The notes under the pieces: generated by a model
The model's database searches: none
What the model was told of the DNA's origin: nothing
Seen by the model: the letters and a program-made list of their open reading frames with translations, nothing else
Shown here: piece by piece, positions 1 through 64,000 of the stretch
How positions within the stretch are numbered: position 1 is the stretch's first letter
Layout of the letters: each line of letters starts with the position of its first letter
Made by a program: the position numbers and the translations under genes
Source of the DNA: a virus
Taxonomy: Duplodnaviria > Caudoviricetes
Length of the DNA stretch: 64,000 bases
Reading direction: 5' to 3' (one strand)
Virus record (IMG/VR): IMGVR_UViG_2814123113_000001
Span: 31,666 to 95,665 of that record

Positions 1-122
1 GGTTAGGATACGCCCGTCTGGCACTGGGTCAGGCCGCCCCGCCCATGCCGCCAACAAGCGCTCATCGGCGGTGAGGCCCGGCGGGACCACGACCGGGATC
101 GGTCGAAAGAACTGCACGCTCC

Positions 123-401
123 TCATGGCGCCGACACCAGAGGCGCCAGCGGCAAGAGCCTACCCTCGCGAAAGGCTTCGATCAGACGCTCGGCGAGATC
201 GCACATAGCGTCCTCACCATGCATGGCGACACCCTCATCCCAGGCCTCTCGCACCCGCTCAGCCGCCCGATCCCCAAACCAGATCGCCTGAAGCCGCCTA
301 GACGCGTCGATCCAACGCAGCGCCACGCCATAGTCGACGCCCGCCGCAAGCGCGGCCCCGTAAACCGGGAAGCTGACAGACTTCGGATGGATCACAGCCA
401 A
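123..401 (-). CDS. hypothetical phage protein
   Basis: ORF overlapping the end of the upstream gene in the same operon. Confidence 0.55.
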   Translation of the reverse strand: MAVIHPKSVSFPVYGAALAAGVDYGVALRWIDASRRLQAIWFGDRAAERVREAWDEGVAMHGEDAMCDLAERLIEAFREGRLLPLAPLVSAP

Positions 402-754
402 GCCTCCCCGAGGTTGACCACAGCCACCGGCTTGCCGCCGATCGTGGCGGGCAGAATGATGCTCCGGCCGGTGGCCAGCACGATCCCTTCGACGGCGTCA
501 TGCTCGGCATAGCGCTGCAACTGCCGTTCGATCTTTGCCCGGACCGCGCCATGGACCTTGGCCTCGACAACAAACCGGCCATCAATCAGCCAGTCAGGCC
601 GATCACGCCCGCTTAGGCGATGTTCACGAGAGATCGCTACGCCCGGAAACGCCGCGCGCAGATGCCCGTCGATCGCCAACTGGCAGTCACTTTCGCGCTT
701 GAGGGGAAAACACCCGCGACCGAGCACCCTGGCGACTTCACCGACACTCACCAT
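392..754 (-). CDS. PD-(D/E)xK-like nuclease-fold protein
   Basis: RPDWLIDGRFVVEAK...QLQRY motif. Confidence 0.65.
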   Translation of the reverse strand: MVSVGEVARVLGRGCFPLKRESDCQLAIDGHLRAAFPGVAISREHRLSGRDRPDWLIDGRFVVEAKVHGAVRAKIERQLQRYAEHDAVEGIVLATGRSIILPATIGGKPVAVVNLGEAWL

Positions 755-758
755 GACC

Positions 759-3296
759 TTACGCGGCCTCCGTCGCTGGAGCTGGACGCTCGCCGATGAG
801 GTCGAAAAGGGTTGGCGTCGCCATCTCGCGCGCCATCGCCTCGACGTGCTTCACGCCATCCAGGAAATAGGCGGGGTTCAGCTCGTTGGCGCACCCCCGT
901 CGCCCAAGCTTGATCGCGCGGTAAGGCACGGTCATCAGCCCGCCGAACGGATCGAACACCATCTCGCCAGGCATGCTGAACTGCGTGATCAGGCGATCGA
1001 CGATGTCGAACGGCAGCGGGCAGAGATGTTTCTCAGCGCCTTTCTGGGCCTGCACCGTGTTGAGCGACAGCATCTGGGCCACGTCCGTCCAGACGTCGTC
1101 GTGCCAGGAATGCGGCGGCAACAGCATGAACGTCGGCGGCAAACGGCCGACCGCCGTTAGCGCCTCGCCGATCTGGACATGGTGCTCGAAGTCATAAAGC
1201 CGCTGGAGATTGAACCCCTTCCACAGGCGGTAGACCTGATCGGCGTCCTCGAACTTGGCCCACTCCTCAGGCGCCACCAGACGATCCCCGGCCGAGCGCA
1301 TGAGGTGATGCGCATCGAGCTGCCAGCGCGCCCGCGTGTAGCTGTCCTTGTCCTTGGCCACCGGCAGATCGGCATAGCCGTTGGAGCGATCCGAGGGCGG
1401 CTTGCGGAACAGCAGCACCTTCTCGGGCAGCCCCGCGCCCATGCGCGAGCCGTCCTTGCACTGCTCCGACCAACCCAACCGATAGGTCTGGTTGTTCTCG
1501 CGAACCACGTCCGTCAGGTTGGTCTTCTCGCCGAGATAGGCGAAGCCATGACGACGGAAGGCGACGCGGCAGTCGTCGGCGAAGGGATAGACGGTCTGGA
1601 AGCCCAGCCCCGTCATGCCGCCCGGCACGATCCGATCCTTGACGTGAATGGCCGCCACGCGCCCAGGCTGCAGGACTCTGAGCAGCTCCGGCACCAGATA
1701 GTCCATCTGCTGCCAAAAGTGCTCGTTGTCGTCGGTGTGGCCAAAGTCGGCGTAGTTGGGCGAATACTCGTACTGCGTCGAGAACGGGATCGACGTGACG
1801 ATCAGGTCGACGCTGCTATCGGCCATGCGGCGCGTCTCGCGCACGGTGTCGTCATTGACCAGACGATAGCCCTCGCCCTCGACGACGATCCGATCCTTGA
1901 CGCCCATGGCGCGCGTCAGGACCCCAGCCATGTCGGCGTTCGACAGGCCATAGTTTCGAATGATCGCGCTCATGGTCGCGGCCATCTCCTCGTGCTGAGC
2001 CCATTTTTCCTGAAGGTTCCGCAGCACCGCGCGCTCGCTCTCGGCGTAGATCACGTGGATCTCGACAGGATGCTGCTGAAGGAACCGCTGGATGCGGTGA
2101 ATGGCCTGGATGAAGTCGTTGAACTTGAAGCCGATGCCCAGGAACACGGCCTTGTGGCAGTGACGCTGAAAGTTACAGCCCGACCCGGCGATGACCGGTT
2201 TCGCCGCGAGGTAGGGGAACCAGCCGTCGCTGAAATGCACGATGGCGTCTTCGCGAGCGTCGGGATCTTGCGCGCCATAGACGCTGACGCATTGCGGAAC
2301 GGCCGCCTCGATCGCCGCGCGCTCGGCCTCCAGGTCATGCCAGAGGATGTATCGCTCATCCGGATCGGCCCGCAGGATCTCGCACATCTTCAGGACGCGA
2401 GCCTCGAGCGTGTCGCGCTTGACCTTGCTGGCCCCAACGATCCCCTGCGCGTCGTCCTGAAACAGGCGATGCTGCCCGCTCTTGTCGACGCCGGCGGCGC
2501 GGTGATCGACCGGAACCTCGTGATAAATGACCTTCAGCTCGGGAAGGGCGTAGCCCTCGTCGCTGAAACCCAGGTCCGACGGCCGCTGGACAAACAGCGC
2601 CCAACTGGCGACCCAGAGCCAGAACTCCTGTTCCTTGTGCGGGTGAAGGGTGAGGTTATCGGCGTTCTCGCTGTCGCGCTTGAAGAACCGCGTCTTGGCC
2701 TGCCCCACGTCCATCACATCAAGGAAAGCTGAATAGGCCAGCAGCTCGATGTGATCGTTCGGCGAGGGCGTCGCCGTGCCGACGAAGCGATAGGCGACCC
2801 TGTCGAACAGCCGCATGAACTCGCGAAAGGTCTTGCTGCCGCCAAAGCCGCGGAGGCACGAGGCCTCGTCGAGGCAGGCCACCGAGAAGTGGTTCGGGTC
2901 CAGCTTGCCGTCGCGCACCGTCTCGTAGTTCGTCAGATAGATCCCTCGAGGGTCGGTCGCCTCCTCGATACGGCGAATAAAGGTCACGTCGATGCCCAGC
3001 ATCGCAGCGTCCTTCCGGAACTCCTGACGCACACCGAGCGGCATCACGATCAGCGCGCGCCCACCGACCAGGTCGCGCATGATCCGCGCGATCTCCAACT
3101 GCATCACGCTCTTGCCCAGGCCGAAGGCGGCAAAGATCGCCGCCCGTCCCCGCCAGACCGCCCACCGCACGATCGCCCGCTGGTGCGGCTTGAGCAGCGG
3201 ATTGATGACCTCATCACCGATCTCGAACCCGCATCGCGGCGCGGGCGGCACCTTAGCGGCAAGGAAGGCGTCATAGTCACGAACGGCGATCGTCAT
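759..3296 (-). CDS. SNF2-like helicase fused to N4/N6 DNA methyltransferase
   Basis: Helicase motifs FGLGKS, LDEAS, TATP, QAIHRIQRF; MTase motifs TSIPF, HLCPLP, DPFGG. Confidence 0.85.
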   Translation of the reverse strand: MTIAVRDYDAFLAAKVPPAPRCGFEIGDEVINPLLKPHQRAIVRWAVWRGRAAIFAAFGLGKSVMQLEIARIMRDLVGGRALIVMPLGVRQEFRKDAAMLGIDVTFIRRIEEATDPRGIYLTNYETVRDGKLDPNHFSVACLDEASCLRGFGGSKTFREFMRLFDRVAYRFVGTATPSPNDHIELLAYSAFLDVMDVGQAKTRFFKRDSENADNLTLHPHKEQEFWLWVASWALFVQRPSDLGFSDEGYALPELKVIYHEVPVDHRAAGVDKSGQHRLFQDDAQGIVGASKVKRDTLEARVLKMCEILRADPDERYILWHDLEAERAAIEAAVPQCVSVYGAQDPDAREDAIVHFSDGWFPYLAAKPVIAGSGCNFQRHCHKAVFLGIGFKFNDFIQAIHRIQRFLQQHPVEIHVIYAESERAVLRNLQEKWAQHEEMAATMSAIIRNYGLSNADMAGVLTRAMGVKDRIVVEGEGYRLVNDDTVRETRRMADSSVDLIVTSIPFSTQYEYSPNYADFGHTDDNEHFWQQMDYLVPELLRVLQPGRVAAIHVKDRIVPGGMTGLGFQTVYPFADDCRVAFRRHGFAYLGEKTNLTDVVRENNQTYRLGWSEQCKDGSRMGAGLPEKVLLFRKPPSDRSNGYADLPVAKDKDSYTRARWQLDAHHLMRSAGDRLVAPEEWAKFEDADQVYRLWKGFNLQRLYDFEHHVQIGEALTAVGRLPPTFMLLPPHSWHDDVWTDVAQMLSLNTVQAQKGAEKHLCPLPFDIVDRLITQFSMPGEMVFDPFGGLMTVPYRAIKLGRRGCANELNPAYFLDGVKHVEAMAREMATPTLFDLIGERPAPATEAA

Positions 3297-5333
3297 GCCA
3301 CCACCCGCACGTCTTCAGCCTGGGGCGGCAGGTTGGCGCGGATGAAGGGTGCAGCGGCGATCGGCGACACGCTGTTGCCGATCAGGCGGGTCTCGTCTGT
3401 CTTGGTGACAGGCTCGACCTTGCCGGTCGCAAAGTCGATCCGCCGATCGGTGCGATACGCCTTCGGAAAGCCTTGCGCCGCCGCCAGCTCGCGCGGCGTC
3501 AGCATCCGCATGCCAATGTCGGCGATCTGCATCAGCTCGCCGCGCACATAGACGAGGCCGAAGCGGGCGCGCGACGTGACGCTGTGGAGCGGGTCGCGAA
3601 GATCCTGCCCCTCGGCGGTGCCGTAGTATTTGACGAGAAACGCGCTCAGGCGATCCGAGATCGGAGCCCCGCCCTCAGCCAGCGGCATTTGCAGCAGATA
3701 GTGATGGTTGCCCCCGGCCGTGATCGTCTTGGCTGGCTGTTCGGGATTGCCTTCACCGCCGGCCGTGTTCGACGTGTAGGCATGAGACAGCATCGCCGTG
3801 ACCAGCCGCTGAGTGCAGCCCTTGCTGACGATGGTCGACACCGGGTCAACCATATCGCGTCCGACCATGTCGGTATTGGCCTGTTCCATGTAGGCCGACA
3901 CTACGCCAAGCGGCACTGCGCCACCGGGCCGCACGTTGAAGCTGCTGGCCGTCACAGTCGGCATCGGATCTTCGAGGCCCGACCCCGTCGCACCCGCGCG
4001 GAACTTGGTGAGGAACTGGGTCACCAGCCCATGGCGCGGCGCGCCATGCCATCACCGTATGCAGTGGCTCGCCAGGATCCTCGCCGATGCTGTTCTCGCT
4101 GAACTTGGTCAGATAGGCCGCCGTCAAACAGCGATCCGCCTTGCCGATCACCGTTCCGAGAGGATCATCCAGTCCGCGCGGCGGACTTTGACCGGCCCGC
4201 GACCCACAACCCACAATCGCCCCGCCCATCAGCGTCGGCTGGACCAGGGCCAGCTCGCCCCGATGCGCGGCCGTCACCGTCCGCAGAGGATCTTGCGGGT
4301 CGTAGACCCGGCCCTCGCCATGATGCGTCAACGGGGTGACGAACGGCCCGGCCGCCATCTCGGGCTGCACCAGGGCAAAAGCGCCGCCGCGCGGATAGGC
4401 CGTGATGGTCCGCAACGGATCGTCGATGTCGTGAACGCGCTCGTGCGACCAGTTCTGGATCGGCACGATGAACGGGTCGCCCGAGGCGATGACGTAGCGC
4501 ATCACCCCCTTGGCGATACGCGCCAAGGTGGCCTCTTCCAACGGCCGCTTGGCCCGGATGCCCCGCTCGCGGCATTCCGCCTGCGTCAGGAAGATCGACG
4601 GGCACGGCAGCGAGAAGTCGATGCAGTCGGCGGCCGGAACATAGGGCTTGAGCCCCTTGCTCTTGGCCACCTTGCGCGGCGCATGCGTCGGCTCAGGCCA
4701 CACGATCGGCTGGCCATCGCGGCGCGCGATCAGGATCAGCCGCTTACGCGTGGTCGGGGCGCCGAAGTCGGCGGCGATCCAATCGACCTTGTACTCGACC
4801 ACATAGCCGCATTGACGCAGCCGCTTGCACCAAAGGCCGAACGTCTCGCCCTTCCGCGCCGGATCGGGCCGCTGGACACCCTTGTCGTCCGGCGGCAGCA
4901 GTGGCCCCCAGTCGACGAACTCTTCGACGTTTTCGAGGAAGATCACGTCGGGCGCGAGATCGCCGAGCAGCTTGGCGACCTTGACCACCACCCAGGCCAG
5001 GCCCCGCACGCGCGGGCTCACAGGCGCGCTGCCCTTAGCCTTGCTGAAATGGCGACAGTCGGGCGAGGCCCAGAAAGACCGCCACTTCACGCCCGGCCGG
5101 ATCACGGTCGGATCAATGTCGAACACGTCGGCGATGAAGTGTTCGGTCTCGGGGCAGTTGAACATGTGGACGCCGATGGCGACCGCGTTGTGGTTCAAGG
5201 CCACATCGGGGTGACGGCCGAGCGCTAGGCGATAGGCCTCAGACGACCCGCCGGCCCCTGCGAAGTAAACCACGTCGATGGGGCGCGCGGGCGCATCGTT
5301 GGCTGGCGCGATATAGGCGGAGCGCTCAGCCAT
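3293..5333 (-). pseudogene. C5 cytosine DNA methyltransferase, split by a +1 frameshift near 4047
   Basis: FAGAGG, SPDC and ENVEE in the upstream ORF; RMLTPRELAAAQGFP and IGNSV in the downstream frame; removing one base near 4047 gives one continuous ORF. Confidence 0.8.
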
Positions 5334-5844
5334 CGGCGCCGACCAGCTCACGCCCCATGGGGCTCAGACGCCATGCAAATCGCCCGGTGTTCAGACGCCG
5401 CGAAACGACGACACCTCGGGTTTCGAGAACGGGCAGAAGCTTGCCGACCTTGTTCCCGCCCACCCGCAACCGTTGCATCAGCTCGGCGACCGCGACGTCG
5501 CGTTGCTTACGACGATCGGACTGATAGTCCTGCTCAGCCTCGTGCAGCACGCTCAGCACGAACTTGCTGACATCGTCCAGATCACGCAGTCGCAGACGTG
5601 GCGCGGAGACGACAGGCGCGACGAAGTCGGGCCGGTAGTCCGGATCGCAGGCCAGACGTACGTCGTGAACCGACCGGCCGACCATTTCGGCGCAAGCCTG
5701 CCAACTGGCGCGCACAGTGCGGCGACGCTCGCGGACCATGTCCATCTCATAGCGTTCGATCCGGGAGCGCGGCAGCACGCCCACATCCGAAAGCGCGCCG
5801 CTAGCCGTTCTCAGCGCCGAAGCGGTATGACCCCCTCGCGACAT
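5326..5844 (-). CDS. putative winged-helix DNA-binding protein
   Basis: VAELMQRLRVGGNKVGKLLPVLETRGVV wHTH-like pattern; coupled to the next gene. Confidence 0.55.
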   Translation of the reverse strand: MSRGGHTASALRTASGALSDVGVLPRSRIERYEMDMVRERRRTVRASWQACAEMVGRSVHDVRLACDPDYRPDFVAPVVSAPRLRLRDLDDVSKFVLSVLHEAEQDYQSDRRKQRDVAVAELMQRLRVGGNKVGKLLPVLETRGVVVSRRLNTGRFAWRLSPMGRELVGADG

Positions 5845-6249
5845 CTAGTCCTCCATCCCCATGCGTTGGCGGCTCGCAGCCGCTTGAGCCGCGCCCTGTT
5901 CGATCAGAAAGTCGGTGAAAGCCTTCGCGTCGGCGGCCAGGCCTGCGGCGAACGCCGTTCGGGTGCTTGCGCCCCCATCGACCCAGAGGCGCGCCCGCTC
6001 CAGAAACGACTTGGCCCAACGGGCGCGGATGTCACCGCGCTCGACCGGGAAGTTGTCACCCGTCAGGCCGCGCAGGCTGTTGGCGAAGTCGTAGGGCGTC
6101 TCGGAAGGCGCATCGAAGGCCTTGAGCGCGTACTCGAACATCGTGATCCACGCTCGCCGATCAGGCGAACGGCGTTCGGGCGTACGCGGCGCCGAGCGAC
6201 GCGGCAGGCCGCTCACATAGCCAGAAGAGCGCGAGGGATAGCGGCTCAT
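5845..6249 (-). CDS. hypothetical phage protein containing two dispersed palindromes
   Basis: ATGA overlap with the upstream gene. Confidence 0.6.
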   Translation of the reverse strand: MSRYPSRSSGYVSGLPRRSAPRTPERRSPDRRAWITMFEYALKAFDAPSETPYDFANSLRGLTGDNFPVERGDIRARWAKSFLERARLWVDGGASTRTAFAAGLAADAKAFTDFLIEQGAAQAAASRQRMGMED

Positions 6250-6701
6250 TCTTTGCCCCCGCCGCTGACCAGCTTTTGCGCAGCGCTCTTGAAGGCGTCG
6301 GCAGCCTCGAGCGCCTCGCGCGCAGCGACTTCACGCGCCAGCCGATCGCCTCCACGCTCAAGAGCATCGAACATCGCGTTGACGGCCTCGTTGCCCTCTC
6401 GGACAGCCGCCTTCATGCTGGCCGCAACTTCGGCGGCGCCGGCCGAGGCCATAGACGCGCGCTCCAGGCGCATGGCGTAAGCGGCTAGCATCGGCGGGTC
6501 TCCGCCACCGGCCGCGATGAACGCGGCATCCAGGCGAACAGCGTCCTCGATCGTCGGCAGGGCGCCAGTATCCGGATCGGACCAGTTGCGCACGGTCCGC
6601 TCGGCCTTTCCGACCGCTTCGGCCGCGACGGGATAGGTGAGAAAGCCGCCGATCGTGGCGACGGCGTCCTGAAAGCTCGCGGGGACGCGACGCTTGGTCA
6701 T
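6246..6701 (-). CDS. CII-like regulatory protein
   Basis: HTH-like AAEAVGKAERTVRNWSDPD; located downstream of cro. Confidence 0.6.
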   Translation of the reverse strand: MTKRRVPASFQDAVATIGGFLTYPVAAEAVGKAERTVRNWSDPDTGALPTIEDAVRLDAAFIAAGGGDPPMLAAYAMRLERASMASAGAAEVAASMKAAVREGNEAVNAMFDALERGGDRLAREVAAREALEAADAFKSAAQKLVSGGGKE

Positions 6702-6898
6702 GCCCAGCTCCGAATGTTGAGGAAGGGGATCGCGCCGCTGGCGAGGCGGATGCCAGCGGCGCGCGCGACGACGGGCAGAAGGTGGGGACCCGTCACGCGA
6801 TGGCGGGGTCGGCGTTGCAAAGCAGCAAGCCGACCGCAAACGACGTGCCCGTCCGGCGCGGCTACAAGCCTGATGGCGCCTACAACCGGAGGGACAAG

Positions 6899-7138
6899 AT
6901 GAATGACCTGACGATCATCAAGGGCCAGATCGAAGCCCTTGCCCACGCCAGCGCAATCCTGTTGGGCGCTCGCATCCGACACCTGACGCCTGGCGAAGCC
7001 GCCACGGCCTGCCGTGTGTTCGCGACCCCGCTGACCGATCCGACACCAGCCGACGATCCGGCCCGGCGCGGCGTCATGCTGGACACGCTGGGCGACATCG
7101 CCGAGCGCGCCCTGATGTTGAGCAGGCCCGTCGGATGA
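6899..7138 (+). CDS. small counter-oriented hypothetical protein
   Basis: GGAGGG RBS before ATG; helical 79-aa ORF. Confidence 0.55.
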   Translation: MNDLTIIKGQIEALAHASAILLGARIRHLTPGEAATACRVFATPLTDPTPADDPARRGVMLDTLGDIAERALMLSRPVG

Positions 7139-7265
7139 CCCAGCGGAAATACAGCGCGAGCGAGTTTGCCACCCACCCGTCAACTCTGGTTCGACGGCAA
7201 TGTGTCGCGGCGTCGCACCATGCAAATTAACGCCCAATTCCACGGCCACGCTGTATGCGGTGGCC

Positions 7266-7481
7266 ATGATCGACGAACCGACTACACGACCGTCCGACGA
7301 GTTTCGCGCCTTGACGATCCTGGCCTTGGCGCTTGCCGAAACTCTTGGCCAGCAAGGCCAGGGCGAGAAGTTCCTGGTGAACCTGATGCGCGTGATCGAA
7401 GACCAGCGCCCGACCGCATCAGCCGACGATCGCGCCATCACCTGGGCAGACAAGCTCGCCACGGAGTTGCTGGTCAGGTAG
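7266..7481 (+). CDS. small counter-oriented hypothetical protein
   Basis: ORF with plausible codon usage. Confidence 0.45.
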   Translation: MIDEPTTRPSDEFRALTILALALAETLGQQGQGEKFLVNLMRVIEDQRPTASADDRAITWADKLATELLVR

Positions 7482-7902
7482 CTCGCGACTTGACCGCGAA
7501 CGCCGGGTATGTAGCATTCGCAACCGCCGGGGGTGTGTATGCCGCGTACGCGTTTCGATGTAGCGAAGATCTGCGACCCGACGCCGGTCGGGACAAGATC
7601 GATGGCGGTAAAGGCCAACTTGGAGGCATCGATCTCGCCCGCGAACGACCCCGTCGACTTCACGAGCGCATACATGGTGCTTGTCGACAGACTGCTCAGC
7701 GACGTAGCCGACAGCGACGCCAGCGAGTGCGCCCGCATCGTTCGAGCCATCACGCGCCGCTCGATCAAAGAAACACCGAAAGGGCGCGCGACGCTGCGAC
7801 GCGCGCCGCATTTGGCGACCGCCGAGGCGGTGTCCAGGCGCGTCTTGAAGGCGCGCTGCGAAGCGTGCCCTCGGATCTGCCAGTCTCCACTGAGATAGGA
7901 CA

Positions 7903-8091
7903 TCAATCCCTCTCAGCCGGAAGCCATGCGCTTGGCGGGATGCCCAGCTCGCGCTCAATCCGAACCGCCAGCTCAAGCGAAGGCGTTCTAGCCCCGCTCA
8001 CGAGCTGAGAAACGTAGCCCTTCGAAATGCCCAGCGACCTCAGCTTCTCGCCAAGATCCTCGCTCGACCGGGTGAGGTTTGCGGTTTCCAT
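7903..8091 (-). CDS. cro: Cro-like XRE HTH regulator
   Basis: LGISKGYVSQLVSGARTPSLELAVRIE; divergent from the repressor. Confidence 0.8.
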   Translation of the reverse strand: METANLTRSSEDLGEKLRSLGISKGYVSQLVSGARTPSLELAVRIERELGIPPSAWLPAERD

Positions 8092-8099
8092 GCCCAAGG

Positions 8100-8185
8100 G
8101 TTTGCATATTGCAAACTCTTTGGCAACCCGCTCGGTTTGCAGACTGCGTGACGACGCGGATGTGCCGTTACGTCAAACTGCGAAC
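8100..8185. promoter_or_regulatory. OR-like operator region of prophage 1
   Basis: GTTTGCATATTGCAAAC at 8100-8116 and GTTTGCAGACTGCGTGA at 8135-8151, between cro and cI. Confidence 0.75.
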
Positions 8186-8506
8186 ATGGAAAGCCCCGAC
8201 AAGCCCCTGCACCATCTTCGCGACTGGCGGAACTACAGAGGCCTTTCGCAAGAGGATCTGGCTGAGCAGATCGGGACGACCAAGTCTGTCATTAGCTTGC
8301 TTGAGACAGGCGAGCGGCAGCTATCGCCCAAGTGGCTTTTCAGGCTGGCTCCAGCCCTGAAAACGAAGCCGGGCGCGATTATCGATCACAACCCTTATGA
8401 ACTCCCCCGCGACGTCATCGACATCTGGCTGGAGATCGATGAGCAGCAGAGGCCTCAGGCCATGAAGGTGCTCGAAACCTTCCGCAAGGTCGCAAGCGGC
8501 AGCTAG
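8186..8506 (+). CDS. cI: CI-like XRE repressor without a peptidase domain
   Basis: LRDWRNYRGLSQEDLAEQIGTTKSVISLLETGERQLS. Confidence 0.8.
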   Translation: MESPDKPLHHLRDWRNYRGLSQEDLAEQIGTTKSVISLLETGERQLSPKWLFRLAPALKTKPGAIIDHNPYELPRDVIDIWLEIDEQQRPQAMKVLETFRKVASGS

Positions 8507-8508
8507 AC

Positions 8509-9291
8509 ATGCTCGGGTTTATCAAGGCGCTATTACGCGGCGAAGCGCATGACGCGCCGCCCCTGACGCCCCCGACCTTCTCAAGTCCGATCGTCCCACC
8601 GGAAGACAGTCCCGCAACTATCCAGCCCGCACCTGGTGATGAAGATCACCCACTTTTCGGTCGAGCCCTGATAATCGACTACATTGATGCTCAGGATGTG
8701 GCGAGTTTTCGCCGCATATCAGTGCGAAACTGCTACGCATCGGGAAACTATTCATATGTCGCTGCGCGATGCCTTGAGCGGCAAGCTCATCGCGTCTTTC
8801 GAATTGATCGGATTGATAGCGTAGCCTGTGGCGTTAGCGGCGAAGACCTCGGAGATCCCGAACGCTTCTTTGTTCCAGCTCCACCCGCGATCGGAAGCCG
8901 CGCCGGGCGCCTTGGTCGCAAACCGCTCCCACATCCAGAGTTGCGAGCTGCCATCAGAGCCTTGATCACGGTCGCAAGAGCCGACGGGTTCATTCACCCC
9001 AGCGAACGGCAAGTTATCCAGTCCTTCCTAAAGGTCGCCGGCGCATCACTTAGCGAAGCAGAGCGAGGCGAAATGCTGCAACGAGCCCTCGGCCTCAACG
9101 CCGATTGTGAAGCGTTCTATCGTAATTTGCGGATTATGTTTCAGGCGGGAGAGCCGCTTGCCAGCACAACGATTGCCGCCATGGGGGATCTCGCTCGAGC
9201 CGACGGCGAAGTGTCGGACGATGAGATGTTCCTCGTCAGCGAGATGATCCGAAAAGGCAAGGAGCACGACTACCGCATAACAATCGAGTAG
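8509..9291 (+). CDS. WYL-domain / TerB-like fusion protein
   Basis: IDYID...RRISV...CLERQAHRVFRIDRI (WYL); ARADG.IHPSE and ARADGEVSDDE (TerB); codon usage less GC-rich than neighbours. Confidence 0.7.
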   Translation: MLGFIKALLRGEAHDAPPLTPPTFSSPIVPPEDSPATIQPAPGDEDHPLFGRALIIDYIDAQDVASFRRISVRNCYASGNYSYVAARCLERQAHRVFRIDRIDSVACGVSGEDLGDPERFFVPAPPAIGSRAGRLGRKPLPHPELRAAIRALITVARADGFIHPSERQVIQSFLKVAGASLSEAERGEMLQRALGLNADCEAFYRNLRIMFQAGEPLASTTIAAMGDLARADGEVSDDEMFLVSEMIRKGKEHDYRITIE

Positions 9292-9311
9292 CGCTTTCCG
9301 CAAACCGTCAG

Positions 9312-9363
9312 GTTCGCAGACTGCAAACTTTTTGTTTGACGCCGACGTTTGCAATATGCAAAC
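9312..9363. promoter_or_regulatory. OL-like operators and early promoter of prophage 1
   Basis: GTTCGCAGACTGCAAAC at 9312-9328 and GTTTGCAATATGCAAAC at 9347-9363, with TTGACG between them. Confidence 0.75.
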
Positions 9364-9475
9364 GCTATGGTCACCCGCACCGGACGAGCGAGCACACGGG
9401 GTGTTCGTCTGGGACTGGAAGGGCGTTGAGAACCGATTTCGGTTCCCGATCGCTCCGGTGCGGTCTGAGGACCAT

Positions 9476-9757
9476 ATGGGAGAGAATGCAACGATCACCG
9501 GCGAGGCCCACGGCCTGGTGCTGGTGGTGGCCGACCGAGGCTTTGTCTGGGTCGGTGAAACGGTCACGACCCCGGACTGGGTCGAGATCAAGAACGCCCG
9601 CTGCGTGCGCCGCTGGGGCACGACCAAGGGCCTGAACCAACTAGCCATCGAGGGACCGCAATCGAGCACTCAGCTCGACGCTCCCGCCGACCTCAAGGTC
9701 AGCCGCAAAGCCCTCATCGCCATCATCCCGTGCGAGGCCGAGAAGTGGGCCGCATAG
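9476..9757 (+). CDS. DUF6948-like small phage protein
   Basis: VVADRGFVWVG...NARCVRRWGTTKGLNQLA.EGP; near-identical paralog at 54793-55062. Confidence 0.75.
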   Translation: MGENATITGEAHGLVLVVADRGFVWVGETVTTPDWVEIKNARCVRRWGTTKGLNQLAIEGPQSSTQLDAPADLKVSRKALIAIIPCEAEKWAA

Positions 9758-10107
9758 CGACCCTCGACGGCCAAGGCGCGGGCACCGCCCGCGCCGACGG
9801 CTACGGCTACGGCGACGGCGACGGCGACGGCTACGGCTACGGCGACGGCGACGGCGACGGCTACGGCTACGGCGACGGCGACGGCTACGGCGACGGCGAC
9901 GGCTACGGCTACGGCTACGGCTACGGCGACGGCGACGGCTACGGCTACGGCTACGGCTACGGCGACGGCGACGGCGACGGCGACGGCTACGGCTACGGCT
10001 ACGGCGACGGCGACGGCGACGGCTACGGCTACGGCGACGGCGACGGCGACGGCGACGGCTACGGCTACGGCTACGGCTACGGCTACGGCTACGGCTACGG
10101 CTGGTGA
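9745..10107 (+). CDS. Gly-Tyr/Gly-Asp repeat protein (GTG start)
   Basis: GAGG upstream of GTG; N-terminus and GW* ending conserved in the second copy. Confidence 0.65.
   Translation: MGRIATLDGQGAGTARADGYGYGDGDGDGYGYGDGDGDGYGYGDGDGYGDGDGYGYGYGYGDGDGYGYGYGYGDGDGDGDGYGYGYGDGDGDGYGYGDGDGDGDGYGYGYGYGYGYGYGW
9799..10098 (+). repeat. 50 tandem hexamers GGC(T/G)AC
   Basis: Read directly; 27 GGCTAC and 23 GGCGAC. Confidence 0.97.
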
Positions 10108-10110
10108 GCC

Positions 10111-10168
10111 GGAGGCCCGGCCAGGGCTCGGCGTAGCCCTACCGCCCTGGCCGGGCCTCCTCTTTTTC
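10111..10168 (+). terminator. 17-bp stem hairpin followed by TCTTTTT
   Basis: GGAGGCCCGGCCAGGGC / GCCCTGGCCGGGCCTCC; identical copy at 55308. Confidence 0.75.
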
Positions 10169-10218
10169 AAACCCTCAGAGAACACATCGCCCCGAGGGCG
10201 ATAGCGCCGAGGTCAATC

Positions 10219-10437
10219 ATGTCTATCCTACTGCAAGGAACGCCGTGGCCCGTGATCGCCGCGCACCTGACTGAGATCGGACTACTGGCGGCGATCTATC
10301 TGCGGGTCCGCATGATCCCGCGCCGCAACCTGCCCGTCATCGTCAACATCGACCCAGTCAGGGCCGGCGAGGCGGCGGCTAAGGAACACCAGATTTTGCG
10401 CCTGGCGCGGGAGATGAAGGGGCCGCGCCGTGCGTAG
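10219..10437 (+). CDS. small membrane protein
   Basis: GAGG RBS; hydrophobic N-terminus. Confidence 0.55.
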   Translation: MSILLQGTPWPVIAAHLTEIGLLAAIYLRVRMIPRRNLPVIVNIDPVRAGEAAAKEHQILRLAREMKGPRRA

Positions 10438-10846
10438 CCCCTTCGAGCAAGGCGACCAGCCAAGACCGTCGCTCAAGACCGAACGCTGTTCGGCTGAGGT
10501 CATCTCCCTCACCGAATGGGCGGCCTCCCGTCGCCGTAGCGAGCCACCGAGCTGGGATCAGCACGCGCTCGACTTGCAACCCTATCAGCGTGACGCCTTG
10601 GCGTGGCTGGAGCGCCAGGACGCGCTGAACGCCAACGACCTTTGGGCTGCGCAAGCCGCGACGGCCTATCTCGGCGACCGCATCGCCATGCCCGCCGCGG
10701 CGATCGAGGCCGCGTTCGACGCGAGGACCGGCCGCTTCGACCTTCCGGCCTATGTGGCCAACACCCTTGATGGCGCGCCGGCCGTCCTGCCACTGCCGCA
10801 ACCCCCTGTCGGCGTGATCACGCGCCTGCTGCGGAGGCTGCATTGA
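10430..10846 (+). CDS. hypothetical phage protein
   Basis: Coupled ORF in the early operon. Confidence 0.55.
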   Translation: MRSPFEQGDQPRPSLKTERCSAEVISLTEWAASRRRSEPPSWDQHALDLQPYQRDALAWLERQDALNANDLWAAQAATAYLGDRIAMPAAAIEAAFDARTGRFDLPAYVANTLDGAPAVLPLPQPPVGVITRLLRRLH

Positions 10847-11133
10847 TGGCCGACGACGCCCAAGCCATGGCCGAGACCGTGCGCTCTGCTTGCGCCCGCC
10901 GCATCCGCGATCTGCTGCAAAAGCGGGTCGGCGCCGGGCGCGAGGATCCTCGCCGCGCGCTGTCGGACCAAGCCAGCATCGCCAACGACTGGAAGGCCGA
11001 CAGCTTCGACCGCCTTCAGCTCGTGCTCGACATCGAAGAGACGTTCGACATCGGCATCAGCGACGAGGAGGCCGAGACGATCGACACGATCGACGCGGCC
11101 GTCACCCGCATCATGTCGGGGGCCTGGACGTGA
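10846..11133 (+). CDS. acyl carrier protein-like protein
   Basis: ADSFDRLQLVLDIEETFDIGISDEEAETIDTIDAAV resembles the ACP consensus ADSLD.VELVM.LEE.F..EI.DEEAEKI.TV. Confidence 0.8.
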   Translation: MADDAQAMAETVRSACARRIRDLLQKRVGAGREDPRRALSDQASIANDWKADSFDRLQLVLDIEETFDIGISDEEAETIDTIDAAVTRIMSGAWT

Positions 11134-11459
11134 ACATCACCGTGATCGTCCCGGAAAAGCGCGACGTGCTGTTCCACCTGACGCCCTTCGCCAAGGGCTG
11201 CGCCAGCGCGGCGGCCAGCGACCGCAAGCGCCGATACCTGGTCACCAGCCGCCGCCCCGGTCAGGCCATTCACGCCCTGCTGACGCGACTAGGGCGCTCG
11301 CCCGACGACGTCGAGATCACGCCCTGCGGCGCGACCGAAACCGCGATCCACCCGATCGGCAACCCCTTTGAGCCCTACGCCTTCGTCTGGGAGGGCCTGA
11401 CCTTCGACGAAGTGGCCACCGCCCTCTCCAACCTTAAAGCCGTAAGGACTGCTCGATGA
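11130..11459 (+). CDS. hypothetical phage protein
   Basis: GTGA overlap with the upstream stop codon. Confidence 0.55.
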   Translation: MNITVIVPEKRDVLFHLTPFAKGCASAAASDRKRRYLVTSRRPGQAIHALLTRLGRSPDDVEITPCGATETAIHPIGNPFEPYAFVWEGLTFDEVATALSNLKAVRTAR

Positions 11460-11647
11460 CGCGCTGGCGCGAAGGCGACGCCGCGCGCGTCGTCGACCTG
11501 ACCGATCTGAAGATGCCCGGCAAGGGACGGCCACCCTTCGCCAAGGACGACATCGTCCGGGTTCGGCGCGTCTCGCCCGACGGCAAGCGTCTGGTTCTGG
11601 ACACACACCCGGGCTGGTTTTCCGCCCATCGCTTCAAGCCGCTCTAG
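11456..11647 (+). CDS. small hypothetical protein
   Basis: AGGA RBS; ATGA overlap. Confidence 0.55.
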   Translation: MTRWREGDAARVVDLTDLKMPGKGRPPFAKDDIVRVRRVSPDGKRLVLDTHPGWFSAHRFKPL

Positions 11648-11655
11648 GAGCACCC

Positions 11656-13896
11656 ATGTCAGCCTTGACCGTCATGGCGTTGGAAAACGCCGACATTCTG
11701 CGCGCCCTTAGGTCATCGAAATTCGAGACCGTCAGCGATCTTGCGCGCACCCTCGAACGCGACCCCAGCAATCTGCGTCGCAGCCTGACACGGATGGCCG
11801 ATGACGGCTTGCTGGCGGTGGCCAATCTGTCGCCGCTGGACGCCAGCCTGACGCTGTCGGCTCAGGCCGCCCTTGAGGCGCTGGACCGTGCCGACGGCGC
11901 CGAGGTCGCCACGACGCCCGCCGGTTATGTCGCCCTGCGTCACGACCAGATCTTGCCCGATCCGGAAAACGCCCGCACCAGCTCGGGCCTGTCGACGTCG
12001 TCCATCTTCGAGATGGCCGACAGCCTCGCCGACCAGGGCATGCTGCAATCGCCCGCCGTACGCCCTGCGGCCGACGGCGCGGGATATGTGCTGGTCATGG
12101 GCGAACGCCGCTGGCGTGGTTGGGGCCTGTTGATCGAACAGGGCCGGTGGACAGCGGACAAGACGATCCTCTGCCGCCTCGACGATGGCGACGATCTGGC
12201 GCGGCTTGAGGCCGGTCTGGTCGAGAACCTCCAACGATCCGACCTGAACAATCTGGAAGCCGCCGAAGGCTTCCTGACGCTGTCGATCCGCCACAAGCGC
12301 ACCGCGCAGCAGATTGCCAAGACGGTCGGCTGGAACGAGCGGACGGTGCAGATCGCGCTCAAGGTCGCCAAGGAAGCCACCGACGCCGACAAGCAGAAGT
12401 ACCTCGAAAGCGAGGCCGCCTATGCGCTCGCCAAGGAAACCGGCGAGGCGGGCGTCAAGCGCACCTTCACCTGGGAAGACCTTCGCGAGACCGTGAAGAC
12501 GCCCAAATGGCGCCAGGTGCTGGACAAGCGCAGCCGCGTCTCGCTGCTCGTCATGGAACTGGCCTTCAAGCAGCTCAGCGACTGTGACGGCCCCGATGGG
12601 CTGACGCGCATCTCGGTTCCGCCCGGCGGCGGCTTCTGGTCCGAGGCCGAGGATCTTGGCCTGGTCAAGGACATGCGCGTCGATCAGGCCGTGTTCGCAG
12701 GCGTGACCGACCGCGCCCGGGAATGGCTGGCCGACAACCAGTTCGACGCCGACCCCGGCGCGGCGCTCAAGACGCTGCGCATCGACGCCCTGGGCTCAAT
12801 GGGCGAGCGGCTGGCGTCGGACGCGGGCCGCTACGCCACCGACTTCATCAACCCGCCCAAGCCGCAACCGCCAGCGCCCGAACCCAGCCCGGAGCCGCCA
12901 ACTCAGGCCTCCGACGATCGCCGCGACAGCTTCACCCGGCAGGTTCTCGCGGTCGCCGGTGATGACGCTGGAGATAGCCACGAGACCGCGCCGACGATCG
13001 ACGCGGCCGCAATGGCTTATGGCGCGGCCATTGAAGAGCACGGGGCCTCTTCGCCCGAGGCCGTCGCAGGCCTGGAGGATCTGCGAGCCGCACGCGCCGC
13101 AAACAACGCGCCCTCCGCTCAAGACCCCAGCGCCCTCTACGCAGCCCTCGGCGGCAAGGTAGCCGCTCCAGCCAGCGAGGCGACGAGCGCCGTTCGCGAC
13201 GAGGCGAACAATCCGGGCAACCTGGAGGACGACGAGTTTCTGGCCATCGCAGAGATCGCCCACAAGACCACGTTCGACGGCGTTGATACGCGCGGCGGCG
13301 CGATCCGTGGGTGCCGCGTCTTCTCGTTTCACACCGGCCCGGGCGCGGAACTGGCCAGCCGCCTCCAGCACAAGCGCATGCTGGGCTTTGGCCAGGCCGC
13401 CAGCGGATCGGGCTTTATCGCCTATCTGACGCAGGACGCCTGGAACCTGATCGGCGAGGTTGACGACGAACGCCTCGAGGGCATGCGGCACGAGACGCTC
13501 GACACCGGCGACCTGACCGCGTTCGAGGCCTCGGGCGCCAAGTACGTGACGCCCTGGCTGGTCGATCCGGTGAAGACTGAGGAACCGGCGGCGCCCGACG
13601 CCGCAGACTCTGACGACGGCTCACCCTTCGCCGAAGACGAGGACGACGACGGCGAGGAAATGGACCATCATTGGTTCGACGCCGCCGCGCACCTGGGCGG
13701 CCGATGGGACTACCTGCTCGCCCTCCAGATGACCGCGCCGGCCCCGGCCGGGCTGGACGCCCCGTTCTACATCTCCGCCAAGAGCGAGGGCGAGGGCATG
13801 GTCGTCGGCGAAACCCTCGCCGGATCGGGACGCTTCAGCGACGTCAGGCTCTACCGCCGTAGCGGCAAGCTGCTGCTGCATTGGGGCGTCGCATGA
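11656..13896 (+). CDS. ParB/KorB-like protein with extra N-terminal HTH and long C-terminal extension
   Basis: PENAR, GMLQSPAVRP, GERRWRG, LVENLQRSDLN, central HTH TAQQIAKTVGWNERTVQ; N-terminal HTH VSDLARTLERDPSNLRRSL. Confidence 0.85.
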   Translation: MSALTVMALENADILRALRSSKFETVSDLARTLERDPSNLRRSLTRMADDGLLAVANLSPLDASLTLSAQAALEALDRADGAEVATTPAGYVALRHDQILPDPENARTSSGLSTSSIFEMADSLADQGMLQSPAVRPAADGAGYVLVMGERRWRGWGLLIEQGRWTADKTILCRLDDGDDLARLEAGLVENLQRSDLNNLEAAEGFLTLSIRHKRTAQQIAKTVGWNERTVQIALKVAKEATDADKQKYLESEAAYALAKETGEAGVKRTFTWEDLRETVKTPKWRQVLDKRSRVSLLVMELAFKQLSDCDGPDGLTRISVPPGGGFWSEAEDLGLVKDMRVDQAVFAGVTDRAREWLADNQFDADPGAALKTLRIDALGSMGERLASDAGRYATDFINPPKPQPPAPEPSPEPPTQASDDRRDSFTRQVLAVAGDDAGDSHETAPTIDAAAMAYGAAIEEHGASSPEAVAGLEDLRAARAANNAPSAQDPSALYAALGGKVAAPASEATSAVRDEANNPGNLEDDEFLAIAEIAHKTTFDGVDTRGGAIRGCRVFSFHTGPGAELASRLQHKRMLGFGQAASGSGFIAYLTQDAWNLIGEVDDERLEGMRHETLDTGDLTAFEASGAKYVTPWLVDPVKTEEPAAPDAADSDDGSPFAEDEDDDGEEMDHHWFDAAAHLGGRWDYLLALQMTAPAPAGLDAPFYISAKSEGEGMVVGETLAGSGRFSDVRLYRRSGKLLLHWGVA

Positions 13897-14297
13897 CCGC
13901 CGCCGAGCTGATGGCCCGCGCCATCGCCGAAGCGGTTTGGAATCGCGTCGACGCCATGAAGCGCGGGACCTTGGGGCCTCGCCAGATGTTGAGCTGGGAA
14001 ACGGCGGGCGAACAAGCTCGGGCCAACTGGACGGCGATCGGCGAGCATGCGCTCGCCGAGATCCGCGCGGCGCGGCTCAGCGATGACAGCGTCATTCGGA
14101 TGAGCCTCGCGCAATCGATCTTCGGGTTGATGCGCAAGGCGATGCTGGCCAGCCCGGCGGGACTTCCTCGTTACGCGGCCACCACGTGGTCGGACGCCCA
14201 TCCCGACGAGCGCGCCGACTACTTTGCGATCGCCGGCGCGGCGATGCAGACGGTGCGCGCCGCCAAGGCGCAAGCCCAGCAGGCGAGGGCGGCATGA
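13893..14297 (+). CDS. hypothetical phage protein
   Basis: ATGA overlap. Confidence 0.6.
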   Translation: MTAAELMARAIAEAVWNRVDAMKRGTLGPRQMLSWETAGEQARANWTAIGEHALAEIRAARLSDDSVIRMSLAQSIFGLMRKAMLASPAGLPRYAATTWSDAHPDERADYFAIAGAAMQTVRAAKAQAQQARAA

Positions 14298-14533
14298 CCC
14301 AACGCCCGCTAACCCTGGCCGACGTCATCGCCTACCACGTCGCCGAGGCCGAGAACTACACCGCCAAGGCCACAGGCTGGGCACGCTCGGCCGAGCTGCT
14401 CAAGACCGGCCACAGCGTCACGAACGCCGTTCGTATCGACCGGTTTGACGCCGCCGCCCAGCTCGCCGCCGACATCGCCGCGAAGCACGGCGAGATGGCC
14501 GACCTTCTCGAAACTCAGAGCACCCGGTCATGA
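14294..14533 (+). CDS. hypothetical phage protein
   Basis: ATGA overlap; GAGG RBS. Confidence 0.6.
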   Translation: MTQRPLTLADVIAYHVAEAENYTAKATGWARSAELLKTGHSVTNAVRIDRFDAAAQLAADIAAKHGEMADLLETQSTRS

Positions 14534-14665
14534 AGCGTTGGCCTCGCCTGATCGGCTGGACCCTCGCCGCCGCCGCCTCAGCCGCCGCCATGGCACGCGC
14601 TCACCGCGCTCTTCCGAACTTTCTCCGGCCGCCAAGGCTGAACCTGAAAACCTTAGGAGACCTTG

Positions 14666-15487
14666 ATGCCCGACATCATGCTCGATCTGGAGACGCTCGG
14701 CACGACGCCGGGCTGCGTGATCCGATCCATCGGAGCCGTCGCTTTCGACCCGAACGGCGGACCGTTGGGCGAGAGCCTCTACCTGATCATCGACCGCACC
14801 TCTTGCGAGGCCGCCGGCTTGACGGTCGATCCCGAGACCGAGGCCTGGTGGGCGGAGCAAACGCCCGAGGCGCGCGCCGAGTTCGACGGGCAAGGCGTTG
14901 CGTTGGCCGAGGCGCTGGACGCCTTTGAACTGTTCTACACGACCCTCGCGCCGATCGCCGACAAGGCCGACCGCCTGTGGAGCAACGGCCCCAGTTTCGA
15001 CGAGGCCATCCTGGCCGCCGCCTATCGGTCGCTCGGCCGCAAGCCGCCGTGGCGCTATAACGCCGCCCGAGACTGCCGCACGATCTACGATCTCGCCGGC
15101 CTTAAGCTCCAGCACACCGGCGGCACTTTTCACAAGGCGATCGACGACGCCATTGAGCAGGCGAAGCTGGTTCAGGAGGCGCGGCGCCTGCTCATCGCGG
15201 CGGGTCCGCCGGCGTGGCGCACCGAGGTCAATACCTTTGCGAACCTCATGGAACAGCAGCTCCGCGCGAACGACCACAAGGGCGGATGGAAGGGCGATAC
15301 CAGTGACGCTCTTTACCAGCGTCTGCTGGAAGAGGCCGAGGAGCTGTCTCAAGCTCTAGCATGGCGCTCAGCTCTGTTCGGCGATGCAGACCCCGAGAGA
15401 ATTGGCCGCGAGGCCGCCGACGTCGCCAACTTCGCCATGATGATCGCCGACGTGCGCGGCGCGCTGGGGACGGAGGCGCGGCCGTGA
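14666..15487 (+). CDS. DEDD 3'-5' exonuclease fused to MazG-like nucleotide pyrophosphatase domain
   Basis: IMLDLETLG, WSNGPSFD, HKAIDDA; C-terminal LLEEAEEL...EAADVANFAMMI. Confidence 0.8.
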   Translation: MPDIMLDLETLGTTPGCVIRSIGAVAFDPNGGPLGESLYLIIDRTSCEAAGLTVDPETEAWWAEQTPEARAEFDGQGVALAEALDAFELFYTTLAPIADKADRLWSNGPSFDEAILAAAYRSLGRKPPWRYNAARDCRTIYDLAGLKLQHTGGTFHKAIDDAIEQAKLVQEARRLLIAAGPPAWRTEVNTFANLMEQQLRANDHKGGWKGDTSDALYQRLLEEAEELSQALAWRSALFGDADPERIGREAADVANFAMMIADVRGALGTEARP

Positions 15488-16047
15488 AGGATTTCACCCC
15501 CACCAAGGAAACCATCAGCCTTCACGGGCTAGGGTTCATCCAGCTCATCCTGGGCGGGAACCAACGGCTGCACGTCTGGCATCCGGATCTACCACGCCGC
15601 GATTGCTATGAGCACTCAGCGATCCACAATCACCGCTTCGGCTTCGTATCACGCGTCCTGAAGGGCACTCAGGTCAATCAGCGCGTCGACCTGGAGATTG
15701 TGAAGCCGGAGACAGGCTCGCACGTCCTGATCAGCCACAACGGCCCGCGTAGCGACAAGGGCGGGCGGCTTAGCTACCCGGTCGCCGACGTCAACGTCAG
15801 CCCCCGCGCGCCCGAGTTCTACGAGGCGGGCGCCGAGTACGTCATGCCGCCCATGGAATACCACCAAACGCCATGCGAAGGCGTTGTGGTCACGCTCATG
15901 CAGAAGACCGTGGAGACGTCGTTACACGCTAACAGCGTCTGCCGTCGCGGTGTCGATTTCCACTACGACTTCGACCGCTTCCAGCTCTCGCCGAGCGAGC
16001 TTTTCGCCTACGTGGTCGACGCGCTGGGATCGGAGGTGCGCCCGTGA
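15484..16047 (+). CDS. His-rich cupin-like phage protein
   Basis: RLHVWHP, IHNHRF, EYHQT. Confidence 0.55.
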   Translation: MKDFTPTKETISLHGLGFIQLILGGNQRLHVWHPDLPRRDCYEHSAIHNHRFGFVSRVLKGTQVNQRVDLEIVKPETGSHVLISHNGPRSDKGGRLSYPVADVNVSPRAPEFYEAGAEYVMPPMEYHQTPCEGVVVTLMQKTVETSLHANSVCRRGVDFHYDFDRFQLSPSELFAYVVDALGSEVRP

Positions 16048-16298
16048 CCCCGAAGCCGCAGCCGCCGAACGACAAGCACGAGGCCCTGTATCAGGAACTC
16101 GTCGCCGTCATGCGCAAGTACGAGCTTTCGCAGGTAGAGATCCTTGCGGTCGTCGCCAACATCACCGGCAAGTGCTTGGCCTTTCAGGACCAGACCAAGG
16201 GCACGGCCGACGACTACATGCAGATCGTCATCGCCAACCTTGAAGAAGGCAATCGCCAGGCACTCGACGGACTGCTCAACCCGATCGGGAGGGCGTGA
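16044..16298 (+). CDS. hypothetical phage protein
   Basis: GGAGG RBS; GTGA overlap. Confidence 0.6.
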   Translation: MTPKPQPPNDKHEALYQELVAVMRKYELSQVEILAVVANITGKCLAFQDQTKGTADDYMQIVIANLEEGNRQALDGLLNPIGRA

Positions 16299-17215
16299 TG
16301 AGCAAAAAGTACGCTCACGACCTAGCGAGGATCGACGAAGCCCTCTCGCCGCATGTCTGCAAAGCTCGCAACGCCCGCGCCTTTGACTTCCGCACCCCAG
16401 GCAAGGGCGGAACCTACGCTTTCAGTCTGACCTGGACCCCGGGTTCGCTATCCCTGGCCGGCGACTGCGGCGAGCTGACCATGACGCACTACTCGGCGCT
16501 TTGGACGCTCGAGGAAGGGCTTCGTTGGGCGGCTACCAGCGACATCCACTACTTGCTCGGCAAGACGCGCCTTAAAGAGACTTTCGACCGCGACGCCACC
16601 ATCCGCGACATTATCAAGATGGCCAACGAGGGCGCGGTAGACTCGCGCAAGCGCCTGCGGGATGAGCTGCGTGGGTGGCGGCGAGAGCGGCCCGACCCCT
16701 ACGGCTGGTATGATCCCGCGACAGAGTTTGACTACGTCGACTGGCTGAACGATCGACCGACTCAAAACTCCGTCTGGACGACCTATGTGCGGGCGCAATC
16801 TCGGTACGAGTACAAGGACCAGGAAGAGCGCGTCGTGGTCGCCGATGGGTGGGAGCTGTGGAACGACATCCGTCGGGGCTTGGGAGAACGGGATGTCGCC
16901 TGCATTCACACGTCCAAGGGTCTAGAACATCTGACCGAGCTGCTGCAAAACGAGATAGAGACAGAGCATCATGCCTACGAATTTTGCTACGGCAAACTCG
17001 GCTGGGATGACTATCACCCCTGCTACGCGTGGCGCTTTCACGACCTGCTCCAGGTCGAGTGCATTCGGCGCGGCGCGAAGATGGCTCTTGAGCAGTTGGA
17101 CGCCGACCCGCCCTTCATCCCTTACGCTTGGCGCCCCGCCCTAGCCGACGATATGGCCGCGTTCCCCCGTGCCTTCGGTGAACGCTACAGCTCCGTACTA
17201 GCGAGGGCAGCATGA
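16295..17215 (+). CDS. hypothetical phage protein
   Basis: Long coupled ORF. Confidence 0.65.
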   Translation: MMSKKYAHDLARIDEALSPHVCKARNARAFDFRTPGKGGTYAFSLTWTPGSLSLAGDCGELTMTHYSALWTLEEGLRWAATSDIHYLLGKTRLKETFDRDATIRDIIKMANEGAVDSRKRLRDELRGWRRERPDPYGWYDPATEFDYVDWLNDRPTQNSVWTTYVRAQSRYEYKDQEERVVVADGWELWNDIRRGLGERDVACIHTSKGLEHLTELLQNEIETEHHAYEFCYGKLGWDDYHPCYAWRFHDLLQVECIRRGAKMALEQLDADPPFIPYAWRPALADDMAAFPRAFGERYSSVLARAA

Positions 17216-17282
17216 CCCGCGAAGCCCTTCTGGCGCGCATACGCGCACTCGCACACCGCCCCGCGCTGCCGAGCGACGGCAA

Positions 17283-17723
17283 ATGACACCTCAACCCCTA
17301 CCCACCGTCGCCTTGTCGATCCTTCAGCCGTGGGCCTGGCTCATCGTCAACGGCTACAAGGACATCGAGAACCGCACCTGGCGGACGCATCGGCGCGGGC
17401 CGATCCTGGTCCACACCGGCAAGGGCTTTGACAGCGATGCTCACCAGGACATGCTCCAGGGCGTCCACCCCTGCTACGACCTTGGCCATCTGAAGGCGGA
17501 CGTTCATGACGCCTACCGCCTCGCTTGGGAAGCCGGCGAAATCCATCGCGGCGGAATAGTCGGCGGATGCAGGATCACCGGCTGCGTCACGGATCACCCG
17601 AGCTGGTGGTTCGCAGGCCCGTTCGGTTTCACACTCGCCGATCAGATGCCCCTGCCGTTCATGCCCCTCAGCGGCGCGCGCGGGTTCTTCCCGGCGACCT
17701 ACATTCCACCGGCGAACTGCTAA
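17283..17723 (+). CDS. ASCH-domain protein
   Basis: ALSILQPWAWLIVNGYKDIENRTW. Confidence 0.85.
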   Translation: MTPQPLPTVALSILQPWAWLIVNGYKDIENRTWRTHRRGPILVHTGKGFDSDAHQDMLQGVHPCYDLGHLKADVHDAYRLAWEAGEIHRGGIVGGCRITGCVTDHPSWWFAGPFGFTLADQMPLPFMPLSGARGFFPATYIPPANC

Positions 17724-17875
17724 TGGCCGCCGCGCGCCAGCACCAGGACCCTCAGCGCACGCCGCAAGGCGCAGCGCTCGACCCTGCGTTGGTGCGCCTA
17801 ATCGAAGCCCTTGCCCAGGCCGATGCAGATCGCGACTATGCCGCCGCTCAGCAGCGCAGGGAGACCCAAGGATGA
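17723..17875 (+). CDS. conserved ~50-aa protein (candidate RDF)
   Basis: LDPALVRLIEALAQADADRDY; homolog at 61933-62082. Confidence 0.6.
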   Translation: MAAARQHQDPQRTPQGAALDPALVRLIEALAQADADRDYAAAQQRRETQG

Positions 17876-18126
17876 GCGGTGGCAGCGCAGACATTCGGGT
17901 CAGCGACATCGTATCGCGCTGCGGCGACGACAGGCTGCGCGTGGTCGGCACAAACGGCAGCGACAGCCTACCCCCCGACCTTGTCGAAACCGTCTGCATC
18001 GACGCAGGCAAGGGCTGGGGCGGCTTCATCGTGGGCAGGAAGGATTTCCTTTGCGCCGACGACGTCGAGCTGATCGAACGGCCCGCCCGCGATCCCGAGG
18101 CAATCGCACTTCCCGCGCACACCTAG
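17872..18126 (+). CDS. hypothetical phage protein
   Basis: ATGA overlap. Confidence 0.5.
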   Translation: MSGGSADIRVSDIVSRCGDDRLRVVGTNGSDSLPPDLVETVCIDAGKGWGGFIVGRKDFLCADDVELIERPARDPEAIALPAHT

Positions 18127-18130
18127 CTCA

Positions 18131-19777
18131 ATGACCATGCGCGTTGCGATCTACGCCCGATATTCCGATGACAAGCAAAACCCCGGCTCGATCGCTGACC
18201 AGCTCGCGCTCTGCCGTCGTCATGCGCGGGCGCGCGGCTGGACGATCATCAACGAATACACCGACGCGGCGATCTCGGCCGATCTGCTGGTCACCCGGCC
18301 GGGCGCTCAGGCCCTGCTACGCGCGGCCGAGACCGGAGCCTTCGACCTGATCCTGGTCGAGCACCAGGACCGCCTGTTCCGGAACCTCGCCGAGAACGCG
18401 ACCGCCTTCAAACGCCTGACCTATTTTGGCGTCGGCATCGCGACCCTGGCCAAGGATCGCCTCCAGTTGATGGACATCGCGATCGAAGGCCTGATGTCCG
18501 AGCTGTACCTTCAGAACCTTTCGGACAAGACCAAGCGCGGCATGCACTCGAACGGCGAGAAGGGCCTTTCGATGGGCGGCCGCGTCTATGGCTACCGCTC
18601 CACGCCCGGCGGCGAGATGACGATTGTCGAGGATGAGGCGGCGATCGTACGAACGGCGTTCGGGCTCTACAACGAGGGCTGGAGCTGCCGCGACATCGCC
18701 GACCACTTCAATAAGGGCGACACACCCGGCCCGACGGGAGGCCTCTGGAACGCCTCGGCTTTCAGCGGATCGCGGCAGCGCGGGAACGGCATCCTGCGGT
18801 GCGAGCTGTATGTCGGCGTCAAGGTCTGGAACCGGTTCGATAAGAGCAAGGACCCCGACACTGGTAAGCGCGTGCAGACGATCAAGCCCGAGGGCGAGTG
18901 GAAACGAACGCCGGTTCCGCAGCTCCGGATCATCGACGACGCGACCTGGTCTACCGCCCAAGAACGGCTGGCCATCACGTCGGAGACCAAGCCCAGCACC
19001 CTGGCCAATCAGGCTAAGCCCGGCGTCTTCACCGGGCTGCTCAAGTGCGGCGCCTGCGGTGAGAACTACATCGTCGCGGGCCGCGCCCGGCTGCAATGCA
19101 GCACGATCCGGAACAAGGGCCGCCACGCGTGCGCCAATGGCCGCACGGTCGGCCGGGCCGCAGTCGAAGACCGCATCCTGACCGGCCTGAAAGATCGCCT
19201 GCTTAGCCCCGAGGCCGCCGCGATCTATGTCCGCGCCTATCACGAGCGCTGGAAGGCCAACGCCGGCGATCGGCGAGCCCGCCGCGCGCCGCTTGAACGT
19301 CGCCTCGCCGAGACCCAGCGCAGGATCGACCGCGCGCTGAACGCCATCCTCGACGGCTACGCCAGCGCCGACCTAAAAACGCGCCTGCAGAGTCTAGAGG
19401 ATGAGCGCGACGCCCTTAAGCACGAGCTGGCCAGCATCGGCGACGACGATCCGATCACGCTGCATCCCGGCCTCGCCGACGTCTATGCGCAGCGGATCAG
19501 CGACCTTCAGGAGAGGCTCGCGGCGTACACCAAGGGCAAGCCCTCGCCCAAGGACCGCCAAGCCATCGCGGCCGCCCGCGCCCTAGTCGATCGCATCGAA
19601 ATCATGCCGACGTCTCACGCGCGCGGCGCGCACGTCGAGATCACCCTGTTCGGGGACCTCGCGCGCTTCCTACGTCCTGACCTCAACGAGGCTCAATGTA
19701 TGAGCCTGCTGGTGGCGGGGGCGGTGTGCAAATCGGAACCCACTTCTGTTCTGGGTCTGGTCCGCGTGGCGGTTTAG
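18131..19777 (+). CDS. int: large serine integrase
   Basis: VAIYARYS, DRLFR, YGYR, recombinase domain, zinc ribbon CGACG...C. Confidence 0.95.
   Translation: MTMRVAIYARYSDDKQNPGSIADQLALCRRHARARGWTIINEYTDAAISADLLVTRPGAQALLRAAETGAFDLILVEHQDRLFRNLAENATAFKRLTYFGVGIATLAKDRLQLMDIAIEGLMSELYLQNLSDKTKRGMHSNGEKGLSMGGRVYGYRSTPGGEMTIVEDEAAIVRTAFGLYNEGWSCRDIADHFNKGDTPGPTGGLWNASAFSGSRQRGNGILRCELYVGVKVWNRFDKSKDPDTGKRVQTIKPEGEWKRTPVPQLRIIDDATWSTAQERLAITSETKPSTLANQAKPGVFTGLLKCGACGENYIVAGRARLQCSTIRNKGRHACANGRTVGRAAVEDRILTGLKDRLLSPEAAAIYVRAYHERWKANAGDRRARRAPLERRLAETQRRIDRALNAILDGYASADLKTRLQSLEDERDALKHELASIGDDDPITLHPGLADVYAQRISDLQERLAAYTKGKPSPKDRQAIAAARALVDRIEIMPTSHARGAHVEITLFGDLARFLRPDLNEAQCMSLLVAGAVCKSEPTSVLGLVRVAV
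19710..19745. other. att junction between prophages 1 and 2
   Basis: TGGTGGCGGGGG (tRNA-3'-end-like) followed by AATCGGAACCCACTT, the exact inverse of 63943-63957. Confidence 0.85.
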
Positions 19778-19783
19778 GTACGG

Positions 19784-19818
19784 AAAAGCCCCGCCAGCGC
19801 GAGCCGGCGGGGCTTTTT
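19784..19818. terminator. bidirectional intrinsic terminator
   Basis: AAAAGCCCCGCC...GGCGGGGCTTTTT between convergent genes. Confidence 0.85.
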
Positions 19819-19882
19819 GTTGGAGCGCTCAAGCCGAGAAGGCGAGCACCTAGTAGCAATGATCGGCCCGGCCGACGCCGGG

Positions 19883-20227
19883 CTAGGGTCGTTTTCGGCT
19901 TTCGGGCGGGGGCGTACAGCGCGCCTGGCCCTGCTCGAGTCGGCGCCAGCCGCGCCGCGCCCAGGCCGGCCAGTCGGTCTCACGCCACTGCAGGAAGGCG
20001 ACGGCCGCCTCGTCGCCCAGGGCCGCGACGATCGCCTGATAGACCAGATCCCGATCAACGCCGGCGGGCGGCAGAGGCTCAGCCTCGAGGGGCGCGCAGA
20101 TCGCCGCCGGCGGAGGATCCGGCGCGGCCGGGCTTGAATGCGTCGACTTCCCAGGCCTGCCGGTAGTCGAGCACGCCGCCAGCAGCAGGCTGACGGCCAG
20201 GAACGGCAGCAGTCGGTGTTTTCGCAT
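19883..20227 (-). CDS. o-spanin (Rz1-like lipoprotein)
   Basis: MRKHRLLPFLAVSLLLAAC lipobox; Pro-rich; overlaps the i-spanin gene. Confidence 0.8.
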   Translation of the reverse strand: MRKHRLLPFLAVSLLLAACSTTGRPGKSTHSSPAAPDPPPAAICAPLEAEPLPPAGVDRDLVYQAIVAALGDEAAVAFLQWRETDWPAWARRGWRRLEQGQARCTPPPESRKRP

Positions 20228-20513
20228 GGTTGATCGCGCGGCCGACGGCCACGCCCTTCTGAAAGCTGCTGGAGATCTCGGCGGCGCAGGACCTGTCGGC
20301 CTGGCCCCGATCGTCGGCTTCGCCGGCGGCACGGTCCAGGATCTGGCGATCGCGGTCCGCGACGTCGCGGCGGAGGTTGTATTCAATGGCCGCCTGGTCC
20401 TTGGCCGCCAGGCGCGCTGTCACCAGCTGGTCATGCTGGCGCAAGACCAGGAGGCCAAGCGCGATCGCCAGCGCCCAGGGCGCGGCGCGCAGCGCCATGC
20501 CGGAGGCGATCAT
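20079..20513 (-). CDS. i-spanin (Rz-like)
   Basis: N-terminal TM helix plus coiled coil; follows the endolysin. Confidence 0.7.
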   Translation of the reverse strand: MIASGMALRAAPWALAIALGLLVLRQHDQLVTARLAAKDQAAIEYNLRRDVADRDRQILDRAAGEADDRGQADRSCAAEISSSFQKGVAVGRAINHAKTPTAAVPGRQPAAGGVLDYRQAWEVDAFKPGRAGSSAGGDLRAPRG

Positions 20514-20956
20514 CGGCGCACCTCGAGCAGACCGTCGCGCGGGCCTTTGCCGTCGATCGTCAGCAGCTCGCCGCGCCGGCGCGGATCAAAGCTGATGTGG
20601 ACCCACACGCCATGCTCATGGATCAGCTGGTCAAAGCTGATCGTCGACCGCGCCAGCCAGTCGGCCACCTGCAGGGGCGAACCGAAGCCCGGGCAGACGA
20701 AGTCGACCGCCCAGCCCTGGCTGTGCGCAGAGGCCTTGGCGGCGCCCGGCGTCTTGGCGTTCAACGCCGGCGAGCGGTAGCAGCTGGTGATGGTGATCGG
20801 CTTGCCGCCCAGGCGCTCGCGAACGCGCTCCATCTGAGCGGCGACCACCTTCAGGCGGGCGATGATGTCGGGGGGCGGGGTGTTGTCGATGCGCTCGCGC
20901 TTGGCGCGGGCGCTGACCGTCATTTCGGCCAGCGTGAAATGCGCGCTCATCTGCAT
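20510..20956 (-). CDS. endolysin, peptidase M15 family
   Basis: HFTLAEM, SCYRSPALN, SAHSQGWAVDF, WVHIS. Confidence 0.9.
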   Translation of the reverse strand: MQMSAHFTLAEMTVSARAKRERIDNTPPPDIIARLKVVAAQMERVRERLGGKPITITSCYRSPALNAKTPGAAKASAHSQGWAVDFVCPGFGSPLQVADWLARSTISFDQLIHEHGVWVHISFDPRRRGELLTIDGKGPRDGLLEVRR

Positions 20957-21015
20957 GGCGCGGTCTCCTGGGTTAGGTTATCGGGAGCTGAAGGCGGTGA
21001 TCGCCCGACCGGTCT

Positions 21016-21405
21016 TTAGACCTTGGCCAAGTACTCAGGATCGTCGAGCAGGGCTTGGGTGTTTCGCTGGACCTGGCCTAACTGATTGACCAGGTCTGTG
21101 GCGCGCGGATCCCCCGGCAGGCTGTCGAGCTCCCGCATCAGGCTGTAGAACTTCCGCGCCAGCGGATGACTTTCAAGCCGGAAGAGCTCGATCTTTGTTC
21201 CCTTGCGCCGATAGGGGAAGCCGATCGCCTGGCCGATCCGCTCGCGCGCATCCTCGCAGTCTTGCGCCTCTTCCGCGCTGGCGTGGTCATGGTCACACCC
21301 CACAACAAAGACACCGCCGGCGTCACTTTCCGCCGTGAGATGCCAAAGCCCGGAAGGCTCGCCGGCTTCGTTCTTCCGCTCGAGGGGCTGACAGATCCAG
21401 GTCAT
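21016..21405 (-). CDS. hypothetical protein inserted in the lysis module
   Basis: ORF with CDHDH motif and its own upstream intergenic region. Confidence 0.6.
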   Translation of the reverse strand: MTWICQPLERKNEAGEPSGLWHLTAESDAGGVFVVGCDHDHASAEEAQDCEDARERIGQAIGFPYRRKGTKIELFRLESHPLARKFYSLMRELDSLPGDPRATDLVNQLGQVQRNTQALLDDPEYLAKV

Positions 21406-21443
21406 GGACAGGCCTTGTATTGATGTTGACGGGAAAAGAGCGA

Positions 21444-21460
21444 TGCGAACGCCGTTCGCA
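21444..21460. promoter_or_regulatory. dispersed palindrome TGCGAACGSCGTTCGCA, first of 9 copies in prophage 2
   Basis: Other copies start at 26646, 30881, 35462, 40754, 45310, 50044, 57436 and 58412 (the last has C in place of the first T). Confidence 0.85.
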
Positions 21461-21468
21461 CGCGAGGC

Positions 21469-21834
21469 TTAGAAGCCGCGCCGCCGGCGTCGATCGACAG
21501 TCAGAGCGCGGGTGATGGCGGTGGCGTCGATGTCGATCGCGCCGACGTGGATCCGGCTGTCGATCTTGCCGTCCAGGCCGTCCGCGTGGCGCAGGATCTT
21601 GGGCCCATAGGTCGACCACAGGAACACGGCCAGGCCGGCCAGCATGATCAGATCGCCCCAGCTGGGCGGGTGACCGCTGAACCGCGGAATCGCGGCCAGC
21701 ACCATGCCGGCTGCGAAAAGCGCCAGGCCCAGGCGCTGGGCGCGGCCCAGCAGGCCGCCCCAGCCCAGCAGCAGCAGACAGACCGTCGCGATCAAGATCC
21801 CCGCCGCGACGATGGAAAGGCCCAGGACGATCAT
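21469..21834 (-). CDS. membrane protein (holin/antiholin-like)
   Basis: Three hydrophobic segments; basic C-terminus. Confidence 0.65.
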   Translation of the reverse strand: MIVLGLSIVAAGILIATVCLLLLGWGGLLGRAQRLGLALFAAGMVLAAIPRFSGHPPSWGDLIMLAGLAVFLWSTYGPKILRHADGLDGKIDSRIHVGAIDIDATAITRALTVDRRRRRGF

Positions 21835-21837
21835 GGC

Positions 21838-22215
21838 TTAAGCCTCCCCGCCGCCGATCCGCAGGCCGCCGACCTCAAACTTGATCAGCTTCAGCGGATC
21901 GCCCGCATACTTCGCCGCCGCCTGGGCCAAGCCCGCCAGCACGATCATGCCGAACAGGCCCGTCAGGAACGAGAAGGCGCTGCCGAACTCGCCCGGCAGC
22001 TTGCCCCAGGGCCACACGGCCCCCAGGCCCGCCACGATCGCCGGCGCGACCCACAGCGCGCTGGCCAGGCCGCCCAGGACGCTCAGCGCCTTGCCCCGCA
22101 CCGTCAGCTTTTCGCCGAACGCCAGCGACAGCACCGCGCCGGCGACGCCGGGCGCGTAGGGCGTGAGCTTGCCCAACACCGCAATCAGTTGCGGATCCCC
22201 TGAATTGTCGGCCAT
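21838..22215 (-). CDS. putative holin
   Basis: About three TM segments; upstream of the endolysin. Confidence 0.7.
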   Translation of the reverse strand: MADNSGDPQLIAVLGKLTPYAPGVAGAVLSLAFGEKLTVRGKALSVLGGLASALWVAPAIVAGLGAVWPWGKLPGEFGSAFSFLTGLFGMIVLAGLAQAAAKYAGDPLKLIKFEVGGLRIGGGEA

Positions 22216-22271
22216 CGGCCGCCCCTCCTTAAGCTGAAAACAGCGCCGCCATGGGCGCAAAGGCGTTCGGG

Positions 22272-22730
22272 CTAGTTGCCGAGCGCCTGCAGCCAGGGCC
22301 CCGGAAACCAGTTGCCGCGATGATCGTGCGCGCCGCCTCGCGCGTGACCCTCTTCGTGACGGCGCAGCGCCGCGCAGACAGGACCGATACGCCCCAAGGA
22401 CGGATCGCAGTCGCGCGAGATCAGGATTTCGTCGGTCGCCGGGTCATAGCAAGCGACCACGCGCCGAGGCGGCGGTAGCTGGCCAAGCCGACGCTCGCAC
22501 GCCCGGCCCGCGTCATTCAGGTAAAGCCAGCGCGCCGTGTAAGGCCCGGCGTCCCAACGGGGCGGCGGCGCGGATGCTAGATCACCCGCAACAGCCGCCC
22601 CAGGACAACCCAGAGCGCCAGCGATAAGACAGCAGCCAACAACAGCCCAGAGGGCGGCCTGATTCGCATAGCGTCCCGCTTTTCCGGTCTTCATTCCCGG
22701 AATATTGGGATTACAGCCCGCTTTTAGCAA
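22272..22730 (-). CDS. putative exported protein with HEXXH motif (start uncertain)
   Basis: Signal-like segment; RRHEEGH. Confidence 0.5.
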   Translation of the reverse strand: MLKAGCNPNIPGMKTGKAGRYANQAALWAVVGCCLIAGALGCPGAAVAGDLASAPPPRWDAGPYTARWLYLNDAGRACERRLGQLPPPRRVVACYDPATDEILISRDCDPSLGRIGPVCAALRRHEEGHARGGAHDHRGNWFPGPWLQALGN

Positions 22731-22758
22731 TAGCGCCGTCAGGCGCTACCCTGACGGC

Positions 22759-22962
22759 ATGGTCACCGACTGGTCTGAAGTCGCGCGCAACACCCTGCGC
22801 GCCGAAATGGTTCGCAAGGGCGTCACAACGGCCGAACTGGCGCGTCGCATAGGCGAGGTCGAAAAAACGGTCGCCAACAAGATCAGCGGCGGCAAGTTCG
22901 GCGCAGCGTGGTTGCTGATGTGCCTGGCCGCGATCGGGGCCAAGCGGATCGAACTGGACTAG
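22759..22962 (+). CDS. small HTH regulator (DUF6471-like)
   Basis: LRAEMVRKGVTTAELARRIG...VANKISGGKFGAAWL. Confidence 0.7.
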   Translation: MVTDWSEVARNTLRAEMVRKGVTTAELARRIGEVEKTVANKISGGKFGAAWLLMCLAAIGAKRIELD

Positions 22963-23276
22963 GCCGCCTCAGACCAGAGCCCCGGCAAGGCCGCGATGGC
23001 CGTCGCCTCGTCGGGAAACAGCAACAGGGCCGTCAGAGCCCAGCGGCCATCTTCCCCCCGCCAATCGCCCGCAAACACCCGCGTCGGCGTCGCGGGCTCG
23101 GGATCGACCTCATAGCCCGCCGCCCCGGCCGGCATGGCCGACCGCGCGACATTCAGGTGATAGCCGACCCGGCCGCCGATGACCGGGCGCTCGCCGGTCA
23201 CCGGATCGGCCGGGCCATAGATCGGCACGGCGATGGGCCCGTCGACCAGGGCTGGGTTCCACGTCAAAGCGGTCAT
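22959..23276 (-). CDS. tail fibre-associated small protein
   Basis: Coupled to the fibre gene; GYHLNV motif. Confidence 0.6.
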   Translation of the reverse strand: MTALTWNPALVDGPIAVPIYGPADPVTGERPVIGGRVGYHLNVARSAMPAGAAGYEVDPEPATPTRVFAGDWRGEDGRWALTALLLFPDEATAIAALPGLWSEAA

Positions 23277-24493
23277 GCCGCCCTCCCAAGCTGAGTATCG
23301 TCGAGCGCGCCGTAGAGGATCACGCTACGAATAATCCCGTCGGCGGGTGTCAGCCCGCCACTGCGATGGCCGATATCCAGCCGATCGAACGGACCGGCCG
23401 GGGCCGTGGTCGAGCCCGCGAAGACGGTACCGTCCCAAGCCGTTTTGACCGACCCGTCCGCCAGCTCGCGCACCGCGCCTCGCAGGATGCGCGCGCCGGG
23501 TCGGGTGGCGCTGGTGCCGGTGATGACCCCGCCACCGTCCGACGCGCGGGCCGTACCGCCGGCCGACCTTTCCAGCGTGATCCGGCCGCCTGCCGTCTGC
23601 GCCAGCGACGCAAAGGTCTGCGTCGCAACCTGGCCAAGATCGCCCAGGGCTTCGAGCGCGACAGACAAGCTCACCGGCAAGGTCAGCGCCGAGGCGAGAT
23701 TGACCAAAGGCACGTCGCCCGCCCGCGTAACTGCCGCGCCGTTGGTCGGGATCGGCGAGCTGACAACCGCACCCTCCTCGAGCTGCGGAAGAATGACGTA
23801 GACGCTAGAGCCCGAGTTGATCGAAAGAGCAAAGACCCGGGCGGTAGAAACGGGCGATGCTGTTGCGGTCTGGCGCACATAGCCCGACGTCAGGCTGAAA
23901 GACGTACCGATATTCTCGCCGCCAATCGACGTTCTAAAGCGCGCCGCCCCCGAACCGCGAACGTAGGCCGACCACGTGTGAGGGTTGGTGTTGGCCACCG
24001 GGCCGGTTATCGAAAGAAACGCCGTCGATACCCCGAGGCTGTTGTCAACGAAGAAAACCTTGCCTCCGGTGACGACGCCAGAGAGCCCAGCGGCTTCCAG
24101 TGCGGCAACGTCATCGACAAGTTGCAGAGTGGCCGCCGCATCGCCCCCCATTGACACGCCAGCGGTCACCGTCGGGTTGGCGTTGTTGATACCAACCCTG
24201 TTCGTCCGCGCGCCCTCGACCAACAGCCCACGATCCGTGATCCGTGGCGCACCGGCCGGGAACTGGATCAGCTTGCCGCCGCTGTCGTCGAACAGACCCA
24301 CCGACGCCCGCGAAAACGACCAGCCCGGCACCTTCTCCGGGCTGGCGTAGCGCGTGCCGCGATACCAGTAGTAGGGCCGCCCACCGGTGCGGGCGCCCTG
24401 AAAGTCCATGATGAGCTGCGCGCCCATCTGGATCTCGGCGAGATACGGCGCTTCCTGGCGCAGCGCCGTGCCGACCGCTCCGGTGATCGCCAT
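23273..24493 (-). CDS. fibre/spike protein with lectin-like domains
   Basis: FSRAS...PRITDRGLLVEGARTN...QLEEG...SSPIPT...VTRA pattern. Confidence 0.7.
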   Translation of the reverse strand: MAITGAVGTALRQEAPYLAEIQMGAQLIMDFQGARTGGRPYYWYRGTRYASPEKVPGWSFSRASVGLFDDSGGKLIQFPAGAPRITDRGLLVEGARTNRVGINNANPTVTAGVSMGGDAAATLQLVDDVAALEAAGLSGVVTGGKVFFVDNSLGVSTAFLSITGPVANTNPHTWSAYVRGSGAARFRTSIGGENIGTSFSLTSGYVRQTATASPVSTARVFALSINSGSSVYVILPQLEEGAVVSSPIPTNGAAVTRAGDVPLVNLASALTLPVSLSVALEALGDLGQVATQTFASLAQTAGGRITLERSAGGTARASDGGGVITGTSATRPGARILRGAVRELADGSVKTAWDGTVFAGSTTAPAGPFDRLDIGHRSGGLTPADGIIRSVILYGALDDTQLGRAA

Positions 24494-24496
24494 GGC

Positions 24497-25084
24497 TTAG
24501 ACCACCAGGTCCAGCTCGATGACGAACTTTTCGCCCGAGACGGCGGCGAAGCCGTCCAGCGTCGACAGCACCAGCGTCAGCACGCCGTCGGCCGGATCGA
24601 CCGGTACGCCCTGCGGGTTGCTGAGCACGCCGGCATATTCCAGGCAGTTCGACCCGGCCGCCGCGCCCGAAATCGGGTTGGCGAAGTCGATCCAGCCCCG
24701 GCGCGAGGCGCGGTTCGCATAGACCAGCGGCGCCGGGTCATTGTCGGCCGCCGGCAGCGAGGCGGGCAGCGCATCGTTCACGATCGCCCGAAAGCGCACG
24801 CTGGCGTTGCTGGTCTGGTCGCGGATCAGGCGGGCGGCGACGATCAGGCCCGACGGGATGCCGGCGGCCTTGATGTCGAACTGAAACTTGACGTCGCCCG
24901 CCGCGCCGATCGCGTCGCCCGCGATATAGGCGGTCGTGTTGGCGGGCCTCGTGACCTCGCGCTGCAGGGCGACCACTTCGGAGTGGTGAACCGGGCGGTT
25001 GACGCCATCGGTCGGGGTGCGAACCGCCATCGGCGTCGGGAGGCCGGCGGCGTCGAGCATGTTCTTCGATTGCATCACGGACAT
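24497..25084 (-). CDS. putative virion protein
   Basis: AGGAG RBS; position in the tail operon. Confidence 0.6.
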   Translation of the reverse strand: MSVMQSKNMLDAAGLPTPMAVRTPTDGVNRPVHHSEVVALQREVTRPANTTAYIAGDAIGAAGDVKFQFDIKAAGIPSGLIVAARLIRDQTSNASVRFRAIVNDALPASLPAADNDPAPLVYANRASRRGWIDFANPISGAAAGSNCLEYAGVLSNPQGVPVDPADGVLTLVLSTLDGFAAVSGEKFVIELDLVV

Positions 25085-25099
25085 GGGTTCGGATCTCCT

Positions 25100-26593
25100 T
25101 TAGGCGAACCAGGCCAGCCACTGGCCAGAGGCCAGGGGGCTGTTGAAGGCGGGAAGGTTGATCGCGGGCGGCGCGGCGGCGCTCTCGCCGCCGGTCACCG
25201 CGAAGTTGTTGGGCGTGATCTGGCGGACCAGTTCGGTCGCCCAGGCCGTCGTCAGGCCGGTCTTGCCGGCCGGGCCGGTGACCACGGCGGGCGTTCCGGC
25301 CAGGGCCATGACGTACACGTCGCCGCCGCCGGCCTTCATGACCTCGACGCGATAGTTGGCCGCCAAGCCCGCCGGGACGTAGATGAAATTCAGGCCCTGC
25401 GAGGTGCAGGCGATCAGCTTGGCGTTGTCGCCCGCCGACAGCACGCGGCTCGACGCGGCTTCCTGCACCGTCTGGCCCGTGACGGCCGACAGCGCCGACA
25501 GCGCCGCCCCGACCGTGACGTTCGCCGAGGTCGCGGCGGCGTTGGCCGCGTCGGCCGCCGTGTTGGCGTCGCCGGTGGCGGCGTTGGCGGCGACCGTCGC
25601 GGCGGCGGCTTCGGTCGCCCTCTGGTCGGCCAGGGTCGCCTTGCCGTCCGCGAAGTTGGCCTTGGTGTTGGCCAGGGCGGCGGCGGTGTTGGCGGCGGCT
25701 GTGGCCGCGTCGGCCGCTTCCTTGGCCGCCTGCGCCGCCGAGGCCTTCTGATCGGCCAGGGTGGCCTTTTGGTCGGCCAGGGTCGCCTTGGCGTCGGCGA
25801 GCGCGGCTTTCTCGTTGGCGAGGTCGGCCGCGTCATCGGCGAGGCCCGCCTTGTCGTTGGCGTTGGTCGCCGCCGCATTGGCCGCCGCCGTGGCCGCGAC
25901 CGCTGCTGTCGTCGCGGCGATCACATTGGCCGTCGCCGCGCCGCCGAAATCGGCCGCGTCGTCGGGATCGGTGACCAGGCCGCCGTCACCGACCCAGGCG
26001 CCGACCGTCGGCTTGACGCCGCCGCCGCCCGCCCAGTCGATCACCTTCAGCAGGCGATGCGGCGGGTCGGTCGCATCGTCGGTGGCCAGCACGGGCGTCC
26101 AGCCGTTCCACCCCGCCGCGCCGCGCGTGCCGCGAACCACGCGGGCTTGGCCCGGGCCACGGATCACTGTCAGGGACGGGCCGCTCGAGGGCAGGGGAAG
26201 CGAGGCAAACGAGCCGCCGACCGAAAGCCCGGTCTGGATCCGCACGGTGGCGACAAACACCACTTCGGTCGTGCCGTCCGGACGGGTCCAGGACTGCTCG
26301 ACGTCATAGACGCCCTCGGGCCACGTCTGCAGCTGGGGCGCGCGGACGCGCGGGCCGACCAGGTTGGGCGCGGTCACCTGCAGGCTTCCGTCCTCGGTCG
26401 ACAGCAGGATGGGCTCCGCCGCCTGGCCCAGGACCGGCGCGCGGCGCTTGAGCGTCAGATAGTGGTCGTAGGCGGTGATGTCCTCGGCCTGGTCCGCGCC
26501 GTCGCCGGCGTCGAGGCGGAAGGCCACGTCGATCAACCAGTCGCCGTCCGTAAAGACGGTGTCCCAGGGTTCGCGAAGGGTCGCGGTGCTCAT
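25100..26593 (-). CDS. tail fibre protein with Ala-rich coiled coil
   Basis: Baseplate-upper-like N-terminus; KATLADQ heptad repeats. Confidence 0.7.
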   Translation of the reverse strand: MSTATLREPWDTVFTDGDWLIDVAFRLDAGDGADQAEDITAYDHYLTLKRRAPVLGQAAEPILLSTEDGSLQVTAPNLVGPRVRAPQLQTWPEGVYDVEQSWTRPDGTTEVVFVATVRIQTGLSVGGSFASLPLPSSGPSLTVIRGPGQARVVRGTRGAAGWNGWTPVLATDDATDPPHRLLKVIDWAGGGGVKPTVGAWVGDGGLVTDPDDAADFGGAATANVIAATTAAVAATAAANAAATNANDKAGLADDAADLANEKAALADAKATLADQKATLADQKASAAQAAKEAADAATAAANTAAALANTKANFADGKATLADQRATEAAAATVAANAATGDANTAADAANAAATSANVTVGAALSALSAVTGQTVQEAASSRVLSAGDNAKLIACTSQGLNFIYVPAGLAANYRVEVMKAGGGDVYVMALAGTPAVVTGPAGKTGLTTAWATELVRQITPNNFAVTGGESAAAPPAINLPAFNSPLASGQWLAWFA

Positions 26594-26670
26594 CAGGGGC
26601 TCCAGGCATAGGGGGTCGCGCGAGCGCCTGCGGGCGTCGCGGTGATGCGAACGGCGTTCGCATGGTTGGG

Positions 26671-27246
26671 TCAGGTCAGGTCGGGCACCGGGTAGTCGGC
26701 GAACCGCTGCGAAGCGGCCTCTTCCAGGCCGCCCGGAATGTCGGCGAGGTCGGGAACCGCTAGGCGAAAGACGCCCGTCCCGCGCCCGCTCGGCAGGGCG
26801 ATTTCGACCTGTTCGAGGTCATCCCATTCCGGCCGCCAGGCGAGCCGCGTGAAGGGGTCGCTTTCGAGCTGGTCTGTCAGGTCGGCGCGATGATCCGAGA
26901 AGCCGCAATAGCGCCCCGCCGGATCGAACAAGGCGACCTTGAGAGGGCGCGCCGCATAAGAGACGCGCTCTAGCTCGATGGCCTTTTCAACTGCCGAGGC
27001 CAGCCCGCCAAACATTTGAGCGAGCGCGGCCTGTCGATCAGCCTCGACCGCGCCCGCCGCGTCGATCGCGGTCAATAGGCCCGAAAAGGCCCGGGCGATA
27101 ACCTCTTGCAACCGGGCCGCCTCGGCGGCGGCCAGGCGCTCGCGGTCGGCCTCATCACGGGCCGCCAAGGCCGTCGCGACAGCCTCGGCGACCTTGGCTT
27201 CGATCAACGCATTGACCGAGGGCGGATCGGCTTGCTGCTCTTCCAT
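26671..27246 (-). CDS. hypothetical tail-region protein
   Basis: GGAGG RBS before MEEQQ. Confidence 0.6.
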   Translation of the reverse strand: MEEQQADPPSVNALIEAKVAEAVATALAARDEADRERLAAAEAARLQEVIARAFSGLLTAIDAAGAVEADRQAALAQMFGGLASAVEKAIELERVSYAARPLKVALFDPAGRYCGFSDHRADLTDQLESDPFTRLAWRPEWDDLEQVEIALPSGRGTGVFRLAVPDLADIPGGLEEAASQRFADYPVPDLT

Positions 27247-27257
27247 AGCCTCCCTCC

Positions 27258-30200
27258 CTATCCGTTGTAGATCGCGGTCGGCAGCAGCTTCACGCGGTTG
27301 ACGTACAGTTGCGGCGAGCCGCCCGCCGGGTTGGCGAAGGCCACGGGCGTGAAGTTGATGTAGCCAGAGCCGGGCAACCGCAGATGCACGGGAACCGTCA
27401 GGGTCGCCGGGTTGCCGGGTTCCACAAGCGCGGCGTCCCAGCCCGTAAAGAACGACCCGAACCCGCCGGTTACAGCCAGGTTGATCCAGAGCCCGACCTG
27501 ATTGACCAGATCGTCGTTCACAGCCGCGACGTAGTAGGTCAGTTGGATGGTCGTGTAGGCCCCGCCGCCGCCCCGAACCTCGACGCTGATCCCCGAACCG
27601 ATCACCGACGGAGATCCGGCCGACGCCGACAACAGAGTCGAGCCCGACCAATCGACGAGCCCAGCGTTCGCGATGGCCCCGGCCTTGATGTAGTAGGTAT
27701 CAAGCTGCCCCGTCACCAAGCGGTCGGCCGTGATCGAGAACGCCGAGACCTTGTCAGCCGTGACCGCGCCAGCCGCCAGCTTGTCGGTCGAGACAGCGCC
27801 CGCCCCGATATAAGCCGCGCTCACGGTCCCGGCGGTCAGCCGGTCGCCCGTAATCGAGCCCGCCGCGATTTCGTTCGCCGTCACCGCCCCGGCCGCCAGC
27901 TTGGTGGTCGTGATGGCGCCTGACTGGATTTCCAGCGCCGAGACAGCGCCCGCCGCGATCTTGCCCGCCGCCACGGACCCAGCCGCCAGCTTGGGGGTCT
28001 GGATCGAGCCGTCCTGAATTTGCGTCGTGGTGATCTGGCCAGCGAGCTTGACCGCCGACAGCGCCGCAATCTGGCTATCGCCGATCGTGCCGGCGATGTC
28101 GGCCGCCGCCACGCCCGTGACCCAGGCCCCGGCCACATAGCGATAGAGCTTGCCGTCGCTCGCCACGCGGATGGTCTTGGGGCCAGCGTAGCCCGAAGGG
28201 CTGGGCAGGGTCGGGAAGACGCCGACCGGTTCAAGATCGGCTGGGAAGTCGGCGATTGCGAGACTGTCGGTCGTGGCTGCGAACATGTCCGTCGGCCCGG
28301 CCGGGTACCAACCCGAGACGTTGCCCGAACGGTCGATCGCTCGAAGGGCGTAGTAGCGGGTTACACCGCTATCCAGACCCGATCGCGTCCAGCCGTTGCG
28401 ACCGCCGGCGTATCCCGCGACCGTGGCCACCTTCTGCGCCGTGAACCGATCATTCCAGCTAGATTCCCAAAGCTCGATCTTGTCGAGATCCGCGTCTGAC
28501 GGATCGGTCCAGCGCAGGAAGATCGAGCCCATGGACGTGTCGGCCGAGATCGAAGACGGCGCCCCTGGCGGCGTGGTGTCCGGCGTCAGGGGCGGCGCGA
28601 CAAGGGCGCCCGTCGTCAAGGTGATCCAGCTGCTGGGCGTGATCGCCCGTCCAGGCGCGCCGAGGGGCACCAGGCGCACCTGGATCACGCCGGATGACGG
28701 CACGCCGGCGGTCACGTTCATGACGCCCGCACTGACCTCGCCGGTCGTCGTCGGCGTCACGTCCGTTCCGCCGTTCGGCCGGATCTCGGCGCGGATCTGG
28801 GTGATCGCCGCGTCCACCGGCGTTGTCCAGGACACGCGAACGGCGGGCAGCGCGCTGCCGTCCGTCCCCGTCAAGGTGATCGCCGTCGCCGCAACACCCG
28901 CCAGGGCCAAAGCCCCCACCGGCGTGACGACGGGCGTCGGCGCAGGCTCTACCGCCAGGGCGCCGAAGCCATAGACCGCATAGGCGGTTTCCTCGAGCAC
29001 CAGGGTGTTCCGCCAGGCCTCGTCGAGCGCGTACTTGTTGACGCGCATGGTGACCGTCTCGCCCTTGGTCCGGTAGTCGGACGTGTAGGTGATCCAGTCG
29101 CCTTCCTCGAGGCCGGCGAATTTCGGCGGCAGGGTCAGCAGGCCGCGCCGCTCGAGGCGGGCGCCGCGCCGCTTGATCTCGCCGATCCGCAGCGCCTGGC
29201 TGCGATGGCGCACCAGGTTCAGCGAGAGAGAGGTCTCCTTAGGGCCGCCGTCGCTCAGAATGTCGGTGTCGTCGCGCAGCACGCCCGCCGTCGTCATGGC
29301 GAACTTCTGGCTGGGTTCGACATAGCTGACGACCACGCTGTTGATGCGGTCCGCGTCGGAAACCTCGTTTGACCACTGCACCGATCCGCCGACGACCAGG
29401 TCATCATCGGTGATCGCCGCGACAGGCGACTTGGCTTGGCCTGGCTCGACCGCCACGCCGCCCTCCGGCTGGATCACAAAGCCGGCCATGGCGTCGGCGA
29501 ACCACTGCTCAACCGTGTTGAAGTCCTGGTCGGCGCTGATCACCCCGCCGACACGGTAGCGCGGCTCGTTATAGGTCAGGCCGGTCGCCGTGTCGGTCCA
29601 GGAGACGACCTCGTCACAGAGGTTCGCGGGCGCGAAGACGCGGGCGGGCGGGGCCTCATAGGCCGACAGACCCCGACCCAGCATCAGCGACGCGGGCTGA
29701 TCCACCTGGTCCAGGAAGTAGACGCCGCGACTGATGTTGTATCGGCAGATCTCTGTGTTTTCGGTCCACTCGCGGGTGCTGGGATCATCCCAGCGATGCG
29801 CACCTGAACCGCCCGGGACCGTGCTGTCCTTGCGCGGGTCGTAGCAGAGCAGGCCCTTGACCACCCAAAGGAAGCTGGGGCGCCCCGTGGTCCAGATCGG
29901 GTTCTTCGCATCGGGGGCGTCGGCCTTGTAGGCCACGATCACCCGCGCCACGCCTTGCAGCGCGCCCGTGGCGGTCGCTGGGCCCAGGCCCGAGAGGTCT
30001 GAGGGCAGCGCGGCGTCGGTCGCCGTCCCGGCGCGCCAGTAGACGCGCAGCTGGTTGTTATAGCCGGCGACAAAGCCGTCACCCGAAAAGGCGCGATAGT
30101 TGTCGCCCTCATAGAAGCCGACCAGGCTGTGGCAGCGGTGATCAGCCACGGCGATCACCAAGACGTTCCAGTCCGTGCCGTTCGCACCGCCGAACCAATA

Positions 30201-30548
30201 GGCGTCAACAAGCGAGCCGCCCGTCCCGGCCTCGCCCACGATCGCTTCGCGGGGAACCTCGCCCACCGACAGCTGCTGGACCGAGGCCTGCCGATCGCGC
30301 GCGGCGGCGGCCTTGGAGCCGCTCACCTTGGACAGCGCGAAGGTGGCGGCGGCCTGATAGAGGATCGAGCCGTAGACGACCAGGAAGTTGCCGACCGCCG
30401 CCGCGATACCGGCCCCGGCGACGACATTGATCGCCGAGACAATCAGCGTGGTGATTGGGTCGGCATGCGCCATCGTCGGCGCCGCCAGGGCCACGACCGC
30501 CGTGACCGCGAAGACGCGCAGGCGCGCAGCGTGCTTTGGGGAGATCAT
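27258..30548 (-). CDS. tail tip / host specificity protein (J-like)
   Basis: VKGLLCYDPRKDST, FN3-like domain, (I/L)xAGAVT repeats. Confidence 0.88.
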   Translation of the reverse strand: MISPKHAARLRVFAVTAVVALAAPTMAHADPITTLIVSAINVVAGAGIAAAVGNFLVVYGSILYQAAATFALSKVSGSKAAAARDRQASVQQLSVGEVPREAIVGEAGTGGSLVDAYWFGGANGTDWNVLVIAVADHRCHSLVGFYEGDNYRAFSGDGFVAGYNNQLRVYWRAGTATDAALPSDLSGLGPATATGALQGVARVIVAYKADAPDAKNPIWTTGRPSFLWVVKGLLCYDPRKDSTVPGGSGAHRWDDPSTREWTENTEICRYNISRGVYFLDQVDQPASLMLGRGLSAYEAPPARVFAPANLCDEVVSWTDTATGLTYNEPRYRVGGVISADQDFNTVEQWFADAMAGFVIQPEGGVAVEPGQAKSPVAAITDDDLVVGGSVQWSNEVSDADRINSVVVSYVEPSQKFAMTTAGVLRDDTDILSDGGPKETSLSLNLVRHRSQALRIGEIKRRGARLERRGLLTLPPKFAGLEEGDWITYTSDYRTKGETVTMRVNKYALDEAWRNTLVLEETAYAVYGFGALAVEPAPTPVVTPVGALALAGVAATAITLTGTDGSALPAVRVSWTTPVDAAITQIRAEIRPNGGTDVTPTTTGEVSAGVMNVTAGVPSSGVIQVRLVPLGAPGRAITPSSWITLTTGALVAPPLTPDTTPPGAPSSISADTSMGSIFLRWTDPSDADLDKIELWESSWNDRFTAQKVATVAGYAGGRNGWTRSGLDSGVTRYYALRAIDRSGNVSGWYPAGPTDMFAATTDSLAIADFPADLEPVGVFPTLPSPSGYAGPKTIRVASDGKLYRYVAGAWVTGVAAADIAGTIGDSQIAALSAVKLAGQITTTQIQDGSIQTPKLAAGSVAAGKIAAGAVSALEIQSGAITTTKLAAGAVTANEIAAGSITGDRLTAGTVSAAYIGAGAVSTDKLAAGAVTADKVSAFSITADRLVTGQLDTYYIKAGAIANAGLVDWSGSTLLSASAGSPSVIGSGISVEVRGGGGAYTTIQLTYYVAAVNDDLVNQVGLWINLAVTGGFGSFFTGWDAALVEPGNPATLTVPVHLRLPGSGYINFTPVAFANPAGGSPQLYVNRVKLLPTAIYNG

Positions 30549-30943
30549 CAGCCCGCGCTCCACGCCAGAACCATGGCGGATCTCGGCAAGCGCTCTTGTC
30601 CGCGCTCGCCGGGCCCCACCAGGGTGTCACCTTCAACGATGGCCAGCTGCAGCCGGCCTTCCAGATCCCGCCAGCCGGCGACATCGCCGCGCTGGGCATG
30701 CCCAGGGGCGACCGGCGTCAAGACGGCGCCCACCGCCGCCTCCAGGCCGCCCAGGCTGGCGATCAGCCGGGTCGCCTCCGCAGCCGATCGCCATTGGCCG
30801 CGATAGACCGCCAAGGGATCCTCGCCCGTCAGCGCCTGGACCGCGCCCGCCGCGAAGGTGACGCAGTCGTGCTCTCCCCATGCGAACGGCGTTCGCATGT
30901 GCGACGCCACAAACAAGTGCAGCGCCTCGTAATCGCGGACCAT
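30548..30943 (-). CDS. NlpC/P60-like tail protein (DUF6950-like)
   Basis: PFAWGEHDCVTFAA...AQRGDV. Confidence 0.8.
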   Translation of the reverse strand: MVRDYEALHLFVASHMRTPFAWGEHDCVTFAAGAVQALTGEDPLAVYRGQWRSAAEATRLIASLGGLEAAVGAVLTPVAPGHAQRGDVAGWRDLEGRLQLAIVEGDTLVGPGERGQERLPRSAMVLAWSAG

Positions 30944-30954
30944 GGCGGGCCGTC

Positions 30955-31587
30955 CTACTCTTGGAATTTGTCGAGGTAGCCGCCGGCAACGACGGCCGGA
31001 TAGGTCACGGACGTGACAGTCGAGGGGATCTTACCGCCCCAGTAGATGGTCTTGGTTCCGGCGTAGCTGACGGCCTTGAAACCATCGTCGCCTGGAGCGT
31101 TCAGCTGCTGGTCGGCGGCGCTTCGCATGCGACCGCGGAATCGCCCCAGCCCGCGCGCTGCGCCCTCGATCATGGCGCTCAGCGTCGCTTCGCCGCCCAC
31201 CGTCTCGTCGCTCACCAGCTGGTCAAGCCGGCCTCGCGTAAACACCTTGGCGTCCAGCAAGGTCTGGCCATTGCGATCAAACAGCAGCCGCCAGATGACC
31301 GTCGGCGCGTTGCGGATGGCGGTCTGGTCCAGCAGCGCCAGGACGGCAGGCTCGAGGCCGCTCAGCGTCAAGGTCGTTTCCTGCGCTGCGCCGCCCAGGG
31401 CGCCGGCCGAGACCTGAGCCAGGCCCCGATCGCCGATGCCCTGAAAGACCAGGTCGCCCAAGGTCAGAACGCCAAAGCCGCCCCAGACCTGCACCGGGTT
31501 GGGCGCGGTGACGATCTGCACCGCCCCGGTGACAATGGCCCCGCCAGCCTCCAGCGCCTCGAGCGCCGCCGTTGAGAACACCTTCAT
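30955..31587 (-). CDS. minor tail protein
   Basis: Position; DQQLNAPGDDGF...IYWG. Confidence 0.75.
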   Translation of the reverse strand: MKVFSTAALEALEAGGAIVTGAVQIVTAPNPVQVWGGFGVLTLGDLVFQGIGDRGLAQVSAGALGGAAQETTLTLSGLEPAVLALLDQTAIRNAPTVIWRLLFDRNGQTLLDAKVFTRGRLDQLVSDETVGGEATLSAMIEGAARGLGRFRGRMRSAADQQLNAPGDDGFKAVSYAGTKTIYWGGKIPSTVTSVTYPAVVAGGYLDKFQE

Positions 31588-32267
31588 GACGCCAGGTCCT
31601 GGATGCCGGCCACAACGCCCGAAATGGATCCGCTTCGATCGACGTCGCCGAGCTCGGTCTCGCCGGGGATCAACTTCATCAGGCAGGCCGGGTTGTCGAA
31701 ATGCGCCACCGCGCCCGGCGGGACGATCAGATGCACGGCCGGCCGGACGATGAGCTCCGCCCAACCTTCGCCGGTCGCTTGTGCCGCCGCCTGGACGCGC
31801 ACCAGGGCGCGCCGGTCTTCGCCGCCCGTGGTCCAGCGGAAGCCGACATAGTCGCCCAGGCTGAGAACCATGTTGGCGGGCAAGCCCGACAGCACCAGCT
31901 GGGGCTCATTCTCCGAGCTCGTCGCCCTGGACCAGGTCGACGCCGCCCCATCGAAAGCCCCGCCGGCGGCGCGCGCCAGGCCCGCCAGCTGGGTCTCGAG
32001 ATAGGCCAGAGGGTAGGGGCGGCGATAGTCACGGCCCAGGAAGTAGCGGCCCGGGCCGTCCAGGCGGTTGACGAAGGCTCGCCACTCGTCCGACCCGGGC
32101 GCGCCCAGGCCCTTGCCCAGGGTGTACTTGCCGTACCAGAGCGGCCAGCCAGAGGCGACGGACGACACGCGCGCGCCCGATGTTGGCGACAAGCGATCGA
32201 CGCGGCGAGGCTCGAACGTTATCGCGCCAGGCCCCTTGGAGGGCATGGCGAGCGGGAACGTGGGCAT
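31584..32267 (-). CDS. distal tail protein
   Basis: Follows the tape measure gene. Confidence 0.7.
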   Translation of the reverse strand: MPTFPLAMPSKGPGAITFEPRRVDRLSPTSGARVSSVASGWPLWYGKYTLGKGLGAPGSDEWRAFVNRLDGPGRYFLGRDYRRPYPLAYLETQLAGLARAAGGAFDGAASTWSRATSSENEPQLVLSGLPANMVLSLGDYVGFRWTTGGEDRRALVRVQAAAQATGEGWAELIVRPAVHLIVPPGAVAHFDNPACLMKLIPGETELGDVDRSGSISGVVAGIQDLAS

Positions 32268-32278
32268 GTCGGCTCCTG

Positions 32279-34684
32279 TTAGACTCTGCGCCGGTTCTTG
32301 GCGTCGATATAGGCGGCGACCGCGTTCTCCTTGAACGCCTTACGGTCCCGGTCGATCTCCACGCGGATGGCGCGGATTTCCTCGGCCGTACCCTGCAGGC
32401 GATAGGTCGGGCTGTAGTGGAAATTGACCACTTCCCCCGGCGAGGCGTTGGCGGCCCGGCCGGCCAGGCTCTGCAGCATCGACTGCGTCGCAGCGGCGGT
32501 GCGGACGCCCGCGCCACGCGGCAGATCGACGATTTCCGGCCCGTACTCGCCGACCAGCGATAGTCCGCCCGGCGCGTAGTCAGTCCCGGTGGCGAAGGCG
32601 AACTTCGGAAGCAGTTTGGAAGCCAAGGCTACCAGTTTGCCGGGCTTGCCTCCGGGTTCATCCGATCCGAACAAGTTGGTCGCAAAGCTACGCGCTAGGG
32701 CGTCGGCCGCCGCATACTTCAGGCGATCGCGGAACGCGTCCCAGAAGTTGCCCGACATGATCCCAGACATCAGGCCGTCCTCGAACGCGGACCTGGTCGA
32801 AAGCCTGAAGCGCTCGATGTACTCATCCATCGCGCTGAAGGGCTTGATGTTCGCGTCTTTGAGAGCCGCCGCGATGCGAGCGTCCGCCGAGACGAAGCCG
32901 TCAGGATTAGAAAGCCCCTTGGCCCTGGCCTCCGCCTCGGCGCTCATCTCCGCAGTGATCTGCGCCCGTGCGTTGGCGGTCGCCTGAGTGAGGTTGAAGC
33001 CCTCGCGCAGATAGCGATTGATCTCGTCCTGCAGGCGACCTTGACGCTCGAGGTAGTCGAGGGTGCTTTCGTCGCCGCGCGCCTGGGCGATGCGACGCAG
33101 GTTGTCGACCGCGTGATCGGCTCGCATCCCGTCCAAGCGAATGGCCTCCTCGGCCTCGCGCTCAGCCTTCCGGGCGTCGCTCTCGCGCTTGCGATCGGCC
33201 CGGCTCCCCTCGCGTAATGCCTTGTTGTGCGCGGCCTCCAACTTGGTGGCCATGTCGGCCGCAGAGCCGTAGCCCTTTTTCAGAGCGTCGATGTCGGCCT
33301 GGATTGCCTTCGCGGTCGTATCGCCTCGGTCTCCGCCCAGCCCGAGGTACTTCGTCAGCTCATTCTGCTTGTCCTGCAGGGCCTGGACCTTGGGGTCGCG
33401 GTACCGAGCCGAGATCGCAGCCCGGTCGGTGTCACGGACGTTCGCCGCAACCCTAGCCTGCTCAGCGACCTGGGCGCTGATCCGACCGCGCACCGTTCCG
33501 ATCTCTTGATCGATCTCTTGCGTCGACCATCCCTTGATCCGCGCCATGTTGCGCTGATCCAGGAGCTGCTTGAGCTTTTCCTGATCAGTGCCGCCGCCCA
33601 TGGCGACCGCGATCGCGCGACCAACCTTGCGCCAAACATCCTCGGCCGTTCGACCCAAGCCCTGAAGAACGTAGTCCCAACCCGAAGTCGCAGTCGTTGC
33701 ATCGACCAAGCGCCTGTTGAGGCCGTCGATCATCCGCTGCTGCGCTTCCGTCTCGCGACCGGAGTCGTAGAGGTTCTTGATATGCTCAAGCTCAGCTGCA
33801 TTGAGGAAATGCAAACGGTCGTTCAGCTCTTCCGCACCCTTCGAACCCGTTGAAAAGTGTTTGGCTAGGTCTTGGGTTGCGGCGTCGATGTCCTGTTTGG
33901 TCGTAAGCGCATATCGCTTGGTCAGGCCGATCAGATCGCCGAGTACTTGGCCTCCGACCTTGCCGGTGTCGATATAGGCCATGGCCATGTTGGTCGCAGA
34001 GGTGACACTGACATCGCCCGCGTCAGCGCCAGCGCGGGCATATCCGTCCAACTGCGCCGCCGATATCTGCAGAGCAGCCCCGAAGCCCGCGACGGAGGCA
34101 TTCACCTTGACCTGCTGGTTCTCGTACTGTGCGCCGGCCGCGCCAAGCGCGATCACCGCCGCGCCCGTCGCGGTGACAGCTGCGCCCAGAGCGATGACGG
34201 CAGGAGTGGCCTTGATGCCCGCCTGGGCCATTGCGTCCAGGATCTGCGGACCCTGTTGGATGGCGATCAGCGCGGGGTCCATCCCCATCATGCCGGTCGT
34301 GAAGACATCGGCGCCCTGACGGGCCAAGTTGAGCCGCCCGGCGCGCTGGCCACGCGTCAGCGCTTTTCCGCCGAGCTCGTCGCCGGTCATGAAGTCTGAG
34401 GCCTTGAAGCCTGTTCCACGACCGACGCCGAGCGCCTCGTTCACCCGCCGCTGCGCTTCTTCGGCACGCTCGGCCTCGCGGGCGGCGTTCGCCAGCGCCT
34501 TGTATTTGGTGATCTGGCGGTCGGTGAGCTCGCCGTTGTTCTGCAGGCTCCTGGCGGTGCGGCCGAAGGCTTCCGCGCCCCGATCGCCGGCGTTTTGCAG
34601 CGCATCGCCGACGTCGCGCGCGTCGCGCTGCAGCTCGGCCTTGCCGTCCGCTTTCAGACGATAGGAAATCTGGCGCGTCGTCAT
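32279..34684 (-). CDS. tail tape measure protein
   Basis: NLARQGADVFT...IAIQQGPQI (lambda H-like); FATGTDYAPGG...VGEYGPE. Confidence 0.9.
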   Translation of the reverse strand: MTTRQISYRLKADGKAELQRDARDVGDALQNAGDRGAEAFGRTARSLQNNGELTDRQITKYKALANAAREAERAEEAQRRVNEALGVGRGTGFKASDFMTGDELGGKALTRGQRAGRLNLARQGADVFTTGMMGMDPALIAIQQGPQILDAMAQAGIKATPAVIALGAAVTATGAAVIALGAAGAQYENQQVKVNASVAGFGAALQISAAQLDGYARAGADAGDVSVTSATNMAMAYIDTGKVGGQVLGDLIGLTKRYALTTKQDIDAATQDLAKHFSTGSKGAEELNDRLHFLNAAELEHIKNLYDSGRETEAQQRMIDGLNRRLVDATTATSGWDYVLQGLGRTAEDVWRKVGRAIAVAMGGGTDQEKLKQLLDQRNMARIKGWSTQEIDQEIGTVRGRISAQVAEQARVAANVRDTDRAAISARYRDPKVQALQDKQNELTKYLGLGGDRGDTTAKAIQADIDALKKGYGSAADMATKLEAAHNKALREGSRADRKRESDARKAEREAEEAIRLDGMRADHAVDNLRRIAQARGDESTLDYLERQGRLQDEINRYLREGFNLTQATANARAQITAEMSAEAEARAKGLSNPDGFVSADARIAAALKDANIKPFSAMDEYIERFRLSTRSAFEDGLMSGIMSGNFWDAFRDRLKYAAADALARSFATNLFGSDEPGGKPGKLVALASKLLPKFAFATGTDYAPGGLSLVGEYGPEIVDLPRGAGVRTAAATQSMLQSLAGRAANASPGEVVNFHYSPTYRLQGTAEEIRAIRVEIDRDRKAFKENAVAAYIDAKNRRRV

Positions 34685-35079
34685 GACGGGGGCGGGCTCC
34701 AAGCATAGGTGATGAAGCCCTCCACGCCGGGCAGGACCTCGGCGATCAGGGCGGTGTCGGCGCCGCGCGCCTGGGCCAGGGCGAGGATGGCCCCGAAGTC
34801 CAGGCCGACCACGCCGCCCATGGGGGCGCATCGCACCTGGTGAGCGCAGTCCACGATCAAGCCCCAGGCCTCATCGAGCTCAGGGCTCGGCGGCGCGGAC
34901 TGAACAGCCGGCTCGCCGTCAGGGCCGGGCGCGAGGACGGACGTCAGCGGACAGCCCTCGCAAGGCGTTTCACACGCCCCGCAGTAGTCGCGCCCGCCCC
35001 AGCGGCTGACGAAGGGTTCGCTATCCTCTAGGCCTCCGCCGGCGAACCACCAGCGTGCGGAGGCGACGAGACGTTTTTT
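34681..35079 (-). CDS. tail assembly chaperone GT extension via -1 frameshift
   Basis: Slippery A AAA AAC at 35079-35073; -1 frame open to TGA at 34681 and overlapping the tape measure start. Confidence 0.8.
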   Translation of the reverse strand, partial: KKRLVASARWWFAGGGLEDSEPFVSRWGGRDYCGACETPCEGCPLTSVLAPGPDGEPAVQSAPPSPELDEAWGLIVDCAHQVRCAPMGGVVGLDFGAILALAQARGADTALIAEVLPGVEGFITYAWSPPPS

Positions 35080-35441
35080 ACCGCCTCCCGATCCAGGGCG
35101 GGGACGACGTACTGGCTCTTGATCGCGGTGAAGACCTCGAAGTCATCCTCGATCAACTGCTCGAGCGCGCCCAGAAGATCGCGGCTGAAGGCCACCGGCT
35201 CGGAGTCCGCGCCGTCGACGCCGATGCCCTCCCAGCCGACGACGCCGGCGACCGCCGCGCCCAGCACATAGGCCACGTCGGCCAGGTCCTCGTCGCCGGT
35301 CTCCTCGAAGGCCTTGCGATAGCGGCGCACCGCCGCCAGGCGCACGCCCGACTTCCACGGGCGCATGATCAGCCGGCCGCCCTGCGGAAGGTCGACCGTG
35401 GCGTTTTCGGGCGACGATGGCCCGGTTCTCAGGTTCAGCAT
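35028..35441 (-). CDS. tail assembly chaperone G
   Basis: Between tail tube and tape measure genes; slippery site near the 3' end. Confidence 0.8.
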   Translation of the reverse strand: MLNLRTGPSSPENATVDLPQGGRLIMRPWKSGVRLAAVRRYRKAFEETGDEDLADVAYVLGAAVAGVVGWEGIGVDGADSEPVAFSRDLLGALEQLIEDDFEVFTAIKSQYVVPALDREAVKNVSSPPHAGGSPAEA

Positions 35442-35491
35442 GGAGGCTCCTGGGCGACCGATGCGAACGGCGTTCGCATCGGCGCGCGGGG

Positions 35492-36784
35492 TTAGGCGTA
35501 GCTGGCGACGTCGTTCACCAGGGTGATGATCAGGGTCTTACCCAGGGTCGGGTGGCGGTAGGCCGTGCCCTCATAGGTCTGCTGGATGCCCGCAGGCCCG
35601 CTGACGGGCTTGGCGACCATCGCGGGGATCCGCAACGAGGGAAGGCGGATCTTGAGCGAAGCCGCCGCCCGGCGCCAACGGAAGGCCAGGTCGAGATCCT
35701 TTCGAGCCCGGGCTAGGTCGTAGTAGAGGCGATCCTTGAAGCGCATGGTCATGCGTGCGCCGGCCTGGAATTGACCCGGATCCGCACCGTCGATCCGACC
35801 GTCCTCACGGACGTTCTCGGCGATTTCCAAATTGTTGTTCCAGTTGACCTCGCCCGAGACGAGCTCGGCCAGCGGGACGCCGCGATCCAGGATGTCGCCG
35901 GCGCCCTGGGCGAACCGCTCGACCACGCCATTGTTGAACACGGTCGGCACGCCGGCGGCCGTCGTGTCGGTCGCCAGCTTTTCACCCTGCGCGATCACGG
36001 CCTGGACCATGTTCAGCAGGCCAGAGCGCTGCAGGCCGATCGAGCCGGTGTTCGCCATGACGCCGTAGTTCATATGGAACGAGGGCACTTCCGGATGGCC
36101 GATCTCGATCGCGGCGTTCGGCAGGGCCAGGGCGCCGGACGTGAAGACGTGATTGTAAGGCCCAGTCGCAGACCCGCCCGAAAGCGTAGCCCCTGAGACC
36201 GAAGCGGCGGAGGCGGCCAGGGCGAAGGTGTTGCCGGTCGTGCCGATCGTCTTGTGTTCGATCGAGACGCTCTTGAACTCCCGGTCGGTGGAATAGCTGG
36301 CGGCGGCGACGCCGGCGACGGCGCTTTCGTTCAGCGCCCAGACCGTGTTGCGGATGGTGTCTGCCAGCGTTGCGCCGATCAGGATCTGGTTCGCAGTCGG
36401 CGCCGACGTTTTGAACGTGAAGACCTGGCCGCCCACGGTGATGGTGTCATTCGCGGCCGGGTTGGCGTTGAACGTAATCGAGCCGATCGCCGGATAGCCT
36501 TGCGTAGTCGCCGGCGCGCCGAAGTGCAGCCGCAGCCACAGACCCAGCAGGCGCGTATCGACCGGCACCGTCATGGACGCGCCATTGTTGATGACGTCGT
36601 CGGTGGGCTGGTTTGGCTCGCGGCCGGAGCCCAACAGGTCATCGGGGATCAGGCCCTGCTTGTCGCCCAGGTCGCCGAGATCCGCGCCCTCGATGTTGTA
36701 GAAGCCCGAGGCCGGAACGGCCCCATAGGTCGATGCGAAAGCGAGCGCCGCCAGGACGTTCGCACCACGAGCTCGAGCGCCCAT
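35492..36784 (-). CDS. major tail tube protein
   Basis: MGARARGAN, IEIGHPEVP, REDGRIDGADPG. Confidence 0.85.
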   Translation of the reverse strand: MGARARGANVLAALAFASTYGAVPASGFYNIEGADLGDLGDKQGLIPDDLLGSGREPNQPTDDVINNGASMTVPVDTRLLGLWLRLHFGAPATTQGYPAIGSITFNANPAANDTITVGGQVFTFKTSAPTANQILIGATLADTIRNTVWALNESAVAGVAAASYSTDREFKSVSIEHKTIGTTGNTFALAASAASVSGATLSGGSATGPYNHVFTSGALALPNAAIEIGHPEVPSFHMNYGVMANTGSIGLQRSGLLNMVQAVIAQGEKLATDTTAAGVPTVFNNGVVERFAQGAGDILDRGVPLAELVSGEVNWNNNLEIAENVREDGRIDGADPGQFQAGARMTMRFKDRLYYDLARARKDLDLAFRWRRAAASLKIRLPSLRIPAMVAKPVSGPAGIQQTYEGTAYRHPTLGKTLIITLVNDVASYA

Positions 36785-36799
36785 GTCAGTTCTCCGTGG

Positions 36800-37219
36800 T
36801 TAGAGGGTGTACTCGGCGATGAGGCTCGCCAGACCTGTTTCGAGGGCCTGGGCCTCGCTGATCGGAACCGGGACGCTCGCGACCTCCGAGAGGTCCAGAA
36901 AATCGACGAGGCCGGTCAGGAACCGATCGGCTTTGACCATGGCCTTCACGCGGCCGTGGATGGCGTGGATCTCGGCGACGCCGCCGATCCTGCTGGGGAC
37001 GATCTCCAGCGGGATTTCGTGGCGGTAGGTTTTCGGGCCGCCCAGCAGCTCCTCGACCGGAGGGCCTGGGTCGCCGTCGAACATGTTGACGCGCGCGACC
37101 TCGGCGGGGTCTGCGGCCGTGAAATCGTTGCGGGCGAACTCAATGTCGCCCAAGGCCGATTTGAGCGCGGCCTCGAGGCCTTCCAGGATCTGCAACTGGC
37201 GCGGCGCAGTGACCGGCAT
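36800..37219 (-). CDS. tail terminator-like protein
   Basis: Position; DGDPGPP motif. Confidence 0.65.
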   Translation of the reverse strand: MPVTAPRQLQILEGLEAALKSALGDIEFARNDFTAADPAEVARVNMFDGDPGPPVEELLGGPKTYRHEIPLEIVPSRIGGVAEIHAIHGRVKAMVKADRFLTGLVDFLDLSEVASVPVPISEAQALETGLASLIAEYTL

Positions 37220-37222
37220 GGC

Positions 37223-37939
37223 CTATCTCCAATGCTTTGACAGCAGGCCCTCCCAGCGCAGGTTCGCCCGCTGGACCGGCCCGGTGAAATCGAGGCGCTT
37301 GGGCAGGCGCACCTGGCGCAGCAGCGTAAAGACCACGATGGTCCGACCGGCCGGGCCGTACAGCTTCGCGCCTCGCCCCCGGCCCGTGTAGGGCACCGCG
37401 CGAGATCCGCGACTGCTGCGCTCACGCTGGGCGTTGTCGACCACCAGCAGGGCCTTGGCCGGGCCTTGCGGCACAAACCGCAAATTCATCCCGGTGCGGC
37501 GCTCAAAGCCCGCCGGCGTGATGCGCGCCTGCTGAGATCCGCGCCCGCGTGTCGGCGCTCCGGGAACCGGCGCGCGCTTGCCCGCCGCATCGGTCGGGAT
37601 AGCCAGCCAGCCGCCGCGACGCGCCGAGATTGCAACGCCCTTCTCGAAGGCGTCCAGCAGCACAGCGGCCGGCGTTCCGACCGTGGGCGCGCCCAGGCGA
37701 GGGCCTCGCACATAGACCCAGCCGGCCGGGTCGAGGCTGGCCCCGACCTCCGGATAGGCCTTCATGCGCCAGACCTTCGGCAGGCGCGCGCTCATCAGAC
37801 CGGCTTGGGTCTCGGCGCGAAGGTCATCGCGAAAAAGCGTGACGGCCTCGCGCATAGCCCGGGTCTGGATCTGCGCCAGGTCGTCTTCCAGGCCGCTGGC
37901 GATATCCTTGGAGCGGGGGCCTTGCAGCGAGGGGCGCAT
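37223..37939 (-). CDS. neck/tail completion protein (DUF6441-like)
   Basis: WLAIPT...QVRLPKRLD. Confidence 0.7.
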   Translation of the reverse strand: MRPSLQGPRSKDIASGLEDDLAQIQTRAMREAVTLFRDDLRAETQAGLMSARLPKVWRMKAYPEVGASLDPAGWVYVRGPRLGAPTVGTPAAVLLDAFEKGVAISARRGGWLAIPTDAAGKRAPVPGAPTRGRGSQQARITPAGFERRTGMNLRFVPQGPAKALLVVDNAQRERSSRGSRAVPYTGRGRGAKLYGPAGRTIVVFTLLRQVRLPKRLDFTGPVQRANLRWEGLLSKHWR

Positions 37940-38283
37940 TAGATCGCCTCCTCGGCCTCGACCTTCCATTCCATCCCAAAGCGCAGGCGCTGGGGCCGAT
38001 CGGCGACCAGGTACGCGGCGATGACCCCGCCGTCGCCGTCCAGGATCTCGACGCGATCTCCCTTGGCCGGCCTGGGCACCTCCGAGGCGCGCACGCGAAG
38101 AACGATGCGCTCGACGATCGCGCGGCTGTTCGAGCCGAAATCGACTGGCGCATCCTCCTCCATGCGACGCACTCGGATGCCCGTGAGAACCTCGCCGATC
38201 GACGAGATCCAGCCCGCCGGCTCGCCCCAGGTGCGGTAGGCGGCTTCCAGCAGCTGCGCACGGCGCTCCGCCGGCGAGGCCAC
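37939..38283 (-). CDS. head-tail joining protein
   Basis: LRVRASEVPRPAKGD. Confidence 0.7.
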   Translation of the reverse strand: MASPAERRAQLLEAAYRTWGEPAGWISSIGEVLTGIRVRRMEEDAPVDFGSNSRAIVERIVLRVRASEVPRPAKGDRVEILDGDGGVIAAYLVADRPQRLRFGMEWKVEAEEAI

Positions 38284-38286
38284 GGT

Positions 38287-38913
38287 CTACAGCCCCTGCA
38301 GTTCGGGGATGTCGTCGCCGGCGTCTTCGACCTCTTCCGGCGCGGCGATGCGGGCGCGGCCACGGGCGCGGAGCGCCTCGGCCTCATCGGCCGGAACGCT
38401 GACCATCATGCCCACCGCGAGCATGGCGTGGCCGGGTGCAGCCCAGACGATGACCTCGCGCGGGCCTTCATACGGCTCGGCGGGCTCGGCGGCGGGCGAA
38501 GGTTCCGGCGCAGCCTGCGCTGCGGCCAGATCGCCCTTGGCCGATTCGACGTCGGCGAGGGCCTTTTCGAGGTCGGCCTGGTCGGCCTTGGCCTTCTTGA
38601 TGGCCTTCTCGGCGGCCTTGCTTTCGGCCTCGGCCTTGGCCTTGGTTTCGGCGGCTTCCTTGGCGAGCTCGTCGGCGCGCGCCTTGGCGTCGGCCGCATC
38701 CTTGGTCACCTGGTCGGCCTCCGCCAGCAGGGCGGCGGCGTCATCCTTGGCCTTGGCCAGGATCTCGACGGCCTCGGCGCGGGCCTTCTCGGCCGCTTCG
38801 ATCTCGTCCGGCGTGGGGGCGGGCGGCGCTTCCGGCGGGGTTGAGCCCGAACCGGTTTCGGCGGCGAGGAAGGCGAGCGCCGAGACGGCCGCCAAGCAAG
38901 CATAAGTGCGCAT
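38287..38913 (-). CDS. Ala/Glu/Lys-rich head-region protein
   Basis: AGGAG RBS; coiled coil. Confidence 0.65.
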   Translation of the reverse strand: MRTYACLAAVSALAFLAAETGSGSTPPEAPPAPTPDEIEAAEKARAEAVEILAKAKDDAAALLAEADQVTKDAADAKARADELAKEAAETKAKAEAESKAAEKAIKKAKADQADLEKALADVESAKGDLAAAQAAPEPSPAAEPAEPYEGPREVIVWAAPGHAMLAVGMMVSVPADEAEALRARGRARIAAPEEVEDAGDDIPELQGL

Positions 38914-38966
38914 CTAGGCGCTCCTTGGTCAGTTGGAAGGGAAGGAAGGCGACGCGGGCCGGCGCG

Positions 38967-39308
38967 CTAGATGATGGGCACCAGGCGAACGCGGCCGACG
39001 TTGGCGGTCGTCACGGCGACATCCACGGCGTAGCCGACCTTGGTGTTGCCCGAGGACGTCTTGGTCAGGCGCTTGTTGGTGTTGTCCCAGTAGACGAGAT
39101 CGCCGACCGCCCAGGCCTGGCCGGAGCCCGCGCCTTCCTTGGCCATGTCGAGCACGCCCGTCGTCACCAGGACGTTCGGATCGCCGGCGACGGTCGTCAG
39201 CTTGGCGACGCCGAACATGACGCCGATCAGGGCGCCCACGCCAGAGGTCAGGCCGCCGGCGGGCGTCGTCACGTCGATCGCGTCGCCGTGCATCACATAG
39301 TTCTTCAT
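38967..39308 (-). CDS. capsid cement/decoration protein (DUF2190-like)
   Basis: MKNYVMHGD...GDLVYWD. Confidence 0.85.
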   Translation of the reverse strand: MKNYVMHGDAIDVTTPAGGLTSGVGALIGVMFGVAKLTTVAGDPNVLVTTGVLDMAKEGAGSGQAWAVGDLVYWDNTNKRLTKTSSGNTKVGYAVDVAVTTANVGRVRLVPII

Positions 39309-39464
39309 GGGTCTGGTCCTTCGATGGAAGCCGGACGATTCCGGCGAAGACGTCGAAGGCCGCGCAGGGCGGCCTTGGAGATCTGCGCGGGTCCAGAAAG
39401 CCGAAGGGCCGCCACAGCGGGCGGCCCTTCGGAGGCAGGGAGGATCGGATAGGAAGCGGGCGGC

Positions 39465-41489
39465 TTAGTTCGGCGCGACGCCCGGGTTCATGTAGAGGCC
39501 ACGGTGGTCGATGGCCTTGACCGCGAAATCGGTGCGGGCCTTCATCTGGATGCCGTCAACCTCGAAGCCCTGCTTTTCCTCGAGATAGACGCCGTTGTCG
39601 CCCTCCAGGTAGCAGTACTCGATGGTATCGACCTGATTGTAGTTGGCGGCGGCGAACCAAGGCGTAGCGGCAGCGCCGCGACCCAGGCGAGCCTCGACGA
39701 CCACGTTGAAGCCGTTTTCGTAAACGTTCGTGGTGCCCGGGGTGGCGCCAGCCGCTTGCGAGACCGTCGAACCGCGAAGCTTGAGCGCCGGCACCCGATC
39801 CTTGGTCGCCACGATCATATGGGCCGGAAGGATGTTGATGAGGCGGCCCTCGATACCCACCTGAGCGCCGAAGGCGGTTTCCGCCGCTTGCCAGGTGGTC
39901 TCGCCAGGCAGAGCACCCGAACCAGCCAGGTTGCCATGGGAAGCGTGGAACAGCGCCACGCCGTCGCCCATGTTCGGATTGGCGATAAGCGGCGCATAGG
40001 CCGCGTCGCTTTCGAAGTCCGCGCAGGCCCGGCCGAACATGGTCGGGATGCGGGTGAACGCATCGACGTCGTCGTTGATCAGCACCTGGCGCGAGATCGT
40101 GAAGATCCGGCCGTAGGTCGCCAGGGCGTAGACTTCCTTGCCCTCGCCAATGGTCCCCATCTTGAACTGGCCGCCTTCCGGAACCAGCAGGAACGACGGC
40201 GCGCCGCCCATCTGCAGGCGGGTGATTTGCTTGAAGTCGGGCGCCGTGGCGCGGCGCTGCCAAGCACGGAAGGTCTGCGGCGAGGCCTCGTACCCAGCGC
40301 GAAGCGTCTTATTGGCGACGTTGCTGAGGACCGAGGGGAAGTCGCTGGTCGTGTGCTGGCGTTCGAAAACGTGGTTGGCCAGCTGGCGCTTGTTCATACC
40401 GCGAACGCTGCGATCGCCGTTACGCTCGAAGTTGGCGCGGGCCATTTCGAGCAGACTCATGCCGATCCACTCGCGCGCAGCACCCTTCGGCTCGTACCGT
40501 TCCGGCTCATAGCGGTACATCAGCGCGCCCTCGATCGCCGAGCGCATGGTGTCACGCTCATCGACCGTGATCCGCGCGCCCGACATTGCCGGCGTGAGCG
40601 GCGCATCCGTCTTCTGACGTTCGGCGGCGGCATTGAGCAGCGCCGAACGCGCCGCGTCAGGCGAAAGGGTAGTCACCCAGGTACGGACCTGGCCGTCGTC
40701 GATACCGAAGCTGCGGGCTTGTTCGGCGAAGGTCAGCGCCTGGACGGCGTCCATGCGAACGGCGTTCGCACCGGGCTGGGCGCCCTGATCAATCACCAGG
40801 GGCGCCGAGGGCGCGGCCCGGGTCTCGCCAGTCGGCGCGGGCGACGGCGTGCGGGTTTCCGCCGTCGTAGCCGGGTCACCGGCCTGGTTTTCGTCTTCCG
40901 GATCCATGTCTCGGGTCTCCATGTCGATGATGCAGGGGTGGATGTCTTCCGCCGATCGCACCCCTGAAACGGGATCGGCCGGAACCGGGCAGAGCGTGAC
41001 TTCCGTCAGCTCCCAGAGGGTCACCAGGAAGATCGGGACACCGTCTTCCTCGCCCGTGCGCACCATGCGCTTGGGGTTGTATCCGATGCTGACACCCTTG
41101 ATTTCTCGGGCGGCGGCGCGCGCCTCGGCGTTCTTGCTGCGCTCGGTGACCTGGCCAAACTTGGCCGTAGTGACCAAACCCTCGGCGTCGAAGCGGTGGG
41201 CGACGATGTCGCCCAGCTGATCGTCGATCGTCCAACGGGCGTGGGTGTCCAGCAGGGGGACTTGGCCCGCGTCCAGGCGCCGCGCGTCCAGCGCTTGCGG
41301 CGTCATGTCGAGCTCTTCCCAGTAGGGACCGAAATCCCAGCTGTAGCGGAGCACGCGCGTCGAGGTCGCCGCCGTCAGCTCGATGGTATGGTTCTCAGGG
41401 TCATAGGTGCTGGCAACCGCATCCCGACGCTGCGTCTGCAGCTGGGTTTGCTTGCGCACCTTGCCCTTACCCTTGGCGGGCAAGGCCAT
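39465..41489 (-). CDS. prohead protease / major capsid fusion protein
   Basis: PLLDTH, GVSIGY, EVTLCPVPAD; HTTSDFP, DFK, ATYGR. Confidence 0.9.
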   Translation of the reverse strand: MALPAKGKGKVRKQTQLQTQRRDAVASTYDPENHTIELTAATSTRVLRYSWDFGPYWEELDMTPQALDARRLDAGQVPLLDTHARWTIDDQLGDIVAHRFDAEGLVTTAKFGQVTERSKNAEARAAAREIKGVSIGYNPKRMVRTGEEDGVPIFLVTLWELTEVTLCPVPADPVSGVRSAEDIHPCIIDMETRDMDPEDENQAGDPATTAETRTPSPAPTGETRAAPSAPLVIDQGAQPGANAVRMDAVQALTFAEQARSFGIDDGQVRTWVTTLSPDAARSALLNAAAERQKTDAPLTPAMSGARITVDERDTMRSAIEGALMYRYEPERYEPKGAAREWIGMSLLEMARANFERNGDRSVRGMNKRQLANHVFERQHTTSDFPSVLSNVANKTLRAGYEASPQTFRAWQRRATAPDFKQITRLQMGGAPSFLLVPEGGQFKMGTIGEGKEVYALATYGRIFTISRQVLINDDVDAFTRIPTMFGRACADFESDAAYAPLIANPNMGDGVALFHASHGNLAGSGALPGETTWQAAETAFGAQVGIEGRLINILPAHMIVATKDRVPALKLRGSTVSQAAGATPGTTNVYENGFNVVVEARLGRGAAATPWFAAANYNQVDTIEYCYLEGDNGVYLEEKQGFEVDGIQMKARTDFAVKAIDHRGLYMNPGVAPN

Positions 41490-41498
41490 GGCAGGCTC

Positions 41499-43007
41499 CT
41501 AGTTTTGGTTGTCGGTGTTGCCGGCCAGGTAGCCGACGGCAGGCTGCAGGCCGCCCGATCCGTCCACGCGCCGCGCGTCGGTATCGAAGACCACCTTTTT
41601 CTCGTCCGCGAAGGCGAGGAACTCGGCGATCTGGTCGACATGTTCTTGCCAGAACAGGCCCCGCTCACTGAGCGATTGCGGCATGCTCTTGAAGCCCGAG
41701 CGGATCTCCAGCTTTTCGGCCAAGCCGTCCTTGAGAGGATCCACGAACCGGCGGGGCGGAGGCGCCCAGACCGGCTTTACCTGCAGGAACCGCGTGTCGC
41801 CTGTATCCAGCGCAAGCCGGGCCATCCGACGCTGGAACGCCGGGTTACAGACGAACGGGATCATCATATTCTGCTGCCAATCATCCAGATTGGCCCAGAA
41901 GCCCAGCAACGCGGCTCGGAGGCTTGAGTAGTTCGCCTGGCTCACATCGCCGCTGATCAGATGATAGGGGGCGAGGTTGGCGCTGACGGCGGCGATCTGC
42001 TGCCGAATGAAGGCGATGCTATCGCCGCCTGCAGGCGGCTGAACCGTCGTCGCCGTTTCACCGGGACGCGCTCGAAGGATCATCCCAGGGCGGATGGTCT
42101 CAGGCTCGCGTCGGCGCTTTCCATCACCGCCGCCTTCGCCGCCCGCCGCCTCTTCGCCGAACGGATTGGTCGGGCCGCTACCTTCTCCGGGCGTCAGGAC
42201 CAGAGCCAGACATGCGGAGACCTTCAACTGCATCAGTCGCGCATCCCAGGCGTCCTGGATGTCGCGCAGATCCATGGCGACCGGCGCGAACCAGGAAATC
42301 CCGCGCGCCTGGCCTGCTCTGAGGGGCTCGAACACATGGTCGACGTGTCGGGCCAGAAAGCGCCGCGAGCGCCCCCAGGAGCCGCCGTTGTGCCCAGGAT
42401 GCTGATCAAACAGCCAGTAGGCTGCGCGGTGCGCCCGATCATCAAACTCGACGCCTTGTTCAATACGCGCATGACCGGCGCGGTCTTCGTTCAGCGTCTC
42501 GTCCAGATAGTCGCCCTCAAGAACCCGAATGAAGCCGTCAGGCCCTTTGTCATCGGGCTCCCAGACCTGAAGCATGTCGCCGCCCTCAGCAGCGCCGCGA
42601 AACAGGAGCTTTTGGCAGCCGTACCAGTCCTGGAATCCGTCGACCTTGCTTTCAGCCCAGCGGTCCATTTCGTCCTGGGCGCGTCGCCGGATGGCCTCGT
42701 CGGGATGCTGCGCCCGCGCTGAGATCCCGTCGCCGACGACGTTGGACGTCATGATGCGCAGTGCGGCCGACGCCACCTTGTTGTTGCGCACCAGCTCGCG
42801 CGCGGCGTTTCGTGCGCCCTTCAGGCCTTGGCGGATCTCTCGATCCGCGCTGCCCGCCGTCCTGCGCCAGCCTTGCGTTCGCCGACCATACGCGGCGACG
42901 TCGTACTGGCGCTGCACCTCAAGGGCCATGCGCTCAGCCTGGCGCTTACGGGCCAGGCTTGGCGCAAAGGGCTCGATGACGCGGTCGATCAAGTCACCCA
43001 GCTTCAT
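41499..43007 (-). CDS. portal protein, lambda family
   Basis: ARELVRNN, RAGQARGISWFAP, GDVSQANYSSLR, VDPLKD. Confidence 0.93.
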   Translation of the reverse strand: MKLGDLIDRVIEPFAPSLARKRQAERMALEVQRQYDVAAYGRRTQGWRRTAGSADREIRQGLKGARNAARELVRNNKVASAALRIMTSNVVGDGISARAQHPDEAIRRRAQDEMDRWAESKVDGFQDWYGCQKLLFRGAAEGGDMLQVWEPDDKGPDGFIRVLEGDYLDETLNEDRAGHARIEQGVEFDDRAHRAAYWLFDQHPGHNGGSWGRSRRFLARHVDHVFEPLRAGQARGISWFAPVAMDLRDIQDAWDARLMQLKVSACLALVLTPGEGSGPTNPFGEEAAGGEGGGDGKRRREPETIRPGMILRARPGETATTVQPPAGGDSIAFIRQQIAAVSANLAPYHLISGDVSQANYSSLRAALLGFWANLDDWQQNMMIPFVCNPAFQRRMARLALDTGDTRFLQVKPVWAPPPRRFVDPLKDGLAEKLEIRSGFKSMPQSLSERGLFWQEHVDQIAEFLAFADEKKVVFDTDARRVDGSGGLQPAVGYLAGNTDNQN

Positions 43008-43010
43008 GGC

Positions 43011-43229
43011 CTAGCTCCGATCGAAGGCGACGGCCGAAAAGCCGAACGAAGATGAATTCCCCAACCCGGAGGCGCTCGCGGCGAGCCCCTCAAAGTAGCG
43101 GATGCGCTTCTCGATATCGGCGAAGGACTGATAGGTGACCCGCTCGCCATTGGTCTCGATCGTGAGCTCGCTGTTGGCGAGACCCGACCTAAGCGCGGAG
43201 ATTTCGGCGGCGTAGTCGGGTGCCGGCAT
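43011..43229 (-). CDS. gpW-like head-tail joining protein
   Basis: Small gene between terminase and portal; GERVTY. Confidence 0.75.
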   Translation of the reverse strand: MPAPDYAAEISALRSGLANSELTIETNGERVTYQSFADIEKRIRYFEGLAASASGLGNSSSFGFSAVAFDRS

Positions 43230-45379
43230 CAGAAGCTCCAGTCACGGTTGTCGATCCAGTCATCGTCAGGATCTTGGTTGGGTACCTCCGCCGCTGCTGC
43301 CCCAGCGGCGACAGCAGCGGCGGAGGTTTCCGGAGCCGCAGAGGACGCAGCAGACTCCGAAAGGGGGCGGTTCATCATGCTGACCAGGTCGCCCTGGTTG
43401 GGATCAGCAGCCGCGTAGCGTTGCGCCTGGCCGGCGAGCCAATCTGCCTCTGACAGGTTGTCGAGCGCGAGCGCCTCGGCCGCCGCGCGATTGTAGACGC
43501 GGCAGTCGAGCCAGTGGTTCTGGCGGCCAGCGTCCACCTTCCAGACACGCCGGGTCTCGCCGCCCACCTTTTCGGTGACCACGCTCTCAGCCGTCAGCAT
43601 GTCGAAGTAGTCGGGCGTGGCGTCGCGACCAAAGTGAACCAAACCGCGCGGCTTAGGGCCCTTGCCGCCGCTCTTGGCGTACTCGATCGAGACGCGTAGG
43701 GCGCCGTAGAACGAGAGCTTCGCGCCGAAGGTGCCGACTAGGTGGGCGTCATCACCCGCCTTTTTCCGCGCCTTGCGGCGGTAGTTTCGCCCAAGCTCGA
43801 ATGCGATGGCTTGGCCACGGCCCAGGATCGGCATCGACCAGCCGGGTCGGCCGAACACGACCAGGCGCTTTGGGCTACGGCGGCAGAATGCCTTTGCCGC
43901 TTCGGTGTTGTAGCCGCCGTCGACACAGATCTGGTCAAAGCCATAGGCTTTGCCGCCCGGCATGACGAATGTGCGAGTGGCTACTGTCTCTAGCAGCGCC
44001 CAGGCACCCTCGCCGGGCACATCAGTCGGGCCTGGAAGAAAGCCCTTTCCGAGGCCCCAGTTTTCCAAGCCGTAAGCCCAGCCAAGACCCTCGAAGTAGA
44101 GGCCATCGCCCTGGACGTCGACGCCGAGCGTGAAGATCGAGGGCCCCCACGGCACCTGGCCATCCCCCCAGTCCTGCTCGCGCAAGATCTCGAGCTCTTC
44201 GGCGGGCGGCGCATCGCCCTTGACCTCGAACTCATCCCCCATGTCGAGGTTGGTCCAGGTCTTGAGCTTGTTGACGTCGCCCTGCGCCTCAACGAAGCCG
44301 ACCGCCAGCTGCGCCCAGGTCATGAACGCGCTGATCAGGCCGGTGATGTGATAGCCGCGCCGGCGACCCTGCAGGTCGCGCGCCTTCCAGTAAGCGACTT
44401 CTTGCTCCGCCATCACGCGGGGCGGCTTCTCGCCGTTGATCTCAACGGTCGGGATCCAGCCGTCCGCCAGGCTCATCAGCGCCTTTTCCCAGTGCGCCGT
44501 GGCCACGCCGCAGCATGGCGCGACCAGCTCGACGAGGTCGGGGCGCCCATCCGGCCAGCGGAGATCCGAGAACACCGGATCGAACCGAGACCCGCAATGG
44601 CGGCACTTCAGATAGAACCGGCGCTGATCGCTCGCGCGGTAGCGCTTGCCGATCTTCGAGCCGCCCTTGATCGTCGGCGTCGAGATCCCCAGGCGCTTGG
44701 AAATGCCTTGCCGCGCATAGGTGCGCAGGCGGGCGGTGATCATCCCCTCCGGCGAGCCCTGGTTGTCCAGGTTGTCCGGAAACTGATCGAGGTCGTCCTC
44801 GATGACATAGCGGATCGAGTGCTGGCGCAGCGTGGCGGCCGAATTGGCGCCGGCGATCAGCATCCAGCCGCCGCGCCGGAAACGCACGCGCAGGCTGGTG
44901 GAGCCATCGCCCTTGCGAGCGCCCTTCGGCATCACCGTGCCGCCCTTCTCAGGGTTCAGCCGGCGCGTGGACTCGACCATCGGCCAGAACTTTTCGGCCA
45001 GCCAATCCTTGGCCGCCGTGATCGTCGCCTGGACGTACATCAGCGGGCCAGGGGCGACGTCGCTGATATAGCCGATCCAGTTTTCGCCCGAGGCCGAGCC
45101 GCCCGACTGGGCGCATTTCATGATGTCGATTTCGCTGCACGGGTCGTGCGGCGAAAGGGCCTCCATGATCTCGACCAAATAGGGCGCATTGCTATGCACC
45201 CAAGGGCCGGGCAGCGGAGCGTCGTCGGGAAACTCTCGGTACCGCTCCGCCCACTCTGCGACCGAAAGCCGAGGCGGCGGGCGCAGGCCGGAAGCAAACG
45301 CGTGGTTGATGCGAACGGCGTTCGCACCCAGGACCTCCGCCGCGTAGGGCGATGGCATCAGGAAGGTCTCTGCGTTCAT
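43229..45379 (-). CDS. terL: terminase large subunit (lambda GpA family)
   Basis: KCAQSGGS, ISTPTIKG, SDQRRFY, GVDVQ, NHWLDCRVY. Confidence 0.95.
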   Translation of the reverse strand: MNAETFLMPSPYAAEVLGANAVRINHAFASGLRPPPRLSVAEWAERYREFPDDAPLPGPWVHSNAPYLVEIMEALSPHDPCSEIDIMKCAQSGGSASGENWIGYISDVAPGPLMYVQATITAAKDWLAEKFWPMVESTRRLNPEKGGTVMPKGARKGDGSTSLRVRFRRGGWMLIAGANSAATLRQHSIRYVIEDDLDQFPDNLDNQGSPEGMITARLRTYARQGISKRLGISTPTIKGGSKIGKRYRASDQRRFYLKCRHCGSRFDPVFSDLRWPDGRPDLVELVAPCCGVATAHWEKALMSLADGWIPTVEINGEKPPRVMAEQEVAYWKARDLQGRRRGYHITGLISAFMTWAQLAVGFVEAQGDVNKLKTWTNLDMGDEFEVKGDAPPAEELEILREQDWGDGQVPWGPSIFTLGVDVQGDGLYFEGLGWAYGLENWGLGKGFLPGPTDVPGEGAWALLETVATRTFVMPGGKAYGFDQICVDGGYNTEAAKAFCRRSPKRLVVFGRPGWSMPILGRGQAIAFELGRNYRRKARKKAGDDAHLVGTFGAKLSFYGALRVSIEYAKSGGKGPKPRGLVHFGRDATPDYFDMLTAESVVTEKVGGETRRVWKVDAGRQNHWLDCRVYNRAAAEALALDNLSEADWLAGQAQRYAAADPNQGDLVSMMNRPLSESAASSAAPETSAAAVAAGAAAAEVPNQDPDDDWIDNRDWSF

Positions 45380-45387
45380 CGGCCCTC

Positions 45388-46038
45388 CTAAGTCGCTGGG
45401 CTGTCTTCCTCCTCGATTTCGGCCTCAACCGCCGCCAGGGTGATGTCGGCCGTAAGCTCAGCGGCGGCCTCCGCCTCGAGCTCGCTGGCGATCTTGTCGA
45501 AAAGCTTGTCGAACTCGCCGGCGAGCAGAGCCGCCACGGCGCGCGGGTCGGTCTCCGCCGCGATGCGCTCCGCGTGCTGGCGCACCAGGCCTTGCGTGCG
45601 CTCGCGGATCATCCGGCCCATCTCGCCGGCGCGCCGCTCATACTCCGCCACCGACACCAGCTGGCCCAGCAACCGGCCGTTCTCGATGCGCCGGCGCGTC
45701 GTGCGCTCCCGCATATCGTCCAGCCGCGCTTGCTCGGTTTGGCTCAAAGCCACGGGCGAAGCCCCTACCTGCGTCGGCGACTTGATCGGATTTTTCTCGT
45801 CCGCCGGCGCAGCGGCGGCGGTGCGTTCGATGTCTTTGGGGCGTCCGCGCGTCTGGTCGATCGTGGCCCTGACCAGGATCGCTGACTTCTCAGCGTCGAC
45901 CTTCTCGCGGCCTGGATGATCCGGATCCGGACCCATCACGATCAGGCCGCGCTTGGCCCAATTCGAAACCGCCGAGGGGCCGACCTTCATGAAGGTGGCG
46001 AATTCGGACTTGCTCATCATAGTCATGAATTCACACAT
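45388..46038 (-). CDS. terS: terminase small subunit
   Basis: N-terminal wHTH SKSEFA...VSNWAKRG; upstream of terL. Confidence 0.8.
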   Translation of the reverse strand: MCEFMTMMSKSEFATFMKVGPSAVSNWAKRGLIVMGPDPDHPGREKVDAEKSAILVRATIDQTRGRPKDIERTAAAAPADEKNPIKSPTQVGASPVALSQTEQARLDDMRERTTRRRIENGRLLGQLVSVAEYERRAGEMGRMIRERTQGLVRQHAERIAAETDPRAVAALLAGEFDKLFDKIASELEAEAAAELTADITLAAVEAEIEEEDSPAT

Positions 46039-46267
46039 TTCATAATGAATTCAGCGACCTAACTAACGCGAAAGCGCGCTCAGCCCCACCGCATACGCCG
46101 GGGGCACCCCAGGGAGGACCCGAGGGCATGGGTGATGCGAGGCTAAGGGCCTGAATTGATTGGGGTTTTGGGCATGAGAAAGCCCGCCGCGGTGAACCGG
46201 GCGGGCTGCTGACGCACCTCTGTGCTTGATCCTTTTGTGCCAATACTGATCCCTGATTCGCAAGGGC

Positions 46268-46963
46268 CTATTTCATGAATAGATGCCGCTTCACATCGTG
46301 AAGCTCATACGCCACCACCGAAAGCCCTTCTCGGAGCTCAGCAACGGCAGCGCGGGCGGCGCGGCCGACCTTGCCAAGCGAGCGCAGGGTCGACCCCTCA
46401 CCGGCAACGGCGCGGACGAAGTGCAGCCGCTTGCCTGAACGGTCGGACGCCATGACGGCCTGGTCGATCCTGGTCAGATGCACGCCGATGTAGGCGCGGA
46501 AGAGGCCAGCGGCCACGACGCCGTGCGAGGTTGAGCGCACGGCCTTGGGCTTGTCTTCCAGCTGCGAGCCCAGGCCTGCGCCCTTGCCTGCGTTCTCGAA
46601 GAGGAAGCGGTAGGTCATGGCCGTGCTCACGTCCGTCGCCGTCAGCGCCCCCTTGCGGGCCAGATAGGCCACGCCGTCGCGGCCCAGGGCGTGCACGGCC
46701 CGGTCATCGAACGGCACCACGATGTCCTGGCGGCGCAGGCCAGCGTCGCGCAGCCGCTGCTGGGTGGCCTCGAGCTCGGCGCGTATGACGGCCACCCGGC
46801 GCGCCGCCTCGAGCGCCGCGCCCGGCTCACCAGAAGCCGACAGCTGCATGGCGTCGCGAAGGCCGCGCATCTGGTCAGCAGCCGCATCGCCCAGGGCGTC
46901 GATCGCCCGCATCAGCTCGCCGGCGTCTTCCTCTGGTGTTTGGATTTTTTGATCTTTGATCAT
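46268..46963 (-). CDS. putative late transcription regulator
   Basis: Last gene before the packaging operon; C-terminal HTH-like segment. Confidence 0.45.
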   Translation of the reverse strand: MIKDQKIQTPEEDAGELMRAIDALGDAAADQMRGLRDAMQLSASGEPGAALEAARRVAVIRAELEATQQRLRDAGLRRQDIVVPFDDRAVHALGRDGVAYLARKGALTATDVSTAMTYRFLFENAGKGAGLGSQLEDKPKAVRSTSHGVVAAGLFRAYIGVHLTRIDQAVMASDRSGKRLHFVRAVAGEGSTLRSLGKVGRAARAAVAELREGLSVVAYELHDVKRHLFMK

Positions 46964-46986
46964 TGAAAGCTATCTCAAAGAGACGA

Positions 46987-47217
46987 CGGACAAACGGACA
47001 ATAAGGGGGGACATATCTCGCACATGACGCCCGCATTAGGGTCCACACGGCGGGAATGTCCGTACTGTTCGGAGTGTCCGTTTTCGTCGCAGAGACAGCG
47101 ACTTAGCTGACGGACATTTGGGGCGCTCCGGACATTCCATTGTCCGTTTTTCGCCGGTTCGGGCTGGTCCCCAATGGGGACGCCGGGCCTGAATGTCCGT
47201 CTGTCCGTCAATGTCCG
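46987..47217. repeat. cluster of 10 TGTCCG/CGGACA hexamers (candidate origin iterons)
   Basis: Copies at 46987, 46995, 47057, 47075, 47111, 47129, 47141, 47194, 47202 and 47212. Confidence 0.7.
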
Positions 47218-47235
47218 TCAGTTCGGCGGCCATGG

Positions 47236-48840
47236 TCAAGCCCCCCACGGCGGCTGGTTATCGAAGGCGTCCAGCGCGTCATCCAGGACCGCCGCGCGCG
47301 CTTCGTTCACGTCTGGGCCGCCGGCGCTAGCCAAGGCGATATCGGCTTGCCGTTCCTCAGCGGTTTTCAGGCGGATAGGGCCGCGTTGCTTGTTGCCGTT
47401 GCGGTCCTTGCCCGCGAGCAGGATCTGGCGCTGCTGCAGGGCGTCGCCGAACGCGCGGATCGACATGGGCTTGTCGATCCCCTGGTCTTCCGCCCAGGAC
47501 TTGTAGTCGTTGTGCAATGCCGTCGAGAGGGTCTTTGCGTCCTCGGCCGCCTTGCCCCAGATGCAGCGCTCGTTGAGCCACTCACCGAACGGGCTGGACT
47601 GTTTTCGATAGTCCTCGCGAACCTTGGTGACCCCTTCCGGTGGGGCCAGGCCTTGCTCAAGCCAGGCCGCCGCGCCCTCGATCAGCCAATTCAGGATCCC
47701 CGGCCGCTCGACCTCGAGCTTTTTGGGCAACAGCCGGTCGACCTTGTCGGGGGCGACCTGGTTGGGGAACAGGATCGGGAACATGCGCCGCCAGATCCCG
47801 TCGTCGTCACCGCGCGCCACGGGGAAGGCGTTACACTCGACCCACAGCTTGCCGGCCGGCCGGAAGTCGAACGGCTTCTCGCGCAGCTCGCGAGCGGTGA
47901 TGGGCGATCCCGAAGTCCAGGCCTTGAGCAGGCCTTCGTTCCATTTGGCTCCCCGTGGCGGCTCAGAGAGCACCACCAGGCGCGCATCGCCGGCCAGCTT
48001 GACGATGTCGGGCGCGGCCTGGCCGCCGCCCTGCAGGCCGGTATCGAGGAATGTCGCCACGGCCCCGACGGCGCCATAGGTGCCCAACGTCTCGCGAATG
48101 GCGTCCAGGATCGTTGACTTGCCGTCGCGGCCGAGGCCCTGACAGAGGAAGATCGCCTGCTCGTGGATCGCGGCCGTCGCCGAGTAGCCCTGGGCGCGAT
48201 GGAAGAACGCCCGCATGCCGTCATCGGAGATCGACGTCTCGACCGTCTTGCGGAAAAGCGGCGCCTGGGCCGCTGGGTCATAGTCCAGGTCGATCAGGCG
48301 CGTCAGGCGATCGCCTGGATCATGCGGCTTGAGCACCGCCTTGAACCGCTCCCCTTCGGGCGCCGCCGCGTTGTGGGTCAGCCAGAGCGTCCCGTTGCGA
48401 CAGTTCAGCGCCATGGGATGGCGGTCAAAGGCGTCGATTTCGACCGTGAGATACGGCTCGGCCAGGGCCAGCATGGCCGACTGCGCCGCCCGGTTGCCCA
48501 AGCTCTCGATGTACTTGAGCAATTCCTTGGTCGGGACCTTGGCGTGCGCCTTGACGAGCTCGTCCCAGATCCCGCGCATCTTGTTAGCGACGCGGTGCCC
48601 CATGCGCTTGGCCAGCTGGTCGCCAAGCTTACGATCCCAGAACTTGCCGTTGTAGCCGACCCAGCCTTGGCCCAGCTGATAGAGCAGGGTGCAGCGCGAG
48701 GTCACGACGTCGCCGTCATCGTCGATCACCCCGCCAATGAGGCGGATGAATCGTCGACTGTTGCCGTAGTCGTTGAGATCAAAGCCCGCGAGCTCAGCAG
48801 CGGTCGGGGCGTCGTCAAAGTCAAACTCATCGGCGCTCAC
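47236..48840 (-). CDS. P4/D5-family SF3 helicase
   Basis: LNDYGNSRRF, LNCRNG, GLGRDGKST, DDGIWRR, C-terminal wHTH. Confidence 0.9.
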   Translation of the reverse strand: MSADEFDFDDAPTAAELAGFDLNDYGNSRRFIRLIGGVIDDDGDVVTSRCTLLYQLGQGWVGYNGKFWDRKLGDQLAKRMGHRVANKMRGIWDELVKAHAKVPTKELLKYIESLGNRAAQSAMLALAEPYLTVEIDAFDRHPMALNCRNGTLWLTHNAAAPEGERFKAVLKPHDPGDRLTRLIDLDYDPAAQAPLFRKTVETSISDDGMRAFFHRAQGYSATAAIHEQAIFLCQGLGRDGKSTILDAIRETLGTYGAVGAVATFLDTGLQGGGQAAPDIVKLAGDARLVVLSEPPRGAKWNEGLLKAWTSGSPITARELREKPFDFRPAGKLWVECNAFPVARGDDDGIWRRMFPILFPNQVAPDKVDRLLPKKLEVERPGILNWLIEGAAAWLEQGLAPPEGVTKVREDYRKQSSPFGEWLNERCIWGKAAEDAKTLSTALHNDYKSWAEDQGIDKPMSIRAFGDALQQRQILLAGKDRNGNKQRGPIRLKTAEERQADIALASAGGPDVNEARAAVLDDALDAFDNQPPWGA

Positions 48841-50030
48841 GCCAAGCCCTCCCCAGCGCCCAGCCGGGCGCGCAGTTCATCGTTGAAGTCCATGCCGGCC
48901 CGCGCGCCCTTGGCGCGAACGGTCGCCGGCGTCGTCGCCTTCCACGCCGCCACGGCCAGGCTCGCGCAGATGCGCGCGCGTTCCTCCGAGGACAGATGGC
49001 GCTCGAGGGTGCCGCCGGTGGCTTTGCGCACCTTCACCTTGACCGGCTTCATGTCGCGGTCGATCGCGATCATGATTTCGCCCCAGGGCTGCTCTTTTGG
49101 TTCGGGCCAGGTGAACGCCGGCGCGCCAGGATCTGGGCGCGTGACCTCGGGATCCATTCGCCCCCATTTGTCCAGGAGCAGACCGCCCTGAACCGCGCGA
49201 AGCGACAGCGCCGCGACAACCCGCCGGGGCCCACCGGCCAGGATGGCCGCTGACAACGCGGTTTCGATGCCCTCTGCCTCGACCAGGCCGCCGGGCGCGC
49301 AAGGGTGCGAGAGCCAGACGCAGCCCGGCCGCCAGACGCCATCGATCAGCGCCGCTTGCGGACCCCACATGCGCTTGGCGGGTTCGATCGGGGCCTTGCC
49401 CGATCCATCCGGCGCCAGATAGGTGACGTGCACGCCGCCGGTCGGCCCCGCCGGCGTCCGCACCAGGCCAACCATGGCCGGGAACCGCACGGGCTTGCGC
49501 GTCGGGCCGCTGTGATAGGCGTTCTTGACGAAGCGCAGCTGGCGCAGCGCCGCGTCCAGGATCGGTCCGTCGATCCCTCGGGCGCGCAGATAGGTCTCGA
49601 CCACCGTGCCGGCGGCGGGCTTGCCCTTTTTCCAGAATTCGGCCGCCTGGCGCAGCTTGGCCGCGTCCTCGTCGGCCGGCGATCGCTCGGGCCGCCGGCG
49701 CTCGGCCTGGGGCGGCCGCTCGCGCTTGGGCAGGGGCGTGCCGGTCATCTTCTCGGCGGCTTCCTTGACCGACAGGCGATGCATCGCGGCATAGAGGTCG
49801 ACCGCGTCGCCGCCCTTGGAGCATTGCGAGGCCCCGCCGTTGAAACAGCCCCAGCGCCTGCCGGCGTCATCGACCCAGAACCGCGTCGACGTCCGGCTCT
49901 GGCCATCCCCACACACGGGGCAGGCCCCGCGATAGCGCCGACCCGAGCGGTACACCTTGTGATCGCCCAGGACGTCGAAGACGCTCGAGATCTGGTTCGC
50001 CCGGCGGATCAGGTCGGTGAGGTCGCTCAT
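48837..50030 (-). CDS. primase (zinc finger + Toprim)
   Basis: CPVCG...WGCF...C, YLRARGI, GVHVTYL, AEGIETALS, DFND. Confidence 0.85.
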   Translation of the reverse strand: MSDLTDLIRRANQISSVFDVLGDHKVYRSGRRYRGACPVCGDGQSRTSTRFWVDDAGRRWGCFNGGASQCSKGGDAVDLYAAMHRLSVKEAAEKMTGTPLPKRERPPQAERRRPERSPADEDAAKLRQAAEFWKKGKPAAGTVVETYLRARGIDGPILDAALRQLRFVKNAYHSGPTRKPVRFPAMVGLVRTPAGPTGGVHVTYLAPDGSGKAPIEPAKRMWGPQAALIDGVWRPGCVWLSHPCAPGGLVEAEGIETALSAAILAGGPRRVVAALSLRAVQGGLLLDKWGRMDPEVTRPDPGAPAFTWPEPKEQPWGEIMIAIDRDMKPVKVKVRKATGGTLERHLSSEERARICASLAVAAWKATTPATVRAKGARAGMDFNDELRARLGAGEGLA

Positions 50031-50242
50031 GCGAAGTCCTCGATGCGAACGCCGTTCGCACGGCGCACGATGAAGTTTCGGGCGTCTTCCGCCGCCTCGA
50101 CCAAACCCAGGCGCGCTATCCGCCGCGCGGCCTCCTGGTCAGCCTGGTAGGCGAGGGTCGCCCACGTTGCCCCATGGCGCTCGGAGTCCAGCACGCGGCT
50201 CAGGACGTAGCGCTCGCGGTCCGTCAGGTCCTCGCGCGTCAT
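50027..50242 (-). CDS. hypothetical protein
   Basis: ATGA overlaps at both ends. Confidence 0.6.
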   Translation of the reverse strand: MTREDLTDRERYVLSRVLDSERHGATWATLAYQADQEAARRIARLGLVEAAEDARNFIVRRANGVRIEDFA

Positions 50243-50979
50243 GGCTCCAGCCCGTCAAACAGCGGCGCGGGCGACGCCCGGCCATAGCGCTGGACATCGT
50301 CGCGCTTCCAAAGCCGGGCCTTGGTCCCGGGCGGGATCAGCGTGCTGGGCCAGAGGCCCAGGCGGCGGCTGGCGGCGATCGCGTCCGCCAGCGGCGAGAC
50401 GTCCTCTGCAGCCGGGTGCATCCAGACAAACCACGAATAGGCCGTGGCGAACGTACCCTCATGATCCCAGTAGCCCAGGCGCATCGAGACCCGCTCGGAG
50501 AACGTCGCCTGCAGCGCCAGGCGCTTCATAAGGTCGTAACGGCCCTCGCTTTCCAGGGCCGTGGTTCGCAGCAAAAGGGCCACGCCATTGCGCGCGACCT
50601 CGAGGCCCCGCTCGACGAACTCGCCCAGGTGCTTGAACGGCGGATTGGTCACCACCCAGTCAGGCTGCTCGATTGACTGGCGCGCGCCGCGATCGAGGAA
50701 GTCCTCGACCCCGCCGAACCCGTGCGCGTGGATGTCCGTCGCTCGCACGCGGAACGCCTCGCCCAGCGGGCCGGCCATGTGACCCTCGCCGCAAGCCGGC
50801 TCGTCGATCGAGACCGCGCCAGGATCGGCCAGCAGCACGATCTCGCCGCCGGCGCGCCCCGCCCAGGGCGGCGTCGGGAAATAGTCGAGCGCGCGATAGA
50901 GCGCGGTCTGGGCGTCGTCGGCCTCGACGATCGCCGGCGCATGGGCCTCGACCACGGCGCGGGAGGGCTTGCGGCTCAT
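50239..50979 (-). CDS. N6-adenine-type DNA methyltransferase
   Basis: DYFPTP, EPACGEG, VTNPPF. Confidence 0.85.
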   Translation of the reverse strand: MSRKPSRAVVEAHAPAIVEADDAQTALYRALDYFPTPPWAGRAGGEIVLLADPGAVSIDEPACGEGHMAGPLGEAFRVRATDIHAHGFGGVEDFLDRGARQSIEQPDWVVTNPPFKHLGEFVERGLEVARNGVALLLRTTALESEGRYDLMKRLALQATFSERVSMRLGYWDHEGTFATAYSWFVWMHPAAEDVSPLADAIAASRRLGLWPSTLIPPGTKARLWKRDDVQRYGRASPAPLFDGLEP

Positions 50980-51533
50980 GCGCGCCTCCGGACGGCGGCG
51001 ACCAGGTCGTCTTCGGCCACGCTGAAAAGGTCGGCCACTTCCGGCAGCGGCCATCGGGCGCGCAGGAAGTGGCCCGCCCACCGCGCGATCCGGTCGGTGA
51101 CCGGCTTCAAGCGCATTCCGCCCTTACGATACGCGGGCGGAATGGCTGCGGTGGGCGACGCCGCCGGCGCTGGCGAGGTCAGCGCGGTGGCGGCGGAAGA
51201 GGAGAGGACCGGCGTTGCAGCGACCAGATCCGCGTCGGAGGCAGCCGGCCGGTCGTAGCGCTCGACGCGCTTGACCACGGGCTTGGCGATTTCAGGTTTT
51301 GCGCCCGGCGTCTTGCGGGGCTTTGCAGCTGGGACCTCGGCCGGGGCCTTACGGGCCTGGTCGTCGGCGCGCAGCATCTCGAGCGCCTGGGCGACGCTGC
51401 TGACCTGCAGGCGGCCTAGCCGATTGTAGACCGCGGACTCCGAGCTGCTGCACATGAAGGCGATCGACGCCGTCGACATGCGGGCGGCGTAGAGGCCCAG
51501 GATGTTGCGATCTTTGGCGCTCAGCGGCGTCAT
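50976..51533 (-). CDS. HTH-containing protein
   Basis: LSAKDRNIL...STASIA...SAVYNRL; second HTH-like segment at the C-terminus. Confidence 0.6.
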   Translation of the reverse strand: MTPLSAKDRNILGLYAARMSTASIAFMCSSSESAVYNRLGRLQVSSVAQALEMLRADDQARKAPAEVPAAKPRKTPGAKPEIAKPVVKRVERYDRPAASDADLVAATPVLSSSAATALTSPAPAASPTAAIPPAYRKGGMRLKPVTDRIARWAGHFLRARWPLPEVADLFSVAEDDLVAAVRRRA

Positions 51534-51901
51534 GGGCGAGCATCCCCCATCAAGTCATCGACAAGGTCCGCGACAGCGATCAGAGGGCGCGCGAAAGACC
51601 GCCGCCCCCTTGGGCTGGCGTCGCGAAAGGCTTTGGCGGCGAAAATCAGCATCGCCGCCGCCCGCGCGCCCTCGGGCGTCTGCAGGGCGAAGGGCGTGCG
51701 GCGGGCCAGCGAGATCTCGTTGGCGAAGTCGATCAGGCTCCAACGGGCCACGCCCGAGGGATCGGGCTGCGCGCCCCGCGTCTCGATCTCGGCCGCCGCG
51801 CCCAGCTGGCGACACATGGTCACCAGCCGACGCCAGCGGATCGCCGGATCCAGGTCCTGGTGGCGACGCATCTGCTCAACGCTGAACGGGCGCTTGCGCA
51901 T
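51530..51901 (-). CDS. hypothetical phage protein
   Basis: Coupled ORF. Confidence 0.55.
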   Translation of the reverse strand: MRKRPFSVEQMRRHQDLDPAIRWRRLVTMCRQLGAAAEIETRGAQPDPSGVARWSLIDFANEISLARRTPFALQTPEGARAAAMLIFAAKAFRDASPRGRRSFARPLIAVADLVDDLMGDARP

Positions 51902-51902
51902 C

Positions 51903-52238
51903 TCAGCCGTCCAGATCCGCACGCGCTCGCGCGGGCCGCCCAGGGGCCAGGGCCGCCTCGACCTGGTCAGCCAGGCCGGCCAGCAGCGGGGCCTTCTCGA
52001 CGCGCTGGTCTGGGTGCAGACCTGCAAAGGTCTTGCCCAATTCGACCAGGCGCTGAAAGGGCGAGCCCTTGAAGGCGAACGCGGGCGGGACCTGCGCGCG
52101 GCCAGCGACCTGCGCCCGCTTTCCTAGGTCGCCGGCGAACGCCAGGGGCGCAGAGGCCTGCGCGCGGGCAGCCTTGATCAGGCGCGCCCACTTGCCGAGG
52201 CACTCGGTGCTGGGTTCGGGAAGGCGCCGCCGGCTCAT
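51903..52238 (-). CDS. hypothetical phage protein
   Basis: GAGG RBS; coupled ORF. Confidence 0.55.
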   Translation of the reverse strand: MSRRRLPEPSTECLGKWARLIKAARAQASAPLAFAGDLGKRAQVAGRAQVPPAFAFKGSPFQRLVELGKTFAGLHPDQRVEKAPLLAGLADQVEAALAPGRPARARADLDG

Positions 52239-52330
52239 GGCGCGCCCTCTCCATCGGTGGGAGCGGTTTGCCCGCCCCCACCGACTCGCGGTTCCTTGCC
52301 AAGACCCCTCTCAAACAAGGAACCGAACCG

Positions 52331-52609
52331 ATGATCAGCCGCGCTGAATTTGAAGAAGCGATGCTGAAAATGGCTGAACTGAACACCCAACGCGCCACGG
52401 AAATCCGAGCCCTGGACCGCCTGGTCATGGCGCTGGCCTGCATCGGCGTCGACCAGGCTGCAGACCGAACCGCCTATACGGAGAAGCTTCGCGGCATGGC
52501 GCTTGGCGCTGTCGAGCAGGGCTCCGATCCGCGCGTGGAACCGCTGCGCGAACGTCTGGAGCTGCTGCTGGCCAAGATCGAGGCCTGGTCGGCGCAAGAT
52601 CACGGGTAG
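52331..52609 (+). CDS. small counter-oriented helical protein
   Basis: AAGGA RBS; codon usage typical of coding sequence. Confidence 0.6.
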   Translation: MISRAEFEEAMLKMAELNTQRATEIRALDRLVMALACIGVDQAADRTAYTEKLRGMALGAVEQGSDPRVEPLRERLELLLAKIEAWSAQDHG

Positions 52610-53132
52610 CTCATCCGCCCAGGCGCACAGTTCTTTCTGGCGTTCGATCTCCTGGCGCCAGGCTGCGGGCTCGGGACAGACCGGCTTGAAGGGCCAGCTC
52701 ATCGGCCGCCCTCGCCACGCGAGGATTTCGCTGCGCACGCGAAATCCGGTTTATGACTCGAAATGCAACCAATGGTCAATTGAGTCGCATTGTCGCAACC
52801 GAAGCGTTGCCTTTTAGGTTGCGCAGAATTCAAGTCTCGCTTTGAAATACCCGTGCGACGGGTTGTCGCAGTAGGAGTAAAGCCAGTGTTGAGTGAGAGG
52901 GAAGCCGCCGTAGAGCGGGTGCTTAGTGACTTGCGCGCCTTGTTGAATGGCCGCGCCGATACAGTCTGCCCCTGCGGAAGGGGCGAGAAGTACAGGATTG
53001 CGCAGGGCGACGTCTTGGCCAAGGCGCTGGCGCAAGTGCATGAGGCGCGCAGCTTTGCCGAAGCCGCCGTGCAGAACGCCGATCGAACGCTAGGCGCGCT
53101 TGAGGAGCTTTCGGGTCTGGCGAGAGCGGCCC

Positions 53133-53408
53133 TCATGGCGCCGCCTCAATAGCGATGGGCTCAGCGAAGTCCTTTTCGCTGATTTGGCCGCCCGTATAGG
53201 CCTCAATCCGTCGAGCGGTTTCGTCGTCAGGCACCGTCCGGCTGGGGTCACCAAAGGGCAGGCACAGGCGGCGAACATACTCGTGCGAGCGGTCGAGCGC
53301 CGCAGCTGCCGCACGATGCGAGATGCCCCGATCCCATAGAAATTGGGCGAGGGCGGGCCTTTGGCGAGGGGGCGGAAGGGTCTCCACGGTCGATGTCCTG
53401 AGCTTCAT
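53133..53408 (-). CDS. cro: Cro-like regulator
   Basis: RGISHRAAAAALDRSHEYVRRL...RIEAYTGGQI; divergent from cI. Confidence 0.75.
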   Translation of the reverse strand: MKLRTSTVETLPPPRQRPALAQFLWDRGISHRAAAAALDRSHEYVRRLCLPFGDPSRTVPDDETARRIEAYTGGQISEKDFAEPIAIEAAP

Positions 53409-53419
53409 CGACCATGGAA

Positions 53420-53460
53420 GCGAAACTGCTTCGTTGATTTTGTCAACGAAAGCGTTTCAT
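53420..53460. promoter_or_regulatory. OR-like operators of prophage 2
   Basis: GCGAAACTGCTTCGT and ACGAAAGCGTTTCAT; consensus ACGAAAC-n-GTTTCGT. Confidence 0.7.
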
Positions 53461-53471
53461 AAATAGAAACG

Positions 53472-54281
53472 ATGCCGTCGCTCGCCCGCGCCTTCTCCGT
53501 TGCGCAGGTTGTCTCAATGACAACCGACCGTGACGATGACCAAGAGGCCCGCCTATGGGGCCGGGCGCTCAGCGTGCTGCGCCACGGCAAGGGGCTTAGC
53601 CAGGCTCAAGCCGCCGAGGCGTTCGGTGAGGGCGGTATCAGCGCCCAGGGCTGGGGCCTCTATGAGAGCGGCAAACGTCCCGGTATTTTCCGACCGGAGG
53701 TCCAGCGCAAGCTGGCCAAGGCCCTAGGGGTCACGCCTGCGGATCTGCTCGATGCCCGCCGCGCTCTGGATGGGCCGGCTGCCGAGCAGCGACCCATAGC
53801 CGAGATACGCGAGTTTCGGCCTAAGCCGGCTTCTGGGGACCTGATCATCCGCGATCGCGTCCAGGCCGGCGCCTTCCTGATGGCGGATGACCTTTCTCAG
53901 ATTGAGCCTCGGCCTTATCCGGCCCTCAAGGACAGCCGCTATCCGGCCGCCGAGCAATGGCTTTCGCAGGTGGTAGGCGATTCCGTGAACCTGCTTGGGA
54001 TCATCGAGGGCGACCTGGTTCATTGCGTTTCTGCGATCGACATCGGTTATATGCCGCGAACGGGCGACATCGTTGAGGTCGAGCGGCTGAGGTTTGGCGG
54101 GCGGATGCGCGAGCTCACCGTTAAGCAGGTTGAGGTCACCGCCCAGGGCGTCGTTCTGTGGCCTCGATCGACCAACGAACAGTTTTCCGCCCCCGTGGTC
54201 CTCACGGATGGCCTGGCGGACGGTGAAGAGGCCGAGGTCCGAATCCGTGGCCTGATCGTCGGCTCAATCCGCCGCTACTAA
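53472..54281 (+). CDS. cI: CI repressor, HTH + S24 (LexA-like) peptidase (start uncertain)
   Basis: GLSQAQAAE...YESGKR; VQAG cleavage site; VGDSV and TVK catalytic motifs. Confidence 0.88.
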   Translation: MPSLARAFSVAQVVSMTTDRDDDQEARLWGRALSVLRHGKGLSQAQAAEAFGEGGISAQGWGLYESGKRPGIFRPEVQRKLAKALGVTPADLLDARRALDGPAAEQRPIAEIREFRPKPASGDLIIRDRVQAGAFLMADDLSQIEPRPYPALKDSRYPAAEQWLSQVVGDSVNLLGIIEGDLVHCVSAIDIGYMPRTGDIVEVERLRFGGRMRELTVKQVEVTAQGVVLWPRSTNEQFSAPVVLTDGLADGEEAEVRIRGLIVGSIRRY

Positions 54282-54586
54282 CCCAGATAGTTGTCCGCCG
54301 GCCGCGCCTCGTCTGACGGTCTGGTCGGCGAGGCCGCTTCAGCTGGCGCCGAGATCCCGAGCTGCGCAGCCTGGATGTCCATCAGTCGCGCCTCGATCTT
54401 GCTGAACAGGCCCTTCCAGAAGCCCAGGAACGCCAGGCCGCCTGCCATGACGATAAAGATCGTGGCGAAGACCTCAGCGCCAGCCGCGCCGCCGCTGGCG
54501 GCCATTGCGCAGAATGCGGCTAGGGCAAAGGCTGCGCCCGCCGCCCACATGTAGCTAGCGCCGTTTCCAATTCGCGCCTTTTGCAT
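54278..54586 (-). CDS. small two-TM membrane protein next to cI
   Basis: GAGGG RBS; two hydrophobic helices. Confidence 0.6.
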   Translation of the reverse strand: MQKARIGNGASYMWAAGAAFALAAFCAMAASGGAAGAEVFATIFIVMAGGLAFLGFWKGLFSKIEARLMDIQAAQLGISAPAEAASPTRPSDEARPADNYLG

Positions 54587-54673
54587 GCCTACGCCCTCGT
54601 TTGTTTCTTCACGCGTTGCGCGCATCTGACCAGTCGCGCGCCTTAAGGAACAGCGATCGTTCCGTTTCATTAA

Positions 54674-54722
54674 ACGATTTTGTTTCGTTGGATCGTTGAC
54701 ATTGCCAACGAAACGGTTTCGT
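54674..54722. promoter_or_regulatory. OL-like operators and early promoter of prophage 2
   Basis: ACGATTTTGTTTCGT, TTGACA at 54696, perfect ACGAAACGGTTTCGT at 54708-54722. Confidence 0.75.
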
Positions 54723-54792
54723 TTCGTCCACAACCTCGCGCCGACCTGGAACGGATTACCCGTCAGCGGCGGAGGGCAGGAGGACTGTTTGC

Positions 54793-55062
54793 ATGGAACT
54801 GAACGCTGACACCCACGGCCTTTCGCTGGTGGTGGCTGACCGGGGCTTTGTCTGGGTCGGTGAAACGGTCACGACCCAAGACTGGGTCGAGATCAAGAAC
54901 GCCCGCTGCGTGCGTCGCTGGGGCACGACCAAAGGCCTGAACCAGCTTGCCGTCGAAGGCCCGCTGTCGGGCACCCAGCTCGACGCGCCCGCCGACATCA
55001 AGGTCAACCGCAAAGCCCTCATCGCCATCATCCCGTGCGAGGCCGAGAAGTGGGCCGCGTAG
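54793..55062 (+). CDS. DUF6948-like small phage protein
   Basis: GGAGG RBS; paralog of 9476-9757. Confidence 0.78.
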   Translation: MELNADTHGLSLVVADRGFVWVGETVTTQDWVEIKNARCVRRWGTTKGLNQLAVEGPLSGTQLDAPADIKVNRKALIAIIPCEAEKWAA

Positions 55063-55304
55063 CCACCCTCGACGGCCAAGGTGCGGGCACCGCCCGCACC
55101 GACGGCGACGGCGACGGCTACGGCGACGGCTACGGCTACGGCGACGGCTACGGCGACGGCTACGGCTACGGCGACGGCGACGGCTACGGCGACGGCTACG
55201 GCGACGGCTACGGCTACGGCGACGGCGACGGCTACGGCTACGGCTACGGCTACGGCTACGGCGACGGCTACGGCTACGGCGACGGCGACGGCTACGGCTG
55301 GTGA
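55050..55304 (+). CDS. Gly-Tyr/Gly-Asp repeat protein (GTG start)
   Basis: Same N-terminus and GW* ending as 9745-10107. Confidence 0.65.
   Translation: MGRVATLDGQGAGTARTDGDGDGYGDGYGYGDGYGDGYGYGDGDGYGDGYGDGYGYGDGDGYGYGYGYGYGDGYGYGDGDGYGW
55104..55295 (+). repeat. 32 tandem hexamers GGC(T/G)AC
   Basis: Read directly. Confidence 0.97.
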
Positions 55305-55307
55305 GCC

Positions 55308-55365
55308 GGAGGCCCGGCCAGGGCTCGGCGTAGCCCTACCGCCCTGGCCGGGCCTCCTCTTTTTC
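55308..55365 (+). terminator. 17-bp stem hairpin followed by TCTTTTT
   Basis: Identical to 10111-10168. Confidence 0.75.
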
Positions 55366-55413
55366 AAACCACATCAAAGGGCGCGCCAGGCGCACCCAAC
55401 GGAGGATTCCAAA

Positions 55414-55851
55414 ATGGCCTTTGACGCCGAAGCCGGTCGCACCCCTAACCCCATCGACGTTGCGGTCGGCCGCCGCATGCGCGATCGCCGCAAGACGCTG
55501 GGGATGAGCCAGGAGGCCTTGGCCGCCGCCCTGGGGATCACCTTCCAGCAGATCCAGAAGTACGAAAGCGGCGCCAACCGCATCAGCGCCAGCAAGCTCT
55601 ACGCCGCCGCCCGCACGCTGCAGACGCCGGTTCAGAGCTTCTTCTTCGGCCTGCCCGATCCGGTGGCGGATCCGGACGCAGCGATCGAGGTCGAACCCGC
55701 CGGCCAGGCCCTGATTGACACCCAGGCCGGTGCGCGCCTGGCCCGCGCCGCTTTGGCCTTACCCCAGGATCTGCTGGTCAAACTGGCCAACATCGCCGAA
55801 GCGATCGCCGACGCCGTTGCGACGCAGCAGCCCAAGGCGGACGCCCAATGA
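55414..55851 (+). CDS. XRE regulator of the alphaproteobacterial PraR/PhrR-like family
   Basis: PNPIDVAVGRRMR.RR..LGMSQE.LA..LGITFQQIQKYESGANRISASKL; GGAGG RBS. Confidence 0.88.
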   Translation: MAFDAEAGRTPNPIDVAVGRRMRDRRKTLGMSQEALAAALGITFQQIQKYESGANRISASKLYAAARTLQTPVQSFFFGLPDPVADPDAAIEVEPAGQALIDTQAGARLARAALALPQDLLVKLANIAEAIADAVATQQPKADAQ

Positions 55852-56354
55852 GCGCCGCCGCCATCCTAATGTCGCCGGCCGCGACCCAGCGCGCACTGCC
55901 GGAAACTGAGATTGTCGTGCGCTCGCCGATCGGCGACGTGCGGGTCTGGATCGACGGCGACGGCCTGGTCCGCACGTCGATCACCGCCGACCAGACCGCC
56001 AATGACGCCGCCGCCGGCGCCGTGCGCGACCTGGGCGTGCTGGTCGAACGCGCCCAGGTCGCCGTGCGCGGCCTCGTCACCGCCCTGGGCCCCCAGGTGC
56101 GCGGCGCGGGCCTCATGACCTGGTTGCGCGCCCGCTGCGACACCAGCAACCCGCACGCCCGCACCCCGGCCACCGTGCTGTTCAACGACTACGTCGCCTT
56201 CATCGAGAGCGAGGGCGGCCAGATCATGAGCCGCCGCGCCTTTGGCGACGCGCTGTCCAGCCAGGGCCTGCCGCCCGCCGGCAAGAACGCCGCAGGTCTC
56301 AAGTATCGCGGCGGGGTGGTGCTGAAAGCTCAGCTCGAGGAGACGAGCCAATGA
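55848..56354 (+). CDS. protein with helicase-type C-terminal winged helix
   Basis: LFNDY...MSRRAFGDAL...AGK similar to the C-terminus of 47236-48840. Confidence 0.7.
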   Translation: MSAAAILMSPAATQRALPETEIVVRSPIGDVRVWIDGDGLVRTSITADQTANDAAAGAVRDLGVLVERAQVAVRGLVTALGPQVRGAGLMTWLRARCDTSNPHARTPATVLFNDYVAFIESEGGQIMSRRAFGDALSSQGLPPAGKNAAGLKYRGGVVLKAQLEETSQ

Positions 56355-57007
56355 CCAGCCCGTTCGGACAATGGTACGCCGCCCGCTGCGTCATCGAGGC
56401 CGGGGCCACCAGCCGGGGCCTCGACCTCTACGCCGACTACAAGGTCTGGGCCGTCGCTCAAGGCCATGCGCAGGTGATGTCGATCCGCGCGTTCGGCGAC
56501 GCCCTGCAGCAGCGCCAGCACGTCCTGGCGGGCCGCGACGCCGAGCGCGTCAGGCTTCGTGCGGGCCTGCGTCTTCGCCAGACCAGCGACATCGCCGCCG
56601 CCCCGCGCCGGATCGGCAACTCGGAGTTTTACGCTTGGGCCGCCGCCCGCCTCGTGATCGACCCCGCCGAGACCACCTCGTTTTCGGCGCTGCTGAACGA
56701 CTACGCTTGGTGGTGCGACCGGCAGGAGCGCTTTCAGTCGCTCTCAGCGCGCTACTTCGCCGGAATGATCGCCGAAGTCCTGCCGTGGGCCAAGACCACC
56801 AACGGCGGCGGCATCACGGTTTATGCAGGGGTTCGCCTGGCTCCCGGTCAAGACCCGCCTGGATCACCCCCGACATGCTGCACAGGATCCGCTGATCCAG
56901 GTGCTCCGACGATCCGCCGTGCGCTGGCAGCTCTGCTTCGATCGCTCGCCGCAAGGCTTGATGGCCGGCCTCCAGCTCCACCCGAGCCTCCGGCGAAATC
57001 CGGCTGA
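56351..57007 (+). CDS. protein with two helicase-type winged-helix domains
   Basis: SPFG.W...MSIRAFGDALQQRQ shared with the helicase; second divergent copy. Confidence 0.78.
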   Translation: MTSPFGQWYAARCVIEAGATSRGLDLYADYKVWAVAQGHAQVMSIRAFGDALQQRQHVLAGRDAERVRLRAGLRLRQTSDIAAAPRRIGNSEFYAWAAARLVIDPAETTSFSALLNDYAWWCDRQERFQSLSARYFAGMIAEVLPWAKTTNGGGITVYAGVRLAPGQDPPGSPPTCCTGSADPGAPTIRRALAALLRSLAARLDGRPPAPPEPPAKSG

Positions 57008-57121
57008 TCAACCATTCGATCAGGAACTCCATCGCCGCCACCCGGTGCTCCAGCTCCGCGTCGCCCGCGCATCCCGCGTTCTGCGTCATCCCTCACCCCC
57101 CTCCGGATCGGATCAACACAG

Positions 57122-57478
57122 ATGATCGAGTCCACTCCTGAGTCCAGGCCGCCCCGCCTGTCCAGCGCCGCCGTCGACCGCATCGCGCAATGCCTGTCGG
57201 CGATCGAGGCCGCGCCTGCCGCCCAGCACAGCGTCGCCCTGTGCGTGATTGATCGCATCGCCGAGCCGCGCGCCGTGGTCGGCGTCATCGCCGGCGGCCG
57301 CCGCTTTGTGCTCGAGGCGGCCGAGGCCGACATGGCCGCCCGCGTCCTGGTGGATGACCGCCCGATCGCCGGCGCGCGGCTCATCGCCAACCATCTGCTG
57401 TTCCGCCTGGGCCAGGCCGAGCTGCTGCGCTTCCGTGCGAACGCCGTTCGCATGCTCACGCCGATGGGGCGCGGCTGA
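57122..57478 (+). CDS. hypothetical phage protein
   Basis: ORF in the early operon. Confidence 0.55.
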   Translation: MIESTPESRPPRLSSAAVDRIAQCLSAIEAAPAAQHSVALCVIDRIAEPRAVVGVIAGGRRFVLEAAEADMAARVLVDDRPIAGARLIANHLLFRLGQAELLRFRANAVRMLTPMGRG

Positions 57479-57480
57479 CC

Positions 57481-58014
57481 ATGGGGGAGGTCCTGTCCCT
57501 GGCCGACGCAGCCGCGCGCCTCGAGCCGCTGGGCGGCCAGGTCGTGGCAACGGCGATCCCCAGCGGGTCGCCGGCCGAGCCCATGCCGCCCTCGCTTCGG
57601 TTCGCCGGCGACGAGGGCGACGAGGTCAAGATCTTCTATCGCGCCCTCGAGGACCGCGAGGCGGCGGTGTCGGTCCTCTACGACGCGACCACCACCAACA
57701 AGGTGATCCGCGAGCTTTGCCGCCGCCTCGGCCGCAAACCCGACCAGCTGATCGCCACCGACGCCCGCCACATCAAGGACCCCTTCGGCGGCGAGCCCGA
57801 CCCCTTTGGCCTGGCCTACATCCACCAGGCCGCCGGCGCGCGCGGCGAGAAACCCGGCGAGGCGCTGGCCTTCGTCAAGGGCGTCAGCTGGGTGACGCTC
57901 AACGTGGCCCTGAAAAAGCCCGTCAGCCTTCCGCCCGCGATCCGCCCGCCCCGCGAGGGCGAGGAAGCCCCCGCCGACGACACCCCCGAAACCCTTTCCG
58001 GAGACGACGAATGA
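57481..58014 (+). CDS. hypothetical phage protein
   Basis: Strong GC3 codon bias; ATGA overlap with the parB-like gene. Confidence 0.65.
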   Translation: MGEVLSLADAAARLEPLGGQVVATAIPSGSPAEPMPPSLRFAGDEGDEVKIFYRALEDREAAVSVLYDATTTNKVIRELCRRLGRKPDQLIATDARHIKDPFGGEPDPFGLAYIHQAAGARGEKPGEALAFVKGVSWVTLNVALKKPVSLPPAIRPPREGEEAPADDTPETLSGDDE

Positions 58015-59639
58015 CGTCGCTGATAACGCACCAGTTGCTGGATGCGGAACCTGTCCTGCGCCTGCTGCAGGGCAAGGCTCAGGCCATGACGGCCACCCAG
58101 ATCGCCAAGGAAACCGACCGCGATCCGTCGAACGTGCGCAAGGGCCTGCAGGCCTTCGAGGCCGCTGGCCTCTTGATCGGCGAGTCGGACGTGAAAGGCA
58201 CTGCCTATCGGATCTCGCCCGCTGGCGTAGCCGGTCTCGAGGCGCTGGACGGCCAGGGCGCGGTGGGTCTGCCGCTCTGGCCGCTCGACGCCATCGACTA
58301 CAACCCCGACAACCCGCGCAAGTCGGTGGCCCAGGAGGCCCTGGAAGGGCTGGCCGACACCATCGCCGAGGCCGAGGGCCTGCTGCAGCCCATCGTCCTT
58401 TATCCCGCCGGCGCGAACGGCGTTCGCATGCTGCACGCCGGCGAGCGCCGGGTCCGCGCCTGTCGCCTGCTGCAGGCGCAGGGTCGCTTGCCGCCGGCGC
58501 TGCAGGCGGGCCTGCCCTTCATCGAGCGCGAGGCCAGCAAGGCCCAGGCCCTGTTCATCGGCCTGGTCGAGAACAGCCAGCGCGAGAACCTGAGCCCCTT
58601 CGAGGACGCCCAGGCGCTCAAGGCCTTCCAGGACGAAACCGGCCTTTCGGCACGCGCGATCGCCTTCAAGTTGGGCCGCGCCCGCGAAGGCAGTGAGGAG
58701 GGCGTCCGGGACGTTCAGGAGAAAATCAAGGTTCTGACGCGCGCCAAACCCGAGGCCATTGCGCGCGTCCAGGCCGGCCGGGAAAGCTTCGACTGGCTGC
58801 GCCAACAGGTCCGCAAGCGCATCGAGGACGTCGGCCAGCAGCTGCGCCCGGTCGACATACTGACCCTGGCCGAGGTCAAGCTGCAGGCCCGCCGCAAGCC
58901 CAAGCGCTTCAGCTATGGCGAGCGGGAAACCGAGTGCAGCTACAAGGCCGGCAAGGACCCGATCCTTAAGGGATTGGTCTCGCAGGGCCTCCTGGCGTTC
59001 ACCGAACAGGCGCGCGACGACCACAAGGCCTATGTCGAGATCCGCCACGCCGCGCTGGAGATCTTCAACACCGAAGAACTCGCCGGGATTTATGGCGACC
59101 TGAAAACCGCTGAGGAGCTGGTGCGCCAGCTCCGGATCGAAGCGTTCGGACAGGGCGGGGCATCTGTCCTGTCGATGAACGAAGAGTACGCCACGACCTG
59201 GCTGAACGGCCCCTTCACGCTCTCGGAAAAGGCCCAGGCCCTCGTCGACGCCGCCAAGGTGACCCGCCGCGAGCTGATCGCCGCCAACAAGGCCAAGAAC
59301 GCAGCCCACAAGGCCCGCGTCGAGGAGGCGACCGCCATAGTGGTCGCGGTCGAGGAGCACGGCCTCGCCGGCCCCGCCATCGACGCCGTCGTCCTGCAGC
59401 TGGGGCGCTCGAAGATCAAGTTTCCACTGCGCGTCGAGAACAAGAACATCGTCGACGGCAAGGGCGACGCGGTTTTCTACAACGGCATGGGCTGGCGCTT
59501 CGCCGAGGACCAGGACGTCCTCATGCCGCTGCTGGTCGCTGTCCTGAACAGCGTCCTCGCCCCCACGCCGCTCGAGGCGGCGATCGCCAAGGCCCAGCCA
59601 GATCCCCAAGCCCAGGAGGAAGCTCATGCCGCCGCTTAA
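58011..59639 (+). CDS. ParB/KorB-like protein with extra N-terminal HTH
   Basis: NPDNPRK, GLLQPIVL, AGERRVRA, LVENSQRENLSPFEDA; N-terminal TATQIAKETDRDPSNVRKGL. Confidence 0.88.
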   Translation: MTSLITHQLLDAEPVLRLLQGKAQAMTATQIAKETDRDPSNVRKGLQAFEAAGLLIGESDVKGTAYRISPAGVAGLEALDGQGAVGLPLWPLDAIDYNPDNPRKSVAQEALEGLADTIAEAEGLLQPIVLYPAGANGVRMLHAGERRVRACRLLQAQGRLPPALQAGLPFIEREASKAQALFIGLVENSQRENLSPFEDAQALKAFQDETGLSARAIAFKLGRAREGSEEGVRDVQEKIKVLTRAKPEAIARVQAGRESFDWLRQQVRKRIEDVGQQLRPVDILTLAEVKLQARRKPKRFSYGERETECSYKAGKDPILKGLVSQGLLAFTEQARDDHKAYVEIRHAALEIFNTEELAGIYGDLKTAEELVRQLRIEAFGQGGASVLSMNEEYATTWLNGPFTLSEKAQALVDAAKVTRRELIAANKAKNAAHKARVEEATAIVVAVEEHGLAGPAIDAVVLQLGRSKIKFPLRVENKNIVDGKGDAVFYNGMGWRFAEDQDVLMPLLVAVLNSVLAPTPLEAAIAKAQPDPQAQEEAHAAA

Positions 59640-60018
59640 CGCGACGCTCGACGAGCTCGTCGACTATCTGAAGGACAAGGCCCAGCGCTACGCCGCGATC
59701 GCTCAGGGCCATATCCAGCGCTCCGAGGTCTATGCCGCCGGCACGGACCAGACACGCCCGAACGCGGTGTTCGCAGCCAAGTACCAGGACGCCGCCCGGC
59801 AGGCCCTGCAGCTGGCCCAGCAATACGCCGACTACGCCACCTGGTTCGCCATGCTGCGCCCGCTCGACCAGGCCGCGCCCGGCGACCAGATCCTGGTTCC
59901 CGCCACCTTCCTGCGCCGCGCGGCCGACGAGGACTTCCCCGGCGAGGCCTTCGTCCGCGTCGCAGGCGCAAGCGACCCGCTGCGCCTCCCCATCCAACCC
60001 GCCGCCGTCAGCGCCTGA
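59626..60018 (+). CDS. hypothetical phage protein
   Basis: GGAGG RBS. Confidence 0.6.
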   Translation: MPPLNATLDELVDYLKDKAQRYAAIAQGHIQRSEVYAAGTDQTRPNAVFAAKYQDAARQALQLAQQYADYATWFAMLRPLDQAAPGDQILVPATFLRRAADEDFPGEAFVRVAGASDPLRLPIQPAAVSA

Positions 60019-60032
60019 AAGGACAAGCGCCC

Positions 60033-60308
60033 ATGCCCCCCAAGGATCCGCCGCCCATGTGGGCCGCCAAAGCCAGCCCGTCGAACCCACCCGCAAAACC
60101 CGTCACGGCCTATGGCGTGCTGCTGCGCGCGGCTGCGGTGCTGGCCGGTTTCTTCGCCGCGCTCATGCTGCTGTCCGACCTCCTGGACGCGGTCACGCGC
60201 GGCCCGGCCGACCCGATCCGCCTGCTGCTGACCTGCAGCTGGGGCGGCGCCGTCCTGATCTGCGCCGGCGCAACCTGGCGCGCGGCCGTCCAGCGCGGGG
60301 AGGGGTGA
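60033..60308 (+). CDS. small membrane protein
   Basis: Two hydrophobic helices. Confidence 0.6.
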   Translation: MPPKDPPPMWAAKASPSNPPAKPVTAYGVLLRAAAVLAGFFAALMLLSDLLDAVTRGPADPIRLLLTCSWGGAVLICAGATWRAAVQRGEG

Positions 60309-60311
60309 GGG

Positions 60312-60698
60312 ATGGCGGAAGTCATAACCGTCCAGGAACTGCACGCGCGCTTCAAAGCCCAGGACGTCGGCGAGCGCCGCTTCATCGCCATGAAGTGCCC
60401 GATCTGCGGCACTGTCCAGAACATGCAATCCCTCCTGACGGCGGGCGCGGGCGAAACCGAGGACCAGGTCGAGCGGTACATCGGCTTTAGCTGCGTCGGG
60501 CGCTGGACAAACGCCGGCCCGCACAAGCGCGGCGAGCCGCCCGGTCGCGGCTGCGACTGGACGCTCGGCGGGCTCTTCAAGCTCCACAAGCTAGAGGTCG
60601 TGAACGCGCGCGGCCGGCGCGAACCGTACTTCGAGATCGCCACCCAGGAAGAGGCCAAGGCGCTCCAGGCGCAGCAGGAGGCGCCCGCCCATGGCTGA
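60312..60698 (+). CDS. Cys-rich phage protein (VVA0879-like)
   Basis: CPICGTVQ, FSCVGRW, GCDWTLGGLF. Confidence 0.7.
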   Translation: MAEVITVQELHARFKAQDVGERRFIAMKCPICGTVQNMQSLLTAGAGETEDQVERYIGFSCVGRWTNAGPHKRGEPPGRGCDWTLGGLFKLHKLEVVNARGRREPYFEIATQEEAKALQAQQEAPAHG

Positions 60699-61467
60699 CG
60701 GAACCAAGAGCCTGGGCGAGAAGCTGTTCGACAGCCTGGTCGTCGCCCGCGCCGAAACGACCACCTGGGCGGCGCTGTCGGACCAGGACCGCACAATCTG
60801 CGAGAAGGCCGCGTTGGACTTCTGCGCGCGGCTCTCGCACGACGAACCGGCCCGCACCCCAGCCCCTAGCGCCCCTGTAGAGGCGGGAGACGCGCACCTA
60901 GTTCGCCATTGCGCGCACTTAGACTGCACCAAAGCTCAGCGCTGCGTTTCCCCCGATGCCTGCACTGTGAAAGCGTTCGCCGGGATGACCCGCGAATGGT
61001 TAGAGCGAAAAGCAACGCTTGAGGGTGATCACGAGGTTGGGGCTGGGGTCACCCACCCCACCCCTCCAGCCGTAGAGCGGATAGAGATTGATCCTGACAT
61101 CGCGCGCGGTCTTCCGGGCGGTCAGGTGGATCTGGCGACGTACGAGGCCATTGAAGAGGCGCTGGACAAGGCCAACGCACCCGTCACTGCGAACGGCAAG
61201 TTCCTGACCTTAGCGGAGCGCGTCGCGGCCATGGCGGCGCACGTAGAGCGGTTGGCAGAGGCGGCGAAGGCGGCGGTTGCCGCGCTGCAAATAGAGGTCC
61301 GGGCCAACGAAATGTCGGCGGGGATCATGCGCGACCCGGCGAGGACTGGCGGATGGGAAGGCGCAGGTCGGACGGCAAACGCCTTTGCGCGTCACGCCCT
61401 CAAGGCGGCGAACATCCGAGACAGTCTAGCCGAAGCCCTCGCCACCTTTCAGGAGGTGGGGCGGTGA
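60691..61467 (+). CDS. hypothetical phage protein
   Basis: GGAGG RBS. Confidence 0.6.
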   Translation: MADGTKSLGEKLFDSLVVARAETTTWAALSDQDRTICEKAALDFCARLSHDEPARTPAPSAPVEAGDAHLVRHCAHLDCTKAQRCVSPDACTVKAFAGMTREWLERKATLEGDHEVGAGVTHPTPPAVERIEIDPDIARGLPGGQVDLATYEAIEEALDKANAPVTANGKFLTLAERVAAMAAHVERLAEAAKAAVAALQIEVRANEMSAGIMRDPARTGGWEGAGRTANAFARHALKAANIRDSLAEALATFQEVGR

Positions 61468-61688
61468 CGGCGCATCAAGATCATAACCGCCTCGCGCCGG
61501 AACTCTTACGTCGCGTTGTCGAGGGGACCGGCACCCCAACAGAGATGTTGGTCGTGGTTGAAAGCCTCGTCTTGGGAGCGTGCCTGTACGCGGCTGGAGG
61601 GAAACCGCGCGGGGCGGCGATCTATCTGGACCAACTCGCCCACGCCGTCACCGAACGGCTTACCGAGCAAACGGAGGTGGGGCGGTGA
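61464..61688 (+). CDS. hypothetical phage protein
   Basis: GGAGG RBS; GTGA overlap. Confidence 0.55.
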   Translation: MTAHQDHNRLAPELLRRVVEGTGTPTEMLVVVESLVLGACLYAAGGKPRGAAIYLDQLAHAVTERLTEQTEVGR

Positions 61689-61930
61689 AGCTCACGAAGG
61701 TACAACGGGAGTTGCTTCAAGACTTGGCCGATGAAGGGCCGTTCTTTGTGAGACGGCGCCAACACCGCTCTCTTCGAGTGCTTTTTCGGTTGGGCCTCGT
61801 CGAGAGCCACATCGTTGAGGTCATGAGCCATCAAGAACGATGGTGGCAACCAAGCGCCGCCGGTCGCGCAGCCCTGGAAAGCGACGCCCGCGCCGAGCGA
61901 AGCGCCCAGGCGCAAGAGGCGCACGCCTAG
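61685..61930 (+). CDS. hypothetical phage protein
   Basis: GGAGG RBS; GTGA overlap. Confidence 0.55.
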   Translation: MKLTKVQRELLQDLADEGPFFVRRRQHRSLRVLFRLGLVESHIVEVMSHQERWWQPSAAGRAALESDARAERSAQAQEAHA

Positions 61931-61932
61931 CC

Positions 61933-62082
61933 ATGCCCCCGCGCGCGCAAGCATCCGTCCAGCCGGCCCCGCCGGACCAGGACCTGGAGCCGGAGATCCT
62001 CGCGATCATCCAGGCCCTTGCGCGCGCCAACGCTCGCCGTGACTATGCCGCCGCGAGCGAAGCCCAAGGAACGCATGAATGA
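61933..62082 (+). CDS. conserved ~50-aa protein (candidate RDF)
   Basis: LEPEILAIIQALARANARRDY; homolog of 17723-17875. Confidence 0.6.
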   Translation: MPPRAQASVQPAPPDQDLEPEILAIIQALARANARRDYAAASEAQGTHE

Positions 62083-62378
62083 CCATCTCGACCAGCGACA
62101 TGCGGGAGGCGGCGCTCCTAGCCGAGCGGTCAGGGTTCCACGTTAGTCTGTCGATCATCAGCGAGGGCATACGGGTAGAAGTCATGGCCCGGGCCATTCT
62201 CGGGACAAGAGCAGAAGCATATTGGAGCCGCATATACGACTGGCGCGAGCTGGAAGAGGGCGGACTCCTGGATTGCGTTCGGCGTGCGCTGGCCAAGGCT
62301 GACACCGAGGCTGCACATGCGGTCGCCAAGGTGCTCGGTCCCTGGCCAACGCCCGAGATGCTCCGCATGGTCAAATAA
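62079..62378 (+). CDS. hypothetical phage protein
   Basis: Overlaps both neighbouring genes. Confidence 0.55.
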   Translation: MTISTSDMREAALLAERSGFHVSLSIISEGIRVEVMARAILGTRAEAYWSRIYDWRELEEGGLLDCVRRALAKADTEAAHAVAKVLGPWPTPEMLRMVK

Positions 62379-64000
62379 TGCGCGTCGCCCTCTACGCCCG
62401 ATACAGCGACGACAAGCAGAACCCGGCGTCGATCGCCGACCAGCTGGCGCTCTGCACCCGTCACGCCCAGGCGCGGGGCTGGACGATCGCGGCCACCTAT
62501 ACCGACGCGGCGATCTCGGGCGCCCACATGGCCAACCGGCCGGGCGTCAACATGCTGATGGCCGCCGCCGAGGAGCGCGCCTTTGATCTCATCCTGGTCG
62601 AGCACCAGGACCGCCTTTTCCGCAACCTCGCCGACAACGCCCGCGCCTTCGAGCGCCTGTCCTATCTGGGCATCGGAATCGCCACCCTGCGCACCGACCG
62701 CGTGCAGCTGATGGACGTGGCGATCGAGGGACTGATGTCGCAGCTCTATCTCGACAACCTGTCGGCCAAGACCAAGCGCGGCATGCACGCCAACGCCGAA
62801 AAGGGTCTGGCCACCGGCGCGCGCATCTATGGCTATCGTTCGGCCCCCGGCGGCGAGATGGCCATTTTCGAAGAGGAAGCCGCCGTCGTGCGCCGGATCT
62901 TCGCCGGCTACGCCCAGGGCCTCACCGGCGTCGAGATCGCCGGCGTGCTCAACGATGACAAGATCCCCGCGCCCGGCGGCGGGATCTGGGGCGCGACCTC
63001 GGTGATCGGCTCGCGCCAGCGCGGCAACGGCATCCTGCGCTGCGAACTCTATATCGGGGTCAAGGTCTGGAACCGCTTTGACCTGCGCAAGGACCCGGCC
63101 ACCGGCAAGCGCGTCCAGCAGATCCGCCCCGAAAGCGAATGGAAGCGCACGCCTGTGCCGCACCTTCGCATCGTCGACCAGGTCGACTGGGAAGCGGTCC
63201 AGGCCCGGTTCCTGCTCTCGGGCGCGCACCGTAAACCGCACCTGGCCAATCGCCACAAGCCCGGCCTGTTCTCAGGCCTGCTCAAGTGCGTCGAGTGCGG
63301 CGGAAACTACACGATCAAGGGCAAGGGCCGCCTGGTCTGTTCGGTCTATGTCGGCAAGGGGCCCAGCGCCTGTAACAACCGGCGCAGCATCATGCGCGAC
63401 GAGGTCGAAGACCGCGTGCTCGAGGGGCTGCGCGCCAAGATGCTGTCGCCGGCGGCCGTCGCGGCCTATGTGCGCGCCTATCATGCCGAGTATGAGGCGG
63501 CGGCCGCCGCCGCCCAGTCGCGCCGCGCGCCGCTGGAAAAGCGCCTGGCCGAATTGAACCGCGGAATCGCGCGCCTGGTCGACGCGATCTGCGACGGGAC
63601 CGAAACGCCGGCGATGCGCGCGCGCCTGGTCTCGGCCGAGGCCGATAAGGCCGAGATCGAGGCCCAGCTGGCCAGCGCCGACCAGCAAGCGCCGATCACC
63701 CTGCACCCGCGCGCGGCCGAGGTTTACGCCGAACAGGTCCGCGCCCTGCAGGAGCGCCTGGCCGAGCTGAAGGACGGCAAGCCCTCGGCCGACGATCGCC
63801 GCGTCATCGAACTGGTGCGCGGCCTGATCGAGCGCATCGAGATCCGCCCCGTCGACCAATCGCGCGGCGCACCGATCGAGCTTACGCTCGTCGGCCGCCT
63901 CGCGGACTTCATGAAACCGTCCTGGGAAGAGAACCGGAACGAAAGTGGGTTCCGATTGGTAGCTGGGGGCGGGATCGAACCGCCGACCTGTGGGTTATGA
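62378..64000 (+). CDS. int: large serine integrase
   Basis: VALYARYS, DRLFR, zinc ribbon; paralog of 18131-19777; C-terminus read from the antisense tRNA. Confidence 0.95.
   Translation: MRVALYARYSDDKQNPASIADQLALCTRHAQARGWTIAATYTDAAISGAHMANRPGVNMLMAAAEERAFDLILVEHQDRLFRNLADNARAFERLSYLGIGIATLRTDRVQLMDVAIEGLMSQLYLDNLSAKTKRGMHANAEKGLATGARIYGYRSAPGGEMAIFEEEAAVVRRIFAGYAQGLTGVEIAGVLNDDKIPAPGGGIWGATSVIGSRQRGNGILRCELYIGVKVWNRFDLRKDPATGKRVQQIRPESEWKRTPVPHLRIVDQVDWEAVQARFLLSGAHRKPHLANRHKPGLFSGLLKCVECGGNYTIKGKGRLVCSVYVGKGPSACNNRRSIMRDEVEDRVLEGLRAKMLSPAAVAAYVRAYHAEYEAAAAAAQSRRAPLEKRLAELNRGIARLVDAICDGTETPAMRARLVSAEADKAEIEAQLASADQQAPITLHPRAAEVYAEQVRALQERLAELKDGKPSADDRRVIELVRGLIERIEIRPVDQSRGAPIELTLVGRLADFMKPSWEENRNESGFRLVAGGGIEPPTCGL
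63957..64000 (-). tRNA. 3' part of a tRNA with CAT anticodon (probably Met); integration site, truncated by the window edge
   Basis: Reverse complement TCATAACCCACAGGTCGGCGGTTCGATCCCGCCCCCAGCTACCA contains the anticodon loop, T arm and CCA. Confidence 0.85.

Follow-up and report, generated by a model that had tools for sequence, protein, structure and literature searches.

The locus analysed here raises the question of why two neighbouring temperate phages carry one short palindrome many times over their genomes, and which protein might read it. The window is the whole stretch of DNA that was analysed, 64,000 nucleotides at positions 31,666 to 95,665 of the viral record IMGVR_UViG_2814123113_000001 (Caudoviricetes), and all coordinates refer to it. 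It contains the right part of a first prophage (prophage 1) followed by a second one (prophage 2).

Palindrome arrays in two tandem prophages

The palindrome CGAACGSCGTTCG is found by exact matching in 13 copies in the window and in 21 on the 95.7-kb contig, with 12 copies on the 51 kb of prophage 1 and nine on the 44 kb of prophage 2. Dinucleotide shuffles of the window (n = 100) yielded a mean of 0.02 exact copies compared to the 13 observed, which excludes a chance origin. Copy numbers also exceed a codon-matched background, as the original prediction implied. Among 300 synonymous-codon shuffles of the called genes, prophage 1 reached a mean of 1.39 and a maximum of 4 copies (12 observed), and prophage 2 a mean of 3.12 and a maximum of 5 (nine observed). 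The palindrome is a property of the prophages and not of the Caulobacter host. A 4.1-Mb Caulobacter genome with the same tandem prophages (G189) has 22 copies, 21 of them within the prophages, at a density 958-fold that outside. Copies likewise fall within one prophage in G231 (14 of 16) and G150 (8 of 9), G081 and G028 have none, and the three copies in G001 lie elsewhere.

The exact copies of prophage 1 in the window, the one-mismatch copies and the two genes most relevant here are as follows (sites unstranded):
3280..3292, one-mismatch copy CGAACGGCGATCG; relative G231 has an exact site at the orthologous position
5949..5961, exact 13-bp core, flanks GG/GG; conserved in relative G231
6166..6178, exact 13-bp core, flanks GG/GG; previous site 217 bases away
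10480..10492, one-mismatch copy CGAACGCTGTTCG; G231 likewise has an exact site at the orthologous position
11656..13896, + strand, prophage 1 ParB-like gene, 746 aa
13184..13196, one-mismatch copy CGAGCGCCGTTCG within the ParB-like gene; joins a class B half-site to a class A one
14421..14433, exact core, flanks CA/TA; end of the ParB-like gene 525 bases upstream
18131..19777, + strand, large serine recombinase (integrase 1) at the right end of prophage 1
18650..18662, exact core within serine integrase 1

The original prediction placed CGAACG(C/G)CGTTCG at 5949, 6166, 14421 and 18650 and one-mismatch copies at 3280 and 10480. All are present, and the copy at 13184 had been overlooked. The flanks of the four exact sites (GG/GG, GG/GG, CA/TA and TA/GG) never match TG..CA, as had been stated for prophage 1. 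A promoter scan around 5949 and 6166 found no promoter. A scan leftward beyond the window added eight exact copies in the structural genes of prophage 1, so the structural region, which the original prediction allowed might prove empty, is not free of sites. The suggestion that sites arise by point changes also holds. In integrase 1, the copy at 18650 spans the codons for V-R-T-A-F-G, and integrase 2 (58% identical) has V-R-R-I-F-A at the aligned position and no site. Furthermore, the one-mismatch copies of prophage 1 at 3280 and 10480 correspond to exact sites in the 97%-identical relative G231.

Prophage 2 carries a longer form of the site, with TG..CA flanks on eight of its nine copies, compared to the free flanks in prophage 1 (sites unstranded):
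21446..21458, core with TG..CA flanks; intergenic
26648..26660, TG..CA flanks; intergenic
30883..30895, TG..CA flanks; close to the 5' end of a DUF6950 gene
35464..35476, TG..CA flanks; intergenic
40756..40768, TG..CA flanks; within the protease-capsid gene
45312..45324, TG..CA flanks; 5' end of the large terminase gene
50046..50058, TG..CA flanks; directly upstream of a primase-like gene
57438..57450, TG..CA flanks; ParB-like start 567 bases downstream
58011..59639, + strand, prophage 2 ParB-like gene, 542 aa; actual start at M255 within the long ORF 57249-59639
58414..58426, CG..CA flanks; within the ParB-like gene itself, codons A-N-G-V-R
62378..64000, + strand, large serine recombinase; cut by the contig end

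The proposed series 6166-10480-14421-18650 does show gaps of 4314, 3941 and 4229 bases, but a regular period of about 4 kb in prophage 1 is not supported (p = 0.15). Gaps between its 12 exact sites range from 217 to 10,245 bases, with a coefficient of variation (CV) of 0.68 versus a random expectation of 0.89, and adding the three one-mismatch copies leaves p at 0.16. Spacing in prophage 2 is regular (CV 0.36, p = 0.004). Across the family, 29 of 30 phages have a gap CV lower than random (mean z -1.36).

An orphan ParB-like protein in each prophage

Prophage 1 encodes its own ParB-like protein, as originally proposed, 25% identical to that of prophage 2. It consists of a winged helix (residues 1-80), a ParB N domain (91-192), a helix-turn-helix (HTH; 199-262, helices in the model), two more winged-helix-like modules and a small C-terminal domain. 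Both proteins have an N-terminal ParB fold with GxxRxxA and ENxxR boxes and match Pfam ParB_N. The nucleotide-binding boxes read GERRWRG and VENLQRSDL in prophage 1, and GERRVRA and VENSQRENL in prophage 2. Sequence and fold matches include 6T1F, 1VZ0, 7BNK and 8QA9. Matches to ParB, Spo0J, Noc and KorB structures span the N domain and the HTH in both, including the GERRxR and ENxQR boxes. The HTH directly follows the N domain, ParB/Spo0J alignments extend through it, and the Foldseek matches include ParB-parS and Noc-NBS complexes. With these boxes, the ParB-like proteins may bind CTP, close into a clamp and slide. No ParA-type Pfam match occurs among the 112 ORFs of the contig, and no conserved neighbour of the ParB-like gene was found among 40 phages. 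A ParABS partition system was rejected, given the missing ParA partner and the serine integrases that end both prophages.

Site classes across related phages

The proposed family-wide system is borne out in related phages, as is the divergence of the sites. Among 40 regions around ParB-like genes, 34 contain one 6-N-6 palindrome in at least four exact copies, and the number of exact sites per phage ranges from 3 to 15. There are at least six site classes, each differing from CGAACG by one symmetric base change. Their totals in 1.96 Mb are 170 (A), 41 (B), 48 (C), 26 (D), 4 (E) and 9 (F), and eight control palindromes of the same shape add up to nine copies altogether. Phages use essentially one class each, and all copies within any phage are identical in sequence, which indicates reading by a protein rather than as a fold. 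The 13-bp core without flank preference (prophage 1) and the 17-19-bp form (prophage 2) are each common to the whole ParB clade of the respective phage. Arrays with hybrid half-sites (G307, G321) look like intermediates. As a point against reading by the ParB-like protein, the class B phages G332 and G171 retain a class A 17-mer inside their ParB-like gene.

Only the ParB-like family is shared across the 40 regions (40/40 by HMM, 39/40 by BLAST clustering; the next family, the large terminase, 27/40), a count that reflects regions picked via ParB and phages that are often akin, so that p-values overstate independence. Among 32 viral records with the 17-mer, arrays occur in 17 of the 18 with a ParB-like match and in none of the 14 without (Fisher p = 3e-8). 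As a counter-example, a 46.8-kb record with a ParB-like gene (G314) showed no array of any of the shapes tested. The ParB-like gene has a site in the interval from 1.5 kb upstream to 0.7 kb downstream in 31 of 33 phages (21 expected).

Candidate readers of the palindromes

The binder is most likely the orphan ParB-like CTPase encoded by all array-bearing phages, as suggested by this association. We also lean towards the palindromes being dispersed loading sites for the protein as a clamp. The main rival is another phage DNA-binding protein, such as an immunity repressor, that would silence the prophage through many stoperator-like sites and leave the ParB-like gene a passenger. Gene boundaries are enriched for sites (72 intergenic versus 33 expected), as a repressor might prefer. 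Three other genomes with two such prophages have differing classes (A and D in G297, B and C in G081, A and C in G150), which fits heteroimmunity, yet the core shared by both prophages of the window would imply homoimmunity. A check on residue co-variation, from which the original prediction expected a link between DNA-binding residues and sites, also left room for a repressor. No winged-helix or HTH alignment column follows site class in four sister-group contrasts, and no specificity residue was found in the ParB-like protein. BLAST clustering recovered no second universal protein family in the 40 regions, although small HTH proteins may diverge too fast for such clustering to reveal one. 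The candidate repressor genes are also distant from the sites. The CI-like gene of prophage 2 (53472-54281) has its closest sites at 50046 and 57438, and the HTH gene of prophage 1 (8027-8506) has its closest exact site at 6166. Stoperators are described as asymmetric and oriented with transcription (PMC4351075), but the sites here are palindromes. We regard a repressor as unlikely.

Site class and flank type track the ParB tree. With the ParB-based choice of regions and the kinship of many phages applying to these trees too, core class requires 11 changes (shuffle mean 16.8, minimum 13 in 1000) and flank type 8 (mean 14.3, minimum 10). On the same taxa, flank type changes 6 times on the ParB tree versus 10 on the terminase tree, and 6 versus 9 on the portal tree. 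The class B ParBs of G001 and G081 are nested within a class A clade. Site class fits the tree of a primase-like family best (4 changes versus 7 on the ParB tree, 25 shared taxa), and within the prophage 2 group this tree cleanly splits the phages of classes A and B. The phage primase/helicase module might thus recognise the sites as dispersed priming or initiation signals, and the member in prophage 2 (48837-50030) has the site at 50046 directly upstream. However, the family occurs in only 26 of the 40 regions and is absent from prophage 1 and its clade despite the same core, and the fit may merely mirror the phage backbone that carries the sites. Origin-binding proteins are known to act on iterons in clusters and not on lone palindromes distributed evenly. 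A replication role therefore appears quite improbable.

Modification enzymes are a still poorer fit. Prophage 1 encodes two methyltransferases (759-3296 and 3846-5351) and prophage 2 one (50239-51081), for which the palindromes could be targets. However, the family of the latter is found in only 18 of the 40 regions, usual methylase sites are far shorter than 13-19 bp, and a modification target would not predict enrichment with even spacing, which makes this reading very improbable. Least credible of all are nucleic-acid hairpins (terminators, RNA processing or packaging signals), for which the 7-bp stem and 3-base loop of the 17-bp form and the many sites at gene boundaries would speak, but copies are identical per phage without compensatory variants, same-shape control palindromes are as good as absent, no T-run follows the sites, and 124 of the 269 sites lie in gene interiors.

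A proposed clamp-loading model

If the ParB-like protein is the reader, a dimeric phage-encoded protein would recognise the palindromes as sequence-specific sites, each acting as a parS-like loading site contacted via the HTH domain. After binding, the protein would close into a nucleotide-dependent clamp and slide over a few kilobases. One site per 3.5-5 kb may then suffice for clamps to cover the entire phage genome, by analogy with KorB from operators on plasmid RK2 and Noc from sites on the Bacillus chromosome. The prophage 1 protein would read the 13-bp core alone, and the prophage 2 protein the TG..CA flanks too; the former could thus bind both prophages and the latter only its own. The cross-talk between the two neighbours envisaged in the original prediction is hypothetical. 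Coating might control transcription across the genome, or it might compact the phage DNA during replication and mark it as self. More speculatively, a private genome barcode of evenly spaced palindromes, read only by the phage's own orphan ParB-CTPase, could be carried by temperate Caulobacteraceae phages and perhaps also by mycobacteriophages of Cluster O. With such a barcode, a phage could coat its replicating DNA, compact it or compartmentalise it, and distinguish it from host DNA and from other phages present in the same cell. The code would shift by single symmetric changes via relaxed intermediates, and co-resident phages would be pushed to different codes, with the pair in the window representing a shared core with different flanks. 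We consider this extended scenario doubtful, though worth stating.

Prophages commonly carry orphan ParB-fold genes, and one such family gains a concrete candidate for its DNA target and a mode of action that can be tested in a non-pathogenic model genus. The six or more site specificities, together with what look like intermediates, provide a natural series for studying the co-evolution of a ParB-type protein and its site. Orthogonal ParB/site pairs would also be useful for labelling DNA loci. A survey from 2025 listed orphan ParB-fold prophage genes as uncharacterised in the text available (PMC12704722). Our literature search found no paper tying a phage ParB-like protein to genome-wide palindromes, though the supplementary datasets of the survey may include the family.

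Comparison with known systems

The stoperators of Cluster A mycobacteriophages are likewise 13-bp sites that recur tens of times along the genome of a temperate phage, and they are also present at the early promoter under repressor control. They are bound by the immunity repressor (PMC4351075). A stoperator-type system was rejected here, as the sites are perfect palindromes and none lies less than 1.8 kb from the CI-like or HTH gene. Corndog, a Cluster O mycobacteriophage, has an invariant 17-bp palindrome, TGTTCGGNNNCCGAACA, in 34 genic and intergenic copies on 69.8 kb, and the authors gave no function, predicted a dimeric binder and drew no link to gp90 in the text available (PMC4351075). 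We reproduced the count of 34, and gp90 has GQRR and ENDQR boxes in a ParB N domain, with an HTH-like stretch after it. Both systems thus combine an invariant palindrome array of 13-17 bp with a ParB-fold protein encoded by the same phage. Cluster O differs in its host phylum, an apparently lytic lifestyle and denser, uneven sites (mean gap 2 kb, CV 1.06). An hhalign comparison gave a probability of 71% over 103 columns, and the two systems may be homologous or convergent. The link between repeat and gp90 is a lead from one phage cluster and suggests a possible explanation for the unexplained repeat.

BisD of ICEclc, a ParB-like CTP clamp, activates distant promoters and spreads over about 50 kb of the element (PMC12409273). 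Like the proteins here, it is an orphan encoded by an integrated mobile element and has an additional domain lacking in ParB, but it uses two bisS loading sites versus 9-15 and a partner, BisC, for which no conserved counterpart was found in our phages. Noc/NBS and chromosomal ParB/parS share the fold (7OL9, 6T1F, 1VZ0) and palindromic sites, scattered over the replicon in the case of Noc. The phages differ in the missing ParA, the restriction of sites to a genome of 45-50 kb and the lack of a known membrane-targeting role. The palindrome sequence is presumably unrelated to Caulobacter parS.

The OB operator of KorB, on IncP plasmid RK2, has a 13-bp form with a central G/C and 12 sites. Many dispersed operators on one element are likewise present in both prophages (12 and nine sites), with copies of one short palindrome about every 5 kb. 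KorB also combines a ParB N domain with an HTH, and the model of the prophage 1 protein matches KorB chains 8QA9 and 8QA8. KorB is described as a CTP-dependent sliding clamp of the ParB family and a long-range repressor (PMC11790492). The arrays here differ in belonging to integrated temperate phages rather than a plasmid, in the absence of ParA (IncC) and of a conserved KorA-like partner among our results, in the extra winged-helix modules of the phage proteins and in the split of site specificity into at least six classes. Taken together, the arrays and the orphan ParB-like gene look like a phage-borne counterpart of KorB or Noc with their multiple sites.

Organisation of the two prophages

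The palindrome array is genuine, phage-specific and common to the family. The 95,665-base contig, of which the window spans positions 31666-95665, holds two tandem lambda-like siphophage prophages according to Pfam and PHROG scans of its 112 ORFs. The same prophage pair is present in a 4.1-Mb genome (G189), with 46,356 bases between the two. Close homologues of the ParB-like proteins carry Caulobacter species names.

Main features (window coordinates unless stated)
Contig start to 19777: prophage 1, early operon rightward; structural genes left of the window, minus strand (Pfam/PHROG)
6276-19777, rightward: prophage 1 early operon, last gene a large serine recombinase
11656-13896: ParB1, ParB-like protein of prophage 1
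~20000-64000: prophage 2, last gene a second serine recombinase, truncated at the contig end
58011-59639: ParB2, ParB-like protein of prophage 2

The early operon of prophage 1 also carries an acyl-carrier-protein-like gene (10843-11133), and a NusG-like protein is encoded upstream of the terminase genes (contig 28405-29019). The capsid gene of prophage 2 (39465-41489) is a protease-capsid fusion (Peptidase_S78 and Phage_capsid_4). A different, GC-rich palindrome, GGCCGC-N4-GCGGCC, occurs three times with a 147-base period in the 1031-aa tail gene of prophage 1 (contig 6972-7280) and is probably a coding tandem repeat of a tail fibre-like protein.

Palindrome counts and layout

The palindrome CGAACGSCGTTCG has 13 copies in the window against a shuffle mean of 0.02, and 21 copies on the contig. 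A recount of prophage 1 bore out the sites, one-mismatch copies and flanks of the original prediction and added a one-mismatch copy at window 13184. The two integrases (58% identical) likewise differ as described, with a site at VRTAFG and none at VRRIFA. The expected continuation left of the window was found as eight more exact prophage 1 copies in the structural region. Coding copies vanish in synonymous-codon shuffles, and observed counts exceed the shuffle maxima in both prophages (prophage 1: 12 observed, mean 1.39, maximum 4; prophage 2: 9 observed, mean 3.12, maximum 5). Sequence and synonymous-codon shuffles thus rule out chance or codon usage as the origin of the palindromes. A lone exact class B palindrome, CGAGCGCCGCTCG, lies at contig 29667-29679, 1998 bases before the window begins, in a seemingly non-coding gap of prophage 1; the remaining 12 prophage 1 sites are class A.

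The proposed regular spacing of about 4 kb in prophage 1 was not confirmed; its sites are irregularly spaced (CV 0.68, p = 0.15). The prophage 2 sites are evenly spaced (CV 0.36, p = 0.004). Across the 30 phages with at least five sites, gap CV fell below random expectation in 29 (mean z -1.36), with mean gaps of 3.2-9 kb, mostly 3.5-5 kb. The 269 sites prefer gene boundaries (chi-square p = 1e-20).

Site positions relative to genes (observed; expected)
Intergenic: 72; 33
Gene start (first 90 bases): 45; 25
Gene end (last 60 bases): 28; 16
Gene interior: 124; 195

A scan for promoters or terminators around 5949/6166 found none. In the terminase genes, prophage 1 has its site towards the 3' end, prophage 2 towards the 5' end. 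Such differing positions in homologous genes, together with gain or loss by single changes among relatives, indicate that sites arise independently, as had been proposed.

Site classes among relatives

Palindromes were scanned de novo in 40 regions, covering stretches of about 60 kb at 20 ParB-like homologues from Caulobacteraceae, together with 17 viral records and the prophage of G231, a relative of prophage 1. Duplicate or near-identical prophages make these regions not fully independent: G303 appears to duplicate the G297_C1b prophage and G331 the G171_C60 prophage, and the G231 ParB is 97% identical to that of prophage 1. The system was predicted to be family-wide, and 34 of the 40 regions indeed hold one 6-N-6 palindrome in at least four exact copies. 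With hybrids included, G307 (11), G327 (6) and G101_C38 (4) join the array set; a search for other palindrome shapes in G101_C38 returned four sites, hybrids among them. Two short regions hold three copies in 31 kb (G100_C83) and one in 13 kb (G190_C9). G314 yielded no array, also with 5-base arms, gaps of 0-8 or repeated 11-mers.

Half-site classes (copies in 1.96 Mb)
Class A, CGAACG: 170
Class B, CGAGCG: 41
Class C, CGAACC: 48
Class D, CGCACG: 26
Class E, CAAACG: 4
Class F, TGAACG: 9
Eight same-shape control palindromes: 9 altogether

Classes B-F are class A with one base changed and mirrored on both arms, and each phage essentially uses a single class. The use of flanks also differs among phages (core only, G..C or TG..CA). 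The G307 array consists of eight asymmetric A/D hybrids and three A/A sites (8/11 hybrid; loci L217-L219), and the G321 array of five D/D, three A/D and one A/A (3/9 hybrid; loci L240-L242). Both resemble intermediate stages in a switch of specificity. A/B hybrids occur three times each in three class B phages. Three regions contain 3-4 copies of another palindrome within about 100 bases (G028_C3, about 25205-25290; G326, 14954-15100; G277_C2, 42957-43050). These are GTGACA-N4-TGTCAC or GTCACC/GGTGAC, distinct from the dispersed arrays, and look like classical operator clusters.

A property of the phages

Exact copies were also counted over whole genomes.

Genome copies of the motif and their location
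G189: 22; 21 within the tandem prophages, at 958 times the density outside
G231 (prophage 1 relative): 16; 14 in a single 49-kb stretch
G150 (prophage 2 relative): 9; 8 on the prophage contig
G081 and G028: 0; both with a ParB-like homologue
G001: 3; none close to its ParB-like homologue

The motif is a property of the phages and not of the host. Binding by a host factor is rejected because the motif is absent from the host chromosome and differing classes coexist within one genome. Classes differ between the two prophages of G297 (A, D), G081 (B, C) and G150 (A, C); the pair in the window's genome is the only one sharing a core, and four two-prophage cases are too few for statistics. Regarding the proposed cross-talk, the bare 13-bp form of prophage 1 and the 17-19-bp form of prophage 2 share the core, so one-way cross-binding between the two is a concrete prediction.

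The ParB-like proteins

Across their N domain and HTH, ParB1 and ParB2 match Caulobacter ParB (6T1F), Thermus Spo0J (1VZ0), CDP-bound Myxococcus ParB and Noc. The AlphaFold model of ParB1 (mean pLDDT 75) adds KorB (8QA9, 8QA8) in Foldseek. ParB1 comprises an N-terminal winged helix, two further winged-helix-like modules and a small C-terminal domain. The N-terminal winged helix is absent from the ParB-like proteins of seven array phages and is therefore not required for the array. The ORF at 57249-59639 (796 aa) is a run-on of the mechanical ORF list; the true ParB2 start is M255 (58011), where homologues and the ParB1 alignment begin, and the upstream part covers two separate genes in another frame with high third-position GC (57122-57478 and 57481-58014). 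Pfam detected no ParA among the 112 contig ORFs. In single-protein scans of viral contigs, ParB1 had no match and ParB2 matched one locus. A generic ParB box search of genome contigs returned mostly chromosomal ParBs, with L013 the sole useful locus. No close relative among cultured phages was found by tblastn, the best matches being generic ParB domains; an Aphanizomenon match was dismissed as a ParAB plasmid-like record.

Association of the array with the ParB-like gene

We lean modestly towards reading the sites as loading points for an orphan ParB-type clamp, dispersed over the phage genome, with both binder and function putative. ParB-like proteins are the only family common to the regions, with HMM matches in 40/40 and BLAST clustering in 39/40 against 27 for the runner-up. 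Neighbour-gene analysis of 40 phages revealed no conserved partner gene beside them. Because this region set was picked through ParB, a reverse test was run from the prophage 2 17-mer, which matches 42 stretches in viral contigs; 32 records were searched whole. All ten records with at least six core copies had a ParB-like match, and 17 of the 18 records with such a match carried an array of some class. None of the 14 match-less records exceeded two copies of one class (Fisher p = 3e-8 for array against ParB-like match in the 32 records). Four of these 14 records, fragments measuring 6-40 kb, hold two copies at a distance of 4.6-10 kb and may be pieces of array phages. G314 has a ParB-like gene and no array.

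The ParB tree points in the same direction. Classes C and F each form one clade, the bare core occurs in the prophage 1 clade, and TG..CA runs throughout the prophage 2 clade in class A or B alike. Changes by parsimony were fewer than in all 1000 label shuffles, and flank type fits the ParB tree better than the terminase or portal trees. A primase-like family (48837-50030) nevertheless fits class better than ParB (4 vs 7 changes, 25 shared taxa); it is missing from prophage 1 and its clade. Since sites spread over the whole backbone, any backbone-tracking gene would be expected to fit well. Four sister-group contrasts gave no recurrent winged-helix or HTH column co-varying with class.

To return to the ParB-type clamp, 31 of 33 phages have a site near or within their ParB-like gene. 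Six class A ParB-like genes bear a site at the ANGVR codons, with a rare GTT valine codon (examined at window 58413-58430 and in G319, G309, G297_C1b, G024_C13, G332, G171_C60 and G251_C13). The class B phage G251 reads ASGAR at the same codons, where two mirrored non-synonymous changes turn the class A site into class B. The class B phages G332 and G171 retain a class A site within the ParB-like gene. Switches from A to B may pass through tolerant intermediates.

Comparison with known systems

No published description of a palindrome-array/ParB-like system was found in the literature searched. A 2025 survey classes the orphan ParB-fold proteins of prophages as uncharacterised (PMC12704722). 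A different phage ParB is shown in a 2026 paper to activate a thymine dioxygenase; Pfam found no such enzyme among the 112 contig ORFs. The closest phage phenomenon is the 17-bp dyad repeat of Cluster O mycobacteriophages, described as unexplained (PMC4351075). The published count of 34 copies in Corndog (PMC4351075) was reproduced here. In Corndog, gp90 combines a ParB N domain bearing GQRR and ENDQR boxes with an HTH-like stretch. Repeat sites at 54273 and 56293 lie 151 bases below and 361 above this ParB-like gene 90 (54424-55932; L266/L267). The Corndog sites are unevenly spaced (CV 1.06). BisD on ICEclc (PMC12409273) is a second model. The closest working model is KorB and its operators on RK2, with KorB reported to act at long range (PMC11790492).

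What the first reader, a model, noticed from the sequence alone, without database searches (positions are those of the whole stretch)
9476..10173. DUF6948-like gene + two-letter Gly-Tyr/Gly-Asp array + hairpin as the first early cassette
Seen: directly after the repressor-controlled early promoter is a small gene overlapped by a GTG-start ORF containing 50 hexamers. These use only GGCTAC or GGCGAC, a single T/G toggle with no synonymous variation, and the ORF ends GW*. Run lengths (alternating Y/D) are 2,3,2,3,2,2,1,2,4,2,4,4,3,3,2,4,7. Inference: a rapidly variable low-complexity polypeptide acting with the DUF6948-like partner. Possible roles are amyloid or condensate formation, a decoy against defence, an identity barcode, or a translation-speed sensor coupled to the downstream terminator.
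Basis: partly seen in the sequence, partly recalled or inferred. Interest (0 to 1): 0.78.

Follow-up and report, generated by a model that had tools for sequence, protein, structure and literature searches.

The report
Sm-like gene plus hypervariable Gly-X microprotein
The hexamer array is a translated gene for a Gly-Tyr/Gly-Asp repeat microprotein that is paired in many phages with a small Sm-like (DUF6948) protein, and this two-gene module has no known function.

Summary
Window 9799-10098 holds 50 hexamers, only GGCTAC (27) or GGCGAC (23), followed by GGC-TGG-TGA and a 17-bp hairpin with a U-tract. A second copy lies at 54793-55365. The array is not a neutral minisatellite. It is the body of a 120-aa ORF (9745-10107) that overlaps the end of a DUF6948 gene in the -1 frame.

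- **Pairing from DUF6948:** 72 of 72 testable DUF6948 loci found by protein alone have a Gly-X run on the same strand, and in 71 it starts within 150 nt.
- **Pairing from the array:** 70 of 107 arrays found by DNA pattern alone have DUF6948 just upstream.
- **Other support:** rare single-chain fusions exist, and cultured phages annotate the ORF as a CDS.
- **Variability:** in 10 near-identical Rheinheimera phages the array gene has 5 alleles while both flanking genes are identical or differ at one base.
- **Codons:** they are locked to GGC plus NAC even in a 38%-GC phage.
- **Fold:** DUF6948 models as an Sm/LSm-like barrel.

Function is unknown. My best guess is an early-expressed Sm-like scaffold with a disordered Tyr/Asp tail. 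The translation-speed-sensor idea is not general. I found no description in print.

The parts
9312..9364 (.). Operator-like inverted repeats upstream of cassette A (CGTTTGCA-N3-TGCAAACG and a 17-nt pair)
   Evidence: The consensus scan found no sigma-70 promoter. A regulatory role is inferred only.
9476..9757 (+). DUF6948 gene, copy A (93 aa), modelled as an Sm/LSm-like beta-barrel
   Evidence: Pfam PF22253 E 2.6e-9. AF2 model pLDDT 91.1. Fold matches to Sm/LSm: VIA Z 8.1, Foldseek best E 0.018. GAGG lies 5 nt before the ATG.
9745..10107 (+). Gly-X microprotein gene, copy A (120 aa): 18-aa leader MGRIATLDGQGAGTARAD, 50 Gly-Tyr/Gly-Asp units, then Gly-Trp and stop. It is in the -1 frame and overlaps the DUF6948 gene by 13 nt.
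   Evidence: The start is placed by homology to the annotated ATG of MW202613 and by the commonest offset, -10. Predicted pI 4.05, charge -23.5.
9799..10098 (+). Hexamer array A: 27 GGCTAC plus 23 GGCGAC
10111..10168 (+). Intrinsic-terminator-like hairpin (17-bp stem, 10111-10160) plus TCTTTTTC. It marks the end of the mosaic module.
   Evidence: The stem is kept through changes on both sides at 6 stem pairs (7 of the 19 predicted pairs, one in the small inner helix) among the window, L005 and L007 (the L230 row there is invalid). A/B homology ends at 10173 and public contigs diverge at 10166.
54672..54727 (.). Operator-like palindromes upstream of cassette B. Their sequence differs from those of copy A.
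54793..55062 (+). DUF6948 gene, copy B (89 aa)
   Evidence: Pfam PF22253 E 1.2e-8
55050..55304 (+). Gly-X microprotein gene, copy B (84 aa): same leader type, 32 units, then Gly-Trp and stop
55104..55295 (+). Hexamer array B: 18 GGCTAC plus 14 GGCGAC
55308..55365 (+). Terminator-like hairpin B, identical to copy A

Best explanation
The cassette is a two-gene phage module followed by a terminator. Gene 1 (9476-9757) encodes a ~90-aa DUF6948 protein with an Sm/LSm-like beta-barrel model. Gene 2 (9745-10107) starts at a GTG formed by the Lys-Trp codons near the end of gene 1, in the -1 frame. It encodes an 18-aa leader containing 'TLDG', then 50 Gly-Tyr or Gly-Asp dipeptides, then Gly-Trp. SHOWN by comparison: the Gly-X frame is the coding frame, the two genes are an almost obligate ordered pair across many phages, the array changes by in-frame 6-nt unit gain or loss and by changes at the first base of the X codon far faster than its flanks, and its codons are restricted to GGC plus NAC. 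INFERRED: the overlap gives translationally coupled co-expression. The leader docks the microprotein on a DUF6948 oligomer. The product is an Sm-like scaffold carrying long, disordered, acidic, tyrosine-rich tails, whose composition rather than sequence matters. It acts early, from an operator-controlled promoter beside the immunity region, as an accessory factor. It could be a multivalent nucleic-acid-related scaffold or mimic, for example RNA-chaperone-like, a condensate seed, or a decoy for host nucleic-acid-binding proteins. The terminator ends this self-contained unit in the window's own lineage.
For: Coding frame: arrays sit in ORFs of the Gly-X frame with short Met-containing leaders and stops a few codons after the array. 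Of the 120 best longer hits, 115 are leader-(GX)n-C-terminal domain in that frame. Cultured phages annotate the ORF as a CDS: RcapNL gp46, Barba gp017, 'lamprin' in MW202613, 'fibroin heavy chain-like' in Ralstonia phage NK-7, and Pectobacterium phage Ymer. Pairing: of 107 arrays found by DNA pattern alone with at least 450 nt upstream, 70 (67 of 97 loci) have a DUF6948 hit ending -30 to 400 nt upstream on the same strand, against 5 just downstream. Of the best 80 of 297 DUF6948 loci found by protein, 72 had at least 300 nt downstream; all 72 have a Gly-X run on the same strand and 71 start within 150 nt. Three single-chain fusions carry DUF6948 and (GX)n in both orders. Junction: 58 of 70 are in the -1 frame, 12 in +1 and 0 in frame. 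In 45 of 70 the first start codon lies 10, 13 or 16 nt before the DUF6948 stop; the window's offset is -10. Hypervariability: in 10 of 115 Barba isolates the flanking genes differ at 0-1 of 315 and 0 of 210 nt, while the Gly-X gene has 5 alleles of 210, 216 or 252 nt. Window copies A and B have 50 and 32 units and share no more Y/D order than shuffles do. Fold: AF2 pLDDT 91.1; nearly all of the top ~35 VIA rows are Sm/LSm/Hfq proteins or LSm-domain or Sm-fold subunits of other complexes, top Z 8.1; Foldseek hits are nearly all Sm/LSm, with a few Sm-fold proteins of other names, best E 0.018. Early position: both window copies are the first genes of a rightward operon beside regulator genes, as in RcapNL and MW202613.
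Against: There is no direct evidence of transcription or translation. The public runs were contigs that break at the array, and the per-gene Barba transcriptome data sit in a supplement I could not open. The Sm-like match is of middling strength, and no Sm or Hfq Pfam family was hit at E <= 0.01. Sampling is biased: the DNA-pattern set sees only GGCKAC arrays, and the 80 protein-found loci are the closest of 297. Exceptions to the pairing exist. L012 and L013 showed no array within 1.5 kb. L239 and L242, 2 of 11 testable bacterial loci, showed none within 1.2 kb. 30 of 97 pattern loci had no DUF6948 hit with my HMM. A protein-only model does not explain the codon lock. An acidic tail fits poorly with direct RNA binding.
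Confidence: 0.6

Rival explanations
1. Regulatory leader peptide. The array ORF is a translation-speed or tRNA-supply sensor. A ribosome reaching the stop codon 3 nt before the hairpin would melt the terminator and allow read-through into the downstream early genes, as in pyrBI-type attenuation (mechanism recalled, not from a call).
For: The stop codon lies 3 nt before a strong conserved terminator in the window, L005-L007, L230 and L231. Only three codons are used: GGC, TAC and GAC. The cassette is the first unit of the operon.
Against: Terminator-like hairpins follow only 28 of 111 stand-alone Gly-X ORFs, against 17 of 105 control segments. Arrays are often fused to globular domains. Composition and leader are conserved with other codons and residues in distant relatives. 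No competing antiterminator structure appeared in the fold. A 50-unit leader is far longer than a sensor needs.
Confidence: 0.08
2. The Gly-X part is made as a C-terminal extension of DUF6948 by -1 ribosomal frameshifting in the overlap, instead of or in addition to separate initiation.
For: 58 of 70 junctions put Gly-X in the -1 frame with a short overlap. A natural DUF6948-(GX)n single chain exists, P0115.
Against: A start codon sits at a conserved place in all 70 junctions. 12 of 70 are in the +1 frame. RcapNL and Barba have the ORF in frame after a stop, with its own ATG. The window's 13-nt overlap holds no X XXY YYZ slippery heptamer (my reading of the sequence printed). 0 of 150 DUF6948 representatives carry a fused array.
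Confidence: 0.08
3. The array also, or mainly, acts at the DNA or RNA level, and the codon lock reflects a nucleic-acid constraint. It could be a recombination or slippage hotspot, a structured or protein-binding RNA, or a link to G34/queuosine tRNA decoding of NAC codons (the tRNA link is recalled knowledge).
For: No synonymous variants occur in arrays A, B, L005, L006 or L007, while 16-31% of conserved codons in the adjacent gene differ between lineages (5% between L005 and L006). In the 38%-GC Barba phage, gp017 uses 29/29 GGC, 16/16 TAC, 8/8 AAC and 5/5 GAC, against 13%, 39%, 31% and 26% in flanking genes.
Against: Concerted evolution by unit slippage plus selection for fast codons can give the same picture. 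L011 uses GGA, and the Barba31A allele carries GGA, GGT and TAT. Protein-level features (leader, fusions, residue set) are conserved.
Confidence: 0.12
4. Neutral non-coding minisatellite in the 3' UTR of the DUF6948 gene.
For: The array is a perfect tandem repeat, assemblies break at it, and its length varies freely.
Against: The frame, leader and end are conserved, all length changes are multiples of 6, and the residue set is restricted. Fusions to domains occur in that frame, and the pairing holds across 38-79% DUF6948 identity.
Confidence: 0.03

Closest known systems
Sm/LSm/Hfq proteins with low-complexity tails (eukaryotic SmD1/SmD3 Gly-Arg repeat tails, acidic C-terminal tail of Hfq); recalled knowledge, not from a call
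   Same: A small Sm-type beta-barrel (fold match) is associated with a Gly-X dipeptide-repeat or acidic disordered tail. Rare single-chain forms exist.
   Different: No Sm or Hfq sequence motifs or Pfam hit. The tail is usually a separate gene product. It is Tyr/Asp(/Ser/Asn)-rich rather than Arg-rich. Ring formation and RNA binding are untested. The conserved RxWGTxxGL loop has no Sm counterpart that I know of.
Tyr/Gly-rich low-complexity domains of RNA-binding proteins (hnRNPA2 'F/YGG motif', PMC9067507, abstract and outline seen; plant glycine-rich RNA-binding proteins, PMC4117745, listing only)
   Same: A Gly/Tyr-rich disordered region lies next to an RNA-binding-type fold. In those proteins tyrosines mediate nucleic-acid binding and phase separation.
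   Different: The resemblance is by composition only. The phage arrays are strict dipeptide repeats, strongly acidic (pI 4.05), and lack Arg.
Silk fibroin and lamprin-type (Gly-X)n structural proteins
   Same: Alternating Gly-X repeats. Automatic annotation in two phage records uses these names.
   Different: No homology and no secretion signal. These are small cytoplasmic phage proteins, and X is Tyr/Asp rather than Ala/Ser.
Hexanucleotide-repeat-encoded dipeptide-repeat proteins (C9orf72 GGGGCC gives poly-GA/GP/GR; papers seen as listings)
   Same: A 6-nt DNA repeat is translated into a dipeptide-repeat polypeptide of variable length.
   Different: Here it is a normal ORF with a start codon, a leader and one conserved frame, kept by selection in phages. 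It is not a pathological expansion with repeat-associated translation.
Phage 'moron'-style self-contained units, and the lambda pL-N-tL1 layout (recalled)
   Same: A discrete mosaic block ends at an intrinsic terminator and is the first unit after an operator region beside the immunity genes.
   Different: No promoter was identified. No similarity to N or to known moron genes. Expression from the prophage state is untested.
In-frame variable-number tandem repeats (contingency-type loci) in bacterial genes (recalled)
   Same: Rapid in-frame unit gain and loss with identical flanks.
   Different: Length changes never switch the gene off. The repeat is the whole protein rather than a surface-protein spacer.

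Membership tests
Pfam DUF6948 (PF22253) | Score above the family's gathering threshold over most of the model | tested here: met
   Copy A 37.5 bits and copy B 35.4 bits against a cut-off of 27, covering model positions 4-83 and 13-83 of 85.
DUF6948 / Gly-X two-gene module (defined here) | A Gly-X repeat ORF immediately downstream of DUF6948 on the same strand | tested here: met
   The window's gap from the end of the DUF6948 domain hit to the array is 44 nt in both copies. The family-wide rule holds in 72 of 72 testable loci.
DUF6948 / Gly-X two-gene module (defined here) | The start codon of the Gly-X ORF overlaps the 3' end of DUF6948, out of frame | tested here: met
   GTG 9745 lies 10 nt before the TAG at 9755, in the -1 frame. 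Across the family 58 of 70 are in the -1 frame and 20 of 70 have offset -10.
DUF6948 / Gly-X two-gene module (defined here) | Short leader ending in a hydrophobic-T-L-D-G type motif before the array | tested here: met
   The window has IATLDG / VATLDG. Compare QTLDG in MW202613, LTLDG in L020, L021, L050, L053, L080 and L109, and TTLDG, FLTLDG and HLTLDG in bacterial loci. Other leader classes also exist (MFRPV, MTLDDK...).
Sm/LSm/Hfq superfamily | Sm fold (strongly bent five-stranded beta-barrel) | tested here: inconclusive
   The model has pLDDT 91.1. VIA top Z is 8.1 (rmsd 2.8, 66 aligned), and nearly all of the top ~35 rows are Sm/LSm/Hfq proteins or LSm-domain or Sm-fold subunits of other complexes. 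Foldseek best is E 0.018, TM 0.52-0.59. The matches are consistent, but Z is in the range the tool calls common.
Sm/LSm/Hfq superfamily | Sm1/Sm2 or Hfq sequence signature (Pfam LSM / Hfq match) | tested here: not met
   Only DUF6948 was reported at E <= 0.01. A profile of 75 members found no solved Sm or Hfq chain by sequence, best E 0.29 and unrelated.
Sm/LSm/Hfq superfamily | Ring oligomer and RNA binding | not testable with these tools
Intrinsic (factor-independent) terminator | G+C-rich stem-loop directly followed by a U-run | tested here: met
   17-bp stem at 10111-10160 followed by TCTTTTTC. The stem is kept through two-sided changes in relatives. Termination itself was not tested.
Leader-peptide transcription attenuator | An alternative antiterminator structure that competes with the terminator and is controlled by ribosome position | tested here: not met
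   The fold of 10085-10185 shows only a small separate upstream hairpin plus the terminator, with no competing pairing. The terminator is not general in the family.
Diversity-generating retroelement target | Nearby reverse transcriptase and a template/variable repeat pair differing at adenines | tested here: inconclusive
   No reverse transcriptase appeared among the 30 of 61 window ORFs scanned against PHROGs, so half the ORFs were not scanned. The variation here is T/G at one position plus unit indels, not adenine-specific.

The most novel reading that the evidence does not exclude
DUF6948 plus the Gly-X protein is a previously unrecognised, widespread phage organelle-like or decoy system. 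An Sm-like ring carries detachable Tyr/Asp dipeptide-repeat tails. Early in infection it either seeds a tyrosine-driven condensate or acts as a polyanionic nucleic-acid mimic that soaks up host RNA- or DNA-binding defence or RNA-metabolism proteins. Array hypervariability would then reflect an arms race, and the GGC/NAC codon lock would tie its synthesis to the state of G34/queuosine tRNAs.
Probability: 0.18. Interest if true: 0.92.

Novelty: categorically new. Interest (0 to 1): 0.82.

Why it matters
If the reading holds, a whole class of phage proteins has been overlooked or mislabelled. These are strict Gly-X dipeptide-repeat microproteins, and databases call them 'hypothetical', 'lamprin' or 'fibroin-like', or leave them unannotated (as in Iodobacter phage PhiPLPE). 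They form an almost obligate pair with an Sm-like domain of unknown function.

The scale is substantial. DUF6948 has 990 representative clusters at E <= 1e-3 in a 1.84-billion-protein library, and 297 loci were confirmed in one scan of viral contigs. The module occurs in temperate and virulent phages of hosts from Caulobacteraceae to Rheinheimera, Pectobacterium and Rhodobacter.

Three features make it stand out:
- It combines extreme in-frame hypervariability, a codon lock that ignores genome GC content, and a fixed overlapping-start architecture.
- Tyrosine-rich low-complexity regions are reported as rare in prokaryotes and phages (PMC6821194, passages seen).
- It sits among early genes, where anti-defence and host-takeover factors are usually found.

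It is directly testable in non-pathogenic systems such as RcapNL with Rhodobacter capsulatus and Barba with Rheinheimera. On the practical side, the arrays break short-read assemblies and mislead annotation pipelines.

Tried and rejected
- **Expression evidence from public runs:** all 4 runs laid were contigs. They cover 9300-9782 and 10110-10166 and stop at the array, so nothing can be said about transcription or array heterogeneity.
- **Barba transcriptome paper (PMC9305737, section 7 read):** The Barba genomics paper (PMC6715854) has no passage with gp017, gp018, indel, tandem repeat, hypervariable or glycine.
- **Family names for Gly-X proteins and their fused domains:** Pfam gives only a low-complexity TrAA12 match, at or just above its cut-off for a few repeat proteins. 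PHROGs gives only 'unknown function' families. NCBIfam gives only far-sub-threshold serine-rich or MSCRAMM low-complexity matches, apart from TIGR02996 on one protein. PADLOC gives nothing.
- **Dominant fused C-terminal domain (90 of the 120 longer hits):** it folded at pLDDT 94.4 but has no convincing fold match. Foldseek best is E 0.25; VIA best is Z 6.3 over 64 residues of an EF-hand-like helical part. Sequence searches of fused domains against solved structures found nothing useful.
- **ESM Atlas:** only unnamed, mostly viral clusters.
- **Terminator as a general family feature:** rejected.
- **Shared Y/D order between related arrays:** none beyond shuffles. Only array A shows clustering of like units, runs z -2.54.
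- **Alternative reading frames:** the + Ala-Thr frame and the - Ala-Val frame are open through the array. I rejected them because leaders, ends and domain fusions are conserved only in the Gly-X frame.
- **DGR-type mutagenesis:** considered and not supported (see membership test).
- **Near-match of GCTGGTGA at the array end to the E. coli Chi sequence (recalled):** taken as a by-product of the Gly-Trp-stop codons.
- **Literature:** 'GYGD'+phage gave 2 irrelevant papers. 'DUF6948' gave 0 and 'DUF7666' gave 0. 'GYGYG'+phage gave 19, of which the 15 listed are irrelevant. The searches on glycine-tyrosine/repeat/bacteriophage/low complexity, Sm-like/phage-encoded/Hfq-like and dipeptide repeat/bacteriophage/glycine/tyrosine/disordered listed no paper on this module. 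Subscription journals are not in that library.
- **** failed because the alignment was too diverse; I replaced it with a smaller alignment.
- the L230 row used wrongly guessed coordinates and must be ignored.
Full report
**1. The observation**

Tandem Repeats Finder reports a period-6 array at 9797-10102 with 51 copies and 94% matches. In the Gly-X register the array is 9799-10098. It holds exactly 50 hexamers, 27 GGCTAC and 23 GGCGAC, and no other unit. GGC-TGG-TGA follows it.

The upstream gene, 9476-9757, is a DUF6948 member: Pfam PF22253, E 2.6e-9, above the gathering score. A hairpin with a 17-bp stem lies at 10111-10160, three bases after the stop, and TCTTTTTC follows it. The segment folds far better than shuffles do (z -5.06).

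It has 32 hexamers, the same Gly-Trp-stop end and an identical hairpin. The two copies are about 92% identical from codon ~8 of the DUF6948 gene to base 10173, just past the U-run. Their upstream regions are unrelated.

**2. Which frame is read**

It is silent in the + Ala-Thr frame and in the - Ala-Val frame, and both are open through the array. The window alone therefore cannot decide the frame, so I collected relatives.

In these, the arrays lie in ORFs of the Gly-X frame, with short Met-containing leaders and stops a few codons after the array.
- A search of 5.8 billion proteins gave 499 hits at E <= 1e-3 among 8000 scored candidates. A search for longer forms gave 792. Of the best 120 longer forms, 115 have the layout leader-(GX)n-C-terminal domain.
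- Cultured phages annotate the ORF as a gene: Rhodobacter phage RcapNL gp46, Rheinheimera phage Barba gp017, 'lamprin' in MW202613, 'fibroin heavy chain-like protein' in Ralstonia phage NK-7, and Pectobacterium phage Ymer. In Iodobacter phage PhiPLPE the ORF sits in an unannotated gap.
- The leader motif around T-L-D-G recurs widely, and the Gly-Trp end recurs in the window's closer relatives.

The neutral-minisatellite reading is therefore rejected.

**3. An almost obligate gene pair**

I built an HMM from 75 DUF6948 sequences and ran it over the six-frame translations of the loci found by DNA pattern alone.

- Of 107 arrays with at least 450 nt of upstream sequence, 70 have a DUF6948 hit ending -30 to 400 nt upstream on the same strand. 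That is 67 of 97 loci. Only 5 have one just downstream.
- In the reverse direction, a protein-pattern scan confirmed 297 of 324 candidate DUF6948 loci in viral contigs. Of the best 80 kept, 72 had at least 300 nt downstream. All 72 carry a run of at least six Gly-X units on the same strand, and 71 begin within 150 nt.
- In bacterial genomes, 9 of 11 testable loci show the same pairing. The closest are in Caulobacteraceae.
- Exceptions: L012 and L013, L239 and L242, and 30 of 97 pattern loci without a hit to my HMM.
- Three proteins carry DUF6948 and the repeat in one chain, in both orders. None of 150 DUF6948 representatives does, so the split pair is the rule.

**4. The junction**

In 58 of 70 junctions the Gly-X ORF is in the -1 frame, in 12 it is in +1, and in none is it in frame. 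In 45 of 70 the first start codon lies 10, 13 or 16 nt before the DUF6948 stop.

In the window the GTG at 9745 is formed by the last base of a Lys codon and the first two bases of the nearly invariant C-terminal Trp codon. The annotated ATG of MW202613 lies at the homologous place. A GAGG lies 8 nt upstream. I therefore place the start at 9745 rather than 9730. This gives a 120-aa protein with pI 4.05 and charge about -23. The overlap suggests translational coupling, but that is an inference.

**5. Hypervariability and the codon lock**

I fetched 10 of the 115 Rheinheimera Barba genomes. I picked them for differing coordinates or lengths, not at random. The DUF6948 gene differs at 0-1 of 315 nt and the next gene at 0 of 210 nt. 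The Gly-X gene has five alleles of 210, 216 and 252 nt, which differ by whole 6-nt units and by Tyr/Asn changes at the first codon base.

In the window's own lineage, arrays have 50, 32, 28, 48 (plus two GGCGGC units) and 27 units. Their Tyr/Asp order is no more alike than shuffled strings, even between copies A and B. Composition is therefore conserved, but order is not.

Between these lineages, 16-31% of conserved codons in the DUF6948 gene differ synonymously (5% between L005 and L006). The arrays show no synonymous variant at all.

The lock does not simply follow GC content. In the 38%-GC Barba locus the flanking genes use GGC for 9 of 71 Gly, TAC for 21 of 54 Tyr, AAC for 21 of 67 Asn and GAC for 24 of 94 Asp. 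gp017 uses these codons 58 times out of 58.

The lock is not absolute. L011 uses GGA, and the Barba31A allele has GGA, GGT and TAT. Unit slippage with homogenisation plus selection for fast codons may suffice to explain it. A nucleic-acid-level constraint is not excluded.

**6. The partner protein**

DUF6948 is a sizeable family, with 990 representative clusters at E <= 1e-3. With a 75-sequence alignment it models at pLDDT 91.1.

Two independent structure searches return almost only Sm/LSm/Hfq-type barrels. VIA's top Z is 8.1, and nearly all of the top ~35 rows are Sm/LSm/Hfq proteins or LSm-domain or Sm-fold subunits of other complexes. Foldseek's best hit is 3by7 at E 0.018. The viral structure library returns DUF6948 proteins from diverse phages, with weaker hits named 'Sm-like'.

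There is no Sm or Hfq sequence signature. I therefore describe it as Sm-like in fold only. The most conserved residues (R45, W47, G48, T49, G52, L53) lie in the loop-helix between strands 3 and 4.

**7. Context**

The window holds two related prophage modules. Each cassette is the first unit of a rightward operon that continues through small ORFs, a ParB-like gene and a large serine recombinase.

- Copy A follows an HTH gene and a WYL-TerB gene.
- Copy B follows a CI-like HTH/S24 gene.
- Different operator-like palindromes precede each copy, and no consensus promoter was found.
- RcapNL and MW202613 show the same position beside regulators.
- Public contigs match 9300-9782 and 10110-10166 and then diverge on both sides.

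The cassette is thus a mosaic unit that ends at the terminator. The stem is kept through two-sided changes at 6 stem pairs (7 of the 19 predicted pairs, one in the small inner helix) among the window, L005 and L007 (ignore the L230 row). L232 has a different hairpin sequence at the same place. Across the family, however, a terminator after the Gly-X ORF is not enriched: 28 of 111 against 17 of 105 controls.

**8. Mechanism**

Shown: this is a translated, hypervariable Gly-X microprotein gene locked to a DUF6948 gene.

Inferred: the two are co-expressed. The leader docks on a DUF6948 oligomer. The result is an Sm-like scaffold with acidic, tyrosine-rich disordered tails that acts early in infection.

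The analogies are the Gly-Arg tails of eukaryotic Sm proteins and the acidic tail of Hfq (both recalled), and Tyr/Gly-rich nucleic-acid-binding low-complexity domains (PMC9067507, abstract). These are analogies, not membership. Binding, oligomer state and any activity are untested.

The other domains fused to arrays gave no functional clue. These are DUF7666, TIGR02996 and two unnamed families; the commoner unnamed family folds at pLDDT 94.4 without a fold match.

**9. Novelty**

Seven literature searches found no paper on the module, on either DUF or on such repeats in phages. A survey of prokaryotic and phage low-complexity regions reports aromatic residues as heavily under-represented (PMC6821194, passages).

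The parts exist in databases as DUFs and hypothetical proteins. I did not find the pairing, the overlapping-start architecture, the hypervariability or the codon lock described anywhere. I rate it categorically new in kind, with function open.

Noticed in passing
window 54793-55365: A second complete cassette (DUF6948 gene, 32-unit array, identical hairpin) lies 45 kb from the first in the same provirus record. The flanks are ~92% identical, but array length and order differ.
   Followed up: yes
window 1-19777 and 20000-64000: Two related prophage modules lie in tandem. Each has cassette -> small ORFs -> ParB-like gene (11656-13896; 57249-59639) -> large serine recombinase (18131-19777; 62378-64000). 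Tail, head and terminase genes lie at 21.4-46 kb on the minus strand, with primase genes at 47.2-50.0 kb.
   Followed up: partly
window 8509-9291: The ORF directly upstream of cassette A combines a WYL domain with a TerB domain (Pfam; WYL models of PADLOC). This is an unusual pairing next to an HTH gene in an immunity region.
   Followed up: no
L015:1935-2933: One viral contig carries five tandem paralogous Gly-X microprotein genes, each with the leader MSDDPDPRLLLWPLLF..., about 720 nt downstream of a DUF6948 gene.
   Followed up: no
L138 (Iodobacter phage PhiPLPE) about 1170-1430: A Gly-X ORF (..NKNGDGSGYGDGYG..) lies in a 272-nt stretch left unannotated between gp84 (DUF6948-like) and gp83.
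   Followed up: partly
P0122, P0123, P0131, P0134, P0150: Some DUF6948 proteins are tandem duplications with two domains in one chain of 180-250 aa.
   Followed up: no
L047:3919-4383 and 90 of 120 longer database hits: A ~155-aa domain (consensus ..IDGV.T.I.SV.GN...FAHGETL.EA...WHH.LTGSC.MGR..F) is the commonest domain fused C-terminal to Gly-X arrays. It models at pLDDT 94.4 but has no convincing fold or family match.
   Followed up: partly
window 9745-9748 and relatives: The nearly invariant C-terminal Trp codon of DUF6948, preceded by A or G, doubles as the ATG or GTG start of the overlapping Gly-X gene. The two genes may therefore constrain each other's sequence.
   Followed up: partly
window 9783-10109 in public runs X1, X5, X8, X10: Short-read contigs from three studies all stop at the array, so such arrays are likely under-represented or truncated in metagenome assemblies.
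   Followed up: no
L230 (Caulobacteraceae MAG), array after the DUF6948 gene: The closest bacterial relative (83% identity) has Gly-Gly and Gly-Val units mixed with Gly-Tyr and Gly-Asp. The second base of the X codon therefore also varies there.
   Followed up: no

Follow-up and report, generated by a model that had tools for sequence, protein, structure and literature searches.

N15, RK2 and pSM19035 are reported to carry dispersed sites that resemble centromeres (PMC3235114), and partition is included in the double role of KorB (PMC13768133). Phage ParB-fold proteins are described as frequently fused to methyltransferases and to domains of unknown function (PMC12704722), and one phage ParB as the activator of a thymine dioxygenase (PMC13229309). 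Furthermore, dispersed repressor sites are known in Cluster A mycobacteriophages (PMC9283540, PMC6550527). Here, we analyzed a window of 64,000 nucleotides, the whole stretch of DNA under study, which belongs to a 95.7-kb record holding two tandem Caulobacter prophages integrated in host genome G073. The pattern found there looks like a phage system that coats its own genome from regular loading sites (Table 1).

An initial annotation had described a palindrome occurring nine times in prophage 2. All nine positions were recovered; eight of them (sites 1 to 8) are exact copies of TGCGAACGSCGTTCGCA, as compared to an expectation of 0.00 in 100 dinucleotide shuffles, and site 9 is a near-exact copy with a single mismatch, a C replacing the first T. 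The palindrome as originally written is real, but the conserved stretch is longer, with a consensus of about 19 bp, RTGCGAACGSCGTTCGCAY. Gaps between successive sites are 5202, 4235, 4581, 5292, 4556, 4734, 7392, and 976 bp; the first six (4235-5292 bp) agree with the spacing of 4.2-5.3 kb given before for the first seven sites. The palindrome was not found in positions 50061-57435, which span the immunity region, likewise described before as free of copies. Fresh gene calls reproduced the earlier split into three intergenic (sites 1, 2, and 4) and six intragenic copies, and five of these six encode ANAVR or ANGVR, again as noted before, the sixth (site 3) encoding MRTPFA. Site 5 lies at about residue 240 of its protein, at the junction of the protease and major-head domains, and site 7 is located 14 nt upstream of the start of a primase-like gene (48837-50030, -). 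Site 9, which had been placed in parB just before the GERR motif, was found to encode the loop ANGVR immediately ahead of MLHAGERR (Box II).

Table 1. Palindromic sites and relevant genes of both prophages, in window positions.
Feature	Position	Strand	Context	Orthologous site
Prophage 1 core site, CGAACGCCGTTCG	5949..5961		Flanks not conserved	
Prophage 1 core site	6166..6178			
wHTH-ParB gene of prophage 1 (P0002, 746 aa)	11656..13896	+		
Prophage 1 core site	14421..14433		~0.5 kb downstream of prophage 1 parB	In G047
Large serine recombinase, prophage 1	18131..19777	+	58% identical to prophage 2 counterpart	
Prophage 1 core site	18650..18662		In serine recombinase gene 18131-19777	In G047
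Site 1, TGCGAACGCCGTTCGCA	21444..21460		Intergenic, ~39 nt upstream of start of 21016-21405 (-)	G004:C25, 43769
Site 2	26646..26662		Intergenic, between 25100-26593 (-) and 26671-27651 (-)	None in G004:C25
Site 3	30881..30897		In 30548-30943 (-), phrog_2134, unknown function, ~codon 16; MRTPFA	G004:C25, 33981
Site 4	35462..35478		Intergenic, 21 nt upstream of start of 35028-35441 (-)	G004:C25, 29375
Site 5	40754..40770		In head-protease/major-head fusion 39465-41489 (-); ANAVR	G004:C25, 24080
Site 6	45310..45326		In TerL 43229-45379 (-), ~codon 18; ANAVR	G004:C25, 19491
Site 7	50044..50060		3' end of 50027-50242 (-); ANGVR	G004:C25, 14755
CI-like repressor, prophage 2	53472..54281	+	phrog_4, phrog_8, phrog_3	
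XRE-type HTH protein, prophage 2	55081..55851			
Site 8	57436..57452		3' end of 57122-57478 (+); ANAVR	G004:C25, 9717
Orphan wHTH-ParB gene of prophage 2 (P0001, 542 aa)	58011..59639	+		
Site 9, CGCGAACGGCGTTCGCA, one mismatch	58412..58428		In parB 58011-59639 (+)	G004:C25, 8723, within its parB homologue
Large serine recombinase, prophage 2	62378..64000	+	Cut at record end	

The ParB protein of prophage 2, P0001, carries a winged HTH at its N-terminus (residues ~15-59), followed by the ParB_N fold that contains Boxes I-III (residues 91-189) and by a ParB-type HTH (residues ~192-233); the remaining C-terminal half, about 300 aa long, ends in ...HAAA. It scored 47.2 bits against ParB_N (cut-off 26.3) and 74.7 bits against TIGR00180 (cut-off 58.45); the family profile matched Spo0J (1vz0, E=6e-32) and Caulobacter ParB (6t1f, 1e-27). 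All three nucleotide-binding boxes are kept, and the motifs NPxxPRK, GERRxRA, and ENxQRE could be aligned with both structures. Residues R103, N188, Q190, and R191 were invariant in 27 homologues, G144 and R147 nearly so. The C-terminal half gave no family match, and it varies greatly in length and sequence among homologues using the same site. Clamp formation is assumed here, since this half contains no recognisable ParB dimerisation domain (no match to PF23552). The parB gene and the downstream recombinase lie in one rightward gene string, and the immunity region, free of sites, is marked by the CI-like repressor gene, which diverges from the lytic operon running leftward.

A 13-bp core, CGAACGSCGTTCG, is present 12 times in prophage 1, four copies being located inside the window; neither these copies nor the ParB gene of prophage 1 figure in the initial annotation. 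Prophage 1, whose border with prophage 2 is marked by its recombinase, encodes a ParB of its own, P0002; identity with P0001 is 30% and confined to the first 231 residues, yet both share one core. Apart from ParB and the core, the two prophages have almost nothing in common. Attribution of the system to prophage 2, as in the heading of the initial annotation, was therefore too narrow.

Distribution of the core was determined in the host and its genus. Genome G073 contains 21 copies in the 95.7-kb two-prophage island and one in the remaining ~4.05 Mb; equal frequency in the host backbone, previously named as an argument against the system, was thus not observed. In the genus, 101 genomes were covered: 36 lack the core, 60 have 1-5 copies and five have 7-22. 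In these five, islands of ~40-90 kb hold the copies, except that G045, a fragmented assembly, has them on a few short contigs, and a long wHTH-ParB homologue lies within or adjoining the site cluster in every case.

In tblastn searches with all ORFs of both prophages, ParB alone had a homologue in each of the six other motif-bearing elements. A scan with the family alignment yielded 29 viral loci, including 28 new ones; at 24 of the new loci the family palindrome was present in at least two copies, and four ParB-related loci (L050 and the three most distant, L054-L056) lacked the family motif. Whole-record scans detected 7-16 family sites in all 15 ParB-bearing viral records, as compared to 0-2 for the reversed control. 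Conversely, 12 of 14 further viral records with at least four core sites carry ParB_N in an ORF of 476-928 aa; the two in which no ParB_N was found are just 77% and 49% complete. Additionally, we compared 19 long records whose TerL shares 50-67% identity with that of prophage 2. In the 15 without a ParB_N match, family hits numbered 0-2, the same as in the control, and a broader flanked pattern matched 0-1 times; sites in such ParB-less relatives, named earlier as an argument against the system, were therefore at background only. G149, with a weak, sub-threshold ParB_N match, has no sites, and in the three relatives with a clear ParB_N, which are listed as proviruses too, 6, about 8, and 9 sites occur at even spacing. 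Many of the phages compared are related, so that not all of these counts are independent events. Taken together, these comparisons tie the sites to ParB.

Eight of the nine prophage 2 sites are found at orthologous positions in the syntenic phage G004:C25; the sole exception, site 2, lies in the tail-fibre region, which lacks homology between the two phages. The 19-bp sites are identical at 148 of 156 positions, as compared to 1742 of 2492 (70%) in the flanks of ±150 nt. G047 retains five of the prophage 1 sites, the flanks being 67-79% identical. The sites are under purifying selection at the DNA level. Each lineage uses one half-site class, CGAACG, CGAGCG, CGCACG, CGACCG, or CGAACC, at all its sites, and entire site sets were switched among at least five half-site variants. 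On the ParB tree the classes are clustered, with eight changes as compared to 13.0 after shuffling, and none of 200 shuffles was as low. The ParB-type HTH (GLSARAIAFKLGRA) is almost invariant across phages with different site classes, and comparison of their ParB homologues revealed no residues reading the variable site positions.

Even spacing, as claimed before for prophage 2, recurs in several lineages. Of 17 elements, 16 gave a coefficient of variation (CV) of the gaps smaller than the null mean, and 12 reached P<0.05; CV values were 0.36 for prophage 2 (P=0.004), 0.18 for G118 (P=1e-4) and 0.31 for G112 (P<1e-5). Uneven cases are G054 (CV 1.04), prophage 1 (P=0.06-0.16), and G106 and G107 (not significant). 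Based on rough gene calls and redundant data, 33% of sites are located within 100 nt of gene ends, as compared to 17% of random positions.

These observations are probably best explained by a KorB/BisD-like orphan ParB clamp of each prophage that loads at its dispersed palindromes and coats the phage genome. ParB dimers would recognise both half-sites (core CGAACG-S-CGTTCG, with the extension RTG...CAY in prophage 2), and the intact Boxes I-III would bind nucleotide, most likely CTP. The dimers may then close as clamps and slide off the site. Because the sites occur every 3-5 kb, clamps from adjoining sites would overlap, so that the whole phage genome of 40-50 kb, and only that genome, would be coated; this coat may exert a genome-wide action. 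The clamp-tiling reading of the initial annotation is supported in part, by the host backbone, the ParB-less relatives and the spacing; site binding, CTP dependence, sliding, and a downstream function in silencing, compaction, shielding or marking are putative parts of it.

Alternatively, the palindromes may be centromeres, and the phage ParB may rely on the host ParA (or PopZ/MipZ) for segregation or positioning of phage DNA that is replicating or still awaits integration, with the linear plasmid-prophage N15 and its dispersed centromere sites as a model. By sequence, the nearest relatives of P0001 are chromosomal ParB/Spo0J proteins, and it exceeds the TIGR00180 cut-off; RK2, pSM19035 (PMC3235114), and the partition activity reported for KorB (PMC13768133) provide precedents. 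We nevertheless consider this unlikely. As stated initially, no ParA is visible: the deviant Walker A motif KGGxGK[ST] is absent from all frames of the 95.7-kb record, and the ParA-contact motif LG(R/K)GL was not seen on reading P0001. Both prophages are integrated, each with a serine integrase, the ParB-bearing TerL relatives are likewise listed as proviruses, and partition needs far fewer than 7-16 evenly spaced sites. The description as an orphan ParB outside classical partition fits the missing ParA and the integrated state. It is rather improbable that ParB targets or activates a DNA-modifying or DNA-cutting activity, encoded in its C-terminal half or by a neighbour gene, and that the palindromes are modified for marking or anti-restriction. 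The reported fusions (PMC12704722) and the activated dioxygenase (PMC13229309) are consistent with such a role, as is the lack of family matches for the C-terminal half and for the neighbours of P0001; however, none of the prophage 2 genes scanned matched a methyltransferase, dioxygenase, or nuclease family, a conserved enzyme would not vary as hugely as this half does among same-site homologues, and even spacing is of no obvious use for a mark.

Slightly less probable again is binding of another phage protein, e.g., the XRE-type HTH protein or the CI-like repressor, with ParB merely co-travelling. Prophage 2 does encode other HTH proteins, and the palindromes would then resemble stoperators or the dispersed MrpR sites of SPbeta. 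Repressor sites that are dispersed are described for Cluster A mycobacteriophages (PMC9283540, PMC6550527). Yet ParB, and neither of these two proteins, has a homologue in all motif-bearing elements; the core is common to prophages 1 and 2, the repressor and XRE proteins are not; the single site-free stretch is the immunity region; and parB itself contains a site in the prophage 2 lineage and in others. A function as RNA hairpins (processing, stability, attenuation) or DNA cruciforms instead of protein half-sites is very improbable. The 19-mer could form a hairpin of ~8 bp, sites are modestly enriched close to gene ends, and pairing survives the class switch, which alters both arms. But beyond pairing the sequence itself is identical over 17-19 nt in all prophage 2 copies, and hybrid sites of two half-site types, unpairable at the changed position, occur in G139 (6 of 8), L046 (5 of 5), and several times in G104-G108. 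Copies are also present in genes of both orientations and in gaps that look non-transcribed, and structure leaves the strict link to the ParB gene unexplained. A host-wide or chance feature, i.e., a host regulator site, a codon-usage by-product or a repeated ANGVR peptide, might have accounted for the one reading frame common to five of the six intragenic copies. This reading was refuted by the shuffle expectation, the rarity across the genus and the single copy in the G073 backbone; moreover, three copies lie outside genes, a further one uses a different frame, and the shared frame probably reflects G/C at third codon positions, as expected at 67% G+C.

The pair of ParB and its sites is a trait of a whole family of ParB proteins carried by phages, in which several site variants occur. 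The proposed use of the ParB coat can be likened to that of BisD on ICEclc and to the transcription-type control by KorB on RK2. From this analogy and the modest excess of sites at gene ends, the coat would most likely serve to regulate transcription of the phage or its lysogeny/lysis state, rather than ParA-driven partition.

The window, with a G+C content of about 67%, corresponds to bases 31666-95665 of the 95,665-bp IMG/VR provirus record. The record contains two tandem prophages, each with a large serine recombinase at its end, and prophage 2 occupies about 19.8-64 kb of the window. The host is a Caulobacter; the ParB gene was found at 100% identity in genome G073. Homologues of P0001, the ParB-type protein of prophage 2, bear names from Caulobacter and Brevundimonas, and the NCBI source name of one of them (P0025) is Caulobacter vibrioides, a tractable laboratory model.

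Prophages 1 and 2 have in common a ParB-type protein, the integrase and a few small genes, and otherwise almost nothing. A small DUF6948 gene is present in both, and a second short stretch is 89-100% identical; such high identity in otherwise unrelated prophages suggests a recent exchange at the starts of both rightward operons. Prophage 1 carries two DNA methyltransferase genes, homologues of which are found in G047, the source genome of the prophage 1 comparison. Additionally, an XRE-type HTH protein of prophage 2 (HTH_3 at residues 134-185) has an N-terminal repeat rich in Gly, Tyr, and Asp, which is encoded by an array of tandem 6-bp units (GGCGAC/GGCTAC, with 10 or more copies of a 12-14-mer). 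Two adjacent small genes, located apart from the primase/helicase genes, each resemble phage primase families, but only the C-terminal end of these.

Features of the two prophages (window coordinates unless stated otherwise)
Feature	Position	Strand	Remark
N6/N4-type DNA methyltransferase, prophage 1	759-3296	-	845 aa
C5-type DNA methyltransferase, prophage 1	3846-5351	-	501 aa
Core sites of prophage 1 in the window	5949, 6166, 14421, 18650		
Other core sites of prophage 1	record positions 1219-31354		upstream of the window
DUF6948 gene, prophage 1	9332-9757		86% protein identity to that of prophage 2
P0002, prophage 1	11656-13896	+	746 aa; winged HTH + ParB_N, same architecture as P0001
Large serine recombinase, prophage 1	18131-19777		58% identical to that of prophage 2
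Leftward string, prophage 2	53.4 kb to ~20 kb		Cro-like gene (53.4 kb), then primase/helicase, TerS, TerL, portal, protease/major-head fusion, tail, small genes (~20 kb)
Fused head gene, prophage 2	39465-41489	-	contains site 40754-40770
Primase/helicase genes, prophage 2	47236-50030		
CI-like repressor, prophage 2	53472-54281		divergent from leftward string
Rightward string, prophage 2	from about 54.8 kb		includes ParB-like gene; integrase last
DUF6948 gene, prophage 2	54793-55062		86% protein identity to that of prophage 1
XRE-type HTH gene, prophage 2	55081-55851	+	6-bp array at 55108-55300
Genes matching primase ends, prophage 2	55848-56354, 56351-57007		
P0001 (ParB-like), prophage 2	58011-59639	+	542 aa
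Large serine recombinase, prophage 2	62378-64000		58% identical to that of prophage 1

The initial annotation had reported nine copies of one palindrome in prophage 2. Its repetition far above chance was confirmed: TGCGAACGSCGTTCGCA occurs in eight exact copies as compared to 0.00 expected from 100 shuffles; the ninth copy, at 58412, has one mismatch. The sites are perfect dyads with a conserved stretch of about 19 bp (RTGCGAACGSCGTTCGCAY), separated by gaps of 5202, 4235, 4581, 5292, 4556, 4734, 7392, and 976 bp. As described before, three copies are intergenic and six lie in unrelated genes, and the peptide ANAVR/ANGVR does recur in five proteins, this being the frame of five of the six intragenic copies; the remaining copy encodes MRTPFA. 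The common frame puts G/C at third codon positions; we therefore infer an effect of codon usage rather than a peptide under selection. The immunity region of prophage 2 is free of sites. In the fused head gene, the site is located where the protease part meets the major-head part, at about residue 240. Over all elements, 33% of the sites were located ≤100 nt from gene ends as compared to 17% of random positions; this modest excess, obtained from distances to gene 3' ends only, with a crude GC3-based gene caller and redundant data, was given no weight.

The 13-bp core CGAACGSCGTTCG is present in 21 copies in the record, and 21 of the 22 copies of the nonamer AACGSCGTT fall within it. Twelve of the core copies, not mentioned in the initial annotation, belong to prophage 1; their flanks are unconserved and lack the TG/CA of prophage 2. 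Since the prophage 1 cores share the 13 bp but not these flanks, the two prophages could cross-bind in one direction only.

The distribution of the core was analyzed in the host genus. In host genome G073 it was found 22 times, 21 of these within the island at 3,525,368-3,614,241, which amounts to a roughly 900-fold enrichment. Equal frequency in the host backbone had been named as an observation that would speak against the clamp-tiling idea; with one copy outside the island, the motif is phage-specific. This lone copy lies at G073:C1:2827730. As the site is lacking in the host backbone, LexA or another host regulator was dropped as a candidate. The core was absent from 36 of the 101 genomes analyzed in the genus, present in 1-5 copies in 60, and in 7-22 copies in five. 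In these five core-rich genomes the copies are clustered, on a few short contigs in G045 (a fragmented assembly) and in islands of ~40-90 kb in the others, and a long wHTH-ParB homologue is encoded within or beside the cluster in all five; two of them (G004 and G054) have one site inside the wHTH-ParB gene.

A search with all ORFs of both prophages identified ParB as the sole protein with a homologue in every one of six other motif-bearing elements. Furthermore, viral contigs were scanned with an alignment of 27 homologues, which yielded 29 loci including 28 new ones. In 24 of the latter, a palindrome of this family occurred at least twice within about 20 kb and was usually the commonest 13-mer palindrome; it was not found in the other four, namely L050 and the three most distant matches. 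Scans of whole records gave 7-16 copies in 15 of 15 ParB-bearing records as compared to 0-2 for the reversed pattern. Conversely, the motif was taken as the starting point: 14 further viral records contain four or more core sites, and in 12 of them ParB_N was detected in an ORF of 476-928 aa; the two motif-rich records without ParB_N are 77% and 49% complete.

The initial annotation had also asked for related phages lacking the ParB-like gene. Relatives of the prophage 2 terminase were found at 58 loci, and 19 long records outside the ParB list were used. Fifteen of these gave no ParB_N hit and showed background site counts only: family hits numbered 0-2, as in the control, and mostly had CGCGCG halves, and a broader flanked pattern was matched 0-1 times. 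A further relative, G149, is devoid of sites, its only ParB_N match being weak and sub-threshold (290-aa ORF). In the remaining three, ParB_N is clear, and the sites number 6, about 8, and 9 at even spacing. This comparison of terminase relatives is the cleanest test of the link between sites and ParB. Comparison of 21 kb with deposited phages by megablast gave no match, and tblastn of P0001 against 50,697 phage records matched only 12 of them, with 23-33% of the protein covered at 29-38% identity; hence, no cultured phage with a P0001-type protein was found.

P0002, the ParB-type protein of prophage 1, shows 30% identity to P0001, confined to the first 231 residues. The N-terminus of P0001 is a winged HTH of MarR/IclR/ArsR type with Pfam scores ranging from sub-threshold to borderline. 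ParB_N (PF02195, cut-off 26.3 bits) was detected in P0001 with 47.2 bits and in P0002 with 28.3 bits. TIGR00180, which covers N-domain and HTH (cut-off 58.45), was passed by P0001 with 74.7 bits, and P0002 fell just under it with 54.7; Pfam HTH_ParB alone gave 17.4 bits for P0001, below the cut-off of 22.6. Boxes I-III of P0001 (NPDNPRK, GERRVRA, and ENSQRENL) align with those of Spo0J 1vz0 and Caulobacter ParB 6t1f. Across 27 homologues there is no variation at P99, R103, N188, Q190, and R191 and hardly any at G144, R147, and A150. The family profile matched Spo0J (E=6e-32), Caulobacter ParB (1e-27), and Noc 7ol9 (1.5e-24) over residues 85-233, and far more weakly KorB 8qa8 (E=1.2e-4, 24.5 bits).

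The C-terminal ParB dimerisation domain PF23552 gave no match in P0001 at E≤0.1; its C-terminal 300 residues matched no family, and a search of the ESM Atlas with residues 250-542 returned none ≥0.9. A different type of dimerising fold may be present. The C-terminal half varies widely in length between homologues, and nearly all of them, at any length, end with ...HAAA, ...DAAA or ...AA (in P0001 at about 59616-59636). We take this conserved alanine tail to resemble a C-terminal protease degron of the ClpXP type.

Conservation of the sites was determined by comparing prophage 2 with the syntenic phage on contig G004:C25, the proteins of which are 55-89% identical. Eight of the nine sites are found at orthologous places; the 19-bp sites are identical at 148/156 positions as compared to 1742/2492 (70%) for the 150-nt flanks. 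For prophage 1, five sites are retained in G047 between flanks of 67-79% identity.

The half-site class differs by lineage for the whole site set, being CGAACG, CGAGCG, CGCACG, CGACCG, or CGAACC, with CGACCG occurring mostly in hybrids with CGAACG. On a tree of ParB N-terminal halves the classes are clustered (8 changes as compared to 13.0 after shuffling; none of 200 shuffles was as low); nonetheless, they have switched several times. Hybrid sites with two non-complementary halves are common, as in G139 (loci L233-L235; 6/8, CGACCG-S-CGTTCG) and L046 (5/5, CGCACG-S-CGTTCG), and these asymmetric sites may be intermediates of a specificity switch. G140 (loci L236-L238) has a further class, ATG-CGAACC-S-GGTTCG-CAT, in nine copies 3.6-6.5 kb apart. 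One hybrid copy in G140 is located just past the ParB_N-coding stretch of the parB ORF. The site inside prophage 2 parB encodes the loop directly before Box II, where homologues have ANGV, ASGA or ASGV; by the genetic code, and judged from the protein sequences, CGAACG, CGAGCG, and hybrid sites would give rise to these peptides. An alignment sorted by site class (G140 protein left out) gave no clear pattern for residues reading the variable half-site positions.

Spacing was analyzed by the coefficient of variation (CV) of the gaps, which fell below the random value in 16 of the 17 elements; in 12 the difference was significant (P<0.05). The tests are partly dependent because several phages are related and site positions inherited. 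The CV was 0.36 for prophage 2 (P=0.004), 0.18 for G118 (P=1e-4), 0.24 for G115 (P=3e-4), and 0.31 for G112 (P<1e-5); prophage 1, G106, and G107 were weakly even, and G054 was not even (CV 1.04). A six-gap run as uniform as that of prophage 2 arose in about 2 per 100,000 random placements, and evenness was seen in lineages differing in site class and structural genes. The site set is phage-specific, under selection, evenly tiled, and lineage-coded.

Tiled, coded dyad sites travel with an orphan ParB-fold protein that has intact nucleotide-binding boxes. ParB dimers would load at these sites, bind CTP, close, and slide, and loading sites every 3-5 kb would give a continuous coat over the phage genome. 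By analogy with KorB and BisD on other mobile elements, the coat may control phage gene expression or the lysogeny/lysis state. Among the rival explanations, partition by means of a host ParA carries the greatest weight. The record itself is devoid of a ParA, as the initial annotation had noted: the Walker A motif KGGxGK[ST] is absent from all six frames of the 95.7 kb, no ParA family member was among the scanned ORFs, and the ParA-contact motif LG(R/K)GL was not seen on reading P0001, the N-terminus of which is a winged HTH instead. Targeting of a DNA-modifying activity to the sites is less probable; no DNA methyltransferase was detected among the scanned ORFs of prophage 2. Less weight still is given to another binder of the sites; stoperator-type immunity does not fit, as the sites are perfect dyads and the CI-like repressor is not common to all motif-bearing elements. 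An RNA structure has the lowest weight; the hybrid sites fit a dimer reading two half-sites and speak against a hairpin. Clamp tiling of the phage genome, as proposed in the initial annotation, is supported as far as comparative genomics reaches.

ParB-fold CTP switches function in DNA partition (ParB), division block (Noc), and mobile-element regulation (KorB, VirB, BisD). Noc of Bacillus, the second-best group of solved relatives, is likewise a ParB paralogue without ParA function and binds many palindromes dispersed over a genome. However, Noc belongs to the host, acts on its chromosome, and targets the membrane with its N-terminus, where P0001 has a winged HTH instead; P0001 reached 71.7 bits with the NCBIfam Noc model, far under the cut-off of 315. 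The operator OB of KorB, like the phage palindrome, is of odd length with a central S. KorB is a ParB-family CTP clamp on IncP plasmid RK2, which slides from its sites and acts at a distance (PMC11790492); RK2 has twelve palindromic KorB sites over ~60 kb (one per 5 kb), conserved in sequence and position in a distant relative (PMC13768133). The phage ParB resembles it in being encoded on a mobile element with nine sites per ~44 kb, eight of them positionally conserved, and 7-16 sites in all 15 related records. In contrast, P0001 has an additional N-terminal winged HTH, an unrelated C-terminal half, and weak sequence similarity, the element is a temperate phage, and the sites are mostly intragenic and evenly spaced. 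The partners of KorB are the ParA protein IncC and the clamp-lockers KorA and TrbA, whereas the phage record is without ParA and no conserved neighbour was found beside parB; a second dispersed palindrome as a KorA-like partner operator was not found in prophage 2, and a non-homologous partner could escape the homology-based search.

BisD of ICEclc, like P0001 an orphan ParB-like protein of an integrated mobile element, is a CTP clamp that spreads over ~50 kb and controls 11 promoters via a domain absent from ParB (PMC12409273). It loads at two bisS sites only and spreads asymmetrically, whereas the phage genomes are tiled with 7-16 sites; BisD also depends on BisC, a partner for which no counterpart was identified in the prophages. 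The linear plasmid-prophage N15 encodes SopB, a protein of ParB type for which several cognate palindromes are dispersed in the phage genome (PMC3235114, citing Ravin and Lane 1999). Its prophage is extrachromosomal, and SopB is paired with a ParA, SopA, whereas the phages described here integrate and are without ParA. The N15 sites are few and not known to be evenly tiled.

The nearest published phage analogue is the invariant 17-bp dyad repeat of Cluster O mycobacteriophages (Corndog), which has at least 34 intergenic and intragenic copies, is absent from the host, and is functionally unexplained (PMC4351075). The ParB-like domain protein gp90 is one of three candidate binders listed, and the authors did not connect it to the repeat (PMC4351075). 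The Cluster O motif TGTTCGGNNNCCGAACA is unrelated and denser, at ~one copy per 2 kb, with a concentration towards one end of the genome; these phages are not obviously temperate, unlike those studied here. Stoperators of Cluster A mycobacteriophages (PMC9283540, PMC6550527) and the SPbeta master-repressor sites also represent one site in many copies genome-wide, which serves silencing in temperate phages. There the binders are immunity repressors instead of ParB-fold proteins. Stoperators have an asymmetric sequence and follow the direction of transcription (PMC4351075), whereas the sites described here are symmetric and avoid the immunity region. Full-text literature searches revealed no paper in which an orphan ParB of a phage is connected with cognate sites at even spacing. 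According to a 2025 survey, orphan ParB-like genes are many, enriched on prophages, and of unknown role (PMC12704722); a November 2026 review of ParB-family regulators covers VirB and BisD, and the word 'phage' is absent from its main text (PMC13768133). Judged from comparative data, the system would belong to the known type of ParB-fold clamps with dispersed loading sites; new would be its occurrence in temperate phages, together with tiling and re-coding.

A more far-reaching version of this reading, which we regard as rather unlikely, is a nucleotide-switched phage 'chromatin': the orphan ParB clamp would coat only DNA carrying its own address from sites every 3-5 kb, and this address (at least five half-site variants) would have been repeatedly re-coded, jointly at all 7-16 sites of a genome and along with the protein, so that co-resident or superinfecting relatives are told apart. 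The coat would then decide between lysogeny and lysis for the genome as a whole, or act against rivals with the same code by silencing or exclusion. If true, an own-address coat would be a ParB-based form of phage immunity, and prophages 1 and 2, with their shared 13-bp core and differing flanks, would be a natural case of cross-talk.

One family of orphan-ParB prophages now has a concrete, testable cis-partner, namely a phage-specific, selected, evenly tiled, and re-coded site set. The tiling is a natural readout of the sliding distance that a clamp needs, and the natural specificity switches form a series for studying the co-evolution of one protein with about ten sites. The sites and their ParB may represent a new layer of lysogeny control or of competition between phages.
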